This document shows positions 1-64,000 of a stretch of DNA of 64,000 nucleotides, piece after piece. Position numbers and translations under genes: made by a program. Position 1 is the stretch's first letter. Each line of letters starts with the position of its first letter. The notes beneath the pieces are model-generated. The model searched no databases, had not been told where the DNA came from, and saw only the letters and a list, made by a program, of their open reading frames with translations. Origin of the DNA: a bacterium (GTDB taxonomy: Bacteria > Fidelibacterota > Fidelibacteria > Fidelibacterales > Fidelibacteraceae); the NCBI GenBank assembly GCA_963676395.1, contig OY781066.1, positions 672,001 to 736,000 on the forward strand, given 5' to 3'.

Positions 1-74
1 TTAGGTTCGGAAAGATAAAATTTACCCCCCAGACCATAGGATTTTCCGATATAACCGATGATCGTGAAGGACAT
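1..74 (-). CDS. rimM: 16S rRNA processing protein RimM, 5' end only (runs off window)
   Basis: Minus strand from ATG at 74 reads MSFTIIGYIGKSYGLGGKFYLSEP (RimM N-terminal IG.I...GL.G pattern); conserved rpsP-khpA-rimM order. Confidence 0.7.
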   Translation of the reverse strand, partial: MSFTIIGYIGKSYGLGGKFYLSEP

Positions 75-87
75 TTTCTTTCTAAAC

Positions 88-324
88 TTATCTGTCAATT
101 ATATCAAGTGTCGAACGTGTCTGGCCGGCTTTCGCAGATACTGCTGTCAGCAGTGTACGCAATGCCTGTGCCGTACGACCATGTTTGCCAATGACTTTTC
201 CAAGATCTGCTTGAGCGACTTTTAACTCATAAATCGTATTATTTTCGCTCTCGATCTTCGTAACTTCAACCTCATCCGGATTATCAACCAAGCGTTTAAC
301 AATCGATTCTACAAATTCTTTCAT
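88..324 (-). CDS. khpA: KH-domain RNA-binding protein KhpA
   Basis: DLGKVIGKHGRTAQALRTLL motif; lies between rpsP and rimM. Confidence 0.92.
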   Translation of the reverse strand: MKEFVESIVKRLVDNPDEVEVTKIESENNTIYELKVAQADLGKVIGKHGRTAQALRTLLTAVSAKAGQTRSTLDIIDR

Positions 325-394
325 GGTTAGCCCTTTCTGTTTGAATTTCTAGTTGCTTGTCTATCGTTGATCTAAACACCCGGAACCAAATACT

Positions 395-916
395 TTATTC
401 GGCAGCGGGTGCTTCTTTGGCTTCTTCAGCAGGGGCTTCGACTTTAGCTTCCTCTTTTACTTCTTCAACGGGAGCTTCGGCTTTAACCTCTTCTTTTACT
501 TCTTCAGGAGCAGGGGTTTCTTCAACCGGTGCCTCTTCTACTACTTTTTCTTCTTTTTTTGCAACTTTGTTATCTTCTTTTGCTTTAGCTTTGTTAGCTT
601 TTGCAATTTCCCATTTCTGCAATTCTTGTTTCTTTTTATCTTCTGAAAGATTTGAATTTTCTAAATGCCATTTCAACATAATACCGGCTTTAGAAAGCAT
701 TCTTTTCACGGTATCTGAAGGTTGAGCACCAACCTTTAACCAATGAAATACGCGATCTTCTTTAACATTAAAATTATTGGTTTCTTTGATGGGATCATAT
801 GTTCCAATTTGTTCGATAAAGCGGCCATCACGACGTGCGCGTGAGTCTGCGATTACTACACGGTAAAAGGGACGATTTCTTCTTCCCATTCTTGTTAACC
901 GGATTTTTACTGACAC
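395..916 (-). CDS. rpsP: 30S ribosomal protein S16 with long acidic Ala/Glu/Pro-rich C-terminal tail
   Basis: [33 protein letters not shown]; likely GTG start at 916 preceded by AAAGGAG. Confidence 0.96.
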
Positions 917-927
917 TGTGTTCTCCT

Positions 928-2259
928 TTAGTTCCAAGGCAGAGAATTCATATTCCCCATTGCCCTTTTTGGAAGTTTCATTTTGTTCATCTTTTTCATC
1001 ATCTTCTTCATCTGATCAAATTGATTCAAGAGTCGATTGACATCTGCGACATGCGTGCCGGATCCGGTAGCAATTCGCTTGCGTCTGCTCGCATTAATAA
1101 CATTTGGCTTAGCTTTTTCTTGCTTAGTCATCGAATTCAGGATTGCTTGCGTCCTTGAGAACTGTTTTTCATCCACTTGGGCATTCTTTAATTGTGCCGC
1201 TCCTGGAATCATGTCCATCAAAGAAGAAAGCGGTCCCATTTTCTGCAAACTCTTAAGTTGATCCTGAAAATCCTGAAGATCAAATGCATTTTTCTTAATC
1301 TTCTGTTCCAGTCTCGCCGCTTCTTTTTCGTCAAAGGCCTCTTGAGCCTTTTCAACCAGGGAGACAACATCGCCCTTACCGAGAATGCGATTGGCAAAAC
1401 GATCGGGATGAAATTTTTCAAGGTCATCCAGGGTTTCACCTGTTGATATATATTTTATCGGCTTTCCAGTGACCGATCTAATGGATAGTGCAGCACCGCC
1501 TCGTGTATCACCATCTAATTTGGTTAAGACAATACCGCTCACATTCAATCTTTCATTAAAAGCTTTTGCCGCATTCACGGCATCCTGTCCGATCATACCA
1601 TCAGCCACGAATAGAACTTCTTTGGGTTTCAGCTCCTTATGGATACTGTTAACCTCGTCCATCATCGTGTCATCAATATGTAATCGACCCGCAGTATCAA
1701 AGATCAAAACGTTCACATCACTTTTGCGTGCCTGTGCAAGCGCATGCTTGCATATTTTCACGGCATTCTTATTATCTTCTCTATAAACCGGGACATCAAT
1801 TCGCTGTCCTAAGACCTCTAATTGATCAACAGCAGCCGGGCGGTATATATCAGCCGCAACCACCATGGGTCGTTTACCATCCGCTTTCAGCTGTTTTGCC
1901 AGTTTTGCAACAAAGGTAGTTTTACCGGACCCTTGTAAGCCCACCACCATAATCATGGCAGGAGGAAGACCATCAAGTTGTAAAGGAACATATGCTTCGC
2001 CCAGAAGATCGATCATCTCATCATGAATGATCTTTACGACCATCTGGCCGGGAGTAATGCTTGTAAGAACTTTTTCACCAAGCGCTTTCTCTTTAACATT
2101 AGCAATGAACTGCTTTGCCACCGTGTAGTTTACATCGGCTTCAAGCAAGGTTCTTCTAACCTCACGTAGAGCATCAGACACGTTCTGTTCCGTGATCTTA
2201 CCCTGACCTCGTAAATTTTTAAAGATCGCTTGTAAATTGTCCCGTAGCTGTTCAAGCAT
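928..2259 (-). CDS. ffh: Signal recognition particle protein Ffh
   Basis: [14 protein letters not shown] and TKLDG motifs; Met-rich M domain. Confidence 0.98.
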
Positions 2260-2567
2260 GTACCGTACTCCAAAATAGCTCAGAAATATAGCAAAATATT
2301 ATCCGAAAGCAAATGTTTTTCAATCAAATACAATATAGTGTTTATCAGTGTTTTATAGCAAGAAAAATGTTCCGCCATGCCGTCAAAAACAATAATAAAT
2401 TTACAACCATTAGCATATAGCGATAAAAAGGCAAGAAATTCTCTAGAAGCGCATAATTCTATACACCTGCAAAATTATGATACAATGGTCAATACAATAA
2501 TTCAATTTTAGGATATATTTTCAGATATATACGAGCAACTCGCCAGCCAACTTAATTTAATTCATAT

Positions 2568-2596
2568 AAAAAAAGGGACAGGTATACCTGTCCCTT
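2568..2596 (-). terminator. Palindrome/intrinsic terminator after the polyferredoxin gene
   Basis: aagggacaggta/tacctgtccctt perfect inverted repeat next to an A-run (U-tract on minus strand). Confidence 0.65.
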
Positions 2597-2615
2597 ACAA
2601 CTGTTTCTTTATTAT

Positions 2616-4559
2616 TTACTTCAATTTCTTGACGGTAAACGGTCCTTCAAATTTAAATACATTGTCATATTCTTTAGTTGATCCATCTCGAAGCATACAC
2701 GTAAGCATATCTTTTTCAAGATGCTTCATGATATTATCACCATTCGTGCTATCGGCCATAAAGTAAACCTGCAAAACAGGGTTTTCTTTAAACTCTGTCC
2801 GCAAACGAACTGTACCGGGCTCAAATGATACATGAGATGTTAAATAACTCATCTTTCGGATCACAGTTGAATTTTCAGCATTAACAAAATCAACCTCAAA
2901 AACATTCATTTTTTCGGGATCTTGTTTTCTATAATCATTAAACGCACGATCATAATTCGAGAAGAAAACCTTACGATATTCCAAATATCCAAGAGTATCT
3001 ACATACTCACCGTCACCGGCCATTTCGAACTCAACTTCTTTTTTAACCGTTTCACCTTTGTATTCATATTCGTAATGTTTCACTTCAAGGATTTCGGGCA
3101 ATTTAGCTACATCAAATTTAGCAGGATCGAAATAGAAACTGACATATACCGGTTCACCGAATTCAGTAGCAAAACCATATATACCTTCTTCTTTCATCAA
3201 CAAACGGTAAACATCTGCATTATCGTTACCATCCCAAAGTTCCCAGACACCTTCACGGTAAACGACCAAAGTTTCCGGCGCATCTTCCAAAGAAACACCC
3301 TTACGAATATTATACTTTGAAGGTGAAAATACAGCGCGCTTTACACTTGTGGCATCAGTTTGTGAAGCATCATAAAATAGTGCTACCTTGTGCTTTGAAG
3401 CCCAAACATCCAAACCGACAATACCTTTTACTCTGATCACTTTATTCATCATGGACTTTGCAGAACCATAGCATTTTACCGTAGACAGGTCTTCCAAAAT
3501 AACTTTTTCTACCGTACCCAAAGAATCAGCTTTTTCATAAGCTCCCCAACGCTCTGAAAGCGTTGCCATGGGAAATTGTTTTGCTAAGATCAATGATAGC
3601 GCGATCACAGCGACCATTACGATCACAGGCATCCATTTACCGCCTTTAACCTTAAGCGTTTTATTTACGGGACATGATTTTGTACAATCTAAACACAGTG
3701 TACAATCAGGATGCGTTACAGGATCTGCCGTTGAAACATCTATGCCTTCGGGGCAATGATCATTACATATCTTACATGATGTGCAAGTATCGGTATTTCT
3801 TTCAATTTTAAAGGGCGAAATAGAGAAAAATTTAAAACGAAATACTTCGGTCAGTGCCGTTGCAGAGATCACAACCAACAACAGCCAAAATACGGGGACC
3901 TTAACACCAAATAATAAGAGTACAATATAGACCAATACGATAGATCCGGTTACCAGAATATTTGAGAAAATATTACTTAATGCACCTAGAAAACAAAAGT
4001 ACTTACACCAGAGTTTCTTAATAAAAATAGAACCGATCACGACAGCAGTTATAGTTAGAATAGAAAACAATAATACCGTATCAACATCAAAACCGCTTAC
4101 CGTTCCATAATAGGGACAAAATTTCTTACAAAACAACTCTGAACTTATAATGGTAAAATAGGCCGCTAAAAACAAGAGCACATATTTACCCAACCTCAGT
4201 ATTCTATCAAGAATGCCCTTAAGCGTTATAGAAACACCCAAACGGACACCCAATTTATTCATCCATTCACTGATAGTTCCCACTGGGCACAACCATCCAC
4301 AGAACAATTTTCCAACTAGAATGATCATCAGTGCTATTCCAAGCCCGATAAATACCTGAGTTTCTGAAATTGAACAGGACATCGTTCCTAAATTCAATTT
4401 TGAGCCAAATGACATCAAACCACCAAAAGGACAGTATTTTTCCATATCTGGAGTGAAGGTAGCATTGATACCGGCAACGATTAACGTACCAACAACTAAG
4501 GCAAGAATTAATAATTGAACGATCATTCTTGTCTTGTTGTGAAACCATTTTTTCTTCAT
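2616..4559 (-). CDS. Membrane polyferredoxin (NapH/MauN-like 4Fe-4S binding protein) with large extracytoplasmic C-terminal region
   Basis: CPFGG, FCGWLCPVG, CTSCKICNDHCP and CTLCLDCTKSCP motifs; multiple TM helices; start placed at MKKKWF behind AAGGA. Confidence 0.8.
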   Translation of the reverse strand: MKKKWFHNKTRMIVQLLILALVVGTLIVAGINATFTPDMEKYCPFGGLMSFGSKLNLGTMSCSISETQVFIGLGIALMIILVGKLFCGWLCPVGTISEWMNKLGVRLGVSITLKGILDRILRLGKYVLLFLAAYFTIISSELFCKKFCPYYGTVSGFDVDTVLLFSILTITAVVIGSIFIKKLWCKYFCFLGALSNIFSNILVTGSIVLVYIVLLLFGVKVPVFWLLLVVISATALTEVFRFKFFSISPFKIERNTDTCTSCKICNDHCPEGIDVSTADPVTHPDCTLCLDCTKSCPVNKTLKVKGGKWMPVIVMVAVIALSLILAKQFPMATLSERWGAYEKADSLGTVEKVILEDLSTVKCYGSAKSMMNKVIRVKGIVGLDVWASKHKVALFYDASQTDATSVKRAVFSPSKYNIRKGVSLEDAPETLVVYREGVWELWDGNDNADVYRLLMKEEGIYGFATEFGEPVYVSFYFDPAKFDVAKLPEILEVKHYEYEYKGETVKKEVEFEMAGDGEYVDTLGYLEYRKVFFSNYDRAFNDYRKQDPEKMNVFEVDFVNAENSTVIRKMSYLTSHVSFEPGTVRLRTEFKENPVLQVYFMADSTNGDNIMKHLEKDMLTCMLRDGSTKEYDNVFKFEGPFTVKKLK

Positions 4560-4739
4560 GATTAGTTCCTTAATTTTTACCAAAGAATATAGCAAATGTG
4601 TATACGGAGCACAAGATAAAATAGGACAAACAGAAAGTAAAACACTTATAAATTCTACTTAATCTCTCCTGAATTGATTTCATGTAATCGTAATTCATCA
4701 TTAAATCATCAATGCTTACTTAACACACAATTCTCAAAT

Positions 4740-4770
4740 AAAAAAGCCCCCGATCTTTCGGGGGCTTTTA
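4740..4770 (-). terminator. Intrinsic terminator, possibly bidirectional
   Basis: aaaaagcccccga-tctt-tcgggggctttt hairpin with flanking A/T runs. Confidence 0.8.
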
Positions 4771-4793
4771 TTATTACTTTAAGTAAATTTAAT

Positions 4794-7700
4794 TTACTTG
4801 AGCAATGTCATCTTTCTAACATCTGTGAAGCTACCTGCAGTCAAGCGATAAATATACATACCACTTGCAAGTGTACTTGCATCAAATGCTACATTATAAT
4901 AACCGGCTTCCATTTGAGCGTTGAAAATCTCGGCTACTTTACGTCCACTTAGGTCGTAAATATTCATTGTAACCATTTCAGCGGTCGGGATCTGGAAATT
5001 GATGGTTGTTGTCGGATTGAAGGGGTTCGGGTAGTTTTGCTCAAGAGCAAAATCTGTAGGAACACCGTCAATAGCAACTTCAGTAATATCACTATACAAG
5101 AAAGTAGGAATTACTTGATCGCCCGTATCTGTCACGAGATAAGAACGATTAGAACCACCATAAAACTCTTCAGTATTATCCCATGCTCCATTGCGGCGGC
5201 ATTTAAACTCTAAAGTTGTTCCAGCTTCGAATCCACCAAGATCAGCTGTGTAAATTGTATCGGCTTCCGGATCGGTCATAACAATACCTGTTGACCAACC
5301 ATTGAAAGAACCCATAATATCCAATGCGCTTGATGCGGGATTAAATTCACCGCGGCGAACCATAATGCCCATATCTACATTTGCAGTAACATTGTATTCA
5401 GGATATTCAAAAACATTTACTTTGAAATTATCAAATTCAACGTTTCCACCATAGACATAAAGTCCAGGATAACCAGCTTCTAATACAGGAGCATCAGCTT
5501 GATTAATCGGACAACCAGGTAGCAATTTTCCATCAATGTATAACCAGAATTTATTATCAATAACTTGAGCTTTTAGGTTATGGAAACCAGTTTCAAGTGT
5601 ATCAAAATCTTCTCCAGCATTCCATTGAGTAGTTCCAAACCAAGATGTACCGTTATAACCCTGAAATTTTAAAGCACCAGAACTTGTTGAAGAATTTCTA
5701 TAAACAAAACGATAGAATTTTGTTTCTGAAGGATCAGTTTTAATTGCAAGACCCTTATATAGCGGTTCAGTTGCTGAAGCGGGCTTTACACAATAGATAT
5801 CAGCTGAAACTTCATAGTTTTCCAATTTCTTGCCGGTATCAGTATAAAGCAAACCGGTATTTGCATCATCAACATAAATACCAACATTGCTTAAACCAGC
5901 TGAATCAGCAGCAACTGTCAAGTTTAAACCGCCTGTATTACCATTGGTTGTATTTTCAACCCATGTCAAGTCAGCGGAACCATCAGTAAATTCTTCAACG
6001 TAATCAGCTTGCGTCTCAACAATTTTATGTTTCAAGATCGTACCGTTCTTACCGACAGCCCAAAAATATTCACCGTCAAAATCGCAATGCTGTAGATCGA
6101 TCTCGTCATCAAGGGTGATAACTTGCATCTGTACCCAGGTGGCACCTGTATCTTCCGATACAAAGATCCGTCCATCTTGTCCAACGGCATAAACTGTTTC
6201 GTCATCGACAAAAGTTACACCATAGATATCATCACCTTGAGGAACGTCAAAAGCCAACTCCAATGTATCTAATTTATCAGTTGTTGTTTTCCAAATACCG
6301 TCAGAGCTTCCAACAAGCACAACACCATTACGCTCATCAACTGAACGCATCGACATTGAGCCCATGTCTACAGACATCATGAAACTGTCTAATTCCGTAG
6401 AAGTACTAACACAAATCTGACCAGAGCTACAAGAAAGTAAACCCAAGCCATTGCTTAAAATTTTCATATCATAAATTGTGTTAGTAACATCATTGTCAAG
6501 TTCTGTCCACGTTTCACCATTATTGGTTGAACACATGATCATTCCTTTTGATCCACCTGCAAATACTTTACCATTTGCATAATATAACATATTTACTGTC
6601 TTATTTGTAGACTGAGCCATAGGATTATCAATTGCATCGCTCCAAGTCGCACCTTTATCTGTAGAATATTTGATCAATCCTTGAGATCCACCCATCAGAA
6701 CGGTATCGCCACCAACAACTTCGAGCTCATATATAGTTTCGCTGGTATTAGTTCCAAAGGCCGTCGGATATGTGAAACTTTCACCATCTGCACTGTAGCT
6801 TACTTCACCACCACCATATGCAGAAACTAAGACCTCACCCTCGGCAGGAAAAGCAATACCCCAAAAACTAAGGCCTGTCCAATCAGCTATAGGGTTGAAT
6901 GTCGCCCCATCCGTTGTTTTTAGTACTTGACCATATCCTGAGAAGAGTATACCATTATTCATTGATGAAAAAGCACTGCAACTATAGCCCTGTCCCGTTC
7001 CAGTATATACAGTATCCCAGGTTGTACCACCATCAACGGTTCTTAACATTTCACTATCATCAGTAAAAACAAGAATTGAATCCGGGCTGAAAACTTTTAC
7101 ACCTTCATGATAGTCATTGACAAAGACATAATCACCAGACTGTGTAAATGTTGCACCACCATCCGTTGACAACCAAAGGACATTATGATACGCAGCAAGA
7201 GCAATTGTGTTCTCTCCGGCAACTGCTGAAACATCATACAGTCTCTTGGAACTTGTTCCTAAAACTGATGCCCAACTTAAAGCAAGAGGTGTCCATGTAT
7301 CGCCACCATCGGTTGTTCTCCAGTATTCTGCATTACCATCTTCAAATGCAACACCATTTGTTAAGGAAGTAAATACGACCAAATCAATATCACAACTTGC
7401 ATCTATGATCGTCGTATCCCAGTTTGCACCTGCATCCGTTGTTTTCATGAATAAACCATCTTCACCACTAACAAAATATGTGGTTGAATTAAAAACATCG
7501 ACCCCGAGTAAATCGGTGGTGAAGTTTGTCGTATCACCAATCTGTTCCCAGTTATCACCTGCATCGGTCGATTTATAGATATAACCATCATCATAAACAA
7601 TTACAGCCACATCACCTTGCGAATCCATATCATTGGCCGAAAGCGCAATAGGTAGGTCACTTTTTACCCAGCTGACACCAAAATCTACTGTTTTTTGCAC

Positions 7701-7853
7701 AGTCCCTTTATACACGGTCAGCATAGTTGATGAATTGATCGCTACAGCATCTTTGTAGCTATCATAATCAAAAGGACCTTCAACTGCTTCCCACTGACCA
7801 AATGCCGTAACTGCGAGCATTAGGCAAGCGAGAACAAGTAACAATTTCTTCAT
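4794..7853 (-). CDS. Secreted BNR/Ycf48-like repeat (beta-propeller) protein with CBM20-like module and C-terminal sorting domain
   Basis: Signal peptide; many S/T-x-D-x-G-x-T-W Asp-boxes; GSFNGW module; C-terminal FALEQNYPNPFNPTT...SGMYIYRL...KMTLLK. Confidence 0.8.
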   Translation of the reverse strand: MKKLLLVLACLMLAVTAFGQWEAVEGPFDYDSYKDAVAINSSTMLTVYKGTVQKTVDFGVSWVKSDLPIALSANDMDSQGDVAVIVYDDGYIYKSTDAGDNWEQIGDTTNFTTDLLGVDVFNSTTYFVSGEDGLFMKTTDAGANWDTTIIDASCDIDLVVFTSLTNGVAFEDGNAEYWRTTDGGDTWTPLALSWASVLGTSSKRLYDVSAVAGENTIALAAYHNVLWLSTDGGATFTQSGDYVFVNDYHEGVKVFSPDSILVFTDDSEMLRTVDGGTTWDTVYTGTGQGYSCSAFSSMNNGILFSGYGQVLKTTDGATFNPIADWTGLSFWGIAFPAEGEVLVSAYGGGEVSYSADGESFTYPTAFGTNTSETIYELEVVGGDTVLMGGSQGLIKYSTDKGATWSDAIDNPMAQSTNKTVNMLYYANGKVFAGGSKGMIMCSTNNGETWTELDNDVTNTIYDMKILSNGLGLLSCSSGQICVSTSTELDSFMMSVDMGSMSMRSVDERNGVVLVGSSDGIWKTTTDKLDTLELAFDVPQGDDIYGVTFVDDETVYAVGQDGRIFVSEDTGATWVQMQVITLDDEIDLQHCDFDGEYFWAVGKNGTILKHKIVETQADYVEEFTDGSADLTWVENTTNGNTGGLNLTVAADSAGLSNVGIYVDDANTGLLYTDTGKKLENYEVSADIYCVKPASATEPLYKGLAIKTDPSETKFYRFVYRNSSTSSGALKFQGYNGTSWFGTTQWNAGEDFDTLETGFHNLKAQVIDNKFWLYIDGKLLPGCPINQADAPVLEAGYPGLYVYGGNVEFDNFKVNVFEYPEYNVTANVDMGIMVRRGEFNPASSALDIMGSFNGWSTGIVMTDPEADTIYTADLGGFEAGTTLEFKCRRNGAWDNTEEFYGGSNRSYLVTDTGDQVIPTFLYSDITEVAIDGVPTDFALEQNYPNPFNPTTTINFQIPTAEMVTMNIYDLSGRKVAEIFNAQMEAGYYNVAFDASTLASGMYIYRLTAGSFTDVRKMTLLK

Positions 7854-7890
7854 GTTTATCTCCTTTATTTAACTTACATATTTATCATTT

Positions 7891-9312
7891 CTATTTTTTC
7901 CTATAAGACAATCCAAATTGCATAACACTGATGGATTGACTGCCGTTTGATGGTTTTTTATTAACATTCTCAAACGTAAAGTCAATATAACCGAAAGAAA
8001 ACAATTGTTCAAGGTTTATTATCGCCCTAATTCGCTTGAAATAATCCGTATTCCAATAAAACTTTGGGACTTCTTTTCCATATTCCAAATTAAAGTTTAA
8101 TTTAGTTTTTGAAGAAAGATACAATTCCACACCGCAAAACATATTCCATTCCATACCGCTTCTTGTGTCCGAAAAGGGGAAAACATATTCCACATAATCA
8201 TATGCAACCTTTCCCGCTTCTCCCCCGATCGATGCCTTTAGGATGAAAGAAGGATTATATTCCATGACTGCACCCGCGTGTGTATAACTTTCTTCGTTTT
8301 CCAAAACGAGCGCATTGGAAATAAGCGATTCACCCCAATCACTGAAGTGAAGATAATCAGCATACATTTTCAATGTAATCGGAGCATCATTCGGGTGCAC
8401 ATTGATGCTGCTAAAAAGCTGGACACCTTTTCTCTGCCAGAATCCTCGCTCTATAGTTTTTGAACTCCTGATCAAATTCGCTTTCGAGATCCGGCCCAAT
8501 CCAGTGGCGCGAAGAACTACTGAAAATGCTTTTTGACCACCGAGCCGCAAGTGAGCACCATAGTCTAATCCATTCCGGATTCTCCGTTTTTTTATGGTCG
8601 CTGAAGAGATTTCATTATAGAACGTATTATAACCCAAATATGTCTTAGTAACGACATCCGAATAACTTTTCACCGCTTCATAGTAGGTTTGATCATCATA
8701 ATAGCGACCATGTAAACCCATTTCAAACGATTTTTTTCGATAATCCAATCCCAACTTGTATTCACTGTTTCTCATAATAGTGATTGTTTTGGGGAAGGTG
8801 TCTTTCAAACCACGTTCCACCCCATAGCTACCCTCAACACCCAAAAATAAGTTATCGGACAACTTGTAATTATATAATATTTGTAGTTGGGGACCATAGT
8901 ATGTCGTATTACCAAGGGTTGAGTCTATCATGGAAAAGTAATCGTCATAGAAATCTTTTTCCATTGAAGCAAACATATTTTTCAGAATAAACTTATCATA
9001 GCTGATACTGGTTAAAAAGAAGGATTTATTATTTATCCGCCTCATGGTTGCATACTCCGCCTGGAAACGTTGAGTCGCACTTGGATCGTACATCCGCTTA
9101 TAGCTATTATTCGCAAATTGAGTTATCACCCTATAATACTCGGTGTTTTTCTCAAACTGCATTGTAGCAGGGTTAGCTGTAAAACTGTTCACACTTAAAG
9201 AATCTTTCAATTTAACCGTATTAACGGGCAATGCAAACTGGCTTTCAAACGCCATTGCAGAAGTAAGTCCTACTACAAACATTATTAGAATATATTTGGT
9301 CATTTTATTCAT
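7891..9312 (-). CDS. Outer-membrane beta-barrel protein (DUF6850-like), copy 1
   Basis: Signal peptide, alternating aromatic strands; apparent paralog of 20480-21937 in the same position after the lipoprotein; start placed at MNKM overlapping the upstream stop. Confidence 0.6.
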   Translation of the reverse strand: MNKMTKYILIMFVVGLTSAMAFESQFALPVNTVKLKDSLSVNSFTANPATMQFEKNTEYYRVITQFANNSYKRMYDPSATQRFQAEYATMRRINNKSFFLTSISYDKFILKNMFASMEKDFYDDYFSMIDSTLGNTTYYGPQLQILYNYKLSDNLFLGVEGSYGVERGLKDTFPKTITIMRNSEYKLGLDYRKKSFEMGLHGRYYDDQTYYEAVKSYSDVVTKTYLGYNTFYNEISSATIKKRRIRNGLDYGAHLRLGGQKAFSVVLRATGLGRISKANLIRSSKTIERGFWQRKGVQLFSSINVHPNDAPITLKMYADYLHFSDWGESLISNALVLENEESYTHAGAVMEYNPSFILKASIGGEAGKVAYDYVEYVFPFSDTRSGMEWNMFCGVELYLSSKTKLNFNLEYGKEVPKFYWNTDYFKRIRAIINLEQLFSFGYIDFTFENVNKKPSNGSQSISVMQFGLSYRKK

Positions 9313-10426
9313 GTTGATATCCTGGTGTAGGTTTATTAATAACTTCAAAGTCAACCCTGGAATTATTAGTATCAAATCCCGGACGTATGCGCTCAACGGA
9401 TTGCCCACTGAACTTAACTAATCCCAAACCTCCAAATGAAGCATCGACCGAATAAGGGACTTCTTTGGTATGAGCCGGATTTCCTGATGTTTCGATACAA
9501 TCAATAACGGTACTGATATCAATCCCATCCGATTGATCATAATCCAAGCCATTGCAAAGGGCGTAACCATCACCTGTCATACCGGTCAGGAATCCAACCT
9601 TGCTTGATTGGGTTACCCTCCCATTATTTGTCGTAATATTTGGGACATTTGGATTATCATATGCACCGACTTCGATCATATTCAGAAATTCCCAATCAGC
9701 CTCTGAAAGATCAACCGTATGTCCATCCAAGGGGCCAATCAGATTATGATCGAACGCTTTTCCCGCCAATACGACAAAAGCACCGGGGTCAACAGGATAT
9801 TCCCGCCCCGTCACCGCCTGTCCCGGGAATTGATATATATAGGTTACATGAAGTGTATCGGCAAACAAGGGGGTTGTACCCAAACGCAAGAAAACCATTC
9901 CGTCCAGATATATTGTCTCGGTCAGGCCATTGTATAACTCAATATAGAGGTCATCCCAATAGCGCATTGATGCCTCGGGGCCTGCACTGTACACCTCGTT
10001 GATCTTCAAACCTCGCTTGGATTGAACCATGACAAGTGTATCGGTGTATAAGGTTTCATTGCCTAAAGAATCCGCAATTAGTTCCAATACCTTAGCACCA
10101 ACGACCTCAACCTGAGTGTAGGCATCAGCCCAAAAAATCGAATGAGCCTGAGCCTTATAATAGGCGTAAGGCAATTGATCAAAGGTAACAAAACCATTGG
10201 AATCCGTATCGGCAAAAATCGGAGGAATATTATAATCATCCGTCGTTAATTTAACTTGAAGATTTTCCATCGGTATTGTTACCGAGGAATCCTCATCCGA
10301 AGGAATGGTAAAACGCAGGCGAATAGACAAACTCCCATCAACAGCTGTTGGCTTGCTTTCAAAGAACATGCATGAAGAGATAAGAATTAATAGAAGTATT
10401 AAAAATATTGTATGTTTTTTTATCAT
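9305..10426 (-). CDS. Lipoprotein, DUF4876/lamin-tail-like, copy 1
   Basis: Lipobox ISSC; INEVYSAG...YIELYN, DNPNVPN and DTNNSRVDF motifs shared with 19365-20483. Confidence 0.7.
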   Translation of the reverse strand: MIKKHTIFLILLLILISSCMFFESKPTAVDGSLSIRLRFTIPSDEDSSVTIPMENLQVKLTTDDYNIPPIFADTDSNGFVTFDQLPYAYYKAQAHSIFWADAYTQVEVVGAKVLELIADSLGNETLYTDTLVMVQSKRGLKINEVYSAGPEASMRYWDDLYIELYNGLTETIYLDGMVFLRLGTTPLFADTLHVTYIYQFPGQAVTGREYPVDPGAFVVLAGKAFDHNLIGPLDGHTVDLSEADWEFLNMIEVGAYDNPNVPNITTNNGRVTQSSKVGFLTGMTGDGYALCNGLDYDQSDGIDISTVIDCIETSGNPAHTKEVPYSVDASFGGLGLVKFSGQSVERIRPGFDTNNSRVDFEVINKPTPGYQHE

Positions 10427-10436
10427 TTAAATTCTC

Positions 10437-13133
10437 CTAAAGTTTAATACTCATTTCAAGTCCATAGTAAATCGGGGAGTTCAAATTAATCTCAAATCCA
10501 CTATAGGGGCTTACATAAGTAGCTCTATTATCAAAGAAATTGTTGATATACAATGAGACCTCAGCGTTGTTACTCAACGATTTGGAGATCCGCAAATTGA
10601 GCAACCACTGACCTGTATAGTTGTATTCCTCAGCATCATACCAATATGACATTCCCTGATAATTGATATAGGTTTCACCTTCGGGGTTCAACTCTTCATA
10701 ACCATTGCTTTGATATATGTTCTGCCGCTTATAGAACGGAGTATACTGAACATCCATAGTCACCCAAAGACCAAAACGCTGATTTAAATAACTAACCTGT
10801 CCATCCAGTATGAGTTTGCTTTGATAATAAATATATTTTGGATACCATAATTCCCATTCGGATGAAGTTGCCCGATAATCGGGATCATATATCAATCCAT
10901 CAGAACCAGACCGACTGAGTCTGTATGTGGCATTTAAGGCGAATTTAAGATCGCGGATCCGTTTGGTGCGCAGCGTTAACTCGGTACCGTAGTCCTCACT
11001 CCAACCGACATTCTCAGAAATTGAGTAGGAATAATCGGCATTGACCGTATCTGGGTTAACGTCATAACCATCGGGATAGGTTACGCTCTGAGGTCGATGA
11101 TCCGTCTTTGAATAATAACCCGTCAAGGAAGCGCCTAACACATCGGTGATACGCCAATCTAAAGAAGCTTCAGCTTTCCTCGATGCATAGGATTTAAGAT
11201 TTTCGTTGACCTGATAAAATACTTTCTCGGTAACCTGATTGGTGCTGGTATCCAAGTATGCAATATGTTTGGGTACTTTATATATCTGGGTTAGAGACAC
11301 AGATTTTATACTCTGCCCCACACCCATCCTTATATCAAGATCATCGCTCAATTGATATTTGATGTTAAAACGTGGGCTAAAAAAATCACCCTGCTTTGCA
11401 TCAAAAAGAGAAAGCCCATTATCAAAGGAAATCTGGAAACGCTCGGGATTGATAAGATCGTAACGCAAGCCAATCAAGATGTCCAAACGACGCTCGAACA
11501 GATCGAATGTAATCTGATCTTCGGCATACAGTGCGAATTTTAAATTTGCAGGATAACTATCAAAGCTGTATGAACGTTTTGTCGACGAATTACCGTAATA
11601 ATTGAAAATAGAGTCGATCCTAACACCCTCACCAGTATTATTTTCATAATCGGTTTCAAACCCGAATAACAATTTATTGTTTGTTCCCCCAATATTGACA
11701 TTGGATTTACGTTTTAGCTTAAAGGAAACATCCCATTCTTCTCCTTTTTGACTAATCGTTGCATTGTAAGGAAAAACAGCCAGAACGCTGTCGACATACA
11801 ATATAGAATCCGTTCCATCGACATAGACAGTATCCCGGATCGGTGTGATCGTACAATAACTCAAATCAATGTCACTTACATCTGTACCAAAAGGCAAAAA
11901 CAACTGATCGGTGACCATTTTCTGTTTGACCTCATCCTGATTCTTATAGTCCAAGCCGGCAAACAACTCATAACGGACATCATTATCTGTTCGATATTTA
12001 AGAGCCAACTTGCCGGACGCTCTATATCCGCGATTGGTATTCTGCATATGAAATTCATCATTAGGCTCTTCATCATCAAAAATCCGGGTGTAAGTCAAAC
12101 CTAGGCGGGATTTCAGTTTTTTATCAAAAAATGAGTGAGACAGATTTGCAGCCCCATATAAACGCTGATATTCATCGCCTATCTTTCTTAGATCACGTTC
12201 GCTATATGAATAATTGACATGATAATCAAAAACAGTATTATCATCTCCAAAGTTATAACCACCATTATAAGAAAAACCTTTGGTGTCCGGATTGATCTTG
12301 GCTTTAAAACGACGATTGACAGTGCTCTTTTTTGTCTCAACCTTGACAATACCATCGCTAAAGTTACCGTATTCCACAGATGCAATACCGGTAATCACCT
12401 CAACCGATTCGATATTATCGGCGGGAATACTGCGTAAGTCAACGCCGCTTTGGTCAGCAGATCCGCTAACATATCCGGACATTTTCATGTCGCCGGAGAT
12501 CTCATTTCCATCTACGACCACTGATGTTCCGAATGAATCGAAACCATATAAATTTGAATCTGATCGTCTCACTTTACGTAAACCGATGTTTTGCTGGCTT
12601 GCCAATCCCATTTGACCTGATTTTTCCACACCCGGCACCAGTGTTAGTACATCACCCAGGTTGGATGCCTGCAAGTGATCGATCTCACCTGAATCGATTT
12701 TTCTTGTAGTGGCGATCTCTTCGGGTAAAATATCACGACCCATTGATTCCACTTCAATACCACCGATCATAAAACAATAGGATAGATCATTTTTATCGGG
12801 ATTAGCGATCAGTTTAATCTTAACATGATACACACCATCATCCGTAATGGCAAAATCAAATAATGAATTCGCATAAAAACAATCCTTCATTCCCGCAATC
12901 TTGTAGATACCTTCCGGAATATCTTTTAGAATAAAATAACCATCACGGTCTGTCATTGATTGTGCGGAAAACTTTTCACCTTTTTGCGATTCAATAGCTA
13001 CAAGAGCTTCCTTTATGGGAGCATTTCCTTCGTAGTTTCGGACATAACCTCTAACTGTTGCTGCTTGAGAAATAGCTACAAGAAAAACAGAAAGGAGGCT
13101 GACTCCAATGATAAATCGTTGTGTTTTCTTCAT
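10437..13133 (-). CDS. TonB-dependent receptor with N-terminal carboxypeptidase-regulatory-like domain, copy 1
   Basis: Plug motif DLRSIPADNIESVEVITGIASVEYG; C-terminal YINNFF...YYGLEMSIKL; start placed at MKKTQ. Confidence 0.88.
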   Translation of the reverse strand: MKKTQRFIIGVSLLSVFLVAISQAATVRGYVRNYEGNAPIKEALVAIESQKGEKFSAQSMTDRDGYFILKDIPEGIYKIAGMKDCFYANSLFDFAITDDGVYHVKIKLIANPDKNDLSYCFMIGGIEVESMGRDILPEEIATTRKIDSGEIDHLQASNLGDVLTLVPGVEKSGQMGLASQQNIGLRKVRRSDSNLYGFDSFGTSVVVDGNEISGDMKMSGYVSGSADQSGVDLRSIPADNIESVEVITGIASVEYGNFSDGIVKVETKKSTVNRRFKAKINPDTKGFSYNGGYNFGDDNTVFDYHVNYSYSERDLRKIGDEYQRLYGAANLSHSFFDKKLKSRLGLTYTRIFDDEEPNDEFHMQNTNRGYRASGKLALKYRTDNDVRYELFAGLDYKNQDEVKQKMVTDQLFLPFGTDVSDIDLSYCTITPIRDTVYVDGTDSILYVDSVLAVFPYNATISQKGEEWDVSFKLKRKSNVNIGGTNNKLLFGFETDYENNTGEGVRIDSIFNYYGNSSTKRSYSFDSYPANLKFALYAEDQITFDLFERRLDILIGLRYDLINPERFQISFDNGLSLFDAKQGDFFSPRFNIKYQLSDDLDIRMGVGQSIKSVSLTQIYKVPKHIAYLDTSTNQVTEKVFYQVNENLKSYASRKAEASLDWRITDVLGASLTGYYSKTDHRPQSVTYPDGYDVNPDTVNADYSYSISENVGWSEDYGTELTLRTKRIRDLKFALNATYRLSRSGSDGLIYDPDYRATSSEWELWYPKYIYYQSKLILDGQVSYLNQRFGLWVTMDVQYTPFYKRQNIYQSNGYEELNPEGETYINYQGMSYWYDAEEYNYTGQWLLNLRISKSLSNNAEVSLYINNFFDNRATYVSPYSGFEINLNSPIYYGLEMSIKL

Positions 13134-13520
13134 ATTCACCTTAATTACTTCGTACAAAGTGTTAATTTAGGGGTAATATTTCATGAATAGCAATACATTT
13201 ATATACAAAAGTTCGGAGAATGAAACCGAGTGACAACTCCAGGATTTCAAAAATACCTGTGCTTTAGTGCACTAAAACTATCAACAAACCTACTAACCGG
13301 TGTTCCATGAATATCGGGAGCGATTACTAGCGAATCTATAATTCAGCAACTTTCAACCACCCTGCAGGTTTTCGCTTTCTGATAATTCACAATAATATCC
13401 CCAAATTCCCCGAACAAACAACCAATTTTTTTAATTCTTAATTGTTTTTCTTTTGCCTTTTGCCTTGTCTTCCCTATATTCTCCCCGCAAACAATAAGTA
13501 GTTAAAATCAGGAATGATGT

Positions 13521-14411
13521 ATGGAACATGTAATTGAATGTAAGAACCTGACGCATTATTATGGTGACAAATTGGTTCTTAACAACCTTAATCTTAAGGT
13601 TGAAAAAGGCAGGATTTTCGGCATTCTTGGCAAAAACGGTATGGGAAAAACAACAACCATCAATATTCTGATGGGTTTCCTGCGTCCCACCAGTGGACAA
13701 TGCCTTGTTCTCGGAGAAGAATCTCATAGGTTGTCTCCGGCAACACGCCAAAAGATCGGATTACTGCACGAGGGGCACCTAGCCTATGATTTTATGACCA
13801 TTAAACAGGTCGAGCATTTCTACTCACAATTTTTTCCCGGCTGGAAAAAAGAGTATTATTGGGATCTCATGAAAAAACTGGGACTCAAAGACAATCATAA
13901 GATCCGCAATATGAGCTGTGGTCAGCGCTCACAGGTGGTTCTTGGTTTAATCTTCGCACAAGACCCTGAGTTATTGATCCTTGATGATTATTCTATGGGA
14001 CTTGATCCCGGTTATCGCGCACTATTTATTGATTATTTACAAGATTATGTACGCGACCGGAATAAAACCGTCTTTTTAACTTCTCACATTATTCCCGATG
14101 TTGAGAAAGTCGTGGACGATACCATCGTGATGGGGTACCAGAAACTCTTACTCAAGATGCCTTTGGAAACACTCAAAAAAGACTTCCATCGCTTTGAATT
14201 CCATAATGCAAATGCAAAAAATGCAATCAAAGCCGATGAAGAAAACATTACAAATGTTGAAGTTTATCATGACAAAATCACATTATATTCCTTTAAATCC
14301 GAATCCGATGTAAAAAAACATCTCAAGACCCTGGGTATTACCGTTGATAAAATGACGGAAATTCCAATGAGCCTTGAAGAAGCTTTCATCGGCCTTACCG
14401 GCAAATATTGA
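13521..14411 (+). CDS. ABC transporter ATP-binding protein
   Basis: Walker A GKNGMGKT, signature MSCGQ, Walker B LLILDD, TSH switch. Confidence 0.92.
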   Translation: MEHVIECKNLTHYYGDKLVLNNLNLKVEKGRIFGILGKNGMGKTTTINILMGFLRPTSGQCLVLGEESHRLSPATRQKIGLLHEGHLAYDFMTIKQVEHFYSQFFPGWKKEYYWDLMKKLGLKDNHKIRNMSCGQRSQVVLGLIFAQDPELLILDDYSMGLDPGYRALFIDYLQDYVRDRNKTVFLTSHIIPDVEKVVDDTIVMGYQKLLLKMPLETLKKDFHRFEFHNANAKNAIKADEENITNVEVYHDKITLYSFKSESDVKKHLKTLGITVDKMTEIPMSLEEAFIGLTGKY

Positions 14412-14424
14412 TCAGAGGTGCCAT

Positions 14425-15096
14425 ATGTTAAAAGCTATTTTATATAAAGAATGGATCAAGCTTCGCTGGGCTGTACTCGTGATCGCAGGCTTAACCGTGA
14501 TCTCTTTAGCTTATTCAGCAAGCCAGATCAATTATTACGTCGAATTTCAGGGCGCTTTCCAAAACTGGATGTATGTGATCGGCAAAGATCTTTTACTTAG
14601 AAATATCGTATTCGTTAAAATCTTGCCCATAATCACCGGTCTCGCTTTTGCGTTATTACAATTCATGCCCGAAATGACCGGCAAACGTATGCGTTTGTCG
14701 TACCATCTTCCCATCGGAGAAAAAAAACTCTTGCTCTCATCAGTCGGTATTGGTTTTATGTTCCTGCTGCTTGAGATCATTTTTCTTTTCTTTGGTTTAT
14801 GGTTAATGGTTTCACTCACCTACCCCGCCGAAGTCATCAACAAGGTGCTTATGTCAACTCTTCCCTGGTTTTTGGGTGGTTCGGCAGTCTACTTTATGAC
14901 TGCTTTCATCATTCTTGAACCCTCATGGGTCTACCGTATTATCTACGGTGTGATGGCATACGGTTTGATCACGAAATATTACGAAGCAGGCACTTATGAT
15001 CAATATCAAACACTTTGGGCCTACATTCTTATTGTTGCGTCCATGCCTTTATTGGTTATGTTCGCTGGACATCGATTCAGACGCGGCAGCAAATAA
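14425..15096 (+). CDS. ABC-2-type membrane permease
   Basis: About 6 TM helices, N-terminal ILYKEWIK; follows the ATPase. Confidence 0.7.
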   Translation: MLKAILYKEWIKLRWAVLVIAGLTVISLAYSASQINYYVEFQGAFQNWMYVIGKDLLLRNIVFVKILPIITGLAFALLQFMPEMTGKRMRLSYHLPIGEKKLLLSSVGIGFMFLLLEIIFLFFGLWLMVSLTYPAEVINKVLMSTLPWFLGGSAVYFMTAFIILEPSWVYRIIYGVMAYGLITKYYEAGTYDQYQTLWAYILIVASMPLLVMFAGHRFRRGSK

Positions 15097-15111
15097 GGAA
15101 AGGACAACACT

Positions 15112-16344
15112 ATGTTAAATAAAATTTCAAGATATACCATTATCCTACTTATCGTTGTAGTTTCCGCTCTGTATTTGCCGGATTTCTACTCTATGCTTTT
15201 TGACAAAAAAGTCAATGTACCACGCATGAACTATTCGGCGGTAATCAATGATTTTGTTTATACCGAATATTATGGTATGGGCAAGATCAAATACATGGAT
15301 ATCCAGGGCAAAGAATATAACGAAAGAGACTACTTTGCACTGCTACCTTTTATGTATTACGGCAATCTGGAAAAATGGGGTACGCTCCCGGAAAAACTTG
15401 AAGGTATAGAACTGAGTTCAAAGATTATCCGCAGAAATTCACAGATGGTCAAAATCGCGCCAAAAAACGTCAATCCCCCTTCGGTCCCTTTAAACATTAT
15501 GTTCGAAGCCGAACCGGATTATGCGCAACTTGTTATACCTGATGACATTTTCAGACTAAAGAATACCATTGAATTCATTGATCCCGTCACAAACAAAGTG
15601 CTTCAAGAAAAATCTAAGAAATTCCAGGATGCACTAATAGAAGCCGGCTTTGAATTCCCCGCAAAACTATCTGCGGCAAATCAAACAAATCGTAAACCTT
15701 TTGATGAAGGTTACTTTATCAAAGATGCCAAGGATAAAGTTTATCACCTGAAAATGGTCAAGGATGACCCTGTCGTTGTTTACACCGGAATTGATGGTAG
15801 TATTCCCATACGCCAGATCTTTATTTCAGAAAATTCCCGTAAAGAATTCTATGGCTGGTTACTTACCGAAGAAAACGATGTTTATCTCATCACTTATGAT
15901 AACTACACACTTAAGAAAATCCCGACAAAATCAGATAATGAAGGTCAGGATTACGATGCAAATAGCATGAATTTCCGTTTTTACATCTATCCGGTAAACA
16001 AACATATCCAGATCAGTGGCGACGGTTTTTCTCATATGATCATTTTGAATAACGATTATGAGAAAATCGCTGAACACACTATGGAATGGACACCCTACAA
16101 TAAACGTCCGGCGCCCATTGTAAAACAGTATATATTCCCCTTTGAGTTATCAACATACGACCCAATGAAATACATCAAACTTCAGATGGATTGTTTTTGG
16201 TGGCAAGGACTTGTCGGTGTAGCATTATCATTGCTTGCCCTTGTAATTTTCTCAAGAAAACGCCCCATCCTTGATTATGTGATCGTGCTTTTTACTGGTG
16301 TTTTTGGGCTAATCGGAGTATTACTGATCAAGCCGGAAGAATAA
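15112..16344 (+). CDS. Membrane-anchored extracytoplasmic protein (DUF4857-like)
   Basis: N- and C-terminal TM segments; LPFMYY and RKPFDEGYF motifs; co-transcribed with the ABC module. Confidence 0.65.
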   Translation: MLNKISRYTIILLIVVVSALYLPDFYSMLFDKKVNVPRMNYSAVINDFVYTEYYGMGKIKYMDIQGKEYNERDYFALLPFMYYGNLEKWGTLPEKLEGIELSSKIIRRNSQMVKIAPKNVNPPSVPLNIMFEAEPDYAQLVIPDDIFRLKNTIEFIDPVTNKVLQEKSKKFQDALIEAGFEFPAKLSAANQTNRKPFDEGYFIKDAKDKVYHLKMVKDDPVVVYTGIDGSIPIRQIFISENSRKEFYGWLLTEENDVYLITYDNYTLKKIPTKSDNEGQDYDANSMNFRFYIYPVNKHIQISGDGFSHMIILNNDYEKIAEHTMEWTPYNKRPAPIVKQYIFPFELSTYDPMKYIKLQMDCFWWQGLVGVALSLLALVIFSRKRPILDYVIVLFTGVFGLIGVLLIKPEE

Positions 16345-16356
16345 ATTATAAACTTA

Positions 16357-16429
16357 CAGAGATGGAGCAATGCTCCGCCTCTATATAAAATATAAATATT
16401 GTAGAGCCGCAACAGTGTTGCGGCTCTAG
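16357..16429. repeat. Pair of REP-like palindromes
   Basis: cagagatggagcaatgctccgcctcta and gtagagccgcaacagtgttgcggctctag (GTAG-headed stem-loop type). Confidence 0.55.
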
Positions 16430-16671
16430 TGTTTTTTACGCAAAATAAACTCTTTTAAGAGAACCGACTCGGTTCATCATAACCCCAACCGAGTCGGTTG
16501 CAAAAAAAACAGGTCAAATATTTTTACAATCTGCAATTAATTGCTGCTTAAGATTTGGGTTTTGTCTCTAGTATTTCATTATTTGTTACTCATCATTAAT
16601 TATTACCCAGTATAGTTTGATTTTCATGCAAATTTATGCTAATATTCAAACTAAACATTAATGAGGATGAT

Positions 16672-19362
16672 ATGATTAAAAAAGGACTGTTCCTTATAAG
16701 TATATGTGCTCTCTTGCTCTCTGCCGAGACGGTAACCTTTAATGGTTATGTATTAAATGAGGACAAAAAGCCAATGCCGGGAACAAATATTATTTTTAAA
16801 GAAACCCTTCAGGGTGTAGCGACAAATGCCGATGGTTATTTCACCATGAAAGTCCCTGTAGGTACCTATACCGTACGTATCAGCTTTATGGGATACAAAC
16901 CCATTGAAGAAAAGATCACTTTCGGTGCATCAAAAACACTTAAAAAAACCTTTACCATGATCCTTGAATATTTCGAGATCGGAGGTATTGTGGTGCAAGC
17001 TGACCGTGAACTCTTACCCACCGAAGCCGAAACAAAAACCCGTATCTCCAGCGGCGAGATCGAACATATGCAAGCATCGAACCTTTCTGACATCATGCAG
17101 TTGACACCCGGCGTGCGTTTTGAAAACCCGGGTATGTCCGAAAAAAAACAGGTTAATATTCGCGCCACAACAAGTACCTCTGATGATAATCATGCCGCCG
17201 AAAATGAATATTTCGGTGCACAAATCCGAGTCGATAATATTCCACTATCAAATAATGCAAACTTACAAATTGAAACAAAAGCGGTAGATAGTAACGGAAA
17301 ACCGCTCACAACTGAGAACTCAGGTCTTGACATGCGTCAGATCCCTGCAGATAATATTGAATCAGTTGAAGTCATTCGTGGTATTCCTTCATCAAAATAC
17401 GGAGATCTAACTTCCGGCATCATTGAGGTAAAAACTAAATCTGAGGTTTCTAACCATCGTATTAAATTCAAATATAATTTTTATAATCAGGAAGCCAATA
17501 TGGGAGGTGGCTTCAAGTTGAATGAGCAACATCATCTTGATTATAATATAAACTATGCCTATGCAGTCCGTGATGTACGCATTCCTGAAGAAAATTATTC
17601 ACGTATTGCAGGTCAATTGGCCCTTACCAGCAAACTCATGCAAAATCTCTATACCATGAAAAACCGTATATATTATACCCGGGCTTTTGATGAACGAAAA
17701 TTGAGGGAAGATGACCTTTACCTTAAAGAGTCTTATAATCGTGATTATACATTTCGCTTTGCTCACAACAGCACATATTTGCTCACAACAAAACAAAAAC
17801 TGGAGTTGGATGTATCGGCTAACTATACACGACAAAATTCATACAGAAAAAGATTAATATCCACAGACAATACTTACGTAACGGATCAAATGGAAGCGGG
17901 TACCGACACTGCTATGTATATTCAGAATTATATGTCTGAACTTTATGTACGCGGTGAAGCATACAATCTTTACTACAACCTAAACTATGCAGCAAATTTT
18001 GATTTTCTAAAAACAGAACACAACTTTCTTGCCGGTGCAACGTTCAGAGATGAATTTAATCTCGGCGAAGGTCGTATTTTTGATCCGCTTACCCCCCCCT
18101 CTGTTTCAGGTATCAAACGAACCCGTCCACGCAGCTATGATGATCTGCCTGCTTTAACCACCACTTCATTTTATGTCGAAGATAAGATCAAAGGTAAATT
18201 GCTCATTCCATTCCAATTGAATTTGGGGGCAAGGCTTGAGTCCTATGGTGACGACAAACTTTTAGCGAATAATTATGGCACCTTTTTAAATCCCAGGATT
18301 AACATGGTGCTGTATCCTACTAAAACCACTCAGATCAGATTTGGATACGGAGAAACTTCCAAAGCCCCGTCTATGGCAATGCTCCATCCCAATCCGATCT
18401 ATCTTGATGTGGACGACGTAAACAATATCGTCGATTCATTAGTTATTGTCTCCACATACATTTATCCAACGGATAACCCAAATTTAAAAGGATCACGACA
18501 GCGCAAATGGGAAGGCAGCATTGACCAGCGGATTGGTAATGTTGGATTAAGCCTTACAGCTTATCAAAGTAACATAAATGACGGTTTTGCTAAAAAAGGC
18601 ACTAAACTACCTATTTTTGTCTATAAGTACGATTATACAGTCTCCGAAACAGACCCACCCATTAGCGATTCGATTACAACCACCTACTCAATCTATGATA
18701 ATTCATTACGCACCATAACTCGAGGTCTTGAAGTCGAGATGCAAACTAAGCCAATAACTCCACTTAATCTGCGCTTGAGAATACAGGCAGCCTACAATTA
18801 CACCTATAGTTGGAATGATAATCAATATGATTACCGTGGTTTTATTTACGACCCCGCGATGGGGCAGGAAGTCAACCCTTTCTTCTCGATTGCAAACATT
18901 GAACGCGAAAAACTTTATATAAATTATAATCTGGAATTCAAGATCAAAGAACTGGGGGCATGGGCAACTATTTCTGCTCAACAGGTAGTTTTTGATAAAG
19001 ACAGATATATCGGCTTGGATGATTCTTTAGCTGTCGGATATTTGGATGCCCATGGTGAACAAGTATTTTTTTCTGAAGCGGAAAGAGCGGCAATAAATTC
19101 GTCGACTTATAAAAGTATAGCCGCGGATTACGACTATCTTGAAGAAAACAGAAAAAACATCTGGCTTTTCAATCTAAGGGTCAGTAAGTCTTTGGGGAAA
19201 GCATCAGAATTTTCTTTCTATGTCAACAACTTCTTTAATTATCGACCCCTGTATCGACGGGTACGGGTTCCAAATGAGTCATACACTTTGGAAAACCCCC
19301 CACTTTACTTTGGTATTGAGGTTTCCTCTAAGATTGACCAACTTTTCCAGAGAGGTAAATAA
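16672..19362 (+). CDS. TonB-dependent receptor, copy 2
   Basis: DMRQIPADNIESVEVIRGIPSSKYGDLTSG plug motif; C-terminal FYVNNFF...YFGIEVS; GAGGA before ATG 16672. Confidence 0.9.
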   Translation: MIKKGLFLISICALLLSAETVTFNGYVLNEDKKPMPGTNIIFKETLQGVATNADGYFTMKVPVGTYTVRISFMGYKPIEEKITFGASKTLKKTFTMILEYFEIGGIVVQADRELLPTEAETKTRISSGEIEHMQASNLSDIMQLTPGVRFENPGMSEKKQVNIRATTSTSDDNHAAENEYFGAQIRVDNIPLSNNANLQIETKAVDSNGKPLTTENSGLDMRQIPADNIESVEVIRGIPSSKYGDLTSGIIEVKTKSEVSNHRIKFKYNFYNQEANMGGGFKLNEQHHLDYNINYAYAVRDVRIPEENYSRIAGQLALTSKLMQNLYTMKNRIYYTRAFDERKLREDDLYLKESYNRDYTFRFAHNSTYLLTTKQKLELDVSANYTRQNSYRKRLISTDNTYVTDQMEAGTDTAMYIQNYMSELYVRGEAYNLYYNLNYAANFDFLKTEHNFLAGATFRDEFNLGEGRIFDPLTPPSVSGIKRTRPRSYDDLPALTTTSFYVEDKIKGKLLIPFQLNLGARLESYGDDKLLANNYGTFLNPRINMVLYPTKTTQIRFGYGETSKAPSMAMLHPNPIYLDVDDVNNIVDSLVIVSTYIYPTDNPNLKGSRQRKWEGSIDQRIGNVGLSLTAYQSNINDGFAKKGTKLPIFVYKYDYTVSETDPPISDSITTTYSIYDNSLRTITRGLEVEMQTKPITPLNLRLRIQAAYNYTYSWNDNQYDYRGFIYDPAMGQEVNPFFSIANIEREKLYINYNLEFKIKELGAWATISAQQVVFDKDRYIGLDDSLAVGYLDAHGEQVFFSEAERAAINSSTYKSIAADYDYLEENRKNIWLFNLRVSKSLGKASEFSFYVNNFFNYRPLYRRVRVPNESYTLENPPLYFGIEVSSKIDQLFQRGK

Positions 19363-19364
19363 AC

Positions 19365-20483
19365 ATGAAAAAATATATCATACTATTCATACTTATCATT
19401 GCATTATCCTGCGCCCTTGTGGTTACCCCCCCGGATTCCATGCGCTTTTCGGTTGAGCTGACGCTTATCGATACAACGGCAACCGGTGGAGATACGCTTG
19501 TCAATGAAGGCCGGGTGATCTTACAATCTATCACCTATGGTGATAAATTTGAAGGAATAAGTAACGCTGAAGGTAAAGTCCTTTTCGAAAACCTATTACC
19601 TGATAGCTATAATATTCTTGCTACTGCAAATCGTGTTAGCGGTACCGATATTATCCTGATCAACGGTCAGCTTCAAGATACCTCTTTATATGTTGCGGAA
19701 AATGACACCATATCCCTCAAGCTTATTACACAGACCTCAATATCTTCGGCTCTACTAATATCGGAAATTTATTACTCGGGAGCAAAAACCGTCGTCCCCC
19801 AATACTTTCATGATCAATTTACCGAAATATATAACAATAGTAGCGAGACCCTCTATCTGGATAGCCTTATAATTGCCAATGCTGAATATGGCTTTATTGA
19901 TGACTCTCTAATTCACTCAAACCATGCTTACATGTTTCCCGGAACAGGTAATGATTTCCCCATACACCCCGGAGAATTGATCATTATCGCTCAAGACGCA
20001 ATAGACCACTCACCTTATCCCATAAATTCACTTAATCTTTTGGATGCTGATTTCGAATACTATCGCTCAGATATAGGTGATGTCGATAATCCCAATGTGA
20101 CGGATATGATCAAGCTACATTCTAAATACAATAATGACTTTTTATACTCAGTATTTAATAATGTCATTCTCCTCCTGAAAGTAGAAAAACCATACGAATA
20201 CGGATATGATAAATTCGAGCGTATTCTATTACCCAAAAAAGGTGTGATCGACGGCGTTGAATATCGCGATAATCTATCTGAACTTGATCATAAACGGATT
20301 GATGGTAGTATTGATGGCGGCCTGACAGGCGGCATCGCCTCCTATTCAACCCAATCCGTTGAAAGAAATATTGATCGCTATGAGGAGGGGCGGATAATCT
20401 TGATGGATAACAACAACAGTTCATTGGATTTTCATGTAAATAAACCGCCCACTCCCGGTGTAATAGAGGAGGCATCAGAATGA
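19365..20483 (+). CDS. Lipoprotein, DUF4876/lamin-tail-like, copy 2
   Basis: Lipobox ALSC; ISEIYYSG...DQFTEIYNNS, DNPNVTD and DNNNSSLDF motifs. Confidence 0.75.
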   Translation: MKKYIILFILIIALSCALVVTPPDSMRFSVELTLIDTTATGGDTLVNEGRVILQSITYGDKFEGISNAEGKVLFENLLPDSYNILATANRVSGTDIILINGQLQDTSLYVAENDTISLKLITQTSISSALLISEIYYSGAKTVVPQYFHDQFTEIYNNSSETLYLDSLIIANAEYGFIDDSLIHSNHAYMFPGTGNDFPIHPGELIIIAQDAIDHSPYPINSLNLLDADFEYYRSDIGDVDNPNVTDMIKLHSKYNNDFLYSVFNNVILLLKVEKPYEYGYDKFERILLPKKGVIDGVEYRDNLSELDHKRIDGSIDGGLTGGIASYSTQSVERNIDRYEEGRIILMDNNNSSLDFHVNKPPTPGVIEEASE

Positions 20484-21937
20484 AAAAGCTATTAATTCTC
20501 CTCTCGATCGCTATCATTGCCTTTGCCCAATTTGAAACCACCGAGCAATTGTATCTTGATATCTATTCTGATTTCACGGCAGATATTCCTATGCATAACC
20601 CTGCTTACTTATCAGTTGAAACGGCTCCATATAACTATGCATTCAGTTATTCGTGGCTGGAAACAGGTGGTGAGTATAAATTGCCTTACGATCCGGAAAA
20701 AAAGAGCTACCATAATCTTCAGGTTTCCGCCTATCAAGAAATGGAAAACGGTCTTATTTTTGGCGGTCGCTTCGCTTACCGAAATGAGAAACGTCTCGGC
20801 AAATTATGGCTTCATAATGCTGAAACCAATATCAATATTCCTTTTTACTTTGGAGATAGCACAAAAGGTGATTTCAATTTAAACGGTATCGATTGGAACA
20901 TCGTTTTATCTTACCCTCTTGGGCAAGATATTCGTATTGCCATGGATATCTTTTATAATGTGGATGAGCAGTTTAAATCCGTCTTTCCTAAACCCAACTC
21001 AAAACGCAACAACCTGCATGTTCGTCCCGCTATAAGCTATAAAAGTGATAATCTTAGATTAGGCATTACATCCTCTATCTTCAATTATAAAGAAGAAATT
21101 AAAACTAAACAGTATAGTCTTGAACAAAACAAAACACCCATCTTTATGCGCATTCGAGGGTTGGATCGCGCTCTGTTAAGCTATGCTGAAACCAGTGAAG
21201 AAAGATTGCAAAATATCAATGGTTATAGTGCTTCTGCAGACATTTTACTTTATAATCTTGTATCCGTACAAGCTGCCATTGAAGATGCTGGGGCAGAGAT
21301 CACCGATGGCGGATCCGATCCGGTAAACATGGGTAGCTGGGATATGATGCGGTATTACTATCGTACCGATCTATTAATTGATGCCAGCCGACATGTGCGC
21401 ATCAATCCTAGCTTCTCACAATCTTGGGAATCTGCCAACGGCTATCATCCAGAGTTGAACAATACCATCTATAAATACAATTATCGCCGTTTTGAAGGTA
21501 ATCTTGACATTGCCTTTACCCCTATTAAAAATGAAACTTTTGCGGTCATTGGCGGTTATCGTTTTGAAGATATCAAGCGCGAAGATAACTTTTTTGGACT
21601 GGCACATTATATCCCAAGTACCACACTTATTGTAGGTACACACTACCGAATGGATTTTAAAGACAAAAGTCTAACGATCAATCTTGATTACGAACAAAAA
21701 AATGTGATAAGTTCAACTGAATATTCATCTCTAGCAGGCAAATATTATGAGATTATAACAGAAAATGAAATTGATTACTATGCTACCGACACCGAAAAAA
21801 TAATAGCTGGTATCAAATTTTCTTTTCCAATTAATAAAACTGTCCTTGCTCTTTATGGGAACTATGAAGATATTCGTGCGATGAATTCAGATATAAGATT
21901 TCACGGAGCGAATGTGAAAATTGAATTGATATATTAG
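20480..21937 (+). CDS. Outer-membrane beta-barrel protein (DUF6850-like), copy 2
   Basis: Signal peptide, HNPA motif, terminal aromatic residue (ELIY). Confidence 0.62.
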   Translation: MKKLLILLSIAIIAFAQFETTEQLYLDIYSDFTADIPMHNPAYLSVETAPYNYAFSYSWLETGGEYKLPYDPEKKSYHNLQVSAYQEMENGLIFGGRFAYRNEKRLGKLWLHNAETNINIPFYFGDSTKGDFNLNGIDWNIVLSYPLGQDIRIAMDIFYNVDEQFKSVFPKPNSKRNNLHVRPAISYKSDNLRLGITSSIFNYKEEIKTKQYSLEQNKTPIFMRIRGLDRALLSYAETSEERLQNINGYSASADILLYNLVSVQAAIEDAGAEITDGGSDPVNMGSWDMMRYYYRTDLLIDASRHVRINPSFSQSWESANGYHPELNNTIYKYNYRRFEGNLDIAFTPIKNETFAVIGGYRFEDIKREDNFFGLAHYIPSTTLIVGTHYRMDFKDKSLTINLDYEQKNVISSTEYSSLAGKYYEIITENEIDYYATDTEKIIAGIKFSFPINKTVLALYGNYEDIRAMNSDIRFHGANVKIELIY

Positions 21938-22122
21938 GCGACAAAGTCGCTTACCGGCCATAACCTTAGCGAAAGCCGGAAATAAAAAAACAAACTGCGA
22001 TTGTAAGGGGCAACTCCTTAGCTTTAACGCGATTAATCGAATAACGAATTCGATTGTTCTAGGAGGTTCGTCCCCGCGATCAAACAAGAATAAATGTTCT
22101 AAAACAAACAAGGTCCCAATCA

Positions 22123-24246
22123 ATGAAAAAATTACTTACAATCCTTATACTCTTTGTCTCCATTGCCTTTGCGAAAGCCCCGGTTTTTGCGGTAGTCGTT
22201 GATGAAACAACATATAATAATGCCGGCACTTCAATAGATAACTACTGCTTGGCACTCGAAGAAGAAGACGGCTTTAAGGTCGAACTCCTTTCTAAAACCT
22301 GGGATAATCCCGAAGCGGTTAAAAGCGCCCTGCTTGAATTGGGCGAGATCGAAGGTGCTGTTTTTATTGGCGATATCCCTATTGCCATGGTTCAAGATGC
22401 ACAGCATATGACCTCAGCTTTTAAGATCGATCAAAATCGCTTTAAGGATCTCCGGCGCATTTCTGTTGCAACAGATCGTTTTTATGATGATCCTGACTTA
22501 GTTTTTGATTTTATCAAACAAGATGAAGATAATCCGCTGATTTTCTACTATTCACTAACCGAAGATTCTCCCCAAAAAGTTGAAAAAGATTTTTACAGCG
22601 GTCGTATTTTCCCTCCGGTCAATTTTGACAACAGATATGAGTTGATCGCAAAGTATCTGGATCGCGTGGCAAAACAAAAACGTCATCCGGAAGCATTGGA
22701 CAACATGATGACCTATACCGGTCACGGCTATCATTCCGAAGCTCTTAATGCTTGGGAAAATCATACATTAATGTTAGAAGAGCAGTTCCCCGATCTGTTC
22801 AAACCCGGTGCTTCAATCAAGAATTATGAACATACCATGTCTCGGAATATGAAAGATATCATTATGCGTGAACTTCAGGTCCCGGAATTGGATATGGTCA
22901 TCTTTCATGCGCATGGCGGTGACGACGTCCAATATCTCACGGGATATCCCGAAGCCTCAAATGCAAGGGAAAATATCGAAGAAGTAAAGCGCTTCGTCCG
23001 TAGCAAACTCCGTTCAGCCAAACGACGTGGAAATCTTGAGGAAGCAAAAGAATATTACATCAATAATTACGATATCCCCGAACATTGGGTTGACGATGCA
23101 TTCGACCCCGAACGCATTCTGGAAGATTCACTCTATGAAGCAAAGATCGATCTTTGGTCGGAGGATGTGAAAACCATGAAAACACAGGCTGAGGTTTTTG
23201 TGTTCGACGAATGTTTTAACGGCCAGTTCTTTATGCCGAATTATATTTCGGGAACTCATCTTTTTGGTGAAGGAACGGTTGTTGCCGGTATTGCAAATAC
23301 AGTCAATGTTCTGCAAGATATCTGGGCAAATGAATTGATCGGAATGCTGGGACAAGGCATGACGGTTGGCGACTGGCATTTAACCCGCTCTTATCTTGAA
23401 TCACATATCATCGGTGATCCGACCTTTCATTTTAAAGGAGATAATCCCGATGCCATTGATATGCCTTATAAAAAGCTGCTGCGTTCCAAGATCGTCAGTT
23501 TACGAGTCCTGGGTGTCTACAAAATGACAAAAGAATTGGGAGAAAATGCCGAAGAAAAGCTGATTAAACTATACAATGAAGACCCTTCACGCAATGTTAG
23601 GCTGGAAGCACTGAAATCATTGGCGAGCTTGCGTACACCGGCTTTCAGAGAACTGCTAAAAACCAGTATCTACGATCCCAATGAATTGATCCGGCGTGTC
23701 ACAGCCAACTGGATGGGACATATCGGAGATAAGGATTATATCCCTCTTCTGACAGATCGATGGGCAAAAGATATTTCGCAGCGTGTAACGTTCGCAGCAA
23801 AATCCTCACTGGAACTACTGTTTGCACATCCTTGTGCCGATGATTTCCTACAGGAGATCGCTGAAGACAACGGTTTGGATACAGCACGGGTCAATTACCG
23901 CTACGAACGAGCCCAAAAATGGCTGTATGATGAGATACTACCGACGATCACGGATACAAGCCTGACGGCTAAAAAACGTATGAGTAAGATCAGGACATTC
24001 AGGAATTATAACTTTACTCCCGGCGTTAAAACGCTTATTGAGATCGCCCTGGATGAAACCGATGATCCGATCGTTCGTACCGGTGCAATCGAAGCGATGG
24101 GTTGGTTCACCATGAATCCGAATTACAAAGAACTTATGTTAATATTACAACCGTTGACCACATCGGACATTCCAAGCGTTAAAGCTGAAGCGATCAAGAC
24201 GATCAAACGACTGGAAGCGGGACCGAATCTTGTGATCACACCGTAA
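22123..24246 (+). CDS. Secreted peptidase C25 (gingipain-like) domain plus HEAT-repeat protein
   Basis: AVFIGDIP, YTGHG/FHAHG, FDECFNG and IIGDP motifs; C-terminal VRLEALKSL/VRTGAIEAMG HEAT repeats. Confidence 0.72.
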   Translation: MKKLLTILILFVSIAFAKAPVFAVVVDETTYNNAGTSIDNYCLALEEEDGFKVELLSKTWDNPEAVKSALLELGEIEGAVFIGDIPIAMVQDAQHMTSAFKIDQNRFKDLRRISVATDRFYDDPDLVFDFIKQDEDNPLIFYYSLTEDSPQKVEKDFYSGRIFPPVNFDNRYELIAKYLDRVAKQKRHPEALDNMMTYTGHGYHSEALNAWENHTLMLEEQFPDLFKPGASIKNYEHTMSRNMKDIIMRELQVPELDMVIFHAHGGDDVQYLTGYPEASNARENIEEVKRFVRSKLRSAKRRGNLEEAKEYYINNYDIPEHWVDDAFDPERILEDSLYEAKIDLWSEDVKTMKTQAEVFVFDECFNGQFFMPNYISGTHLFGEGTVVAGIANTVNVLQDIWANELIGMLGQGMTVGDWHLTRSYLESHIIGDPTFHFKGDNPDAIDMPYKKLLRSKIVSLRVLGVYKMTKELGENAEEKLIKLYNEDPSRNVRLEALKSLASLRTPAFRELLKTSIYDPNELIRRVTANWMGHIGDKDYIPLLTDRWAKDISQRVTFAAKSSLELLFAHPCADDFLQEIAEDNGLDTARVNYRYERAQKWLYDEILPTITDTSLTAKKRMSKIRTFRNYNFTPGVKTLIEIALDETDDPIVRTGAIEAMGWFTMNPNYKELMLILQPLTTSDIPSVKAEAIKTIKRLEAGPNLVITP

Positions 24247-24404
24247 TGCATCAATAAAATGGGAGGTGGCACGCTCATTACCAAGCAGCAGGATATTATA
24301 TCCAATCCCGCCTCGTTTGGCCTAATGAGTTTTGGTATACTTCACATTTGCCCTGTTAAGAAATAGAATATCCTGTTTGTAAAGGATATAAGACCAAATA
24401 AAGT

Positions 24405-24442
24405 AAAGGCTCGTCCCAACGCTTCGGGACGGGTCTTTTTTA
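24405..24442 (+). terminator. Stem-loop terminator
   Basis: ggctcgtccc-aacgcttc-gggacgggtc followed by a T-run. Confidence 0.55.
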
Positions 24443-24553
24443 TTAACTTAGAAAGTGATTCAGACATTATCCTTTCAATTGTATTGAAAGTTCCATCCGG
24501 TCCTCGTAAATTAATTCAATACAATTGACTTAATTTTATACAGGATTCACATC

Positions 24554-25333
24554 ATGACATTGAAACGTACCCACATTCTTGCCCTTATCATGCTATTCGG
24601 ACTATTGTCTTGTGATCGCAACCATACGGAAAGCAATTGGGAAAATTCATTTCAGAACCATCATGTCAAAGGGACCTTTGTTCTAAAGGATCTCGGGACC
24701 GGCAAAACGCTTGTTTATAACAAAAAAAGAAGCCATCAGGCATTCGTTCCGGCATCAACCTTCAAAATACTGAATTCCATGATCGCACTGCAGACGTCTT
24801 CCATTGAAAGCGTTGATGACACCATCAAATGGGACGGTGTAGACAGAGGCTATGTACTCTGGAACAAAGACCATACCATGCGGACGGCATTCCCCGTATC
24901 ATGTGTTTGGTTTTATCAGGAGTTAGCCAGACGAACCGGTAAGAAACAAATGCAGAAATGGGTTAGCGATTCGAACTACGGTAATATGAGCATAGGGCCT
25001 CAGATCGACAGATTCTGGCTTGACGGAGATTTAAGGATCTCAGCACAAGAACAAATCAGTTTTATAGAAAAACTCATTAAAAACGAATTGCCTTTTAATA
25101 AGACTATTCAAGAAACCGTCAAAAGCATCATGATCAACGATGCCACCGACCAATATGTCGTTCATGCAAAGACAGGATGGAGCCAGGGTATCGGTTGGTA
25201 TGTCGGATATATCGAGAGTAATAATAACACTTGGATATTTTCACTGAATATTGATATGGAAAATATCAATCAAGCGGTGATCAGAAAACTGCTGACTTAC
25301 GATATTTTAAAAGAACAAAATATCATCGAGTAA
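24554..25333 (+). CDS. blaOXA: Class D (OXA-type) beta-lactamase, predicted lipoprotein
   Basis: PASTFK, SCV (SxV), YGN, FWLDG and KTG motifs; lipobox LLSC. Confidence 0.9.
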   Translation: MTLKRTHILALIMLFGLLSCDRNHTESNWENSFQNHHVKGTFVLKDLGTGKTLVYNKKRSHQAFVPASTFKILNSMIALQTSSIESVDDTIKWDGVDRGYVLWNKDHTMRTAFPVSCVWFYQELARRTGKKQMQKWVSDSNYGNMSIGPQIDRFWLDGDLRISAQEQISFIEKLIKNELPFNKTIQETVKSIMINDATDQYVVHAKTGWSQGIGWYVGYIESNNNTWIFSLNIDMENINQAVIRKLLTYDILKEQNIIE

Positions 25334-25482
25334 ACGTGACCATCGTAGAAATTTGAGAGATCGAGCCTTTTATTATCAATTGAAAAATACCCCGTTCAAT
25401 AAAAAAGATTTTGACATGACAAATTTGTAAAGTGTATTTGTCATATTGAACAACTTACTTTACATTTAAGAGGTGTGTAATA

Positions 25483-25899
25483 ATGAGCATAATGAAAATG
25501 GATAAAAATCAACATGATCTAGTCTTACTGCCAAGACTATTCAATAAAGTTGCTTTGGGAATTTTGATCCTTAGTATTCTGTTTGCAACTTTAGCAATTT
25601 TATCAATTATAAATATTGATATGGCAGTTATGAAAACGATTGTTGCAACAGGAATTTTAGTATCACTGTTAATATTTGCTTTGACAAAAGATAAAGTCGA
25701 AGATGAACTCTTATTAAGGATCCGGCTTAAAGCTTTTGCCGGCTCATTTATATTTGGGGTTTTATACGTACTCATTGATCCGTTCATCAATTTACTTTTC
25801 GATCATGATTTCTCATCCGATTTAGGTTTAACAAGAATATTGATTACCATGTTTTTATTTTATTTCATGAGCTTTTATTCAATGAAAAAGAAACGTTAA
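25483..25899 (+). CDS. Small 4-TM membrane protein
   Basis: Hydrophobic helices with a K..DE....R motif; translationally coupled to the HTH gene. Confidence 0.6.
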   Translation: MSIMKMDKNQHDLVLLPRLFNKVALGILILSILFATLAILSIINIDMAVMKTIVATGILVSLLIFALTKDKVEDELLLRIRLKAFAGSFIFGVLYVLIDPFINLLFDHDFSSDLGLTRILITMFLFYFMSFYSMKKKR

Positions 25900-26099
25900 T
25901 GAAAAATTCGATCAAAATACAAAGAGTCATTAAAGATTTAACACAGGAAGACTTGGCAAATAAAATCGGTGTTTCAAGACAAACTATTAATTCTATCGAA
26001 AACAACCGATATATCCCCTCGACAGCGCTTGCGCTGAAAATATCAGCTATATTCGATAAAAATGTCAATGAACTGTTTGAGTTAGAAAAAGATGATTAA
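25899..26099 (+). CDS. XRE/Cro-family HTH transcriptional regulator
   Basis: LTQEDLANKIGVSRQTINSIENNRYIPS. Confidence 0.92.
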   Translation: MKNSIKIQRVIKDLTQEDLANKIGVSRQTINSIENNRYIPSTALALKISAIFDKNVNELFELEKDD

Positions 26100-26168
26100 A
26101 TCCGAAGCATAGTCTTTATTATGTATAAAACTGTAAAGGCCCGAGGGATCGAGCCTTTTTTTATTTCC

Positions 26169-26240
26169 ATTCACCGGATCACTGTTCACGACTGTTCACC
26201 GTTTACTGTTTACTGTTCACCGTTTACTATTCACCGTTTA
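26169..26240. repeat. Degenerate heptamer tandem repeat
   Basis: Successive units such as GTTCACG/GTTCACC/GTTTACT/ATTCACC. Confidence 0.6.
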
Positions 26241-26400
26241 CTCTTCTTCCATAAACGGATATTCATAGGCCTGGGCGGATTGAAATTCTCCTTCACCGTC
26301 CGGAACCGATACCCAGCGCATCAGATTCATAGATGAACCGGCTTTGTCGTTCGTACCGGAAGCTCTGGCACCACCAAATGGCTGTTGACCCTCCACAGCG
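26238..26400 (-). pseudogene. Diverged duplicate of the 3'-terminal 163 bp of pruA
   Basis: Aligns with 27733-27895 (GQQPFGGARASGTNDKAGSSMNLMRWVS...YEYPFMEEE) with substitutions and compensating 1-bp indels. Confidence 0.9.
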
Positions 26401-26460
26401 AAAGAGTCCTTTTGTTGTATTAGTTTTTTAACCATATTCAATTTAGATTGTGCATTCTCT

Positions 26461-26889
26461 TTAAAAATTTAATAATGAATCCGATATTCTAAAAAAATAT
26501 GTTACAACATTTTCATCCATAAATGTAATAGACCAATTATCTAAATCCCAAAATTCTGGAATATATTTTTCATTCCAAACACTGCCATCTCTTATAAATA
26601 CAGAAAAACTATCTATTTCACTGTTAAACTTATCTTGAGAAAATACCACAGGTGAATCTTCATCTAATGAAGTTCTGTAAAAACAGACAAAATCATCAGT
26701 GTTATTTATAGTTACACCATCTGGCATAAGTATCTTGTCAACTGTACCAAATTCTGATCCTCCGACAAACACTCTAATACAAACATCACTTTGATTGCTA
26801 ACATACATTTGATGTTCTGATTGTTGTGTGTAGCAAGAATAAATTAAAGCACTAAATATTACTATAAAAAACAGCCCTATTTTTCTCAT
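26461..26889 (-). CDS. Hypothetical lipoprotein (AT-rich islet)
   Basis: Lipobox-like LIYSC after a hydrophobic stretch. Confidence 0.6.
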   Translation of the reverse strand: MRKIGLFFIVIFSALIYSCYTQQSEHQMYVSNQSDVCIRVFVGGSEFGTVDKILMPDGVTINNTDDFVCFYRTSLDEDSPVVFSQDKFNSEIDSFSVFIRDGSVWNEKYIPEFWDLDNWSITFMDENVVTYFFRISDSLLNF

Positions 26890-27230
26890 TATCTTTCATC
26901 CTCATATGCAACATCTGGGTACAAATCAATTAATCTACTCTCAAGATATTCATCATAATTTAGAGAGTATTGATTAAATTGATCTAAATTATTTTCAAAT
27001 AACGAAATATTTGTTCTTCTATATTCATATTCACGTTGAATTGCATATAGTGCCATTGGTGAGAAATAAGGAATATCATTTAGTAATTCAATCTTTTTTA
27101 TATTCTCAATCTTGGGATTTCCATCATTAACGCTTGTATTATCTACCCCAACAAATTGACATCCAATGGCCCCAAATAGTAAAATAATCATAATAACATT
27201 ATGGAAAGTCTTCTTAATTATCTGTTTCAT
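26889..27230 (-). CDS. Hypothetical lipoprotein (AT-rich islet)
   Basis: Lipobox-like AIGC; stop overlaps the next start. Confidence 0.55.
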   Translation of the reverse strand: MKQIIKKTFHNVIMIILLFGAIGCQFVGVDNTSVNDGNPKIENIKKIELLNDIPYFSPMALYAIQREYEYRRTNISLFENNLDQFNQYSLNYDEYLESRLIDLYPDVAYEDER

Positions 27231-27732
27231 TTATACTCTCTTTTGTTCTTTTTTTGTTTTATACTTATATTTTACAAATTATTTATTTTTTTACAACAGT
27301 TTTCTATTATTTAAAAACGATATTTAGTTTACTGCTATATAAATTACACGAAAGCACTAGTCAATTCATTATGACAAAGAATTCATCTTAAAATATAAGT
27401 TTAATATGAACTAAAAATTTATAAACCCTCAACTTCAATTGCAAAAGGACAATTCACATCAAGAGAATCTATTATAACTATCATTTTAATCATAATGACT
27501 CATAAATAGGCTTCTCCCTCCTTCGCACAAGGTTTCGGAGGATAGAACATTATTTATATAAAAATAGAACCCATTTCTGAGTCCTTTTTATTCTGTTTAT
27601 TCAGCCTAATCATCCAGTAATTGTGTCAGAAAAACAACATCTTGTAAATCATATTATCCTGTCAAAAAATATCCTGTCGTTTTCTCGACCAGCCAGCAGA
27701 CCTTCATGATATTCAGGCGCCAGCTGGCAGGT

Positions 27733-29367
27733 CTACTCTTCTTCCATAAACGGATATTCATAGGCCTTCGGCGGATTAAAGGTCTCTTTTACGGTTCGGA
27801 CCGATACCCAGCGCATCAGGTTCATGGAGGAACCGGCTTTGTCGTTCGTACCGGAAGCTCTGGCACCACCAAATGGCTGTTGACCCACTACAGCGCCTGT
27901 GGGTTTGTCGTTGATATAGAAGTTACCGGCTGCATTGACCAGTTTGTCTTTGGCAATAAGCACAGCTTCACGATCTTGAGCAAAAACAGCCCCTGTTAAA
28001 GCGTAAGGTGATGTTTCGTCAACTAATTTGAGTGTTGCTTCAAATTCATCAGCTTCATAAACATAGATCGTTAAAACCGGACCGAAGATCTCTTCTTCCA
28101 TGGTTTTGAATTTTGGATTGATGGTCACGATGGTCGTGGGTTCAATGAAGTAACCTTTCGACTTATCATAGCCACCGCCGGTGATGATCTCGGCGTCCTT
28201 GCTGTTCTTGGCATAGTCAATGTAACCGGCGATCTTATCGAAAGCGGATTCATCGATCACGGCTGTCATAAAATTAGAGAAGTCGAGTGGTGAACCCATC
28301 TTGATGGTTTTAACCATTTTCACATATTTCTCTTTAACTTCTTCCCAGATATTGTCGGGGATATAAACCCGGGATGCTGCCGAGCATTTCTGGCCCTGGA
28401 ACTCAAAGGCACCACGAACCATGGCCACCACCAACGCATCAACGTCGGCTGTTTTATGCGCAACAATAAAGTCCTTACCCCCTGTCTCACCTACGATACG
28501 TGGATAAGATCTGTAAGTAGAAATATTCTCACCGATGGTTTTCCATACATGCTGGAAGACTTCGGTGGAACCGGTAAAATGGATACCGGCAAAATCAGGG
28601 TGCTTAAATACGATGTCACCGATCTGAGCGCCACTTCCGGGCAGAAAGTTGATCACGCCATCAGGCAAACCGGCTTCTTTGAACAATTTCATTAAATAAT
28701 AGGCAGAGAACATCTGAGTTCTTGAGGGTTTCCAAACCACCGTATTACCCATAATAGCAGGCGATGTAGGCAGGTTGCCGGCAATGGAAGTAAAATTAAA
28801 AGGAGTCAGCGCAAAAACAAAGCCTTCAAGTGCGCGGTATTCCAATTGATTCCAAGTACCGATCGGGCTGTAATCCGGCTGGTTTTTATAAATCTCAGAC
28901 ATATAAAATGTATTAAAGTTGAAAAAATCGATCAATTCACAGGCAGCATCAATCTCTGCCTGATAAATGGTTTTACTCTGTCCCAGCATTGTTGAAGCAT
29001 TTAATAAATCGCCATAGGGTTTGGCAAGCAAAACAGCCATTTTCTTAAAAATAGCTGCGCGTGATTCAGCCGGCATTTTTGACCAGGTCTTGCGAGCTTC
29101 CAAGGCGGCATCAATCGCCATCTTGATCTCTTTTTCTCCGGCCATATGGTAAGTTGCCAGTACATGTTGATGATCGTGAGGACATACGACCTTAGCAGTT
29201 TTACCTGTATATATTTCTTTTCCACCGATGATCACGGGGATCTCGATCTCTGTTTTTAACATATCATCCAAGACCTTCTTGACGCTTTCCCTTTCGGCTG
29301 AGCCGGGGGCATAGGTCAAGACACGTTCATTCTCTGCATGGGGAATTTTATAGAGCGCATTGATCAT
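27733..29367 (-). CDS. pruA: L-glutamate gamma-semialdehyde (P5C) dehydrogenase
   Basis: PFNFT, FTGS, GETGGK, FEFQGQKCSA, EEIFGP and QQPFGGARASGTNDKAG motifs. Confidence 0.96.
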   Translation of the reverse strand: MINALYKIPHAENERVLTYAPGSAERESVKKVLDDMLKTEIEIPVIIGGKEIYTGKTAKVVCPHDHQHVLATYHMAGEKEIKMAIDAALEARKTWSKMPAESRAAIFKKMAVLLAKPYGDLLNASTMLGQSKTIYQAEIDAACELIDFFNFNTFYMSEIYKNQPDYSPIGTWNQLEYRALEGFVFALTPFNFTSIAGNLPTSPAIMGNTVVWKPSRTQMFSAYYLMKLFKEAGLPDGVINFLPGSGAQIGDIVFKHPDFAGIHFTGSTEVFQHVWKTIGENISTYRSYPRIVGETGGKDFIVAHKTADVDALVVAMVRGAFEFQGQKCSAASRVYIPDNIWEEVKEKYVKMVKTIKMGSPLDFSNFMTAVIDESAFDKIAGYIDYAKNSKDAEIITGGGYDKSKGYFIEPTTIVTINPKFKTMEEEIFGPVLTIYVYEADEFEATLKLVDETSPYALTGAVFAQDREAVLIAKDKLVNAAGNFYINDKPTGAVVGQQPFGGARASGTNDKAGSSMNLMRWVSVRTVKETFNPPKAYEYPFMEEE

Positions 29368-30039
29368 TTCTTTGTCTCCTGTTTTTGGACCAAACTATTG
29401 AGTAAATAACGAAATGAGTTTAGGAATTATTTAGACAAATTTCAAGAAAAACACCCTCAAAAGAACAAAATTTGACAAATTGTTGTTTCTTGCGTATATA
29501 GTTGTAAACTGCGTATGATTATTCGCCGGACGCCAGAGTATGCATGACTTTTTGATAGTAAAATGCTAATTTTTCCTATTCTATCCAATGAAATAATTGG
29601 TGGTATACATAGAATTTAGATTACAGAACGTAATTAAATTAAAAGTTGAACTTCATATTAAGGGACCGCCTCAGCTCCAACGCGTTAAAGAAATTCAATG
29701 AGAGAGGGTTAAAAAACGTGGGGCGAACCCCGAAACATCGGTGTGAGACTATTCCACATTTTACCGAGGGAAGAAAATTTTAGTCCCCCAGCTGGCGAAT
29801 ACAGCAGCGAGTTTCTTTTGTTTCTTTTCTTTGACAAGCAAAGAAAAGAAAGATATTAAAAAAAAGATCACCCCATCGACTTCGCTCAGAATTGTTTTCA
29901 TGTAGATATTTAATACCCCGGGGTTCACCTGGGGAAATATTGATTATCTCCTCGACCTTACACACTAATATCTCTCTAATAGCAAAAGAGATGACTCTCG
30001 TCATCTCTCACGCATATATATGTAAACTGTGTGTGTGCT

Positions 30040-30333
30040 TTATTCACCGGATGCAAGGGAATGAACAACTTTTTGATAGTAAAAGTCTCCCTTTTCCCTG
30101 ATCCATTCGATCGCTTGTTTAACGGTATTCACCGTATTGGGAATATATTCGTGAATTATTATTTCAAGGATATTCGATTCAAAAATATTTTCGCTAAGAA
30201 GATTGATCAAATAAAGAATGATGTTACCATTGCTAGAATCAAATTTGCCTGCCGGCTGTACTGTAACTTCTGCCTGATTTTGGTTCCATCGGTAGTCATC
30301 GTGGTAGATCATATCGTTTCTGTCGTAGCTCAT
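30040..30333 (-). CDS. Small hypothetical protein
   Basis: ORF with GGAG upstream, downstream of hsp20; no family recognised. Confidence 0.55.
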   Translation of the reverse strand: MSYDRNDMIYHDDYRWNQNQAEVTVQPAGKFDSSNGNIILYLINLLSENIFESNILEIIIHEYIPNTVNTVKQAIEWIREKGDFYYQKVVHSLASGE

Positions 30334-30361
30334 GTTTAACTGTCTCCGTCCGAGGTTAAGA

Positions 30362-30390
30362 GAAAACCCCGCTTTGGGCGAGCGGGGTTA
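30362..30390 (-). terminator. Stem-loop after hsp20
   Basis: aaccccgct...agcggggtt inverted repeat with adjacent A-run. Confidence 0.6.
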
Positions 30391-30416
30391 CGGGGTAAGG
30401 AAGGGATTATGAAATG

Positions 30417-30842
30417 TTAGTTAATCTCAATTTTTCGTGGTTTTGCAAGTTCTGTTTTAGGGATCTCGACGGTGAGAACACCTTCGTCCCAATGTCCCTT
30501 AATGGCTTCCACATCAACATTCGAGGGAAGTTTAAAGGAGCGTGAGAACTTACCGTAGCTGATCTCATTCAGGTAGTAAGAGGCTTCTTTTTTGCGAACT
30601 CTTTCTTTCTTTTCGCCTGAGAGAGTGATCACGTTGTCTTTTACTGAGATTTCAATGTCCTTTTTCTTCATGCCGGGAGCCTCTACATATAAGCGAAAAT
30701 CATTTTCACTTTCTTCAACTTCCATACGAGGACTCCAGTCGCCTGAAGCATAGCTTCCGGTTGAAGCAAAAAAGTTGTCAAAGATGCTGTCGAAATAATG
30801 ATCGACTGTGGGGGCTGAGTAATTACGTTTTACGAGGTACAT
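30417..30842 (-). CDS. Hsp20/alpha-crystallin small heat-shock protein
   Basis: APGMKKKDIEI, YGKFSRSFKLP and GVLTVEIPK motifs; AGGAG RBS. Confidence 0.95.
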   Translation of the reverse strand: MYLVKRNYSAPTVDHYFDSIFDNFFASTGSYASGDWSPRMEVEESENDFRLYVEAPGMKKKDIEISVKDNVITLSGEKKERVRKKEASYYLNEISYGKFSRSFKLPSNVDVEAIKGHWDEGVLTVEIPKTELAKPRKIEIN

Positions 30843-30942
30843 TGTATGTCTCCTTTCATGCTCTATTAAGCTTTCTTTATTTCTTTTCTATCGCCGGTTC
30901 TTGTTTTTCTGTACCGGTCATGTCAAATCTCACCTTTCATGA

Positions 30943-30959
30943 TGCCAAAACCATGCCAA
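30943..30959 (-). promoter_or_regulatory. Possible sigma54-type (-24/-12) promoter or regulatory box for hsp20
   Basis: Minus strand TTGGCATGGTTTTGGCA has GG-N10-GC spacing, about 100 bp upstream of the ATG. Confidence 0.4.
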
Positions 30960-31204
30960 AACTATTTCTCTGCCAAAGCGTCTGTAATTTTGTCACACTT
31001 TTCCCAAGAATGGCGATTTATCTGTCATATTGACATTTTAGACAAAGCATTTTCAAAATATTCTATATGTTTGGGTATGAATTAAATTCTGATCGACCGC
31101 AATCTCGGCTCTATATATCCGTAATATTTAGATAATATTTGATAAACAAAAATGGGCGGACACTTAGGTCCGCCCCAACATCAGTTCATTATTAATTGTA
31201 AAAA

Positions 31205-32908
31205 TTATACGTTTAAATCATTATACAACCCCAGTTTGATGGTCTCTAGTGCTCTTTTACTGTCGGCGAGTGATCCTTTAATATAACGTTTAGCGATCAT
31301 AAGCTTATCATCATTCGTCTCAATTTCTTCAAGTAAGAGATACCCCGTGATCAAATAACTATACATCAAAACCAAATCTCTTGCACAAGCTTCTTTAACT
31401 GCTTTGCTGTCATTAGCTTGAACCAATTTATGGCTTTCTTTAAAGATATTACGGATCTCTTTGAGATAAGCGGAAAGAGCTTTTGACTCACCAAAATATT
31501 CTTTTGCTTCGTATTTATCAAATTTATCGGCATAAAGATCGTTATTAACACCACCAATAGCTGCAACGACTTGTAGTTGAGATGTACCTTCGTAAATATT
31601 CGTAATACGGGCATCACGAGCATGACGTTCAACATTGAACTCTTTCATATAGCCGGTTCCACCATGGATCTGTAATGAATTATACGCAATGGTATTTGAG
31701 GATTCGGTTAAAATCAATTTACACATCGGTGTTAACATGCCGGCTAGACGCATATAATATTTTTGTAACTTCATCTCATCTCCGGCAGGTTTACCTTCGG
31801 CCTTAAGATGTTCAATGCGTTCAACCAGTTTATCACGCATATCAACAGAGCGTGCCGTCGCATATAAAAACGTACGATTGGTTTCAAGCATCGTCTGCAT
31901 ATCGACCAGCAAACTTTTCACAACCGGGATCTTAATGATCGCTTTACCGAATTGCACTCTTGCCTTTGCATACGAAAGTGCCTCTTCGTAAGCAGCCTGA
32001 GAAATTCCCATGGCTTGAGCAGACACACCCAAACGGGCACCATTCATTAAATCCATCACGTATTTGATCAATCCCATTTTACGTTTGCCGACCAATTGGC
32101 ATGGCGTATCATTGAACTGCATTTCACAAGTAGGTGAACCGTGAATACCCAGTTTATTCTCAATACGACGGATCACAACCGTATCATCACCATAGCAAAC
32201 GAACATGCTCAATCCACGACCATCTACGGTACCGGCTTCGGATCTTGCCAATACCAACAGAATCTCACCACTTCCGTTTGTAATGAAGCGCTTAACGCCA
32301 TTCAAGAACCAGTTGCCGTCTTCATCCTGATAGGCTTTCAAATTCACCGCCTGTAGGTCCGACCCGGCATCCGGCTCGGTCAGGACCATGGCACCAGTTG
32401 CTTTCCCTTCGGCAAATTGAGGGAGAAATTCATCTTTTTGCTCTTCAGATCCGAATTTATGGATGGTTTCGCCAATATCCTGTAAACCGTAGAGGTTCAT
32501 TAGAGAAGCATCGGCACGGGAAATCATTTCTATTGACATAGCATAAATCGTCATAGGCATATTCAATCCACCGTATTTTCGCGGCAGTGTAAACCCCATC
32601 ATGTCGGCCTGCGCAAGCCTCTTCAAAGCTTCTTGGGTGCCTTTGGCATAAGTTACAACCCCGTCTTTGAATTGGGCGCCTTCTTCATCCACGTCAGGCG
32701 CCAGAGGTGCAATAATATTTCCGGCAATATCACCGGCGATCTCCAGAACTTTCTTGTAATTATCCTTGGCATCGGCATAATCTTTTGGAGCATAATCATA
32801 CTGACCGATATTCGTATAATCGTTTTCAGTCAGTCTTGCAATATCTTCCAGATCCATGTTCTCCAGTTGAAAAACAAGATCTTTATTATCTGTAAAGAAA
32901 TTCGGCAT
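31205..32908 (-). CDS. Acyl-CoA dehydrogenase
   Basis: LTEPDAGSD, NGVKRFIT, KLGIHGSPT, QIHGGTGY and NIYEGT motifs. Confidence 0.95.
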   Translation of the reverse strand: MPNFFTDNKDLVFQLENMDLEDIARLTENDYTNIGQYDYAPKDYADAKDNYKKVLEIAGDIAGNIIAPLAPDVDEEGAQFKDGVVTYAKGTQEALKRLAQADMMGFTLPRKYGGLNMPMTIYAMSIEMISRADASLMNLYGLQDIGETIHKFGSEEQKDEFLPQFAEGKATGAMVLTEPDAGSDLQAVNLKAYQDEDGNWFLNGVKRFITNGSGEILLVLARSEAGTVDGRGLSMFVCYGDDTVVIRRIENKLGIHGSPTCEMQFNDTPCQLVGKRKMGLIKYVMDLMNGARLGVSAQAMGISQAAYEEALSYAKARVQFGKAIIKIPVVKSLLVDMQTMLETNRTFLYATARSVDMRDKLVERIEHLKAEGKPAGDEMKLQKYYMRLAGMLTPMCKLILTESSNTIAYNSLQIHGGTGYMKEFNVERHARDARITNIYEGTSQLQVVAAIGGVNNDLYADKFDKYEAKEYFGESKALSAYLKEIRNIFKESHKLVQANDSKAVKEACARDLVLMYSYLITGYLLLEEIETNDDKLMIAKRYIKGSLADSKRALETIKLGLYNDLNV

Positions 32909-32916
32909 AATATCAC

Positions 32917-33951
32917 CTACTTCAATTTATTTTTATAAGCTTCGATCAATTCGGGAATGACCTTCATGGCATCACCAACGATCTTAAAGTGACAGATCGA
33001 AAAGATCGGTGCCTCGGGGTCGGTGTTGATCGCGATGATCTTGTTCGATTCATCCATGCCGGCACGATGCTGGATCGCTCCTGAAATACCGACCGCAATG
33101 TAAAGTTTAGGACGAACGGTCACGCCGGTCTGTCCGACCTGGCGTTCATGTTCAACAAAACCTGCATCTACGGCTGCGCGGGATCCGGCCACTTCCCCGC
33201 CGATCAAACTAGCAAGTTCCTGTAATAATCTAAAGTTTTCTTTACTACCCAACCCATAACCGCCGGCCACAATAATGGGTGAACATTTCAAATTGATCTT
33301 GCATTCTTCTTGATGGCGTTCGATGATCTCGATCACATCATCAAGTTCTTTTGCTTGATAAGGTACGCGAACGATCTTGCCATCCACCGGTTTATCCAAC
33401 TCCGCCATTTCCATCACACCTTCACGTACGGATGCCATCTGCACGGGATTATCCGGTGTAATAATGGTGGCTACGATATTTCCACCGAAAGCGGGACGGA
33501 TCTGTAGCAGAATATCTTTATAATCTTTTTTCATATAGGTGACGTCTGATATCTGAAGATCGGTACAATCGGCCGTCAATCCACTAAGCGTTTTCGATGC
33601 CACTCGCGGTGCAATGTCACGTCCGATAAACGTAGCGCCAAACAACACGATACGCGGTTGATGTTCTTCGACCAGTTCACTCATGATACGACTGTAAGGC
33701 ATCGTTTTATAATCTTTCAGCGAGGGGTCTTCAACAATGATCGCTTCAGCGGCACCATAGTAAAAAGTCTGTTTCGCCAGATCATCCAGTTCGTGACCGA
33801 TAATAACCGCCTTCAAGACACCCCTTAACTTTTCGGCCAACTTGCGGCCCTTAGTTAAAAGCTCCAGACTGACATCAGCGATCGAATCACCTTTTGTCTC
33901 TATATAGACCCAAACTTCATGTTTTGATGTATTCATAATAATATTATCCAA
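32917..33951 (-). CDS. etfA: Electron transfer flavoprotein alpha subunit
   Basis: [19 protein letters not shown] and [11 protein letters not shown] motifs. Confidence 0.95.
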
Positions 33952-34744
33952 AAATATGATCTTTTTTAAGTTTATCGATCATGTCAGCTAAACCTTCTCG
34001 TGTAGGCTCTACGGTTTCATGATCACCACCGGATAAAACAACCGATTCGATATTATTGACCTTAGTTGGTGAGCCCTGGAGTCCGATACGCTCCATATCG
34101 ACATCAATATCTTGCGTTGTCATCACCTTTGGTTCGTGGTTCTTGAACGCCATGACCTTCTTGGCGGCAAAAGGACGCGGCACAGTGGCTTCGCCCACAA
34201 CGGTCAATAATGCCGGTAATTTTGAAACCAACACCTCATACCCACCATCGATCTGGCGTTGAACCTTGATCTTATTTTTGTTGATATCTAAAATCTTTTC
34301 AACATACGTGATCTGTGGAAGCTTTAACTTCTCTGCCGTTTGCGGTCCCACCTGAGCGGTGTCACCGTCAATAGCCTGTCGTCCGGCAAATACAATATCG
34401 TAATCACCGATCTTTTCAATCACTTTGCTCAATACATATGATGTCGCTAAAGTATCAGCACCCGCGAATTTTCGGTCCGTAACCAACATGACATCATCTG
34501 CCCCCATGTAGAGGCACTCTTTTAATAGTTCCGCAGCCTTTGGCGGTCCCATCGTGACGGCAACAACTTTGGCGCCGACGTTTTCTTTTACCTGTAATGC
34601 AAGTTCCAAGGCGACTTTATCTTCCGGATTGAAAACGGCAGGCAACTTTGCTCTATTAACCGTTCCATCTGGTTTCATAACATCGCCGGAAATATTCGCA
34701 GTATCAGGTACTTGTTTGACTAAAACAATTAACTTGATTCCCAT
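33944..34744 (-). CDS. etfB: Electron transfer flavoprotein beta subunit
   Basis: VKQVPDT, GADTLATS and GRQAIDGDTAQVG motifs; start placed at MGIKL. Confidence 0.95.
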   Translation of the reverse strand: MGIKLIVLVKQVPDTANISGDVMKPDGTVNRAKLPAVFNPEDKVALELALQVKENVGAKVVAVTMGPPKAAELLKECLYMGADDVMLVTDRKFAGADTLATSYVLSKVIEKIGDYDIVFAGRQAIDGDTAQVGPQTAEKLKLPQITYVEKILDINKNKIKVQRQIDGGYEVLVSKLPALLTVVGEATVPRPFAAKKVMAFKNHEPKVMTTQDIDVDMERIGLQGSPTKVNNIESVVLSGGDHETVEPTREGLADMIDKLKKDHIFG

Positions 34745-35046
34745 ATGTTCCCTTCTGTGCATTTACGTATTTTATACCTGTGTTTTATAAAATACCAAAG
34801 GCAATATATTAAGATGAAATTGTGATTACAAGCTGAAAATATAGAAGTCTGCAGACTGTTGACGAATTACTGATAGCTGTAAGCTGGTTACTATAAGCTA
34901 ACTATAAAACCCCAAAAAAAGTGCAAACAACATTTTTACTTACGTTTTACTGCCTACTGACTTACAACTTCTATCTTCTTGCTTCCGGCTGCCTATAATA
35001 GTAAATTACGTGTTGTTTTATATTAATGTAACCAAAGGAGACTATT

Positions 35047-35613
35047 GTGGCCTCAACTGCTGATTTCAAACCGGGTATGATCATTATATATAATGGTGAA
35101 TTATTCAAGATCGTTAGCTACCAACACAGTAAAATGGGACGAGCCGGAGCTGTAGTTCGTACAAAACTTAAACATGTTCTAAATGGCAAAGTATTGGAAA
35201 ATACTTTCCGATCAGGTGAAAAAGTTGAAACCGCCCGTGTTGAAGCTAACATGTTACAATATTTATACAATGATGGTGACTCATATTACATGATGGATCC
35301 TGAAACGTTTGACCAAATCCCGGTTCCTGCCGATGTAATCGGTGACGACCATTATTATATTCGTGAAAACGATGAAGTAAAAGTCATGATCTACAATGAA
35401 GCTCCCATTTCCATTGAGCTTCCAACAGCTGTTATTATGGAAGTTACCTACACCGAACCGGGTGAACGTGGCGATACCGCTAAAACAAATGTTAAAAAAC
35501 CTGCAAAAGTTGAAACCGGACTCGAAGTAGCTGTACCCTTGTTTATCAACGAAGGTGATATGATCAAGATCGATACACGCGATGGATCATATTTGGAACG
35601 AGTCAAGAAGTAA
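35047..35613 (+). CDS. efp: Elongation factor P
   Basis: KMGRAGA loop; PGERGDT and VPLFINEGD..KIDTR motifs; AAGGAG RBS. Confidence 0.96.
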   Translation: MASTADFKPGMIIIYNGELFKIVSYQHSKMGRAGAVVRTKLKHVLNGKVLENTFRSGEKVETARVEANMLQYLYNDGDSYYMMDPETFDQIPVPADVIGDDHYYIRENDEVKVMIYNEAPISIELPTAVIMEVTYTEPGERGDTAKTNVKKPAKVETGLEVAVPLFINEGDMIKIDTRDGSYLERVKK

Positions 35614-35695
35614 CTAGAAACTAGTGACTGGTGACTAGCGAAATAAAATTCGAGCCACGAGTTACGAATTAATATCATTATTAGAGGTAAGAAAA

Positions 35696-36073
35696 ATGAG
35701 TACACCTAAAGAACTCAAATATGCAGAAACACATGAATGGGTAAAAGTCGAAGGCGATGTAGCCGTGGTCGGCATTACCGAACACGCACAAAGCGAGCTT
35801 GGTGATATCGTTTTTGTTGAAATCCCCGAAGTCGGTGACGATGTAACAAAAGAGGAAGGTTGCGGAACTATCGAAGCCGTTAAAACCGTTTCCGATATCA
35901 ATGCCCCCGTTAGTGGTGAAGTTGTTGAAGTAAACGAAGCTTTGGAAGACGAACCCACATTGATCAATACAGACGCTTTTGAAGGTGGCTGGATCATGAA
36001 GATCAAGATGTCAGACGCATCTGAACTTGACGCTCTTATGGATGCCGGGGCATACGAAAAATCTATCGGATAA
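35696..36073 (+). CDS. gcvH: Glycine cleavage system H protein
   Basis: HEWV, GITEHAQSELGDIVFVE and lipoyl site EAVKT. Confidence 0.96.
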   Translation: MSTPKELKYAETHEWVKVEGDVAVVGITEHAQSELGDIVFVEIPEVGDDVTKEEGCGTIEAVKTVSDINAPVSGEVVEVNEALEDEPTLINTDAFEGGWIMKIKMSDASELDALMDAGAYEKSIG

Positions 36074-36094
36074 TTTTTTATTTCGAGGTAAATC

Positions 36095-37435
36095 ATGCCT
36101 TATCTTCCGCATGGACATAAAGACATAAAAGACATGCTGAAAAGCATTGGAGTAGAAAAGTTCGAGGAACTCATTGCAAATATCCCCGAAGTTCTACGCG
36201 GCGATGTACACTTAGATCTTCCCGAAGCTTTAAGTGAGCTTGAGATCCAGCAGGAAATGCAATCTTTGCTTGCTAAAAATACGGCATGTCATCAGACGAC
36301 TTCTTTCCTGGGCGCCGGTGCCTACGAACACTTCATCCCTTCTGTAGTCGATCACATTATATCACGCCCCGAATTCGCAACAGCTTATACTCCCTATCAG
36401 GCCGAGGTCTCGCAAGGGACATTACAAGCCATGTACGAATTCCAGTCATTAGTTTGTGAACTGACCGGTATGGATGTTTCAAATGCATCAATGTATGATG
36501 CGGCAACGGCAATGTCCGAAGCCGTTTTAATGGCAAAAAGCATTAAACGCAAAAAGAACGAAGTCATTGTTTCCTCTTCGATTCATCCCCTGTATCGAAA
36601 AACCCTTGAGACTTACGCAGTTTCATTAAACATGAAATTAATCGAATGTCCGATCAAGAATGACCAAACAGACCTCGAAGCGCTAAAAACTTTATTTAAT
36701 GAAAACACCTCAGCTGTTATTGCTCAAAGCCCTAACTTTTTTGGTGTTATCGAAGATACAAAAGCGCTTTCTTCTCTGACTCACGAACATGATTCGCTCT
36801 TCATTCAAGGCGTAGATCCCATTTCTCTTGCTATACTCAAAACACCGGGTGAAATCAATGCTGATATTGCCTTTGGTGAAGGACAATCTTTGGGAAATCA
36901 CCTTAACTTCGGTGGCCCTTATCTTGGACTTTTTACCGCAAAGCAGGAGTATGTAAGAAAAATGCCCGGACGCATAGCGGGAATGACCGAAGATGCCGAG
37001 GGCAAACGAGGATATGTCCTTACACTGCAAACACGTGAACAACATATCCGTCGCGAAAAAGCCACCTCAAATATCTGTTCAAACCAGGCACTCTGTGCTT
37101 TGGCGGCAACGGTCTATTTAGCTCTTATGGGAAAAACAGGACTCAAAAAAGTTGCCGAACTTTCCTTACAAAAAGCACATTACCTGCAAGAACAGATCTG
37201 TGAACTACCGGGATTTAAAACGGCAAACGATGCACCGTTCTTTAAAGAATTCGTCATCAATTGTCCCATACCCGCAAAAGACATCATCCAAAAAGCTATT
37301 GCCGCTAACATTTATGCCGGCATTGACTTAAGTGTCTTCTACCCGGATCGTCCAAATGATCTCCTCATTGCCGTAACAGAAAAACGGACAAAAGAGGAAA
37401 TGGATGGGTTTGTTGAATTTTTAGCGACAATATAA
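36095..37435 (+). CDS. gcvPA: Glycine dehydrogenase subunit 1
   Basis: YTPYQAEVSQG, NASMYD and QTREQHIRREKATSNICSNQ motifs. Confidence 0.96.
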   Translation: MPYLPHGHKDIKDMLKSIGVEKFEELIANIPEVLRGDVHLDLPEALSELEIQQEMQSLLAKNTACHQTTSFLGAGAYEHFIPSVVDHIISRPEFATAYTPYQAEVSQGTLQAMYEFQSLVCELTGMDVSNASMYDAATAMSEAVLMAKSIKRKKNEVIVSSSIHPLYRKTLETYAVSLNMKLIECPIKNDQTDLEALKTLFNENTSAVIAQSPNFFGVIEDTKALSSLTHEHDSLFIQGVDPISLAILKTPGEINADIAFGEGQSLGNHLNFGGPYLGLFTAKQEYVRKMPGRIAGMTEDAEGKRGYVLTLQTREQHIRREKATSNICSNQALCALAATVYLALMGKTGLKKVAELSLQKAHYLQEQICELPGFKTANDAPFFKEFVINCPIPAKDIIQKAIAANIYAGIDLSVFYPDRPNDLLIAVTEKRTKEEMDGFVEFLATI

Positions 37436-37455
37436 GTAAATAGAAAACATCGATA

Positions 37456-37486
37456 AGGAACAGGCATGCCTGTTCCTTTTTTTTTA
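37456..37486 (+). terminator. Intrinsic terminator
   Basis: aaggaacaggca/tgcctgttcctt followed by a long T-run. Confidence 0.8.
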
Positions 37487-37630
37487 TCCATAATTTTTTA
37501 TTCCCGATTAAAATCAATGACAAATTTTCAGCTCCACCTCACTATTCACATCAACCGCTTTTTCCTTTCCTCTCCATCTTTTTTATGTTAATTTTCTAAG
37601 CTGTTTACATAATATCAACACGGAAGCACT

Positions 37631-38197
37631 ATGAAAAAAGCCTTCACCGAAACTCTCGCTCTAATCAAAGATCTTAACGAAGACCCTATATTTCAAAAAC
37701 ATGTTGAAGATGCATCTAAATTGATGTCAACAACATTAAGGAACGGAAATAAGATCCTATGGTGCGGCAATGGTGGATCAGCTGCCGACTGCCAACATCT
37801 ATCTGCGGAACTGGTCGCAAAATTAAACCACATTCGACCGGCATTAGCTTCACTGGCGCTTACTACCGATACATCTTTTTTAACAGCCTGGATCAACGAC
37901 ACGAACAAAAGTGAAGAACTATTTTCGCGCCAGATCGAAGCCCTGGGGCAAGAAGGTGACTGTCTCATAGCGATCAGCACCAGCGGAAACTCCGAGAATG
38001 TGATCCATGCCGTTGATACAGCAATGGCACATGGACTAAAAACCATAGCGCTTCTTGGGAACAATGGCGGGCAACTTAAAAACACTGCTGACATTCAACT
38101 CATTGTACCTTCTGACAATACGCAACGCGTTCAAGAAATACATATGATCGTTGGTCACACCCTGTGCGAGCATATAGAAGAGGATTTTCTCAGCTAA
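37631..38197 (+). CDS. gmhA: Phosphoheptose isomerase (SIS domain)
   Basis: CGNGGSAADCQH, ISTSGNS and RVQEIH motifs. Confidence 0.93.
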   Translation: MKKAFTETLALIKDLNEDPIFQKHVEDASKLMSTTLRNGNKILWCGNGGSAADCQHLSAELVAKLNHIRPALASLALTTDTSFLTAWINDTNKSEELFSRQIEALGQEGDCLIAISTSGNSENVIHAVDTAMAHGLKTIALLGNNGGQLKNTADIQLIVPSDNTQRVQEIHMIVGHTLCEHIEEDFLS

Positions 38198-38198
38198 T

Positions 38199-39095
38199 AT
38201 GCAAAGAATATTTCAAGATTTCATCTATCACCTCCAGGGTGAACGACAACTGTCTCCCAATACGGTACAATCCTACCGAAAAGATATAAAGCGTTATCTC
38301 GAACATTTTAAAAGCATGGGCATCAAAGATCCAAACCTTATCCAAACCGATATGGTAATCACCTACCTTGATCAATTATCTGGTATTCCCCTGGCCCCAA
38401 CCTCTTTGGCAAGAAATCTCTCTTCCATGAGAATGTTTCATCGATTCATGATGAACGAAGGTTATGTAAGTAAGGATGTTACAGAGAATATCGATTCACC
38501 CAAGCTACCTAAACGCTTACCCAAAATTTTGGATATTGAAGATATCGAAGCGATCTTCACCGAGATCAACACCGATACGGATGCAGGAATTCGCGATAGA
38601 GCCATGCTGGAGCTCTTATATGGCTCCGGGCTGAGAATCTCAGAACTGCTGACACTAAGGTTGCCGGCTGTCATGCTAAACGAAGGCTGGATCCGTGTGT
38701 TTGGCAAAGGTTCCAAAGAAAGGATCGTTCCCTTTGGAGATGAAGCAGGTGTCTGGTTAAAGAAATATATCAAACACGTTCGTCCCATGCTGGCCGGAAG
38801 TATAAAAGCAGAAGATTATATTTTTTTAAATCGCAGTGGGGCACCACTCTCCCGAATGGGCGTTTGGAAGATCATTCAAAAATATGCTCAATTGGCACTT
38901 ATCGACAAACCCGTTTCACCGCATGTTTTCAGGCATTCGTTTGCAACCCACCTTTTAGAAGGCGGTGCCGACTTAAGAGCTGTTCAAGAAATGCTGGGAC
39001 ACTCGGATATTTCAACTACGCAGATCTATACCCATCTTGATAGAAATTATTTAAAAGAAGTTCACAAAACCTTTCACCCAAGGGAAAAACGATAA
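38199..39095 (+). CDS. xerD: Site-specific tyrosine recombinase XerD
   Basis: RDRAMLELLYGSGLRISEL, GKGSKER, SPHVFRHSFATHLLEGGADLRAVQEMLGHSDISTTQIYTH, HPR end. Confidence 0.9.
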   Translation: MQRIFQDFIYHLQGERQLSPNTVQSYRKDIKRYLEHFKSMGIKDPNLIQTDMVITYLDQLSGIPLAPTSLARNLSSMRMFHRFMMNEGYVSKDVTENIDSPKLPKRLPKILDIEDIEAIFTEINTDTDAGIRDRAMLELLYGSGLRISELLTLRLPAVMLNEGWIRVFGKGSKERIVPFGDEAGVWLKKYIKHVRPMLAGSIKAEDYIFLNRSGAPLSRMGVWKIIQKYAQLALIDKPVSPHVFRHSFATHLLEGGADLRAVQEMLGHSDISTTQIYTHLDRNYLKEVHKTFHPREKR

Positions 39096-39737
39096 ATGAA
39101 CCCACAAGCAATAGAATATTTAGCTATGGTAGTGCCTATTTTACTGGCGTTGACCATGCATGAATTCTCACACGGATGGATCGCCTATAAGCTGGGAGAT
39201 AATACGGCCAAGAATATGGGACGCCTGACCCTAAACCCTATCTCACATATTGACCCCATTGGCATGATCATGCTTTTTGTGATTGGCATGGGCTGGGCAA
39301 AACCCGTACCAATTAACATCTATGCATTCAAACATCAAAAAAGAGATCTGGCACTGACTGCCGCTGCCGGTCCGGTATCGAATTTCATTATGGCAGCGAT
39401 TGCAGGTTTAATATTTAGGTTATTCCCTGATTTAGTCCCTTACAACACGGATGCCGGCGTAATCCTTTTCCTCAAACTCAATCTCTTTTATTTTCTCATG
39501 ATCAACTGTGGCTTGGGAATTTTTAATTTAATCCCGATCCCCCCGCTTGATGGCTCAAAGATCCTCCGCGGGTTTATGAAAGATAAACATGTTTACATTA
39601 TCGACTATCTTGAAAGATATGGCGGATTTATCCTTATAGGTATTGTTCTGCTTGGGCGATTTATGAATTTTTCAATTTTTGGTAAATTGATCACTCCACT
39701 TGTTCAAAGATTGGCACATTTTTTCTCAGGAATTTAA
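39096..39737 (+). CDS. Site-2 protease (M50 family)
   Basis: HEFSH, AAGP and FNLIPIPPLDG motifs. Confidence 0.92.
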   Translation: MNPQAIEYLAMVVPILLALTMHEFSHGWIAYKLGDNTAKNMGRLTLNPISHIDPIGMIMLFVIGMGWAKPVPINIYAFKHQKRDLALTAAAGPVSNFIMAAIAGLIFRLFPDLVPYNTDAGVILFLKLNLFYFLMINCGLGIFNLIPIPPLDGSKILRGFMKDKHVYIIDYLERYGGFILIGIVLLGRFMNFSIFGKLITPLVQRLAHFFSGI

Positions 39738-39738
39738 T

Positions 39739-40803
39739 ATGAACGATTTTTTAGGTTACAACGAAAAAGATTTCCCTATCACTGAAATGCCCAGCGATGA
39801 TGCTATTCTTGGAAGAGTGATAGAAGAACACCGTGAACGCTACTTTGTCGCAAGCCGGGAAGGTGTTTACGAAGCGGGAGTCACCGGTAGGATCATGTAT
39901 ACATCGGAAAGCAAAGATGCTTTTCCGGCTGTTGGCGATTGGGTGTTACTTTCACCTATGGATGATCATGAGGGCATTATTCATCAAATCATTCCAAGAA
40001 AAACTGTGCTGCGCCGCCGTTCTAAAAGCAAGAAAGCCAAAGAACAGGTTATCGCGGCCAATATCGATACAGCCTTTGTGGTTATGGCCGGCAATGAAGA
40101 TTTTTCACTAAATCGACTTGAGCGCTACCTGACTATCATCTATGATGGTGGTGTAAAACCGGTAATCATCCTGAATAAAACAGATTTATTCAATGAAGAA
40201 GAAGTTCAGGAATTTGTAAATGAAATAAAAAAACGACATCCCGATGCAGAATTGATCTGGACCTCTGCATTAACGGAAAAAGGACTAAAATACATCAAGG
40301 AACACCTGTCTCCCGGAAAGACCTATGGCTTTGTAGGATCTTCAGGTGTGGGAAAATCCTCACTGATCAACCGACTTACCGGGGGTGAACGCCAAAAGGT
40401 CAACCATATTTCAGATGCAACCGATAAAGGACGCCACACTACCACATACCGTGAGTTGATCGAGCTTGAGAACGGGTCATTTCTTATCGACACACCGGGC
40501 ATGCGCGAGGTGGGGCTTTCGGCTACCGATGCCGGTTTAGAAGAAACATTTTCTGATATATATGAACTATCTTATAGCTGCCGTTTCAGTGATTGCACAC
40601 ACACAAATGAACCCGGTTGCGCCGTGCTTCAAGCTGTAAAGAGCGAAACACTTCAACAAGAGAAACTGGATAACTTTCACCACCTGAAACGTGAATCCGA
40701 TTATTACCAGATGGACGATTATGAAAAACGCATGAAAGATAAATCCTTTACAAAAATGGTAAAAGAAGTCAAACGCGTAAGAGGCTTGAAACATAAAAAG
40801 TAA
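39739..40803 (+). CDS. rsgA: Ribosome small subunit-dependent GTPase A
   Basis: NKTD, GSSGVGKSSL, GRHTT, DTPG and CRFSDCTHTNEPGC motifs. Confidence 0.95.
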   Translation: MNDFLGYNEKDFPITEMPSDDAILGRVIEEHRERYFVASREGVYEAGVTGRIMYTSESKDAFPAVGDWVLLSPMDDHEGIIHQIIPRKTVLRRRSKSKKAKEQVIAANIDTAFVVMAGNEDFSLNRLERYLTIIYDGGVKPVIILNKTDLFNEEEVQEFVNEIKKRHPDAELIWTSALTEKGLKYIKEHLSPGKTYGFVGSSGVGKSSLINRLTGGERQKVNHISDATDKGRHTTTYRELIELENGSFLIDTPGMREVGLSATDAGLEETFSDIYELSYSCRFSDCTHTNEPGCAVLQAVKSETLQQEKLDNFHHLKRESDYYQMDDYEKRMKDKSFTKMVKEVKRVRGLKHKK

Positions 40804-40954
40804 AATTCGATGAATCGATAGCTCACTCATTTAATTGTTCACTCATTCGACCATTATACTATTCAAAAAATATCCTTTGGAATTCTAAGCGGCTTATCCT
40901 AATTTTATTCAACTTAAATAAATATGACATGATAAATCTTTATGGGGCGACGAA

Positions 40955-41794
40955 ATGGATAAGATCATGGAAGCTTATAGCAATTTATTAACACAAAAAC
41001 GCTACAGTCCCAATACCCAAAAAACATATATGGGATATTTTTCCGATTTCCGAAGATATTTCCGATTTAAAGACATCTATCATATTGGCAAAGATGAAAT
41101 CAATCGATATATCCTAGATCTTATTCAGACAAATAATATTTCTCCGAGTCAGCAAAATCAACGCATTAATGCAATCAAATTCTACTATGAAAAGGTTTTA
41201 GGTCGAGAGAAAGAGTATTATAACATTCAGCGACCAAAAAAAGAATATCATTTACCCAAGGTTCTAAGCAAAAAAGAAATAAAATGCATGATTCAATCAT
41301 GTGAAAACCTTAAACATAAATGTATTTTAATGATACTTTATTCGGCCGGATTAAGGCGTAGTGAATTATTAGATCTACAAATTGACGATATTGATTCCAA
41401 AAGAATGTTAATCTTGATCAAAGGTGCCAAAGGTAACAAAGACAGAATAACACTTTTATCCGAAAGGCTACTTAGCATGCTTCGGGATTACTATAAAAAA
41501 TACAAACCCGAAAAATATTTATTCGAAGGTCAAAGAGGAAATAAGTATTCAGCTTCTAGTGTTGCCAATATTCTTAAACATGCAACCCTCAAGGCAGGGA
41601 TCAGAAAAAATGTTACACCTCATATGCTTAGACATAGTTTTGCCACACATTTACTTGAACAAGGAACTGATTTAAGATATATTCAAGAGTTATTGGGCCA
41701 TAATAGCAGCAAAACAACAGAAATTTACACTCATATATCAAAAAAAACGATTACAAACATACAAAACCCTATGGATGACATGTTTGAAACATAA
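40955..41794 (+). CDS. Integron-integrase-like tyrosine recombinase (SAM-like N-domain; no IntI-specific insertion)
   Basis: YSPNTQKTY, SQQNQRINAIKFYY, LPKVLS, YSAGLRRSE, KGNKDR, HMLRHSFATHLLEQGTDLRYIQELLGH and TTEIYTH; full R-K-H-R-H-Y set. Confidence 0.88.
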   Translation: MDKIMEAYSNLLTQKRYSPNTQKTYMGYFSDFRRYFRFKDIYHIGKDEINRYILDLIQTNNISPSQQNQRINAIKFYYEKVLGREKEYYNIQRPKKEYHLPKVLSKKEIKCMIQSCENLKHKCILMILYSAGLRRSELLDLQIDDIDSKRMLILIKGAKGNKDRITLLSERLLSMLRDYYKKYKPEKYLFEGQRGNKYSASSVANILKHATLKAGIRKNVTPHMLRHSFATHLLEQGTDLRYIQELLGHNSSKTTEIYTHISKKTITNIQNPMDDMFET

Positions 41795-41809
41795 ATGCAA
41801 AATAAACAC

Positions 41810-41876
41810 AATAAACAATACATGCCATATTGGAGATGTATACACAATAGGCATACACTAACGTTGTGCCCAATTA
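41810..41876 (+). other. Putative primary recombination (attI-equivalent) site
   Basis: Ends in CATACACTAAC-GTT like the attC-type sites; GTTGTGCCCAATTA (41863-41876) complements the end of cassette 1. Confidence 0.65.
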
Positions 41877-41896
41877 AATGAAAAGACTACATAGTT

Positions 41897-42766
41897 ATGG
41901 AAGAAGAACTTAATTCAGAGATTAAAAAGTTGATTCCAAAAGTGTATGATGATGCATTACAACCATCAGTCATTGAGATTGGCAAATCAATAAAGGAAAC
42001 TGTTAAACTCGCCTTGAAACCCTACAATGGAATAATTTGGTCAATTGATAAATCTTTCGACTGGTTAACAAACACAATATCTCAAAGAGTTGAAAACTAT
42101 AAAATCAAAAAGATAAAAGCTCCGAATATTGAGACCACAATTAAGGTTATTCAGGGAGTACAGACAACAGGAGCACTAAATGATTTTGTTCCAAGACATC
42201 TATTTGCCAATCTATTGTTTTCGGAAATAAATGCAGAATACGGACATGAAACCCATCCAGCTTATGCAGAACTTTTAAAACAATTTACTCAAGAAGAATG
42301 TAAAATTTTATGCGTCATTGCAAATAGACCTTTATCAATATATTCAACAAGTACATTAAGCGATAATTATTTTGACTATAACTACAAGGAGAAAGAAAAA
42401 ATAAGATATAGCAATGAAACTCATGATTTACAAATAAAATGTGGATTTACAGAAACTGCACCTTTAAGTCTTTACATTGACAACTTATTAAGACTAGGTA
42501 TTATAGAAAGACAATCTACCAAACATGATGAAATACCAAGCTCTACAAAAGAAGAAGCATCTGTTTATCATAGAGAACTTAAACTATTTGAGGAATATCA
42601 AAAACGATATAAAAATGATAGTCGTTGTCCAAAAAGTGTAAAAATCAGAATTGATATAATTAAACCAACATATTTTGGTCAAAACTTTTTAGGTGCAATT
42701 GGTGCCAGCCAGTTTTATGACCACTACAGTAATATTTTTATAAAGCCAGATTGGATAAAAGATTAA
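41897..42766 (+). CDS. Abi-alpha/DUF4393-like protein (cassette 1)
   Basis: KVYDDALQPS..EIGK, LFANLL, HPAYAELLKQ, IDNLLRLGII and T.FG..F motifs. Confidence 0.7.
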   Translation: MEEELNSEIKKLIPKVYDDALQPSVIEIGKSIKETVKLALKPYNGIIWSIDKSFDWLTNTISQRVENYKIKKIKAPNIETTIKVIQGVQTTGALNDFVPRHLFANLLFSEINAEYGHETHPAYAELLKQFTQEECKILCVIANRPLSIYSTSTLSDNYFDYNYKEKEKIRYSNETHDLQIKCGFTETAPLSLYIDNLLRLGIIERQSTKHDEIPSSTKEEASVYHRELKLFEEYQKRYKNDSRCPKSVKIRIDIIKPTYFGQNFLGAIGASQFYDHYSNIFIKPDWIKD

Positions 42767-42785
42767 ACCTTTAAAGAAGACTAAT

Positions 42786-43403
42786 ATGTTTTTTAAAACA
42801 CCAAACATCAAGATTGAAAAAATTGGGAATGTCGAAATCAATCCTCATTATCATCCGATTTTTGAAAAAATTGCTTACGATACGTTTCAAAAATTTATAG
42901 AAAAGGAAAACAAGTTACATCAGGTACAATCTTTATCTGACCAAAAGGTTAAAAAAACAAAGTTTTTAAAAACGATTGACCTACTTGGAAAAATCATATC
43001 AATTATTTCGGGTATTGCAATAGTTGTATTTGTGATTTTTTTACTTGCTGGTAAAACATCAATTGGTAGTGTGCAAGTATCAACTCTTTTAACAGTTATT
43101 AGTTTCACTTTGATTGGTGGAATTATTTCTATTGGCGGTGTGCAAATGTTTTCTTTTAATGCCTCGTTGAGAAAGAGTGAAAATAAAATAAGAGAACACC
43201 TAAATCGAAATTTGGAATGTCCCTTTGATAGAATACTAAAAACTGATAACCCAAATTGGCACAATAGACAGCCGGGAAATCCAGATTTTTGTATGCGCTG
43301 TCCATTAGGGATTGATATTTCAGGTAATGTAGAGGGTGGACTAATACATGTTTGTAAAGTATACATGAATTATCATAAAAGGTGGTTAGACAACAAACAA
43401 TAA
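42786..43403 (+). CDS. Two-TM membrane protein with Cys/His-rich C-terminus (cassette 1)
   Basis: Two hydrophobic helices; ECPF...FCMRCP...HVC. Confidence 0.65.
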   Translation: MFFKTPNIKIEKIGNVEINPHYHPIFEKIAYDTFQKFIEKENKLHQVQSLSDQKVKKTKFLKTIDLLGKIISIISGIAIVVFVIFLLAGKTSIGSVQVSTLLTVISFTLIGGIISIGGVQMFSFNASLRKSENKIREHLNRNLECPFDRILKTDNPNWHNRQPGNPDFCMRCPLGIDISGNVEGGLIHVCKVYMNYHKRWLDNKQ

Positions 43404-43407
43404 CTGG

Positions 43408-43539
43408 GCACAACATTTTGTATAAGTAATGGCAGGCGATGTAGTAAATATCAATGTTTGTAGCGCGCTCAAACTGCGTAGCGGTTTGACAGGAAACTAC
43501 CACGCAATCTGCCACTACTCATACAATTTACCGTTGTGT
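43408..43539 (+). repeat. attC-like site 1
   Basis: GCACAAC...ttgtataagtaatggcag / ctgccactactcatacaa...GTTGTGT; 132 bp; very similar to site 2. Confidence 0.85.
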
Positions 43540-43562
43540 GTAATGCAAAAAAAAGACAGTAC

Positions 43563-46328
43563 ATGAAATTTAAAACCCAACATTTAAGAAATATTATAGA
43601 TGCTAACAATGATAATCGATTAGCGATTTTTGTTGGAGCTGGAGTTTCAAAAAATTCTGAAACTAAAGGACTAAAACTTCCAATATGGCAGGATTTAATT
43701 GATGATTTGAAGAAAGATTTAGAATTAACAAGTGAGACAGACTTTTTAAAAATAGCACAACTTTATTATCTGGAATTTAAAGAGTATTCATATCTTAAAA
43801 AACTAAAAAAATATTTTCCTGATAACATAAGACCTTCTTCAATACACAAACAAATATTTGATTTAAATCCTCAAGTAATTATTACAACTAATTGGGATAC
43901 AATTCTTGAGAAAACGATAGAAGAAAATGCATATATCTATGATGTAATTCGTTGTGATGAAGATTTAGTTAAATCCACAATTCAAAAGAAAGTGATTAAA
44001 ATGCATGGAGATTTTAAAAATCACAATATAGTTTTCAAAGAAGATGATTACTTGAATTATCAATATAATTTTCCATTAATCGAAAATTACGTAAAAAGCA
44101 TTTTGTCTACTCACACTGTACTTTTTTTTGGTTATTCATATAATGATATCGATTTCAAACAAATAATGAAATGGTTGCAAAATTATTCAAAAGTACAACC
44201 GCCAAGATATTTAACTGTCTTTTATGAAAATTCAACACAAAATAAGTATTTAGAAAATCATGGAATAACCACATTTGTGCTTGATGAACCCAATAGTTCA
44301 ATGAATCTTCAAAGCGACTATACTGAGAATACAAAGTATTTCTTAGATTTAATAAAAGATGATGAAAGAATTAACTTCTTAAAAACTGAGAATGACATTA
44401 TCGATTTTGTTTTCAATAAATTAAAGGTGCTTTCTGAACTCAATGGTATTTTAATTGAGCAAATACAAACCTCATTGACTAATTGTGGTTTTCTGTATGA
44501 TGATAGCAATAAAACAATATTGGAATTTCGAGATAAAATACTCACATATGACTTAAATAAAGAAAAGAGAAATATATATAAGGAATTTGTAAAAATACTA
44601 AACGCGCAAGACGATAAAGGATTATCAAACAAAACTTTATATAGTATTTTTGAAATTTTAAGTAAAGCCAATATACAAGGAATTGTTATCACTGAAGACG
44701 ACTTATCAACTAGAGAAAAGAAATATATAGTTCTAGATGATTATTTAACAGATAAAGAATTCAATCTTGAATCAAAGTACCTTGATTTTGATTTTTCATT
44801 TGAGGACAAATCAACAAATGATATTTATGAATTGCTTCAAAAATCATTCATTTTATATCAGCTTGAAGATTACGAAAAAGCATATGAGATTGTTGAAAAA
44901 ACAATAATACAGTGTTTAAAGCAAAAAAATTATACTGTTTTATTTATTTCAATGTTTAATAAAAATGTTCTTCTCTGGAAATTGAAATATGGCTTTTTTC
45001 AAAATAGAAAAGTATATGAAGATATTGAAGAATATAATTTAGAAGAGAAGTTTAATCAGCTTCCAAAAGATTTACAAGGAGCACTTAAGCCAATTTACAA
45101 CTTCTTAAACTCTTGTTATTTATATATATTTGCATATAGAATATCAGAAGAATTAAATAAAAAAGAGGGATCTAAAAAAACTATAGAATCTGGTGGTTTT
45201 GTTTTAAATTCTAATATTACCGAATCTTCTTCAAAGCATAAAAATCTAATTTCATTTATACTCCGCAACGGAATAATTTTAGAAGGGAGAAGCGAATTTC
45301 AAAGTATCAATAAATATTTCCTGAAAATTTCTATTATAAGACAGGTTCAGAATAAAGCAACTACATTTAACGAAATAGAGTTTTTTTCAGCGATAAAGTA
45401 TCTTTCGAATAAAGAATTAAAACATTTACTATCTGAATTTTACAAATATGATTCTGACAAAAAGGGCAAATTTGAAATTTCAGAAGAAAATAAAAATTGG
45501 TTAATTAATAAGGTGTTGATAAATCTTGTAAAAAGATATATAAACTCCGACAATGCGTTTAATACATTTGAAAAATACTTAGAAAATACAATCTTCTTAC
45601 TTTCATTAACAAAACTATCAGATGATGAAATTTCAAAAATTTTAGAAAGCTTTAATAACATTATCGATAAAGCTAAAAACACAATTGGAATTTACGAATC
45701 AATAAATCTTTTCTTGGGAAACCAATATAATCTTCATAATACATCCATTAATGAAAGTTCATTACTTAATTTGATAAAATCTATCATTAATAAATTTGTA
45801 AGCAAGCAATATAATGGATACGATTTTCATGCAATTACACGCAATGAAATTTCGAATTTATATGGTTATGCAAGAGAACAAAAAGCAATATTTAAAGAAA
45901 AAGCATTGATTAATAAATTAATTGATGCATCAAAAGAACTACCAATAGAAGAACAATTAAATATTTCAGAATCTCTTCTTCTTAGTATTTATGATATTTC
46001 TACTGATGAAATTAAGACCAAAATTAAAGAATATATTTTGAGCATAAAATCAAGTGAAACAAAAGAAAAACATGATTATTTAATATTTGAGCTCATCTTA
46101 GTTATTCGTGATTTTAAAAATTTAGAAACAGATTTAATCAAAGAGCTTGAAGAATATTTTGAACCATATAAAGACTCAAAGTCATTTTCTTCAATTTGGT
46201 ATTCAATAGATAGTCAGATAGATTATTTAATAAAAGAAAAGCAACTAACTCAGCTCAAAGAAGTTTCTTCAACGATAAAAACGTTAATAGAAAACTTTAA
46301 GAAAAGTGAAAGATTTTCAATACTTTAA
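43563..46328 (+). CDS. SIR2-domain defence protein, DSR2-like (cassette 2)
   Basis: IFVGAGVS, IITTNWD, KMHGD and VFKEDDYLNY..NFPLI...STHTVLFFGYS; long helical C-terminus; ATG 43563 preferred over the GTG inside the att site. Confidence 0.8.
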   Translation: MKFKTQHLRNIIDANNDNRLAIFVGAGVSKNSETKGLKLPIWQDLIDDLKKDLELTSETDFLKIAQLYYLEFKEYSYLKKLKKYFPDNIRPSSIHKQIFDLNPQVIITTNWDTILEKTIEENAYIYDVIRCDEDLVKSTIQKKVIKMHGDFKNHNIVFKEDDYLNYQYNFPLIENYVKSILSTHTVLFFGYSYNDIDFKQIMKWLQNYSKVQPPRYLTVFYENSTQNKYLENHGITTFVLDEPNSSMNLQSDYTENTKYFLDLIKDDERINFLKTENDIIDFVFNKLKVLSELNGILIEQIQTSLTNCGFLYDDSNKTILEFRDKILTYDLNKEKRNIYKEFVKILNAQDDKGLSNKTLYSIFEILSKANIQGIVITEDDLSTREKKYIVLDDYLTDKEFNLESKYLDFDFSFEDKSTNDIYELLQKSFILYQLEDYEKAYEIVEKTIIQCLKQKNYTVLFISMFNKNVLLWKLKYGFFQNRKVYEDIEEYNLEEKFNQLPKDLQGALKPIYNFLNSCYLYIFAYRISEELNKKEGSKKTIESGGFVLNSNITESSSKHKNLISFILRNGIILEGRSEFQSINKYFLKISIIRQVQNKATTFNEIEFFSAIKYLSNKELKHLLSEFYKYDSDKKGKFEISEENKNWLINKVLINLVKRYINSDNAFNTFEKYLENTIFLLSLTKLSDDEISKILESFNNIIDKAKNTIGIYESINLFLGNQYNLHNTSINESSLLNLIKSIINKFVSKQYNGYDFHAITRNEISNLYGYAREQKAIFKEKALINKLIDASKELPIEEQLNISESLLLSIYDISTDEIKTKIKEYILSIKSSETKEKHDYLIFELILVIRDFKNLETDLIKELEEYFEPYKDSKSFSSIWYSIDSQIDYLIKEKQLTQLKEVSSTIKTLIENFKKSERFSIL

Positions 46329-46346
46329 TGTGAAAGAAAGCACTAC

Positions 46347-46478
46347 ACACAACATTTTGTATAAGTAATGGCAGACAATGTGGTAAATATCAAGGTTTGT
46401 AACCCGCTCCAACTGCGTAGCTGTTTGACAGGGAAGTGCTACGCAATCTGCCACTACTCATACAATTTACCGTTGGCT
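46347..46478 (+). repeat. attC-like site 2
   Basis: ACACAAC...ttgtataagtaatggcaga / tctgccactactcatacaa...GTTGGCT; 132 bp. Confidence 0.85.
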
Positions 46479-46504
46479 GCAATTGAAATGAAACTCATCA
46501 CAAC

Positions 46505-47671
46505 ATGAAAATAAATAAACTTAGACTTGAAGGTGTTGGAGGAATAGAATTTATTGAATTAATTTTCAATAGCCAGATGAATCTTTTCTGTGGCCCTAAT
46601 GGAATTGGCAAGACAACAATTCTCGAATCCATAGCACACATTTTTTCAAATGGTCGAACGAACATTTTAAAACGGAATGTAAATAGTGCAAACAGCAAGA
46701 TTTGGATTCAAATTGATGATAGTGGACAAACAAAAGAGAAAGAAATTCATTTTGATACATTTGTGCCTGAAGTTCCAACAGAAATTAGACAAGCACTAAA
46801 TCAATACTCAAATCAAATTCTATCTTTAAAAACTAGTAGGATTTTTCAATACCAGTCATTGCAAGCCGTTAATAAAGATTCTTTAAAGGAAACACATTTG
46901 ATTTGGAATGATGCTATCAATGGCATTCAATTAGCCGATGTGAAAAACTGGTTTGTAAATAGATATTTATACTCAGCACATCCAGGAGCTTTAACAGAAG
47001 AACAACTTGCGAATTATGAATTAGCAAAATCTTGTTTTTCATTTTTAAATGAAGAGTTTTCTTTTTCAAAGGTTGATGCCTCTTCAAATGAAATTATGGT
47101 CAGTACTCCAAGTGGTACAATTTATTATGAATATTTATCATCTGGTTTTAAATCAATAATCTCAATATTATTTGGAATAATAAAGGAAATTGAATTTAGA
47201 TTTACTAATCCAAGAATAAAAGCTGTTGATTTTGAGGGGATAATTCTAATTGATGAAATAGAACTTCACTTACATCCAGAGTGGCAAGAAAAGGTTGCAA
47301 GTGTACTCTTAAAGGCATTTCCAAAAGCCCAGTTTTTTGCAACAACTCATAGTCCACATATCATTCAGACAGCGTTACCAAATCAAATAATTGCCTTGGA
47401 GGCAAGTGATAAGAAAACAATCCAGAGAGAGCTTCCTGATACTGAATTTGGATTTCAAGGATGGACAATAGAAGAAGTATTAACTGATGTAATGGGAATG
47501 AAAGATACTAGGACCGAATTATTTAATCTGCTTATGTACGATTTTCAGATAAATATAGATAAAGAAAATTATGAAGGTGCATTAAAGATATTTGAAACTG
47601 TAGATTCTTTATTGCATCCTCACAACGAACTTAGAAAACTTTTAAAATTTCAACTCGCTGGAATTAAATAG
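46505..47671 (+). CDS. ptuA: ABC/AAA ATPase, Septu PtuA-like (cassette 3)
   Basis: GPNGIGKT, LSSG, ILIDEIELHLHPEWQ and TTHSP motifs; followed by an HNH gene. Confidence 0.75.
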   Translation: MKINKLRLEGVGGIEFIELIFNSQMNLFCGPNGIGKTTILESIAHIFSNGRTNILKRNVNSANSKIWIQIDDSGQTKEKEIHFDTFVPEVPTEIRQALNQYSNQILSLKTSRIFQYQSLQAVNKDSLKETHLIWNDAINGIQLADVKNWFVNRYLYSAHPGALTEEQLANYELAKSCFSFLNEEFSFSKVDASSNEIMVSTPSGTIYYEYLSSGFKSIISILFGIIKEIEFRFTNPRIKAVDFEGIILIDEIELHLHPEWQEKVASVLLKAFPKAQFFATTHSPHIIQTALPNQIIALEASDKKTIQRELPDTEFGFQGWTIEEVLTDVMGMKDTRTELFNLLMYDFQINIDKENYEGALKIFETVDSLLHPHNELRKLLKFQLAGIK

Positions 47672-47678
47672 AAATTAA

Positions 47679-48422
47679 ATGATTAAGCTTAATAGACTTT
47701 TTACACCTCTCGGATTATCTCCAGCTTTTATTAAAGCACAAACACTTGAATTTAAAACAAATGGAACAAATGTATGGAATGTTAACTGGTTAAAAGAATC
47801 GCTACTACAGTTAAGTTTTCAAAAATGTGCCTATTGTGAATGTTCTTTGAGCGTTGAAAGTAATTATATGGAAGTTGAGCATTTTGAAGACAAAAGTGAT
47901 TACCCAGATAAAGTTTTAATTTGGGAAAACCTTATTCCTTCTTGCAAGAAATGTAATGGTTCGAAAAGTACTCACGATGTAAATAAAGAACCAATTGTTA
48001 ATCCATTTATCGATAATCCCTCTGATGAATTTTATTTTAGATTATACAAGATAAAAGGAATTAAAGAAAAGGGTATTCGAACAGAATCCATATTAAATTT
48101 AAATCACCCTGAAAGAGCAATAAAAAAACGATTTGAAATTGGTGAAGCCTTAGAAAACTTAATTGAACAAGCATTTGAACGGTTGATTAATTTTGAGGAA
48201 AGTTCAACCGTACTTCGAAGAAACAAGCTAAATAATATTGTTGAAGAAATTCTACAAGAGAGTCAACCTGAATCTATATATTCTGCAACTTGTGCAACAA
48301 TTCTTCATTCATGTTTGAGATATAATGAAATCAAGATAAAAATGGAAAAATTAGGTTTATGGACTTCAGAATTTGATAATTTACATGAAAAATCGAAAGA
48401 AATTGTACTAGAAATGAAATAA
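47679..48422 (+). CDS. ptuB: HNH endonuclease, Septu PtuB-like (cassette 3)
   Basis: KCAYCE, EVEHF and WENLIPSCKKCN..K motifs. Confidence 0.75.
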   Translation: MIKLNRLFTPLGLSPAFIKAQTLEFKTNGTNVWNVNWLKESLLQLSFQKCAYCECSLSVESNYMEVEHFEDKSDYPDKVLIWENLIPSCKKCNGSKSTHDVNKEPIVNPFIDNPSDEFYFRLYKIKGIKEKGIRTESILNLNHPERAIKKRFEIGEALENLIEQAFERLINFEESSTVLRRNKLNNIVEEILQESQPESIYSATCATILHSCLRYNEIKIKMEKLGLWTSEFDNLHEKSKEIVLEMK

Positions 48423-48429
48423 CAACTGC

Positions 48430-48559
48430 TGCCAACAATGTATATACAAAATAGGCGAGATAGTAGTAAATTCAAGGGTTGTAGCCCGCTTCAAAATTGT
48501 GACGGTTTGACAAGTTTGAAGCCCGCAATCGCCTACTTTGCATATACTTACCGTTGGCA
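48430..48559 (+). repeat. attC-like site 3
   Basis: TGCCAAC...gtatatacaaaataggcga / tcgcctactttgcatatac...GTTGGCA; 130 bp. Confidence 0.85.
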
Positions 48560-48598
48560 ACAATACAGGACACACCTCAGTTGTAAAGATTATGAAAT

Positions 48599-51115
48599 AT
48601 GATTGAAAAGAAAATTGACAAATCTATTCTCCTTGATGATTTGGAGCTATTTAAATATTTAAAGGATAATGATAGTGAATTCGTATCGTTAATTGATGAT
48701 ATAAATGCCAAAGTTAAGAACCTGCTCAATAGTGGTATACCAAAAGTATTTTCATCATACACCTTACATGACATTGAACATTCATATCGGATAATAAAGT
48801 ATATGAGTGACATTATTCCTGATATTTCAAAATTAAATGAACTTGAAATTACTATTCTGATACTTGTTGGATTGTTGCATGATGTTGGAATGGCTGTGTC
48901 CACAGAGGATTTAGAGTTAATTAAAAATGATAATTACCCTCATTTTGATGTGAAGTTTTCTGCAACTAAAAAATATGTTGGAGGTGATGAAAACTTAGCA
49001 TTGCAGGAATATATAAGAATGTATCATGCTCAAATGTCGGGAATATACATTGAAGAAAAGTTAAAAGACAAGCTGAAAATTTCTGAAAACTCTACCTTAT
49101 CTTTCATGGATGATGTTATTAAAATCTGTAGAAGTCATACTGAGTCATATGAATGGATTAAGCAAAATTTGAATCCGTACACTGTATTAGGTGATTATGA
49201 ATACAATTCCTTATATATTTCTCACTTATTGAGACTTGGAGACATCCTAGATATTGATGAAAAAAGAACTCCTTTAAGCTTGTATAACTTGATAGCTCCT
49301 AAAGGTAAAAGTGAAGAGGAATGGGATAAGCATTTCATAATTCAAAATTATGAGAAAATTGAAATAAATCCGAAATCAAAATTAAAGCAGATTGCTTTTC
49401 ATGGTCATTGTTCTAACGCACATATACACCGTAAATTACTAGAATTTTTTGATTGGGTTAATGAGGAACTTTTGAATGCATTAGCATCAACGAATAATAT
49501 GCAAGAGCAGTATAGGCTAAATCTCGAAAATTCAATCCTTCAAAATATTGTAACCGAGGGCTACACATTTTCTGATTATAAAATGAAACTCGATTTTGAA
49601 GCAATTAGTTCTTTATTGATGGGGGAAAAAATATATGGAGGAAAAGAACTAGGATTAAGGGAGCTTATTCAAAATTCGATAGATGCATGCCGATATAGGA
49701 CAGAATTAGAAAACATAGGAAAAGAATTTGGCGAAATAGATTATGAGCCTAAAATAAAAGTTATTGTAGACAGTAAAAACCAGATTATTTCAATAAAGGA
49801 TAATGGGGTAGGTATGTCAATTGGTGTAATAAAGAATCACTTCTTGAATATTGGCAAATCTTATTATAATTCATCCGAATTCTTGTTGCAAGATGTCGAG
49901 TATAAACCAATAGGAAATTTTGGAATTGGGTTCCTTGCATGCTTTATGTTATCTAATAATATTAAAGTAGTGACTAGATATTATAATAGCCAAGACAAAT
50001 ATATTATTGAACTTGAAAAAGGAAACGAATTTACATCTATGTTGAAATCAAATGACGTAAGATTTGAAGGGACGGAAGTTGTTTTTAATCATGATGAATT
50101 TATGAGTGTTTTCAATGATAAAATTGAAGATATATCAAATTTTCTGAAAAAATATTTTATTACTGATGGCATTGAATTAGAACTTATAAATGTAGATAAG
50201 AAAGAACGGATTTCTATCGAAAATAAATTTGACAAAAACATAACACCAGATAAAGGATTTCTAATTGATTTAAGTTCTTATTTAAAGGAAATAGAAGGCT
50301 ATGCGATTGTTAAACACCGCAATAGCTTTATTCACACTTTAGATGATATTGGCTTTGAAGGTGAACTTTATTTTTATGATTATGAAAAGGGATTATATGA
50401 AGTAGAGGATTTATCGAAAGTTGATATTGATTTTTATATACTTAACAATAGAATTAGATATTTCAATATTCCATTAGTTGAAAATGAAAATGTATCTGAT
50501 TACCTCAATGGTTTAAGATATACTGATGATGATGTATCAGAAGTAATTGATAAAATGGTCAATGACTTAAGATGGATTTCTATACTCCCTCAAAGAGATA
50601 CTGATTCAATGATGTCTGACCAAATTATAGATAATGGAGATACTTTTTTTGACAATTTAGAGTTCAGCGACTTAGTAAAATTAGGTCACGATGACACATG
50701 TAAAACAAAGATGTTTGAGAAAGAGCAAAATATATTTGAAGGAGAAAAAAGTAACTTATATATGCCTTTTGAGCAAAAAGAAGACAATTACTGGAGATAC
50801 TATTATAGAAAAAAAGAAAAACAAAATTTGTATGTAAGAAATGTTTTAATCAAGGACTTTGATTTTTCTTTTAATACTAAAGCATCCATTTTTGACATAA
50901 ATGATGTAATAGTCAATGTACAATCAAAAAAAGTTGTTCCTGATATTTCTAGAAATAATTTGGATTCAGAAACAGAAAATAGACTTAACTATTCGATAAG
51001 CAGAGCAATTCATATTGGATTACTTAATAGTGAAAAATTGTTAGATAATGAAAGAGAAACTCTTAAGTTATTTATTGATGAGTTTTATACTGACAAAACT
51101 GAATTTGATAAATAA
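48599..51115 (+). CDS. HD-domain plus HSP90-like (GHKL) ATPase fusion (cassette 4)
   Basis: YTLHDIEHS, LLHDVGM and LRLGDILD; then RELIQNSIDA, DNGVGM and IGNFGIGFLACF. Confidence 0.85.
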   Translation: MIEKKIDKSILLDDLELFKYLKDNDSEFVSLIDDINAKVKNLLNSGIPKVFSSYTLHDIEHSYRIIKYMSDIIPDISKLNELEITILILVGLLHDVGMAVSTEDLELIKNDNYPHFDVKFSATKKYVGGDENLALQEYIRMYHAQMSGIYIEEKLKDKLKISENSTLSFMDDVIKICRSHTESYEWIKQNLNPYTVLGDYEYNSLYISHLLRLGDILDIDEKRTPLSLYNLIAPKGKSEEEWDKHFIIQNYEKIEINPKSKLKQIAFHGHCSNAHIHRKLLEFFDWVNEELLNALASTNNMQEQYRLNLENSILQNIVTEGYTFSDYKMKLDFEAISSLLMGEKIYGGKELGLRELIQNSIDACRYRTELENIGKEFGEIDYEPKIKVIVDSKNQIISIKDNGVGMSIGVIKNHFLNIGKSYYNSSEFLLQDVEYKPIGNFGIGFLACFMLSNNIKVVTRYYNSQDKYIIELEKGNEFTSMLKSNDVRFEGTEVVFNHDEFMSVFNDKIEDISNFLKKYFITDGIELELINVDKKERISIENKFDKNITPDKGFLIDLSSYLKEIEGYAIVKHRNSFIHTLDDIGFEGELYFYDYEKGLYEVEDLSKVDIDFYILNNRIRYFNIPLVENENVSDYLNGLRYTDDDVSEVIDKMVNDLRWISILPQRDTDSMMSDQIIDNGDTFFDNLEFSDLVKLGHDDTCKTKMFEKEQNIFEGEKSNLYMPFEQKEDNYWRYYYRKKEKQNLYVRNVLIKDFDFSFNTKASIFDINDVIVNVQSKKVVPDISRNNLDSETENRLNYSISRAIHIGLLNSEKLLDNERETLKLFIDEFYTDKTEFDK

Positions 51116-51122
51116 GTACTGT

Positions 51123-51253
51123 TGGCAACAATGTGTATAGTGCATAAGGGTTTCAGAGGTTTTCGAGCATTATCACCCACATCAATTTTGGGTGGTAACT
51201 TGACAGGTTTGAAGCCCGCAACCCCTTACGACACCATACACTCAACGTTAGCG
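51123..51253 (+). repeat. attC-like site 4
   Basis: TGGCAAC...gtgtatagtgcataaggg / cccttacgacaccatacac...GTTAGCG; 131 bp; very similar to site 5. Confidence 0.85.
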
Positions 51254-51295
51254 GTAATTTAAACTCCAGAAATTGGACCTAATAACATCAAAATT

Positions 51296-51985
51296 TTGAA
51301 AGAAAAAGACACATGCTGTTACTGTGGTAAGAACTCTGAGTCAAGAGACCATATCCCATCCAAAAATTTATTGGAAAAACCATTTCCAGATAATTTATTA
51401 ACAGTACCGTCTTGCATAAAGTGTAATCAATCATTTTCATTAGACGAAGAATATTTTCTAAATGTATTAGTTGAGATTTCAAACAATCCGACTTTAATCG
51501 CAAAAAAAGAGCCTAACGGTAATGTTTATAAAGCACGAAAGCGGTCAAAAAAATTAAATGATAGAATTGAAAATTCATTGATTCAGTTAGAAGATGGAAA
51601 AATCTATTTTAGAATGGAAGAAAACAGAATTAAAAAAGTTATAGAGAAAAATGCACTTGGACTCTACTTCCATAAATACCATAAACTTGCTAACCTGAAT
51701 AAATTTAATTGTACTGGATTCTATCCGTTTTCAGTTGAAGAAACAAGACCTGCAGAAATTTTCATGTTGACTTATTCTGAAAAATTTAGAGCCAAAAGAT
51801 GGACAACAATTCAAGAGAATGTTTTTTCATATATAGTTGTACGAGATTGGAGGAGAGGAAAAAAATTGACAATGATTTTTCATATTCATAACACAGTATG
51901 GTGTATTATTGAAATTCCATTTCCAACATCAACGAAAAGATTAAAAAGACAAAAGAATTCTCATACTGAAAAAATAAATTTATGA
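51296..51985 (+). CDS. HNH endonuclease-domain protein (cassette 5)
   Basis: CCYCG...SRDHIP...LTVPSCIKCN; TTG start. Confidence 0.75.
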   Translation: MKEKDTCCYCGKNSESRDHIPSKNLLEKPFPDNLLTVPSCIKCNQSFSLDEEYFLNVLVEISNNPTLIAKKEPNGNVYKARKRSKKLNDRIENSLIQLEDGKIYFRMEENRIKKVIEKNALGLYFHKYHKLANLNKFNCTGFYPFSVEETRPAEIFMLTYSEKFRAKRWTTIQENVFSYIVVRDWRRGKKLTMIFHIHNTVWCIIEIPFPTSTKRLKRQKNSHTEKINL

Positions 51986-52398
51986 ATAAACCACAAAAAT
52001 ACATTATTTCATTTCTACCTGCTGCAATATTTTTGTTCAACCAAATATTGATAATGTTTATTCGACCGATTATTCCTGCCAATAGATTTGAGTTACTATC
52101 AGAAATATTTGGTTGGTTACCCAACTATTTAGCTTCAGTCGGATTTGTTCTTATGAGTATGCTCCTATTAATAATTATAAAGGAATTAAAGCTGGATAAA
52201 AAGTACGCACGTTATTATAATATATATATGATTTTTATATCAGTGATTGCATTATTTGGTTTTATATGGTGGGAAAATCAACAGAAAAACAACTCGATGA
52301 TATATGATTTAAAAGATATTTATGCAACAGTTTGCGGCGTTATTACTGGATATTCAATATTTTTAATATTATACTTTAAACATAAATTCAACAACTAA
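51982..52398 (+). CDS. Small 4-TM membrane protein
   Basis: Hydrophobic helices; LPN and D..DI.A motifs. Confidence 0.6.
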   Translation: MNKPQKYIISFLPAAIFLFNQILIMFIRPIIPANRFELLSEIFGWLPNYLASVGFVLMSMLLLIIIKELKLDKKYARYYNIYMIFISVIALFGFIWWENQQKNNSMIYDLKDIYATVCGVITGYSIFLILYFKHKFNN

Positions 52399-52455
52399 AA
52401 GATATTAATTCTGATAAATTAACGAACAAGTTGACTTTAAATGACAAACACCAGC

Positions 52456-52586
52456 ATACAACAATGTGTATAATTCATAAGGGTTTCAGAGGTTTTCGAT
52501 CGGTTTCACCCGAATCAATTTTGGGTGGTAACTTGATAAGTTTGAAGCCCACAATCCCTTACGAAATCATACACTTAACGTTAGCG
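52456..52586 (+). repeat. attC-like site 5
   Basis: ATACAAC...gtgtataattcataaggg / cccttacgaaatcatacac...GTTAGCG; 131 bp. Confidence 0.85.
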
Positions 52587-52645
52587 TGTATTACCACAAC
52601 AGAGACATAGATCGCAAAGTTTCTTTATAGGAATATTTAGCTAAA

Positions 52646-53089
52646 ATGAGAATTGAGAAAATTATCAATAACAAAAAGAAATACCTTGATTTATTGCTGT
52701 TAGCGGATGAGTCAGAGGATATGATTGACAGATATTTGGAAAGTGGAGATATGTTTGCACTATTCGATGATGACGTTAAAACTGTTTGTGTTGTTGCTGC
52801 AATAGATAAAGAAACTTGCGAATTGAAAAACATAGCAACTTATGAGAAATATCAAGGTAGAGGATATGCTAAAGCATTAATAAATTATATTTCTAATTTT
52901 TACAAAAACGATTATAAAACAATGCAACTCGGAACAGGCGATATCCCAGCAATTTTGTCATTTTATGAAAATTGCGGATTCAAAATATCACATCGATTAA
53001 AGAATTTTTTTACTGACAATTATGACCATCCAATGTTTGAAGACGGAATACAGCTTATAGATATGGTTTATCTAAAGAAAAAATTATAA
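52646..53089 (+). CDS. GNAT N-acetyltransferase
   Basis: LLLLAD, ELKNIA...YQGRGYA and FYENCGF motifs. Confidence 0.9.
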
Positions 53090-53105
53090 TAGCTAAATTA
53101 TTAAG

Positions 53106-53285
53106 ATGAAATCCATTGATGTAAAACAAGCAATAGATAGTGATGTCGAAAGAACAACCCGGTTATTTTATGATACAATTCAGAATGTCAATATAAGGGA
53201 TTATTCCCAGGAAGAGGTTGACGATTGGTCATCATGGAAAACTGATACAAATAAGTGCTTGGATAAAATGAAATTGAGAAATTAA
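53106..53285 (+). pseudogene. Truncated YafP-like GNAT N-terminus
   Basis: My translation MKSIDVKQAIDSDVERTTRLFYDTIQNVNIRDYSQEEVDDWSSW..., stops after 59 aa. Confidence 0.6.
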
Positions 53286-53340
53286 TTAATGAATATTCAA
53301 AAAATTAAATTACCGGCATAACAGGTGAACTATATAAGAC

Positions 53341-54339
53341 ATGAGATTACAAATAAAACATAAAGAATTGAAGAGATTGAAAAAAAGAACAGGATTTACC
53401 ATTACTATTTTTGTTGCAATTATGAATGTTATTACAATACATGCGCAAACCAGGTCACTTAAAGAAACTGATTTAATTTGTTCAAATAATGAAAAACCTC
53501 ATGTCGCATTTTCTTTTGATGATGGTTCAACAAAAGACAAACTTACTTACAAAAATTCGGAATGGAATTCGATGATACGAAAACAACTGAAGGATAATCA
53601 TATTCAAGCAGTTTGGTTTGTTGCGGCAAAAGGAATGGATAACGACAAAGGTAAACAGTTGTTGGAAAAGTGGAACAAAGATGGCCATCTGATCGCAAAT
53701 CACACGTATAGCCATTTCAATTACAATGATTCTTTAATGACTTGTAAAGCATATACCAAAGATATACTGAAATGCGATTCATTGATAAGCAGTTATACAA
53801 ATTATAAAAAAATAGTTCGCTTTCCGTATTTAAACGGAGGTAACACTATCTCGAAACGAGACAGCTTGCTTGATTTTCTTCAACAAAATGATTATCGGCA
53901 AGGATGGGTAACTATTGATAATTGTGAATGGTATATAAATATGAGATTGATGAATCGTTTAAAAGAAAATCCTGATGCCGATTTTAGTGGATTTGGAGCG
54001 TATTACGTTAATCATATTTTCGAAATGGCACAACATTACAATAAGCTTTCAACTCAGATTAATCAACGGCAAATAACACACTCTCTCTTATTGCATTTCA
54101 ATCTGACTTCAGCACTGTTTTTAAATGATTTGATTGAAAAATTCAGAAAAGAAGGATGGATAATTGATAATTACAGCGAAGCAATGAATGACCCGGTTTA
54201 TTCAGGTCAACCTATTGCAATACCATCCGAACAAAGTATAATTTGGATGCAAGCAAAGCAAAAAGGTGGATTTGAATTAGATTACGATGAAGAAAACATC
54301 AAACATCAGGAAGACAAAATGGCTAAATTGGGATTATAA
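53341..54339 (+). CDS. Polysaccharide deacetylase (CE4/NodB) family protein
   Basis: FSFDDG, NHTYSH, RFPY and LLLH motifs. Confidence 0.85.
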   Translation: MRLQIKHKELKRLKKRTGFTITIFVAIMNVITIHAQTRSLKETDLICSNNEKPHVAFSFDDGSTKDKLTYKNSEWNSMIRKQLKDNHIQAVWFVAAKGMDNDKGKQLLEKWNKDGHLIANHTYSHFNYNDSLMTCKAYTKDILKCDSLISSYTNYKKIVRFPYLNGGNTISKRDSLLDFLQQNDYRQGWVTIDNCEWYINMRLMNRLKENPDADFSGFGAYYVNHIFEMAQHYNKLSTQINQRQITHSLLLHFNLTSALFLNDLIEKFRKEGWIIDNYSEAMNDPVYSGQPIAIPSEQSIIWMQAKQKGGFELDYDEENIKHQEDKMAKLGL

Positions 54340-54356
54340 AAATTACTCCCAATACT

Positions 54357-54656
54357 ATGCTTGATTTCGGATCATCACAAAATCCATTGGTAACAAGTGT
54401 ACATCATCAATCAGTAAAGAAAACAGGGGAAAATTTCCGGGTAATTGCAACGTCATTAGATAGAAAAGTCGTAGAAGCTATTGCCAATACAAAATTTAAG
54501 AATGTTTACGGCGTTCAGTTTCATCCGGAGTTTTCAACTTTATATAAACAGAAAGAGTTTAGAAATTCAAAAAACAATATTGTTTCATTTAACGATAATG
54601 ATAAACAATTTCTTAAACATTTTTGGAAAGATTTCAGTTTAAGATTATATGCTTAA
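54357..54656 (+). pseudogene. C-terminal fragment of a peptidase C26/glutamine amidotransferase
   Basis: SVHHQSV, VEAI and GVQFHPE present; catalytic Cys region absent. Confidence 0.7.
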
Positions 54657-54753
54657 AAAACAAAGAAAACGATGGGCATGTCCATCATGTGGTGGTGTCG
54701 TTTATTTTTATCATTACAGATGTAGTAAATGTGATAAAACTGTAGATGTGTGA
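54649..54753 (+). pseudogene. Zn-ribbon C-terminal gene fragment (DUF3795-like tail)
   Basis: My translation MLKKQRKRWACPSCGGVVYFYHYRCSKCDKTVDV*, ending just before an att site. Confidence 0.5.
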
Positions 54754-54764
54754 TTTTCCACATC

Positions 54765-54908
54765 GCCTAACAGCGAATATGCTCTACGGCTTCGCCTTGG
54801 CCTTCTTCAAATTAACCCTTTGAATATTTTCTAAAAAATTATGATATTACTCTATAGAATATATTCACACCCACAAAGGGCTGAGTTTACTTCATATTTT
54901 CGTTAACG
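54765..54908 (+). repeat. attC-like site of a different sequence family
   Basis: GCCTAAC...gaatatg / catattt...GTTAACG; 144 bp; downstream GTTAACGGCAAT matches the end of the pepE cassette. Confidence 0.7.
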
Positions 54909-54931
54909 GCAATTAAACAAGAGAGACAAAC

Positions 54932-56113
54932 ATGACACAGAGAACACTTACTTTACTCCTCATTTTACTCTTAAGCTTCATTGGAACTGAGAGTTTGAAA
55001 GCACAGCAAAACACAGTCAAGCAAGATGAAACTATTTTTGTTTGGGGCGGAGATATTAACACAAAGTTTGTCCAATATGTCGCTGATCTGACAAAAAAAG
55101 AACATCCCAAAATCTGTTACTTACCAACGGCAAGTGCAGACAACCCGGATAATATTAAATATTGGGAAAATATATGTAATAGGTTACAATTAGATACTCT
55201 AATTCTAAAAGTGTGGGTAAGTTCTTCAGATAAAAATCAATCATTTGAAGACATCCTTCTGAACTCTGATGCCATCGTGGTTGGCGGGGGTAATACCTTG
55301 AATATGCTGGGAATTTGGAAAGCGCAAGGCATAGATAATATTTTGAAAAAAGCATTAAAAAATGGAATAATTTTATCGGGAGGAAGTGCCGGTTCAATAT
55401 GTTGGTTTCAGAACGGTATCAGCGATTCACGCCCTGTCAACTTAAGTATTGTCAAAGGCTTGGGTTTTTTACCTTTTAGCAATTGCCCGCATTACTCACA
55501 AGAATCAAGGAAAGACTTATATCATCAAATGATAAAAAACAGGAAAATGAATCCGGGTTATGCAACTGATGAGCTATCCGGAATCCTTTTCAAAAATGGG
55601 AAAGCTGTAAAATCCATCAGCCAAAGCGACCTACACAAGGCTTATTTTGTAAATCGTAAAAAAGGAATAATTAAAGAGACTAAACTCAAATCAGACTTTT
55701 TACTTAAGAAAAATGCTCTTCCTGAAGGCTCTTATTCCTCCCAATCCATAAAAAAGAAAATTAATGATCTATTAGATTCCAATGACAGTTCCTCGCCAAT
55801 GAATGCGTGTATTTCTGACATAAAATCCATAAGATTAAACAAAGAGAACATGAGTGAATCGGCAAAGAAAAAAGTGTTGGATATGGGTATCGAAAAAATA
55901 TTCATTTACCAAAATAAAATAGCTGGAATTGTTAACAACGCCTACCTTGACTCTTTTGGATATGGCATGTGGTATTATTATAACTGCAACGGTATTTGGA
56001 AAAGTATGGGAGAAGACATAGGCGGAAAAACAATATTTGAAAGTGAAATTACATTTCGGGAAAAAGCAAAAACAATTATCAAAAAAGCTGAAAATAAATT
56101 AAACTGCCGCTAA
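54932..56113 (+). CDS. Secreted peptidase S51 (dipeptidase E-like) with C-terminal extension (cassette)
   Basis: LPTASAD, VGGGNT, GGSAG and CPHY motifs; signal peptide. Confidence 0.85.
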   Translation: MTQRTLTLLLILLLSFIGTESLKAQQNTVKQDETIFVWGGDINTKFVQYVADLTKKEHPKICYLPTASADNPDNIKYWENICNRLQLDTLILKVWVSSSDKNQSFEDILLNSDAIVVGGGNTLNMLGIWKAQGIDNILKKALKNGIILSGGSAGSICWFQNGISDSRPVNLSIVKGLGFLPFSNCPHYSQESRKDLYHQMIKNRKMNPGYATDELSGILFKNGKAVKSISQSDLHKAYFVNRKKGIIKETKLKSDFLLKKNALPEGSYSSQSIKKKINDLLDSNDSSSPMNACISDIKSIRLNKENMSESAKKKVLDMGIEKIFIYQNKIAGIVNNAYLDSFGYGMWYYYNCNGIWKSMGEDIGGKTIFESEITFREKAKTIIKKAENKLNCR

Positions 56114-56175
56114 CATTTTGTTTAAGCAAAAGCCGGGAAATACCGCACACTCCAACAATTTACTGTTGATAGCAA
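56103..56175 (+). repeat. Internally deleted attC-like site
   Basis: ACTGCCGCTAAC-attttgtttaag...caatttactGTTG resembles both ends of sites 1/2 without the middle. Confidence 0.55.
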
Positions 56176-56225
56176 GTGCAGCAGAGCCACAGAGTACTTA
56201 AACAACCACTAAAAAAGATTAAAAT

Positions 56226-56900
56226 ATGGGATACTATATTAACTTAGAAAAAATATCAATTGATGATTATCGGATAAAATTAGAATCAGCTTATCTGCCA
56301 CCGAGCAGACTGATCCTTAAGGACAAATTGGATGAACGATTTGGATATTTTAAGAGCATTGGAATTAAAAATGTTAAAGAATTGATACAGATACTCAAAA
56401 AAAAGGACAAAATAGCTGAACTATCAAAAGTTGATTGTTTATCGGGTGATTATTTGAAAATATTGCTTAGAGAATTAAACAGTACACTACCAAAACCTAA
56501 TAAGTTTGCCGATTTTACTGGAATTTCACAAGAAACAGTTGATAAACTAAAAAATATTGGCATAAAAAATACAGCGAAATTGTATGATAAAGTTTTAACA
56601 AAATCAGACCGGCAAAAGCTTACTGAGGCAACAGGCATAGCTGACAAAGAGATTTTAGAATTGACTAAATTGACAGATTTATCAAGAATTAAATGGGTTG
56701 GAGTGACGTTTGCCAGAATGCTTTACGATTTAAAAATAGATACAGTGGAAAAAGCATCAAAATCTGACCCGGTCAATTTACATTCAATGATAAACCAATT
56801 AAATAAGGAAAAAAGCATTTATAAAGGACAAATTGGATTGAACGACATTAAAATATTCGTGAATGCCGCAAAAGAAATACCTTTGGAGATAGAATATTAA
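56226..56900 (+). CDS. DUF4332-like helix-hairpin-helix protein (last cassette)
   Basis: DLSRIKWVGVTFARML and LKNIGIKNT motifs. Confidence 0.7.
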   Translation: MGYYINLEKISIDDYRIKLESAYLPPSRLILKDKLDERFGYFKSIGIKNVKELIQILKKKDKIAELSKVDCLSGDYLKILLRELNSTLPKPNKFADFTGISQETVDKLKNIGIKNTAKLYDKVLTKSDRQKLTEATGIADKEILELTKLTDLSRIKWVGVTFARMLYDLKIDTVEKASKSDPVNLHSMINQLNKEKSIYKGQIGLNDIKIFVNAAKEIPLEIEY

Positions 56901-57017
56901 TAAATAAACAAAAAATTATGCACACCCTCATACCTTACTTGCAATATACTCAACATTAAATAAGCAAATCTCTTTAAACTTCTGCCAACATTTTAACCGT
57001 TCAACTTTTCAACCCCA

Positions 57018-57045
57018 CAAAAAAAGGACCCGTTTCCGGATCCTC
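57018..57045 (-). terminator. Terminator of yitT, near the right boundary of the array
   Basis: A-run plus ggacccgtttccggatcc; near-identical in reverse complement to the hairpin at 61651. Confidence 0.65.
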
Positions 57046-57076
57046 ATATTTCTTCGTTATCCGTTGTTAACGGATC

Positions 57077-57958
57077 TTATTCTTCATTCAAAGTCGTTCG
57101 TTCTCTAAATCCATCACCTTGCATAATGGAAACATTTGTAATCGTAACAAAAGCAAATGGATCTTCACGCTTTACAATACGACGAATATGTTCGATCTGG
57201 CGGGTGGCAACAACGCAGTACAATGTTTTCATATCTTTTTCGGTATACATTCCGACTGAATTCAATCCGGTAACACCACGATTTACTTCATTCATAATAC
57301 GATGTGCGATCACATCCCATTTGTCTGAGATAATCGTGATAGCTCGTTCTGAAGTTAAACCTTCTACGATCATATCAACAACTTTTGATGATATTGCCAA
57401 TGAGATCAAGCAGAAAAGAATAACATCAATATTCTTAAAAATCAATCCCATAGAAATAATAATAATGGTATCAATGATCATAAAAGACATACCAAGTGAG
57501 AAATGAAAATACTTATTTAAAATACGAGCAATAATATCAGATCCACCGGTAGTACCGCGACCTTTCATAATAACGCCTAATCCGCCACCTAATAGTAAAC
57601 CACCATAAATTGTAGCCAGTAAAGGATCGGTTGTTACAGGTGGGATTTTTAAAATGACATCAATAAGATCAGAAAAAAAAGAGATCCAAATAATACCCCA
57701 TAAAGTTTTCATTCCAAACTTACGACCAAATATCTTTACGCCAATCAGAAACAAGGGAACGTTCATCGCCAACATAGTAACACCTGCCGGCCAATTGAAT
57801 ATATGATACAGAATCGTCGAAATACCGGAAACACCCCCGGCAGATACTTTATTGGGTAGCAAAAACAACATCAAACCGATGGCCATGATCAATGAACCGA
57901 CAACGATCATCCCGTAATCCAATAAATTCTTTTTTCTTATTTTATCTCGTTCTGACAT
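57077..57958 (-). CDS. YitT family membrane protein
   Basis: GGVSGI, GTTGGSDI, RGVT and DPFAFV motifs; GGAGG before ATG 57958. Confidence 0.9.
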   Translation of the reverse strand: MSERDKIRKKNLLDYGMIVVGSLIMAIGLMLFLLPNKVSAGGVSGISTILYHIFNWPAGVTMLAMNVPLFLIGVKIFGRKFGMKTLWGIIWISFFSDLIDVILKIPPVTTDPLLATIYGGLLLGGGLGVIMKGRGTTGGSDIIARILNKYFHFSLGMSFMIIDTIIIISMGLIFKNIDVILFCLISLAISSKVVDMIVEGLTSERAITIISDKWDVIAHRIMNEVNRGVTGLNSVGMYTEKDMKTLYCVVATRQIEHIRRIVKREDPFAFVTITNVSIMQGDGFRERTTLNEE

Positions 57959-58118
57959 AAACGCCTCCACCAAAAATTGAGAGAATATAATCCTTTGAGA
58001 ATCAAGAGACAAGTGACAAATATAAAGAAATATGAGGGGGCTCAACATGTCGAGTCCCGGTATTATTCGGTCTGGATATATTCATATTCAATATCAATTT
58101 TCATATTCAATTAAAACT

Positions 58119-59204
58119 TTATTTCTTAACTGCCATTAACAAAGCGATACCAACAACAGCAAAGAATATATTAGGCATCCAAACTGCCCAAAATGGATCC
58201 ATTACTCCCGCAACTCCAAGAACCTTACCAAAGGTCAAAAACACATAGAAGGTAAACAGCAAGACGAGACTGGTGGCCACGCCCCCTCCATATCCACTGG
58301 ATCGTGTTTGAAAAGTCACTAAGGGAATACCGATCAAGATCACGATAAAGCAAGCAAAATTCATTGCTACTCTAAAATACAAATTGGTTTCCCAACGCAT
58401 TGTTTCCATGCCCAACTGCTTAGAACGATCAATAAAACCGCGTAATTGTCTAAAGGTCATATTTTCGGGTTTTACACTTTTTTGCCGTAATTCTTTAGGA
58501 GAGACATCCAAATCCAGTATCAATGAATCTCGTTTAAAAAATTTAACATCATCACCATCAAATATCCGGTGTTGTACTTTTAACAATAGCCATTTTTCTT
58601 CGTCTTCAAGCCAACGTATATGGGGTGCATCTTTTCTTTCGACGATCTTTCCATCTATGACTTTGTGTAATCCGGCATATCTGCCACGCCCATTTACAAT
58701 ATTATAGCGTCGAATGGTAAACACCTGATGATCCGGTAACTGAAAATATACTTGCCGATGGATCTTTTGATCATATGACCTGTTGGTCAGTTTCATGTTA
58801 TTTTGGACGAATTCAGTCACTTCATGCTGAGCAGGAACAACGACTCTATCTTCAAATAAAAACGAAAAAACACTTAAACAAAAACCAAAGATCAAAAAAG
58901 GAAGCGCAAGACGATATAAACTTAAACCACTAACTTTCATCGCAGTTAGTTCATTAAATTTATTGCTTTGTCCAAAGAAAAAAACAACAGCCAATAAAGC
59001 AGATACGGGAAAACACCAGTGAAGCATCCAGGGGATCATTAACCAATAATAATGCAAAACCTCCGCAAAGGTCATTTTATTATCAAGAAATTGAGCGATT
59101 TTTTGAACCAGATCAACAAGAAGAAAAATACAAATAAATGTCAACATGATAAAAAAGAAAGTTCGCAGATATTGCTTTAACATATAGCGATCCAACAACT
59201 TCAT
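58119..59204 (-). CDS. lptG: LPS export permease LptG/LptF family
   Basis: KLLDRY start; NELTAMKVSGLS and AVWMPNI motifs. Confidence 0.85.
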   Translation of the reverse strand: MKLLDRYMLKQYLRTFFFIMLTFICIFLLVDLVQKIAQFLDNKMTFAEVLHYYWLMIPWMLHWCFPVSALLAVVFFFGQSNKFNELTAMKVSGLSLYRLALPFLIFGFCLSVFSFLFEDRVVVPAQHEVTEFVQNNMKLTNRSYDQKIHRQVYFQLPDHQVFTIRRYNIVNGRGRYAGLHKVIDGKIVERKDAPHIRWLEDEEKWLLLKVQHRIFDGDDVKFFKRDSLILDLDVSPKELRQKSVKPENMTFRQLRGFIDRSKQLGMETMRWETNLYFRVAMNFACFIVILIGIPLVTFQTRSSGYGGGVATSLVLLFTFYVFLTFGKVLGVAGVMDPFWAVWMPNIFFAVVGIALLMAVKK

Positions 59205-59205
59205 T

Positions 59206-60429
59206 TTATTTCCCCATTGTTTGGCGCAATTTGATATAATCAATGCTTTTAGGTGTTGATCTCAATATGGTAAATTCAAGATTATTGATAGTTAACACTT
59301 CAGACGATCCGGGGAAACGATCAAGATGATCAAGCAGATATCCGGCGATGGTTTCATATTCACCTTCGGGAATATCCAATCCATATTCATTATTTAAAAA
59401 ATCAATCTCTGTTCGTCCACTCATTGAAAGCTCACCACTTGGATGTCGTCTTACTTCCTCTATATTTTCATCATATTCATCATCAAATTCTCCAAAGATT
59501 TCCTCAACAATATCTTCCATTGTTACCATACCCGAAGAAACCCCAAATTCATCAACAATAATGGCGATACTTGTTTTGCTATCTTGAAATTCTTTTAGCA
59601 GTTCGATCACATTTTTAGATTCGGGAAAAAACTTAATAGGTCTGATAATGTGCTCAAGCTTATCTTCTCGATTCATTACATCACGAAGTGATACATAGCC
59701 GATAATCTGATCAATATTATCCCGATAAATAATAATCTTTGAGAAGCCGGATTGAATAAAAGTTTTTTTCAAGTCAAGAATGGAGCAATCTTCATCGACT
59801 GCAACAATGTCTGTTCTCGGAGTAATGATCTCACCGGCAGTTGTCTCTGAAAAGCCAAAAAGGTTATTAATATATTTCTTTTTTTCCTCGTTAATAATAC
59901 CGTGATCATAACTCTCAAAAATTCGTTGTTCGATCTCTTCGCGACGAATCATAATATTTAAAGGTTCGCCATCACTTTTTAATAATTTGATCAAGAATGC
60001 AATGATCTTTTCAAAAACTCGTGCAATGGGATGCAAAATAATACCGGGAACTTTCATTACCGCCGTAGAAAACAATAAAAATGAGTTCGGTTTTATGCGA
60101 ACCAATGACTTGGGTAATACTTCACCTAGTACAAGAACTGCCGCAGCTATAAATATAATAACCAGCCACCATGAAAAACCATATGCTGACAAAGCCAAAG
60201 TTGCAAACGTTGTTGTTAAAACATTTGTAAGGGTATTACCAACTAAGATCATGGTAAGGAAATGTTGCCTATCTTCATAGACTTTTAAAGCTGACGTGGC
60301 AAAGGCTTTGTTTTGGGATTCCCATTTTTGTAATTGGAGAGGGTGAGCCGAAATCACAGCCATCTCAGAAGCCGAGAAAAAGGCCGATAGTATAAGTCCG
60401 ACAGCTGCAAGAATAATTTCTGTTATCAT
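59206..60429 (-). CDS. Hemolysin-family CNNM/CBS/CorC protein
   Basis: FFSASEMA, GEVLPK, TPRTDI, VDEFG..GMVTMEDIVEEIFGE and YETIAG motifs. Confidence 0.92.
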   Translation of the reverse strand: MITEIILAAVGLILSAFFSASEMAVISAHPLQLQKWESQNKAFATSALKVYEDRQHFLTMILVGNTLTNVLTTTFATLALSAYGFSWWLVIIFIAAAVLVLGEVLPKSLVRIKPNSFLLFSTAVMKVPGIILHPIARVFEKIIAFLIKLLKSDGEPLNIMIRREEIEQRIFESYDHGIINEEKKKYINNLFGFSETTAGEIITPRTDIVAVDEDCSILDLKKTFIQSGFSKIIIYRDNIDQIIGYVSLRDVMNREDKLEHIIRPIKFFPESKNVIELLKEFQDSKTSIAIIVDEFGVSSGMVTMEDIVEEIFGEFDDEYDENIEEVRRHPSGELSMSGRTEIDFLNNEYGLDIPEGEYETIAGYLLDHLDRFPGSSEVLTINNLEFTILRSTPKSIDYIKLRQTMGK

Positions 60430-60715
60430 GTTGTATTTTATTGAAAAAGAGCTTTAAATACAACGGAGAACTGAGAATTGAGAGTTGATAATTTAATTAA
60501 TAATTTAACATCAAATATGTGGTTTGTTGTCATCCGGAGCATACTATAAAACCGTTAAAGGTATCTTTTATTTTAAAAACCCTATGATTAACCTGAAGTT
60601 TATTGAAACAACAATCTGAACTTAATATATCTGCATGCAAATTTCTTAAATAAGATTTCATTATAATCAACTAAAAATCCTTGCATAGAATTATAAAGAA
60701 TATTAATATTCGCTA

Positions 60716-61624
60716 ATGGGAAATAACAAGCAGCATACACTAATCTATCTAACGGGAAAACAGTCTCGCGAAATCACTTTCAAGAGAAAACATATCGCCA
60801 TGCTTATTGGTGCAGTTTCTTTCTTGTTAGTTGTTTTGATCGCAGGATCAACCTATTTTGGTTTCCGTTATCTTGCTTCTGCCCGCTTTACTTCACCAAA
60901 AATAAAAAATCAAGCCTTACTTAATACCATCGAAGAATTACGAACAGAGCTTTCAAATACCGAAGCTTATCTCGACTCCATGGTTGAACTTAATAATCAT
61001 ATCAGACTTTATGCCGATTTACCTCAACATGATTTAAAGATTAAAAATTTAGGTGTTGGCGGTCGTACACAAATTGCAAGTGCCGAAACAAGCAGCTCCG
61101 AAATCACAGGTATCAATGCCGGCATTGCCATGTTAAGTACAAAAGTCTCGGTTGAGCTTGAAAATTATAAAAGTCTGTATGCCGACATTCAGAAATACAA
61201 AGACCGACTTGACTATATTCCGGCGATCACACCACTGAATACAAAAAAATACTGGATCAGTTCACCTTTTGGATATCGTTCGGATCCATTTACTTCAGCT
61301 AAGAAATTCCATTCCGGCATTGATTTGGCCGCAAGACGAGGCACTCCCGTTCATGCTACCGGAAAAGGTAAGGTTATCTATGCAAAAATGTCATATGGCG
61401 GTTACGGTAATTTAATTAAAATTGACCATGGCGACGGACTAATAACCAAATATGCTCATCTATATGAAATAAAAATTAAAAAAGGTGATATCGTTGAACG
61501 TGGTCAACTTATCGGTAAAGTTGGCACCACAGGTCGTTCTACAGGTCCTCACCTGCATTATGAAGTAAACGTGCATGGCAAGGCTGTAAATCCTATCAGA
61601 TATATGTGGGATGACGAAAGTTAA
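60716..61624 (+). CDS. M23 family metallopeptidase
   Basis: HSGID, YAHL and STGPHLHYEV motifs; N-terminal TM and coiled coil. Confidence 0.93.
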   Translation: MGNNKQHTLIYLTGKQSREITFKRKHIAMLIGAVSFLLVVLIAGSTYFGFRYLASARFTSPKIKNQALLNTIEELRTELSNTEAYLDSMVELNNHIRLYADLPQHDLKIKNLGVGGRTQIASAETSSSEITGINAGIAMLSTKVSVELENYKSLYADIQKYKDRLDYIPAITPLNTKKYWISSPFGYRSDPFTSAKKFHSGIDLAARRGTPVHATGKGKVIYAKMSYGGYGNLIKIDHGDGLITKYAHLYEIKIKKGDIVERGQLIGKVGTTGRSTGPHLHYEVNVHGKAVNPIRYMWDDES

Positions 61625-61649
61625 TACTTGAAAATTGAAAATAGATTTG

Positions 61650-61680
61650 AGGATCCGAAAACGGGTCCTTTTTTATATTT
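61650..61680 (+). terminator. Intrinsic terminator
   Basis: ggatccg-aaaa-cgggtcc followed by a T-run. Confidence 0.7.
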
Positions 61681-61712
61681 TATATAAATAATTGCTTGTT
61701 GATTAATCCAAA

Positions 61713-63131
61713 TTAATCTCCAAGACAATACAAGTATCCATCTCTGGAGCCGACATAGATCTTACCATCATAAACAAAAGGAGTTGATTCTACACCACCA
61801 ATATATTTTCGAGTGATCTTGCTGACTCTTCCATTTTGAGAAACTTGAAACAAGGAAACACCTGAATAAGACCCTGCAATAATCTTGTCATCTACAAAAA
61901 GCGGGGTTGAAATACTTTGTGAGATCCAATGCTTAGCCTTACGCTTTGGTTGATTATATTGATATTTCAGATTCGGGCCCCAGGTCTTTACCGTATCCAA
62001 TTCATCGTGGATCAAAACATGTAAATACCCATCAACACCCGAAACCGCAGCTAAATGTGGCATATCGGGACTTTTACATAAATCGTTGACAGATGCCGTA
62101 CCGATCACACCACCATCCCAAGTAGCGTTTTCTCTATCATCATTTCCGGTTGGATAATACCAAACAACACATGAAGAATCTGCAGGTTTTGAGGGATCTA
62201 ATTTAAATACCCCGCCATGACCTTCGATATATTGTTTTTCTACCGTAATCAAAATACAATTATCGTAAGTCACGGTCGCCGAGCCATCCATATCCGCACC
62301 GATAAAAAAGTCCCAATCAATCATCCGGGTTTTTAGATTGTAACCATATACATGACCCGAGCCCGAAGATATATATAAATGATCATCAATTCGAGATGGA
62401 GATGATTCTGTTACCAGATTATAAGCATGTTTTATTTTATCATCAGAATGAAAAAGTCTGTGTCGTTCCAGCGTTTTTGGAATAAGCTCTCCACCCCCAT
62501 CAATTTTTTCCGGATCGGGATCAAAAACCACCAATTCACCCAATTCAAGTGGTAAGTAGACCGTATCTTTAAAGATAAGTGGGGTTGCATCCACATCCGC
62601 AGAATAGGAGTGAAATGAACGTCGAATAACATGGTACAACCAACGCTCTTCAGCATTCTTGTAAGAAATAGCACGAAAAGGATAAATATTTCCGGACCAT
62701 GTTGTATTTTCAACACCGCGGCGAGATCCTTGTAATATCAGCCATTCACCGGAAGGAGCCTGCCATAATGCTCCGGTCCCCTTAATAGCATCCGGAAATT
62801 CATATTCCCAAATTATTTTACCGCTGTCGGCATCGATCTTTCGCAAATAGTGAGACAAAGAACCGTGAACCAGATAGCGCTTACCGGCTTCCTCTACCAT
62901 TAACGGCTGGCCTGTCCAACCACTGCCACGCCAAACTCGCTGCTTGGATCCAACTTTTGTTATCCCCTCCCCCAACCAGGTTTTCCAAATCACATTCAAG
63001 TCCGCAGGGGCGTTTTCACCATAATAATTACGCATATCATTGCCAAGGTAAGTAGGATTGATGAGAGTGAGCTCTTGGGCGGATAATATACCAATGAGTA
63101 TACTGAAGATAATGAAGTATTTTTTAAACAT
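61713..63131 (-). CDS. Secreted PQQ-like beta-propeller repeat protein
   Basis: DADSGKIIWEY and ESTPFVYDGKIYVGSRDGYLYCLG; start placed at MFKKY. Confidence 0.78.
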   Translation of the reverse strand: MFKKYFIIFSILIGILSAQELTLINPTYLGNDMRNYYGENAPADLNVIWKTWLGEGITKVGSKQRVWRGSGWTGQPLMVEEAGKRYLVHGSLSHYLRKIDADSGKIIWEYEFPDAIKGTGALWQAPSGEWLILQGSRRGVENTTWSGNIYPFRAISYKNAEERWLYHVIRRSFHSYSADVDATPLIFKDTVYLPLELGELVVFDPDPEKIDGGGELIPKTLERHRLFHSDDKIKHAYNLVTESSPSRIDDHLYISSGSGHVYGYNLKTRMIDWDFFIGADMDGSATVTYDNCILITVEKQYIEGHGGVFKLDPSKPADSSCVVWYYPTGNDDRENATWDGGVIGTASVNDLCKSPDMPHLAAVSGVDGYLHVLIHDELDTVKTWGPNLKYQYNQPKRKAKHWISQSISTPLFVDDKIIAGSYSGVSLFQVSQNGRVSKITRKYIGGVESTPFVYDGKIYVGSRDGYLYCLGD

Positions 63132-63265
63132 TGAGAATAATTTCCTAAAGAACAAATGCATTCCTGCGATTGTACGAACGCCTATAAAGTCGCCTATACT
63201 TCTTGACTTAATCCAAGGGTTCATCACTACAATTATTTTATTCCATGCTATCGTATAATAATATT

Positions 63266-64000
63266 TTAATACAACAACTTACTTAAAATCGCAGCTGCCG
63301 CTACCGCTGCATTCAACGATTCGGCGCCGCCGATAGAAGGGAGCGTTAGATCAATATGAGTCAATTCATCAAATTCGGGATCTACACCGCGAGCTTCATT
63401 CCCTATAACCAGCATAAAGGGAGAAATATTCTCAATATTAATTTCATCAAGCTTTATATCGCTGTGCGCCTTGCTTAAAATCAGAGTTCTTCCATTTATC
63501 ATATCGTCATTCATCGTATCTTGATATACAAATGGCATATGGAAAAACGACCCCATACTGGAGCGTACGACTTTTGGATTGTGACAATCAACCGAACCTT
63601 TAAGCAACAAAACACCGCCCATACCAAACCAATGTGCTATACGAAACAATGTGCCAACATTTCCCGGATCCTGAAGTTTATCCAAAACAAGAATATTACC
63701 TTTAAGATCACTTAACTCATAATCCTTCTGCTCGGCAATGGCAACAATACCCTGGGGATTTATCTCCGAAGAAATTTGCTTTAATTCTGATCCGCTTACC
63801 TCATAGCATAGAGTATCCGCCTCTTCTTGTAATGTGAATAGCAACTCTTTTACACCCGGTTTATTTAGAAAGAAAGGATTGTAAAATACTTCCTTGATCT
63901 TATAATCGCTTTTTATGGCTTCTTCCAAAGGGAGTAATCCTTCAATCACGATCACATGATCAATGCTACGAAATTTTTTCTTCTGATAGCTTATGGCTCT
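63266..64000 (-). CDS. TrmH/SpoU RNA methyltransferase (5' end outside window)
   Basis: QDPGNVG, GNEARG and ESLNAAVA motifs; frame open to the window edge. Confidence 0.92.
   Translation of the reverse strand, partial: RAISYQKKKFRSIDHVIVIEGLLPLEEAIKSDYKIKEVFYNPFFLNKPGVKELLFTLQEEADTLCYEVSGSELKQISSEINPQGIVAIAEQKDYELSDLKGNILVLDKLQDPGNVGTLFRIAHWFGMGGVLLLKGSVDCHNPKVVRSSMGSFFHMPFVYQDTMNDDMINGRTLILSKAHSDIKLDEINIENISPFMLVIGNEARGVDPEFDELTHIDLTLPSIGGAESLNAAVAAAAILSKLLY

Follow-up and report, generated by a model that had tools for sequence, protein, structure and literature searches.

Here, we describe a platform that is, in function and layout, probably a chromosomal integron run by a relative of IntI without the IntI-specific insertion, a reading to which we give a probability of roughly 80% on the sequence evidence. 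The platform occupies approximately 16 kb of the 64-kb window (the whole stretch of DNA that was analyzed) and consists of a recombinase gene with eight cassettes downstream on the same strand, which hold 14 ORFs that are all co-directional with the recombinase. It lies between rsgA (39700-40803), upstream, and a YitT-family gene (57077-58048, minus strand), downstream, and Pfam confirms both flanks as named in the first-pass annotation, together with the recombinase and its orientation. That annotation had noted no transposase, and a Pfam scan of 18 ORFs matched zero transposase families; the AT-rich blocks it reported are likewise real, with a GC fraction of 0.23–0.37 (500-nt steps, 41000-56999) against 0.36–0.46 across 36000-40999. 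Rfam gives zero matches at E ≤ 1 in 40000-58000. Among the same-genus genomes in which rsgA was found, 12 of 15 carry rsgA-yitT without the 16-kb platform, and the entire platform itself appears to have been gained between the two genes.

The recombinase (40955-41794, plus strand, 279 aa; Pfam Phage_integrase 1.9e-44, SAM_4 3.5e-17) is a tyrosine recombinase of the IntI/Xer group and appears to be a close relative of integron integrases without their specific insertion. It scores 237.9 bits with NF040815, above the cut-off of 220, 209.8 bits in two stretches with the IntI model TIGR02249, below the cut-off of 265, and 137 with NF011946, for which the cut-off is 435. In the alignment to VchIntIA (2a3v), query residues 15-179 correspond to chain residues 16-180 and query residues 204-274 to chain residues 248-318; approximately 43 residues are absent and, with TIGR02249 below threshold, the early claim of a missing insertion holds. 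The missing part is the intI_Cterm region with the I2 helix, inserted near patch III in integron integrases. The motifs GLR..EL, GKG.KDR, H.LRH and LGH...Y are kept and align with archaeal XerA, which provides the top structural relatives by sequence (4a8e, 1.6e-44; 5hxy, 8e-39). This relationship and the passed NF040815 cut-off are shared with Xer/dif systems and XerA, but the recombinase differs from them in being patchy (homologues at 63–82% identity in 4 of 21 other genomes of the genus), in heading a cassette array and in residing in a genome that already has two other Xer-type genes, both housekeeping. In a quick LG+G4 tree of 102 rows, built without XerA and without IntI from other phyla, the short family and canonical IntI split together from housekeeping Xer (SH-aLRT 100); the tree supports this outer split, the order inside the short family plus canonical IntI is unsupported, and an insertion that was lost and one that was never gained both fit.

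An ordinary integron with an integrase that only seems short, through degradation of intI or an annotation artefact, would account for the 209.8 bits that TIGR02249 still gives, for the words ‘integron integrase’ in the name of NF040815 and for a site architecture that parallels canonical attC of the same phylum. However, the ORF shows no interruption, its product can be aligned with XerA structures over the full length, and no frameshift correction or other reading of the sequence visibly brings back an intI_Cterm match. At least 7977 protein clusters match the recombinase at E ≤ 1e-30, the best 120 matches measuring 269–293 aa at 67–86% identity (100% for the window’s own protein), and the canonical IntI of the same phylum form a separate clade (SH-aLRT 100) with the full 315-position profile. 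We find an ordinary integron scarcely credible on these grounds.

The array contains five related hairpin sites of approximately 131 nt together with three others, of which one is unrelated, one shortened and one collapsed; all are on the plus strand. The five related sites are matched by the covariance model R1 (E 6.5e-18 to 3.3e-17) from exactly the positions at which five palindromes were first marked; they belong to the R1 training set, and independent support comes from the other loci. They are site 1 (43408-43539; 86.9 bits, E 2.2e-17; bottom-strand fold −24.1 kcal/mol, z −3.6), site 2 (46347-46478; 89.3 bits; fold z −2.8), site 3 (48430-48559; 88.6 bits; z −5.5), site 4 (51123-51253; 86.1 bits; z −2.0) and site 5 (52456-52586; 88.1 bits; z −2.7), with 85% identity between sites 1 and 2 and 84% between sites 4 and 5. 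Beyond these five, R1 has no match at E ≤ 1 in the 64-kb window. Site 6 (54765-54908), described as an unrelated palindrome from the start, is indeed an AAC...GTT site of another sequence family, with a weak fold (z −1.5), short L-box pairing between its AAC...GTT ends and no R1 match; its 5' end resembles sites of a Flavobacterium soli array (L052). The supposed remnants are real: site 7 (56108-56171) is related to sites 1 and 2, at 77–80% identity to their ends in the repeat families D4 and D5, but is shorter, with the central part gone, and site 8 (56983-57005) is a collapsed terminal site with AAC, spacers and GTT and without a stem-loop. Right after site 8, beside the YitT-family gene, follows a terminator-like hairpin that is common to relatives. 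The departure of the boxes from RYYYAAC/GTTRRRY, on which the first-pass annotation had leaned, is weak evidence because only AAC/GTT is invariant in these sites.

Adjacent sites carry an offset complementarity, in which the hexamer just before the AAC of one site and the hexamer just after the GTT of the preceding site are reverse complements of each other. This is seen at ≥5/6 positions in 45 of 53 adjacent pairs (14 arrays) and, at loci outside training, in 26 of 32, compared with 7 of 67 comparisons within the same site and 23 of 271 between non-adjacent sites; the sites in all tests are mutually related, and the counts are therefore not independent events. This complementarity shows the cassette boundary to lie at GTT (crossover G|TT of R'); the signature places the crossover at or left of GTT and leaves the number of exchanged strands unspecified. 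Within the window the match to the preceding site is 6/6 for site 2, 5/6 for sites 3 and 4 and just 1/6 for site 5, and by-eye comparison gives 5/6 for site 7 against site 6 and only approximately 3/6 for sites 6 and 8. The signature thus fades distally and sites 7 and 8 are truncated, therefore part of the array may be frozen. The same signature is found in integrase-less clusters of R1-type sites elsewhere in the genome (one of five sites, one of two sites and one lone site), far from any such recombinase.

The proximal end of the array is an attI-like primary site (41795-41869, plus strand), in which an L'-like box and two direct 12-nt repeats stand ahead of the crossover GTT (41863-41865). 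The hexamer immediately 3' of this GTT is a perfect reverse complement (6/6) to the hexamer immediately 5' of the site 1 AAC, and a match from attI to the first site is also present at loci L012, L024, L029 and L028, making five loci with the window. The motif ...ACAC(A/T)AACGTT is conserved at the attI of close relatives, and six of their contigs stop 0–3 nt past it; more widely, 18 of 58 loci have a contig end no more than 350 bp past the recombinase, compared with 2 of 58 on the upstream side. The attI-like site beside the recombinase gene hence appears to be the insertion point.

Across phyla, the R1 site type is linked to the short recombinase family: homologous insertion-less recombinases elsewhere are accompanied by such sites, a linkage whose absence would have counted against the first-pass proposal. 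Among 51 non-training R1 matches at 22 loci, 41 lie downstream of the recombinase and co-oriented with it, nine lie upstream on the other strand, as in the classical divergent arrangement, one lies downstream on the opposite strand, and the upstream, same-strand arrangement does not occur (none of 51). R1 has 0 matches in 143.6 kb of sequence from 12 canonical-IntI loci of this phylum. Of the 40 related loci with >350 bp of downstream sequence, only 18 contain R1 matches, and co-occurrence at the genome level is moderate (sites in 6 of 10 genomes with the recombinase, against 6 of 30 without). Cassettes also turn over at attI between related species. Three species of Algibacter (L028, L029 and L022) have the upstream flank and recombinase of a conserved locus in common, but homology stops 1–20 nt past the attI GTT and the array content differs. 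In one Bacteroidales genome, a cassette of approximately 414 bp takes different ranks in two arrays.

A static defence island, brought in by the recombinase as a single 16-kb block and with palindromes that are terminators or REP-like elements and play no part in recombination, would fit the absence of the entire platform from rsgA-yitT in most of the same-genus genomes and the decay of the distal sites. It predicts neither the homology stop at the Algibacter attI GTT nor the contigs ending 0–3 nt after that trinucleotide; strict downstream, co-oriented linkage to the recombinase family in other phyla is equally unexpected, and terminators or REPs would not produce offset complementarity. We regard this explanation as very improbable. 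Linkage, GTT boundaries, turnover and the missing insertion together back what was originally suggested, a distinct integron-like gene-capture platform.

The sites have the R''-L''...L'-R' boxes, the conserved AAC/GTT and a secondary structure under selection. RNAalifold on 24 sites yields 18 pairs and finds compensatory changes at 11 of these. In 55 other, non-training sites, 92.4% of cells in this stem pair, against 63.5% when shuffled and ≤38.5% when slid; two-sided changes occur at 16 of the 18 stem pairs, and the covariation score is reached by 0 of 500 shuffles. The bottom strand is the more stable in 54 of 64 sites (mean 2.06 kcal/mol).

These observations bear on whether the same platform could use another chemistry, with each site acting as an Xer/dif-like core of duplex DNA (L' box, spacer and R' box), recombination proceeding through two strand exchanges and the palindromes serving, for example, termination or cruciform presentation. 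The recombinase is Xer-like where IntI carries I2, attI resembles, as duplex DNA, the L'-spacer-R' half of a site, IntI itself is described as retaining ancestral activity (PMC4792948), and on the number of strands exchanged the offset signature is silent. A duplex substrate nevertheless seems unlikely, given the covariation over 18 stem pairs and a bottom-strand bias (54/64) that is hard to explain with a pure duplex substrate. Moreover, R'' and the R' extension are complementary only in the excised circle, which therefore points to selection on the folded or cruciform full site.

Part of the cargo appears to be anti-phage defence. All eight cassettes are on the plus strand and are large (0.8–2.9 kb). 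Cassette 1 (41864-43533) encodes an Abi_alpha protein (41897-42766; Pfam Abi_alpha 6.9e-23, PADLOC candidate PDC-S47 2.4e-27) and a 205-aa protein without assignment (42786-43403). Cassette 2 (43534-46472) holds a 930-aa SIR2-domain protein (43536-46328; Pfam SIR2_2 8.7e-24), of which the PADLOC ThsA model covers residues 13-230 only (3.7e-30); no TIR partner is found within this cassette. Cassette 3 (46473-48553) is a Septu system, with PtuA (46505-47671; PADLOC 7.1e-156) and PtuB (47679-48422; 9.1e-88) each matched at full length. In cassette 4 (48554-51247), an 838-aa protein with HD-CE and GHKL-ATPase domains (48599-51115; Pfam HD-CE 4.3e-50, HATPase_c_3 1.8e-10) has no PADLOC match, and we infer a possible defence role for it. 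The two overlapping ORFs of cassette 5 (51248-52580; ORFs 51296-51985 and 51982-52398) match no family in Pfam, NCBIfam or PADLOC. In cassette 6 (52581-54902), Pfam identifies a GNAT acetyltransferase, a polysaccharide deacetylase and a 99-aa glutamine-amidotransferase fragment, whose match spans only profile positions 168-219 of 219, alongside a 59-aa ORF. Cassette 7 (54903-56165) carries a peptidase S51 family protein (54932-56113; Pfam Peptidase_S51 2.1e-38) and cassette 8 (56166-56999) a DUF4332 protein (56226-56900; Pfam DUF4332 5.1e-20). The initial description of the array as loaded with defence genes is thus right for the three of eight cassettes in which PADLOC recognizes genes (Septu, the SIR2 protein and the Abi_alpha protein) and, by inference, for one more, but it does not extend to the remaining cassettes.

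Chromosomal integrons share with this platform an IntI/Xer-group tyrosine recombinase adjoining a primary site, co-oriented promoter-poor cassettes, each closed by an imperfect palindrome that is bounded by AAC...GTT and contains a central spacer without pairing and a variable loop, the G|TT cassette boundary and integrase-less clusters elsewhere in the genome; defence cargo has likewise been reported in Vibrio chromosomal integrons (10.1101/2024.07.02.601686). Co-orientation and an attI 3' of the integrase, first presented as departures from integrons, are present here but not distinctive, since published accounts describe both in the inverted-integrase group and in archaeal integrons; co-orientation also seems to hold at the canonical IntI loci of this phylum. 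The differences are that integrons have the IntI-specific insertion, which IntegronFinder requires and which is absent in the recombinase here, that the R1-type sites belong to other sequence families and that the cassettes here are large. The spacers are 3 nt versus 6 nt in R1-type sites and 5 and 6 nt, read off the sequences, in the canonical sites of the phylum. In integrons, extrahelical bases direct the choice of strand. The canonical sites have two one-sided bulges, whereas the covariation-supported consensus of R1-type sites has 1x1 mismatches; in MFE folds, bulges appear in 37 of 58 R1-type sites with no common pattern, compared with 9 of 9 canonical sites.

The nearest description in print appears to be rAID-1 of gut Bacteroidales, recombinase-associated acquired interbacterial defence clusters for which integron hallmarks were remarked (Ross et al. 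2019, 10.1101/471110) and which offer a partial precedent for the architecture. The accessible portions of that report describe no recombination mechanism, hairpin structure, crossover point or attI, and how rAID clusters arise is still ‘an area of active research’ according to a preprint from 2025 (PMC12247911). Both are defence-related arrays, and the rAID-1 threshold of ≥2 co-directional downstream genes with GC ≤41% is exceeded by the 14 ORFs here (GC 0.23–0.37). However, rAID-1 is defined for Bacteroidales by ≥44% identity to one B. fragilis recombinase (XerD-like, 5', BF9343_RS08045) and by T6SS orphan immunity genes (10.1101/471110), whereas the host here, whose LptG has homologues at 69–80% identity that carry the name Candidatus Marinimicrobia, belongs to Marinimicrobia and the cargo comprises anti-phage and miscellaneous genes in place of T6SS or interbacterial orphan immunity. 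Immunity families are absent among the 14 cassette ORFs in Pfam, NCBIfam and PADLOC, a set that leaves out the rAID-1 authors’ own profiles. Among the matches listed, Bacteroidales relatives of the 279-aa recombinase mostly measure 470–495 aa, with a minority of 254–371 aa, and no B. fragilis-named protein is among the 120 matches listed in either of two recombinase homologue searches.

As a chromosomal integron, the platform could work as follows. The recombinase would bind the attI-like site approximately 70 nt after its own stop codon and the sites of approximately 130 nt that end each cassette. The hairpin formed by each site would combine an R box (AAC/GTT), a spacer that is unpaired and asymmetric (3 nt versus 6 nt), a stem of L boxes and a variable loop. 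Circular cassettes would enter at attI when strands are exchanged at the GTT in the 3' R box, and an integrated cassette would consequently start with the final bases of the site that it had before. Excision would take place between two sites, and cassettes would be transcribed by read-through from the recombinase side. As in integrons, the folded bottom strand would be the substrate, and the reaction would have no need for the I2 helix. This helix has been described as the innovation that enabled single-strand recombination (PMC7790495), which weighs against an I2-less recombinase acting on hairpins. Standard integron searches would probably overlook the platform, because its recombinase is without the segment that defines integron integrases; the absent intI_Cterm region is the basis of this expectation. 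The host DNA is a Marinimicrobia chromosome with an integron-like gene-capture platform whose cargo is partly anti-phage.

The 16-kb unit formed by a tyrosine recombinase gene (40955-41794, plus strand), an attI-like site and eight cassettes lies between rsgA (39700-40803) on its left and a YitT-family gene (57077-58048, minus strand) on its right. ORF calling, base composition and Pfam searches agree with the first-pass annotation, which had described an AT-rich array between these genes, co-oriented with the recombinase: the 14 ORFs after the recombinase are all on its strand, and the stretch that holds them has a GC content of 0.23-0.37, compared with 0.36-0.46 for positions 36000-40999. 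The rsgA-YitT-family gap is 22-386 bp in 12 of the 15 same-genus genomes in which rsgA was found, and in three of these 12 (G019, G002 and G001) a homologue of the recombinase (63-82% identity) is encoded on a different contig. By comparison with these genomes the unit itself is an apparent insertion at the rsgA-YitT locus. The collapsed site at its end abuts a terminator-like hairpin that is present in relatives at the empty site too, the rsgA-YitT intergenic DNA of relatives is unalignable, and the only direct repeat found by eye to flank the unit is an 8-nt match, no more than chance would give. Two other Xer-type genes are present in the genome, hence the array recombinase is not its housekeeping dimer resolvase. 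One of the two, at 38199-39095, is 33% identical to the array recombinase and lies approximately 1.9 kb upstream of its gene; given that the Xer-rsgA-yitT neighbourhood recurs in relatives (for example, G019, G004, G015 and G011), the unit landed beside an xer gene, perhaps by coincidence. LptG homologues (69-80% identity) carry the name Candidatus Marinimicrobia, which places the host in the FCB group and not in Bacteroidota.

The recombinase is a 279-aa protein with Phage_integrase and SAM_4 domains. It passes the profile NF040815 ('site-specific tyrosine recombinase/integron integrase') with 237.9 bits against a cut-off of 220, and fails TIGR02249 (integron integrase) with 209.8 against 265 bits, the two matched stretches skipping the middle of the profile. 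Its top matches among solved structures are archaeal XerA (4a8e, 5hxy). When it is aligned to 2a3v, the integron integrase of Vibrio cholerae, its residues 15-179 match chain residues 16-180 and its residues 204-274 match chain residues 248-318, so that approximately 43 residues of the IntI-specific region are absent, as the first-pass annotation had claimed and as the score below the TIGR02249 cut-off also indicates. The catalytic-region motifs are retained in the 2a3v and XerA structure alignments. A quick LG+G4 tree (102 rows, 20 of them canonical IntI) splits the short family (recombinases like this one, without the insertion) and canonical IntI from housekeeping Xer at an SH-aLRT of 100; canonical IntI forms a single clade (SH-aLRT 100) and 64 short-family rows group together at 90, with no resolution of the branching order among the short-family and canonical groups. 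The insertion columns were probably removed by a 30% fill filter (canonical rows 20/102).

Relatives of the recombinase fall into at least 7977 clusters at 90% identity (E≤1e-30). The best 120 of these, the window's own protein excepted, are 67-86% identical and 269-293 aa long, and examples with names include records of Desulfuromonas sp. SDB, Ca. Sabulitectum, Deferribacteraceae, Ca. Cloacimonetes and Desulfothermus. Most Bacteroidales relatives among the matches listed are 470-495 aa long, a sign of an N-terminal extension that the window enzyme would lack. Scanning one genome per species gave 68 loci with recombinase relatives, mostly in Bacteroidota. Of 151 genomes sampled from the window's phylum, 53 have canonical IntI above the TIGR02249 cut-off, whereas none was found in the 32 sampled from its own family.

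The sites themselves were examined with a repeat search and with R1, a covariance model trained on 24 attC-like sites, five of them from the window and 19 from Psychroserpens, Algibacter and Polaribacter loci. Both place the five palindromes listed in the first-pass annotation at exactly the reported starts (43408, 46347, 48430, 51123 and 52456; sites 1-5), and R1, its training having included these five, matches nothing else in the 64-kb window, with all five on the plus strand. In the repeat search, sites 1 and 2 are 85% identical and sites 4 and 5 are 84% identical; the bottom-strand DNA folds of the five have z-scores of −2.0 to −5.5. The unrelated site and the remnants that had also been named are likewise confirmed by sequence: on the same strand, site 6 (54765-54908) keeps the AAC...GTT ends and belongs to another sequence family, site 7 (56108-56171) is a shortened relative of sites 1 and 2, and at site 8 (56983-57005) AAC, spacers and GTT alone remain. 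An Rfam scan of 40000-58000 at E≤1 gave no match, and a first custom hairpin scanner recovered none of the sites. A second scanner returned the five sites together with three or four false positives in the coding flanks and was replaced by R1. The attI-like site has its GTT at 41863-41865. Its core is preceded (41795-41862) by two direct 12-nt repeats, ATAAACACAATA and GTATACACAATA, which are conserved in the closest relative and may be putative accessory binding sites for the recombinase.

AAC and GTT are invariant across the 24 aligned sites, whose consensus fold comprises an R box, a spacer left unpaired on both sides (5', 3 nt; 3', 6 nt) and an L-box stem broken by two 1x1 positions, with compensatory changes at 11 of 18 consensus pairs. 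When 55 additional sites, taken from 23 other loci, are aligned, 92.4% of alignment cells pair, compared with 63.5% after shuffling and at most 38.5% after sliding, and two-sided changes occur at 16 of the 18 pairs; this alignment was fitted to the R1 model and is therefore biased toward the structure, but the slide control argues that the excess of pairing is genuine. Of 64 sites, 54 fold more stably as the bottom strand, 2 equally and 8 less so (mean difference 2.06 kcal/mol), which fits a single-stranded substrate and strand choice; the sites are related to each other, and the bias is no proof. A census of bulges in minimum-free-energy folds, made for extrahelical bases, gave no consistent pattern for short-type sites.

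The clearest trace of recombination is an offset at the cassette boundaries. Integron cassettes are bounded by the opening of a circular form between the G and the TT of GTT. For cassettes that existed as circles with the R box fully paired and were opened at this point on insertion, the bases before the AAC of one site are expected to pair with those after the GTT of the preceding site. By eye, the bases 3' of the attI GTT are the exact reverse complement of those 5' of the site 1 AAC, and the same exact complementarity holds from site 1 to site 2. We scored this over 14 arrays by comparing the 6 nt before AAC at each site with the 6 nt after GTT at the preceding one. At least 5 of 6 positions match in 45 of 53 adjacent pairs (26 of 32 in loci outside R1 training), compared with 7 of 67 when the two ends of one site are set against each other and 23 of 271 between non-adjacent sites. 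Canonical integron arrays of the window's phylum have the same offset where inspected (L137). In the window, the matches from attI to site 4 are 6, 6, 5 and 5 of 6; site 5 has only 1 of 6, and by eye the match is weak at sites 6 and 8, so the distal array has decayed or been rearranged by other means.

The covariance-model scan proposed in the first-pass annotation found R1-type arrays next to homologous recombinases elsewhere. Over 79 loci, R1 gives 72 matches (E≤0.01), 51 of them in loci that had no part in training. Among these 51, 41 are co-oriented with the recombinase and downstream of it, and 0 are co-oriented and upstream; on the opposite strand, 9 are upstream (the classical divergent layout; six of these in L059) and 1 is downstream. 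Matches are present in 18 of 40 loci with more than 350 bp downstream of the recombinase, R1 being a narrow model and other site families existing (for example, in L052). In L059, a Bacteroidales locus, a short recombinase (9989-10789) is divergent from a six-site array (2882-8593, minus strand), hence both layouts occur in the short family. At L066:4086-4216 (minus strand), a 121.5-bit R1 match lies downstream of a recombinase homologue of 34% identity, on the opposite strand. Twelve canonical-IntI loci of the window's phylum (143.6 kb) gave 0 R1 matches at E≤1, and canonical-IntI loci with short flanks gave none except one at E 0.88; the loci of the phylum have classical sites instead, with ..CTAAC and GTTAGG.. 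ends. Because R1 is biased by sequence, its absence there indicates different site families and not different chemistry. In the canonical loci of the phylum that were inspected, classical attC sites are co-oriented with intI. Across 40 related genomes, R1 sites occur in 6 of 10 with the recombinase and 6 of 30 without, an only moderate co-occurrence obtained with stricter filters that missed a known site in G001.

R1-type sites also occur in the window's own genome (contig C1) far from the recombinase, in CALIN-like clusters. A five-site cluster on the minus strand (C1:1832347-1839643; L083:3347-10643) encloses genes for two S41 peptidases, a thioredoxin-domain protein and two unknown proteins, with a TIR-domain gene upstream and a GNAT gene after the final site; its offset matches are 3, 6, 5 and 4 of 6. 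One further cassette, with ORFs of 674 and 111 aa, lies between two such sites (C1:1104791-1107420), and a lone site at C1:1135640-1135751.

Arrays of the short family also differ in content where their surroundings agree. Three Algibacter species have DNA 74-92% identical upstream of and through the recombinase; homology stops at 10870/10871 and 10889, next to the attI GTT at 10867-10870, and past this stop cross-matches are limited to the sites. Two arrays of one Bacteroidales genome have in common a cassette of approximately 414 bp (94-95% identity) at different ranks, tandemly duplicated in one of them. L027 and L033, two copies of the platform on one Bacteroidales chromosome, are approximately 98% identical in the recombinase region but differ in the rest of their arrays. 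At 18 of 58 loci the contig stops less than 350 bp past the recombinase on its downstream side, compared with 2 of 58 upstream, and six terminate 0-3 nt past the attI GTT; such breaks are expected of an assembly graph when differing cassettes come after attI within a population. A tblastn search of the 14 window cassette proteins against the other loci collected gave no match at E≤1e-5, hence no window cassette is shown to be common to another array. Among the sequencing runs listed, one has 0.98 of the words and five have 0.05-0.09, such small shares being uninformative.

In three of the eight window cassettes, PADLOC calls a complete Septu pair (PtuA, 7.1e-156; PtuB, 9.1e-88), a ThsA-type SIR2 domain at the start of a 930-aa protein, and an Abi_alpha protein as the candidate system PDC-S47. 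By their context between known systems, the 838-aa HD-CE and GHKL-ATPase protein of cassette 4 (48599-51115) and the two overlapping ORFs without family of cassette 5 (51296-52398) are candidate defence genes. Of the other three cassettes, one holds a GNAT/deacetylase operon that includes a broken amidotransferase, one an S51 peptidase and one a DUF4332 protein. The final ORF of cassette 6 (54357-54656, 99 aa) is a gene fragment that matches only the last approximately 50 positions of glutamine-amidotransferase profiles.

In the sections of the published work available in full text, the intI_Cterm profile is mandatory for IntegronFinder, whose authors judged recombinases without it near attC sites not to be IntI (PMC4889954), and complete integrons are almost absent from Bacteroidetes according to IntegronFinder 2.0 (PMC9024848). 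Other texts describe the insertion as 'not fully conserved' in an integron-like subgroup (Smyshlyaev et al., PMC8138268), the I2 helix as an innovation enabling single-strand recombination (PMC7790495), and archaeal integrons with attI just downstream of intI and the additional domain present (10.1101/2022.02.06.479319). The closest description in these texts is rAID-1, in which an XerD-like recombinase is accompanied by co-directional genes of low GC and by intergenic repeats that resemble those of integrons; it is present in 226 of 423 Bacteroidales genomes (10.1101/471110) and was the only result of our full-text search for insertion-less integron integrases with arrays. That search returned no account of the hairpin structure, crossover point or multi-phylum spread of the insertion-less type from the main texts; figures or supplements may hold motif logos relevant to site structure. 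In the comparison with the rAID-1 recombinase by sequence identity, no B. fragilis-named protein was among the matches listed.

The offset signature, site structure, linkage and turnover together support the integron-like gene capture proposed in the first-pass annotation. Judged from sequence, the window system is an integron in layout and recombination signature, apparently run by an insertion-less relative of IntI, and is partly precedented by rAID-1; recombination in this genome and a single-strand mechanism are predictions. Short integrases are seen in Marinimicrobia, Bacteroidota, records named from Desulfobacterota, Deferribacteres and Cloacimonetes, and others. We give about even odds (roughly 0.5) to the reading that they are a second, ancient, multi-phylum integron lineage, capturing cassettes through folded hairpins without the I2 helix or extrahelical bases. 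The question is open to direct test, given that culturable carriers exist (Algibacter sp. R77976, Polaribacter ponticola MSW5, Psychroserpens jangbogonensis PAMC 27130 and Flavobacterium soli DSM 19725).

The IntI-specific insertion serves both to define integrons and to search for them, and a large insertion-less family at the head of arrays with the integron crossover signature challenges both this definition and the evolutionary account. If the reading is true, single-strand cassette recombination would be independent of the insertion, and censuses based on intI_Cterm would overlook a large share of integron diversity, including reservoirs of defence genes. It would also give the rAID clusters of gut Bacteroidales a concrete mechanism, and would open unexplored cassette reservoirs to mining for new defence genes, such as those of cassettes 4 and 5.

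Follow-up and report, generated by a model that had tools for sequence, protein, structure and literature searches.

The complementary words carried at the two ends of the cassettes described here derive, with a probability of about 0.8, from the outer stem (R box) of the cassette's recombination site, each word being one half of a stem that was separated when the cassette was integrated. Judged from the sequences, the split stem follows the R''/R' logic of integrons, in which a cassette's own core site is complementary to its own inverse core and whatever follows GTT is already part of the next cassette. The array was analysed in a window of 64,000 nt from a member of the Fidelibacterota (GCA_963676395.1, contig OY781066.1:672,001-736,000, forward strand), and coordinates below are window positions.

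The head of the array is a gene for a 279-aa tyrosine recombinase (40955..41794, + strand), co-oriented with the cassettes. The protein matched Phage_int_SAM_4 and Phage_integrase (Pfam) and scored 237.9 bits against NCBIfam NF040815 (cut-off 220), but it stayed below the cut-off of the integron-integrase model TIGR02249 (209.8 against 265 bits), to which it aligned in two stretches with a gap at model positions 182-238, and below that of NF011946 (137.2 against 435). The IntI additional domain is missing: recombinase residues 180-203 stand opposite chain residues 181-247 of VchIntIA (2a3v), 24 residues against 67, leaving about 43 residues absent at the extra domain. Motifs at residues 132, 159, 223, 246 and 256 are taken to hold the catalytic residues. 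In a quick tree, the recombinase clustered with IntI and not with the Xer proteins that the same genomes encode (SH-aLRT 100), with IntI as a clade of its own; Bacteroidales homologues (46-48% identity) shared a clade with the window's protein, and two other Xer-like genes of the same genome (33-35% identity) grouped with the Xer of related genomes, apart from the array recombinase. At least 7,977 protein clusters, their source names covering several phyla, matched it at E<=1e-30. On these sequence comparisons, the protein is an IntI-related recombinase without the IntI additional domain.

All features of the array lie on the + strand. An attI-like site (41795..41865) holds an imperfect short palindrome (~41838-41858), TAAC and then GTT (41863-41865), which sits 69 nt beyond the stop codon of the recombinase gene; the 7 nt that come next all agree with cassette 1's end flank (7/7). 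Cassette 1 (41866..43411, stem halves at 41866-41876 and 43401-43411) encodes an Abi_alpha/PDC-S47 protein and a membrane protein (Pfam, PADLOC), and is followed by att1 (43412..43535, 124 nt), an AAC...GTT hairpin that scored 111.2 bits with the covariance model of the sites and folded at −24.1 kcal/mol on the bottom strand against −21.0 on the top. Cassette 2 (43536..46350) encodes a SIR2-like protein of 930 aa whose N-terminus is ThsA-like (Pfam SIR2_2; PADLOC ThsA, 103 bits), and att2 behind it (46351..46474, 124 nt, 113.4 bits) is 90% identical to att1. Cassette 3 (46475..48433) carries a Septu system, PtuA (PADLOC, 517 bits) and PtuB (292 bits), with att3 (48434..48555, 122 nt) as the top match to the covariance model (126 bits). 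Cassette 4 (48556..51126) encodes an 838-aa HD-CE and HATPase_c protein (Pfam) and is followed by att4 (51127..51249, 123 nt, 90.5 bits). Interval 5 (51250..52459) holds two ORFs unassigned to a family and ends at att5 (52460..52582, 123 nt, 95.5 bits, 88% identical to att4); interval 6 (52583..54904) holds a GNAT protein, a polysaccharide deacetylase and a C-terminal fragment of a glutamine amidotransferase (Pfam), and is closed by a degenerate site (54781-54904) that was missed by the covariance model and folded poorly. Cassette 7 (54905..56111) encodes a peptidase S51 family protein, and att7 (56112..56167) is a short 56-nt form whose ends align with those of att1 and att2. The last interval (56168..57001) encodes a DUF4332 protein (Pfam) and is closed by a 15-nt minimal site, AAC-ATTTTAACC-GTT (56987-57001). 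The ends of intervals 5 and 6 and of the last interval are unpaired. The array contains at least 14 co-oriented ORFs, and its G+C content is 29.9% (cassettes 25.0-35.0%) against 38.1% for the genome. Four cassettes matched anti-phage families (Pfam, NCBIfam, PADLOC).

The first-pass annotation had proposed that each cassette carries a private complementary 6-mer at its two ends, as GTT-N6-AAT at the start and ACT-N6-AAC at the end, with a shared A/C mismatch just outside N6. All five quoted word pairs are present, with the mismatch (AAT against ACT) in 5/5: GTT-GTGCCC-AAT (41863) and ACT-GGGCAC-AAC (43403-43414) for cassette 1, and GTT-GTGTGT-AAT (43533) and ACT-ACACAC-AAC (46342-46353) for cassette 2, both pairing at 6/6; and, pairing at 5/6, GTT-GGCTGC-AAT (46472) and ACT-GCTGCC-AAC (48425-48436) for cassette 3, GTT-GGCAAC-AAT (48553) and ACT-GTTGGC-AAC (51118-51129) for cassette 4, and GTT-AACGGC-AAT (54902) and ACT-GCCGCT-AAC (56103-56114) for cassette 7. 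'Each cassette' was too broad a wording, since five of the eight array intervals pair; the other three reached 1/6 (51247 to 52460), 2/6 (52580 to ~54781) and 3/6 (56165 to 56987), two of them inside the range that had been annotated and one just beyond it. When the eight end flanks were permuted, 35 of 40,320 re-assignments reached the observed sum of 33 matches. The end pairing in the window is not due to chance. For the end flank of cassette 7, the right flank of att4 is as good a partner as the cassette's own start, and N6 words of the type AGCGG(C/T) recur, so that some matches are due to shared usage.

The covariance model found 89 sites in 72 sources; these sites adjoin recombinase homologues, in most cases lying behind them in the same orientation, and arrays were confirmed in 16 loci. 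Loss of the pairing in a larger set of homologous arrays had been named as the outcome that would speak against it; the pairing persists, at 5/6 or better in 48/55 pairs of neighbouring sites from 16 arrays (6/6 in 37, 5/6 in 11 and at most 4/6 in 7), where neighbours are consecutive detected sites, so that an undetected site in between would register as a failure, and where the 55 pairs are not independent because the arrays come from related recombinases and include some duplicate cassettes. Outside the window's genome, 34/43 pairs matched at 6/6 and 6/43 at 5/6. As controls, the two flanks of one site gave a mean of 2.6/6 (n = 77), flanks compared across a skipped site (start of site i, end of site i+2) a mean of 2.9/6 (n = 39), and all starts against all ends a mean of 2.24/6, with 6/6 in 99 of 6,864 comparisons. 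Homologous Septu cassettes from the window and from loci L110 and L119 carry three different private words, pairing at 5/6, 6/6 and 6/6, respectively. The attI-like GTT stands 40-173 nt behind the recombinase stop codon in 14/21 loci, the window included, and in those 14 the N7 after it matches the end of the first cassette at 7/7 in 12 and at 6/7 in 2; over all 21 loci, the match is 7/7 in 15 and 6/7 in the other 6. Three more site clusters, with no recombinase nearby, were found in the window's genome (C1:1833784-1838650, 1104795-1108531 and 1133706-1139680), and their neighbouring flanks match at 6, 5, 4 and 5 of 6.

Among the 48 pairs at 5/6 or better, 45 distinct flank pairs were used to define the outer stem, which reads GTT, 7 covarying bp, an A·C mismatch and 3 bp. 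Watson-Crick pairs occupy positions 7, 9, 10 and 11 after GTT in 33, 39, 44 and 36 of the 45, falling to 16/45 at position 12. The outer stem of 13-14 bp that had been suggested is borne out, with 14 positions found, longer than the quoted words. Position 8 is never Watson-Crick (0/45; A·C in 39, A·G in 5 and A·A in 1), so that the AAT/ACT flank, earlier put forward as a possible recognition determinant, is a conserved feature of the family; as a sequence pattern, this is consistent with a role in recognition or strand marking.

A stem of this kind might also arise as a by-product of palindromic binding arms if the sites were recombined as duplexes by an Xer/dif-type system, comparable to the pdif modules of Acinetobacter plasmids. 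Xer binding arms have about the length of the outer stem (12-14 bp), the best solved-structure matches of the recombinase by sequence are archaeal XerA (4a8e, 1.6e-44; 5hxy, 8e-39), and the protein resembles XerA and XerC/XerD in length and in having no extra domain. Nevertheless, this reading is unlikely, for the seven stem positions vary freely yet stay complementary, which fits selection on pairing and not on a sequence read by a protein, the stem halves are adjacent in the circle only, and an asymmetry between A·C on one strand and G·T on the other is meaningless in duplex DNA. Moreover, pdif modules alternate in orientation, whereas all sites here face one way, and dif is a single 28-bp site, unlike the 122-nt hairpin sites found here in arrays.

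The full site is a hairpin of about 122 nt, in which 13/16 inner-stem consensus pairs are compensated across 16 sites, in an alignment that had been fitted to the covariance model. The bottom strand folds more stably in 69/84 sites (mean −17.0 against −15.0 kcal/mol) and the top strand in 13/84. Where the arms disagree, the top 5' arm most often has an A at a place where the reverse-complemented 3' arm has a G (75 sites, 178 cases); by eye, this A/G difference keeps returning at two particular positions of the stem, both of them G·T wobbles when the bottom strand is read. Predicted folds place a 2-3 nt purine bulge in the spacer, and no conserved single-base bulge was seen by eye in the inner stem in the predicted arm alignments of 40/75 sites.

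These features bear on whether the array is simply an ordinary integron, with a bona fide IntI, ordinary attC sites and a flank pairing equal to the RYYYAAC/GTTRRRY core. Promoter-poor cassettes stand in an array in both, each closed by an imperfect palindrome bounded by AAC...GTT (in the window, five full sites and one short form), and the bases after GTT complement the downstream cassette's own inverse core. The recombinase is nearer IntI than Xer, and IntI genes above the cut-off occur in 9/41 related genomes. The AAC...GTT ends, imperfect palindrome, unpaired spacer between outer and inner stems, variable tip and stabler bottom strand all resemble attC as its definition and folded features are given in the available text of PMC8946536, and the anti-phage cargo resembles that reported for Vibrio integrons in the abstract of 10.1101/2024.07.02.601686. 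Against an ordinary integron, which we consider quite improbable, stand the score below the IntI cut-off, the split match and the missing residues at the additional domain, together with the separate clade formed by IntI. The paired flank extends over 14 positions with a conserved A·C/G·T position, not over 7; by eye, the predicted folds show no conserved bulged base in the inner stem and two conserved wobble positions where attC has extrahelical bases. Furthermore, the recombinase here is co-oriented with the cassettes and the attI-like site holds a short palindrome, both unlike integrons, and the site model found zero sites near true IntI genes from this phylum (8 loci), where most contigs end near the gene.

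Each cassette was circularised in silico and folded with its own start flank or another, as the first-pass annotation had suggested. For cassettes 1 to 4, the own start flank gave the most stable bottom-strand fold of nine, with −31.6 kcal/mol in the circle against −24.1 in the array form for cassette 1, −32.5 against −22.3 for cassette 2, −30.8 against −28.8 for cassette 3 and −23.7 against −19.3 for cassette 4. The circle of cassette 7 (peptidase) ranked 2/9, as pairing with the right flank of att4 is slightly better, and the own flanks of the three non-pairing intervals ranked 6, 4 and 6 of nine (interval 5 at 6). Ownership of the flanks switches directly after GTT. As GTT/AAC is invariant, the crossover can be placed only at the first variable base or immediately 5' of it; the proposed crossover at or next to GTT is compatible with this placement, but its assignment to G|TT specifically is not fixed by the data.

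Cassettes that are co-oriented behind one gene, possibly in one transcript, with coding units bracketed by paired ends, would also suit a pairing that acts in RNA, the transcript ends of each cassette forming a panhandle for processing or stability. This is very unlikely, since the non-canonical positions of the sense strand are A·C, unpaired in RNA (39 A·C or C·A at position 8 and 7 elsewhere in the outer stem of the top strand, 46 in all, against one T·G), and only an antisense RNA would benefit from them. That terminators or small inserted elements of MITE or REP type make up the repeats, with the flanks as target-site footprints, is hardly credible, although the sites are intergenic, structured and repeated and three clusters lack a recombinase, because the flanks of one site compared as a direct repeat match at 1.73/6 on average (n = 74), which indicates no target duplication, because the inverted complement links a right flank to the left flank of the next site, a relation that insertion does not give, and because the arrays start at a set distance behind the recombinase gene.

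Under the preferred reading, in which the private words are halves of a split recombination-site stem, a free circle, the existence of which is suggested by the end sequences, would read ...N-C-N7'-AAC-(~116 nt imperfect palindrome)-GTT-N7-A-N.... Its bottom strand would fold into one long hairpin with four parts, namely an outer stem of 14 positions (AAC/GTT, 7 variable bp, a conserved T·G wobble corresponding to the A·C mismatch on top, and 3 bp), an asymmetric internal loop of ~6 x 3 nt, an inner stem of ~20 bp with two further conserved wobble positions, and a variable tip. This folded bottom single strand would be the putative substrate. The IntI-related recombinase at the head of the array, the likely enzyme acting on the sites, would exchange strands between the cassette site and either the attI-like site or another att site, with a putative cleavage point at the first variable base that follows GTT or immediately before it. 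Insertion would split the stem, the 3' half then opening the cassette, after the GTT of the previous site, and the 5' half remaining in front of the cassette's own site. The IntI additional domain contacts extrahelical bases of the folded site; given that neither this domain nor a conserved inner-stem bulge is found here, the single-strand mechanism of integrons is not simply transferable.

The architecture has been described before, as that of the rAID-1 arrays of gut Bacteroidales (Ross 2019, bioRxiv 10.1101/471110). As far as the accessible text of that preprint goes, both have an XerD-like tyrosine recombinase at the 5' end and co-directional downstream genes of skewed, low G+C content; at least two co-directional downstream genes at G+C <=41% and repetitive intergenic sequences, by which rAID-1 is recognised there, were both found here. 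The Bacteroidales homologues that share a clade with the window's protein add to the likeness. The same text gives the rAID-1 cargo as orphan immunity genes against interbacterial toxins and the host as gut Bacteroidales, whereas the cargo here is anti-phage and the host belongs to the Fidelibacterota; no Imm or SUKH family was found among the 14 cassette ORFs in a Pfam scan. It describes motif enrichment, and in the part available a hairpin, a split stem, private flanks and a conserved mismatch are absent. In the available text of a 2025 preprint, the mechanism by which rAIDs arise is described as an open question (PMC12247911), and in another publication integrons are reported to be nearly absent from Bacteroidetes.

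It is conceivable, at a little under even odds, that these arrays represent a second, widespread branch of integron-type capture, served by a sister lineage of IntI in which the additional domain either never existed or has been lost. On this view, the lineage would recombine folded single-stranded sites whose strand and register are marked by three conserved G·T wobbles and the 14-position stem with its private 7-mer, and not by extrahelical bases. If true, rAID-1 of gut Bacteroidales would be one specialised member of the branch, and the arrays would offer a testable intermediate between Xer/dif and IntI/attC.

The array is headed by the gene for a tyrosine recombinase of 279 aa (40955-41794, +), follows it on the + strand, and opens with an attI-like site composed of a short imperfect palindrome, four bases and a GTT at 41863 (+), 69 bases past the recombinase stop codon. 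Downstream follow eight intervals, separated or ended by five full sites of 122-124 nt (att1-att5), one degenerate site (att6), one short form of 56 nt (att7) and one 15-nt remnant. Cassette 1 (41863-43414) encodes an Abi_alpha/PDC-S47 protein and a membrane protein, cassette 2 (43533-46353) a SIR2 protein of 930 aa with a ThsA-like N-terminus, cassette 3 (46472-48436) a complete Septu pair (PtuA, 517 bits; PtuB, 292 bits) and cassette 4 (48553-51129) an HD-CE/HATPase protein; the intervals after cassette 4 hold unknowns, decayed fragments, an S51 peptidase and a DUF4332 protein. G+C content was 29.9% in the array versus 38.1% in the genome. The stretch 52583-54780 looks like decayed or fused cassettes: it lacks recognisable internal sites and holds gene fragments, among them a 99-aa C-terminal piece of a glutamine amidotransferase (54357-54656) and, near 53100-53290, a short GNAT-like one. 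No Rfam family matched in the window at the gathering threshold. At two loci from public genomes, L066 and L036, the sole Rfam match was to the Flavo-1 RNA, unrelated to the cassette sites, at L066:13791-13951 (− strand, 55.4 bits, gathering score 42), adjoining the array locus. The share of sampled words was 0.98 in one sequencing run and 0.05-0.09 in five others, these small shares being uninformative on habitat or mobility.

According to the first-pass annotation, which covered 41863..56114, the two ends of each cassette carry a private complementary 6-mer, placed after the GTT of the cassette start (N6) and before the AAC of its end. With seven bases counted, the two words are called N7 and N7′ here. 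The five pairs quoted, those of cassettes 1-4 and of the peptidase cassette (54902-56114), were recovered at the coordinates given, with 6, 6, 5, 5 and 5 matches of 6, and the common A/C mismatch described with them (AAT versus ACT) was present in all five. 'Each cassette' was too strong, since three of the eight intervals between recognisable sites are unpaired: the ends match at 1/6 in the interval from 51247 to 52460 and at 2/6 in that from 52580 to about 54781, both inside the annotated range, and at 3/6 in that from 56165 to 56987. When the eight end flanks were permuted, 35 of 40,320 re-assignments reached the observed sum of 33 matches; the pairing signal in the window is far above chance. 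To the right of att4, att5 and att6 the flanks (AGCGGT, AGCGTG and AACGGC; 51250-51265, 52583-52598 and 54905-54918) all resemble the partner of the single end flank before att7 (56103-56111), and that of att4 also matches at 6/6 an end flank in another cluster of this genome (C1:1139611). This likeness, considered as an account of the three unpaired intervals, could reflect rearrangement between arrays or simply a commonly used word.

The circular form proposed for the cassettes was folded in silico, each site keeping its own left flank and being joined in turn to the right flanks of the nine GTT sites. For cassettes 1-4 the bottom strand folded best, among the nine flanks tried, with the cassette's own start flank, a gain of 2.0 to 10.2 kcal/mol over the array arrangement. 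For the peptidase cassette its own flank ranked second, that of att4 being slightly better, and the three unpaired intervals ranked 6, 4 and 6 of nine.

Recombinase homologues were collected at 68 public-genome loci, nearly all from Bacteroidota. A covariance model (R1) trained on 16 sites taken from seven genomes, this one included, detected 89 sites in 72 sources, mostly downstream of the recombinase and co-oriented with it, for example nine in L015 and L031; at L062, L065 and L066 the sites were upstream of the recombinase and divergent. The six bases after GTT were compared with the six before the AAC of the next detected site. Among 55 neighbouring pairs from 16 arrays, 37 matched at 6/6, 11 at 5/6 and 7 at 4/6 or fewer, and among the 43 pairs from other genomes the corresponding numbers at 6/6 and 5/6 were 34 and 6. 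Controls gave 2.6/6 for both flanks of a single site (n = 77), 2.9/6 with one site skipped (n = 39) and 2.24/6 for all against all, where 6/6 was reached in 99 of 6,864 comparisons. The private pairing claimed for the window thus persisted in a larger set of homologous arrays, 48/55 pairs matching at 5/6 or better. The model also matched three of 44 metagenome loci with relatives of the window PtuA; the Septu pair of L110 (PtuA 70% identical) is bounded by GTT-ACCAGC-AAT and ACT-GCTGGT-AAC (6/6) and that of L119 by GTT-ATAGCC-AAT and ACT-GGCTAT-AAC (6/6). The window Septu cassette has GGCTGC/GCTGCC, so homologous cassettes differ in their word yet retain the pairing and the A/C position. Two arrays on one Bacteroidales chromosome (L030, 12087-13033, and L036, 13014-13551) have in common a cassette of ~412 bp with the flank ATGCCCG, as a tandem pair in one array and as another copy in the second, which suggests cassette duplication or movement.

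At 21 loci the N7 of a GTT behind the recombinase was compared with the end flank of the first detected site, and the match was 7/7 in 15 and 6/7 in 6; the entry GTT was chosen as the best N7 match behind the recombinase, a choice that inflates the match where the GTT is far from the gene. At 14 of the 21 the entry GTT stood 40-173 nt past the stop codon and was preceded by a short palindrome. Some att sites have GTC for GTT, followed by a common sequence (L066, 4311 and 7638; L065, 1005; L036, 14533 and 17925; L067, 300). A group II intron was considered as the element behind GTC and rejected in favour of an insertion sequence with a DDE transposase (DDE_Tnp_1_6 + DUF772), found at L066:6004-7539. 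The insertion sequence seems to target one fixed position of the array sites, just as attC sites are targeted by some insertion sequences and introns.

Stem positions were counted in 45 distinct flank pairs preselected at 5/6 or better on positions 1-6, so that positions 7 onward are unselected. Watson-Crick pairs numbered 33, 39, 44 and 36 at positions 7, 9, 10 and 11 and fell to 16 at position 12; position 8 had none (0/45), with A·C in 39, A·G in 5 and A·A in 1. These counts delimit an outer stem of 14 positions, consisting of GTT, 7 variable base pairs, the conserved mismatch and 3 base pairs. An outer stem of 13-14 bp had been predicted from the window, and the ACT/AAT flank noticed there as conserved is, by the counts at position 8, a feature of the whole family. 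In the alignment of the 16 training sites, compensatory double changes were present in 13 of 16 consensus stem pairs. Full sites fold as long imperfect hairpins, the bottom strand being the stabler in the first six folded and, among 84 sites, better in 69, equal in 2 and worse in 13 (mean fold energy, −17.0 versus −15.0 kcal/mol for the top strand). The same polarity is seen within the site. In 75 sites the 5′ arm was set against the 3′ arm read as its reverse complement, and A against G was the most frequent difference (178 cases); in the inner stem such differences recur at the same two stem positions, as judged by eye, and are equivalent to A·C mismatches in the top strand and G·T wobbles in the bottom one. 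Top-strand non-Watson-Crick pairs of the outer stem included 46 A·C/C·A but only one T·G. No conserved single-base bulge was seen in the inner stem, and the spacer that separates the two stems has unequal sides of about 6 and 3 nt.

The only model passed by the array recombinase was NF040815 ('site-specific tyrosine recombinase/integron integrase'; 237.9 bits, cut-off 220); TIGR02249 (integron integrase) matched as two blocks below its cut-off (209.8 versus 265). In alignment with VchIntIA (2a3v), 24 residues face 67, about 43 being missing at the IntI additional domain, and the motifs that we take to hold the catalytic residues are present. True IntI genes (TIGR02249, 356-451 bits, cut-off 265) occurred in 9 of 41 related genomes (G025, G029, G031, G032, G034, G035, G036, G037 and G039; loci L075-L083), three of which (G029, G031 and G035) also have the short form, an array-type recombinase without the additional domain. 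Model R1 had no match at 8 loci around true IntI genes, where most contigs end beside intI; its lone match in 11 sources searched was at a domain-less locus, and in L093 the repeats that follow the IntI gene did not look like the att sites of the array. A quick maximum-likelihood tree of 83 rows, after three were dropped for length and identical rows merged, was rooted by midpoint only, its careful search being incomplete, and included neither proteobacterial IntI nor archaeal XerA. In it the short form, together with IntI, is split from the Xer of the same genomes (SH-aLRT 100), the 8 IntI rows formed one clade (100), and 56 of 60 short-form rows fell in one group (93); L071 fell with Xer, and L054, L059 and L060 stood outside the group of 56 with placement not resolved. 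At E ≤ 1e-30 the family comprises at least 7,977 matches among 7,999 scored candidates. Of the 120 proteins listed, those with a source name were called XerD, integrase, site-specific integrase or tyrosine-type recombinase, with one 'hypothetical protein', and never 'integron integrase'; source names for the family include Cloacimonetes, Deferribacteraceae and others, a spread that does not assign the host of the window to Bacteroidota. The ~67 extra residues of the L065 and L066 recombinases were considered as an IntI domain and rejected, as they reflect an interruption of ~200 bp carrying stop codons. The same insert (about 10560-10770) is found in both gene copies of one Chitinophagales MAG, between the 'YLFEGQ...' block and the 'HALRHSYATHLL' block.

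The genome, a single contig of 2.34 Mb, carries the att sites in three more clusters that, like CALINs, have no recombinase nearby, at C1:1833784-1838650 (L072, − strand), C1:1104795-1108531 (L073) and C1:1133706-1139680 (L074); in these clusters neighbouring flanks matched at 6, 5, 4 and 5 of 6. Only three Xer-like recombinase genes are present in the whole genome. One of them, a second such gene in the window (38199-39095), is 33% identical to and lies two genes upstream of the array recombinase, and sides in the tree with the housekeeping Xer of related genomes. Many public contigs stop within a few hundred bases past the recombinase, among them L004 (= L155), L006, L007, L009 and L014, and likewise L021, L022, L033, L039 and others. 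L004 aligns with the window as far as 41865, where the attI-like GTT ends, and itself stops one base later. The assemblies were probably broken behind the recombinase by repeated sites or variable cassette content. In a blastn comparison of synteny with same-genus contigs the recombinase gene alone aligned, which does not show cassette turnover at a conserved locus.

These data are best fitted by integron logic. The free cassette circle would carry the complete site, insertion would occur through exchange of strands at the first variable base after GTT or immediately before it, and the outer stem would then be split between the two ends of the cassette. The flank pairing, read as the footprint of such a circle, is well supported by the sequence relations, which were observed directly; from them we infer that circles exist, that a single strand is the substrate, where cleavage falls and which enzyme acts. 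Because GTT and AAC are invariant, a cut at G|TT is indistinguishable from one lying one to three bases leftward. Seven positions that vary freely and yet stay complementary argue for selection on the folded form, and the steady polarity, A·C on the top strand and G·T on the bottom, points to the bottom strand. The reading as an ordinary integron is contradicted by the enzyme. Modules recombined as duplexes, of the Xer/dif type, leave both the covariation and the strand polarity unaccounted for. Pairing of the ends as a panhandle in the sense RNA would leave the A·C unpaired. Inserted small elements fail, being contradicted by the flank test: as direct repeats the flanks of a single site match at 1.73/6 (n = 74), on which ground target-site duplication was rejected.

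In integrons, the extra domain of IntI and the bulged bases of attC are held necessary to recombine a folded single strand. It is classical knowledge that a cassette owns its core site, which is complementary to its inverse core, the complementarity reportedly going back to work by Hall and Stokes in the 1990s, and the footprint of complementary ends is what first revealed circular integron cassettes. The array has the same cassette footprint, strongly conserved, but an enzyme without the IntI domain and sites without obvious bulged bases. A related line of work is that of Ross et al. on rAID-1 clusters, which is said to have appeared later in Nature. In its preprint form these clusters are reported from 226 of 423 Bacteroidales genomes, so that the array architecture, as far as the main text goes, was already published; that text, figures and supplements aside, gives motif enrichment only (Ross et al. 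2019, bioRxiv 10.1101/471110). Biogenesis of rAIDs is called open in a 2025 preprint, the portions of which considered here contain neither 'integron' nor 'hairpin' (PMC12247911). The attC site is described with a folded bottom strand, unpaired spacer, extrahelical bases and variable tip (PMC8946536). Bacteroidota are held to be almost integron-free (PMC9024848), and IntegronFinder, for which the extra domain defines IntI, is reported to have found in Bacteroidetes lone integrases and one complete integron only (PMC9024848, PMC4889954). For an integron-like subgroup the insertion has been called 'not fully conserved' by Smyshlyaev et al. (PMC8138268). The split 14-position stem, the private 7-mer and the conserved mismatch were undescribed as far as found in the literature covered, most subscription journals and the bioRxiv supplements lying outside its scope.

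The split-stem principle is classical, and the integron-like family in which it is seen here is known, though uncharacterised in its mechanism. The novelty lies in the exact anatomy: the outer stem is extended, cassette-private and marked by a conserved A·C/G·T position. Such conserved positions offer concrete targets for mutation as candidate determinants of strand choice, and the split stem supplies a mechanism hypothesis for rAID-type clusters. It also provides a rule for delimiting cassettes, GTT + N7 + A...C + N7′ + AAC, useful where tools of the IntegronFinder type report little, the cassettes here being mostly anti-phage systems.
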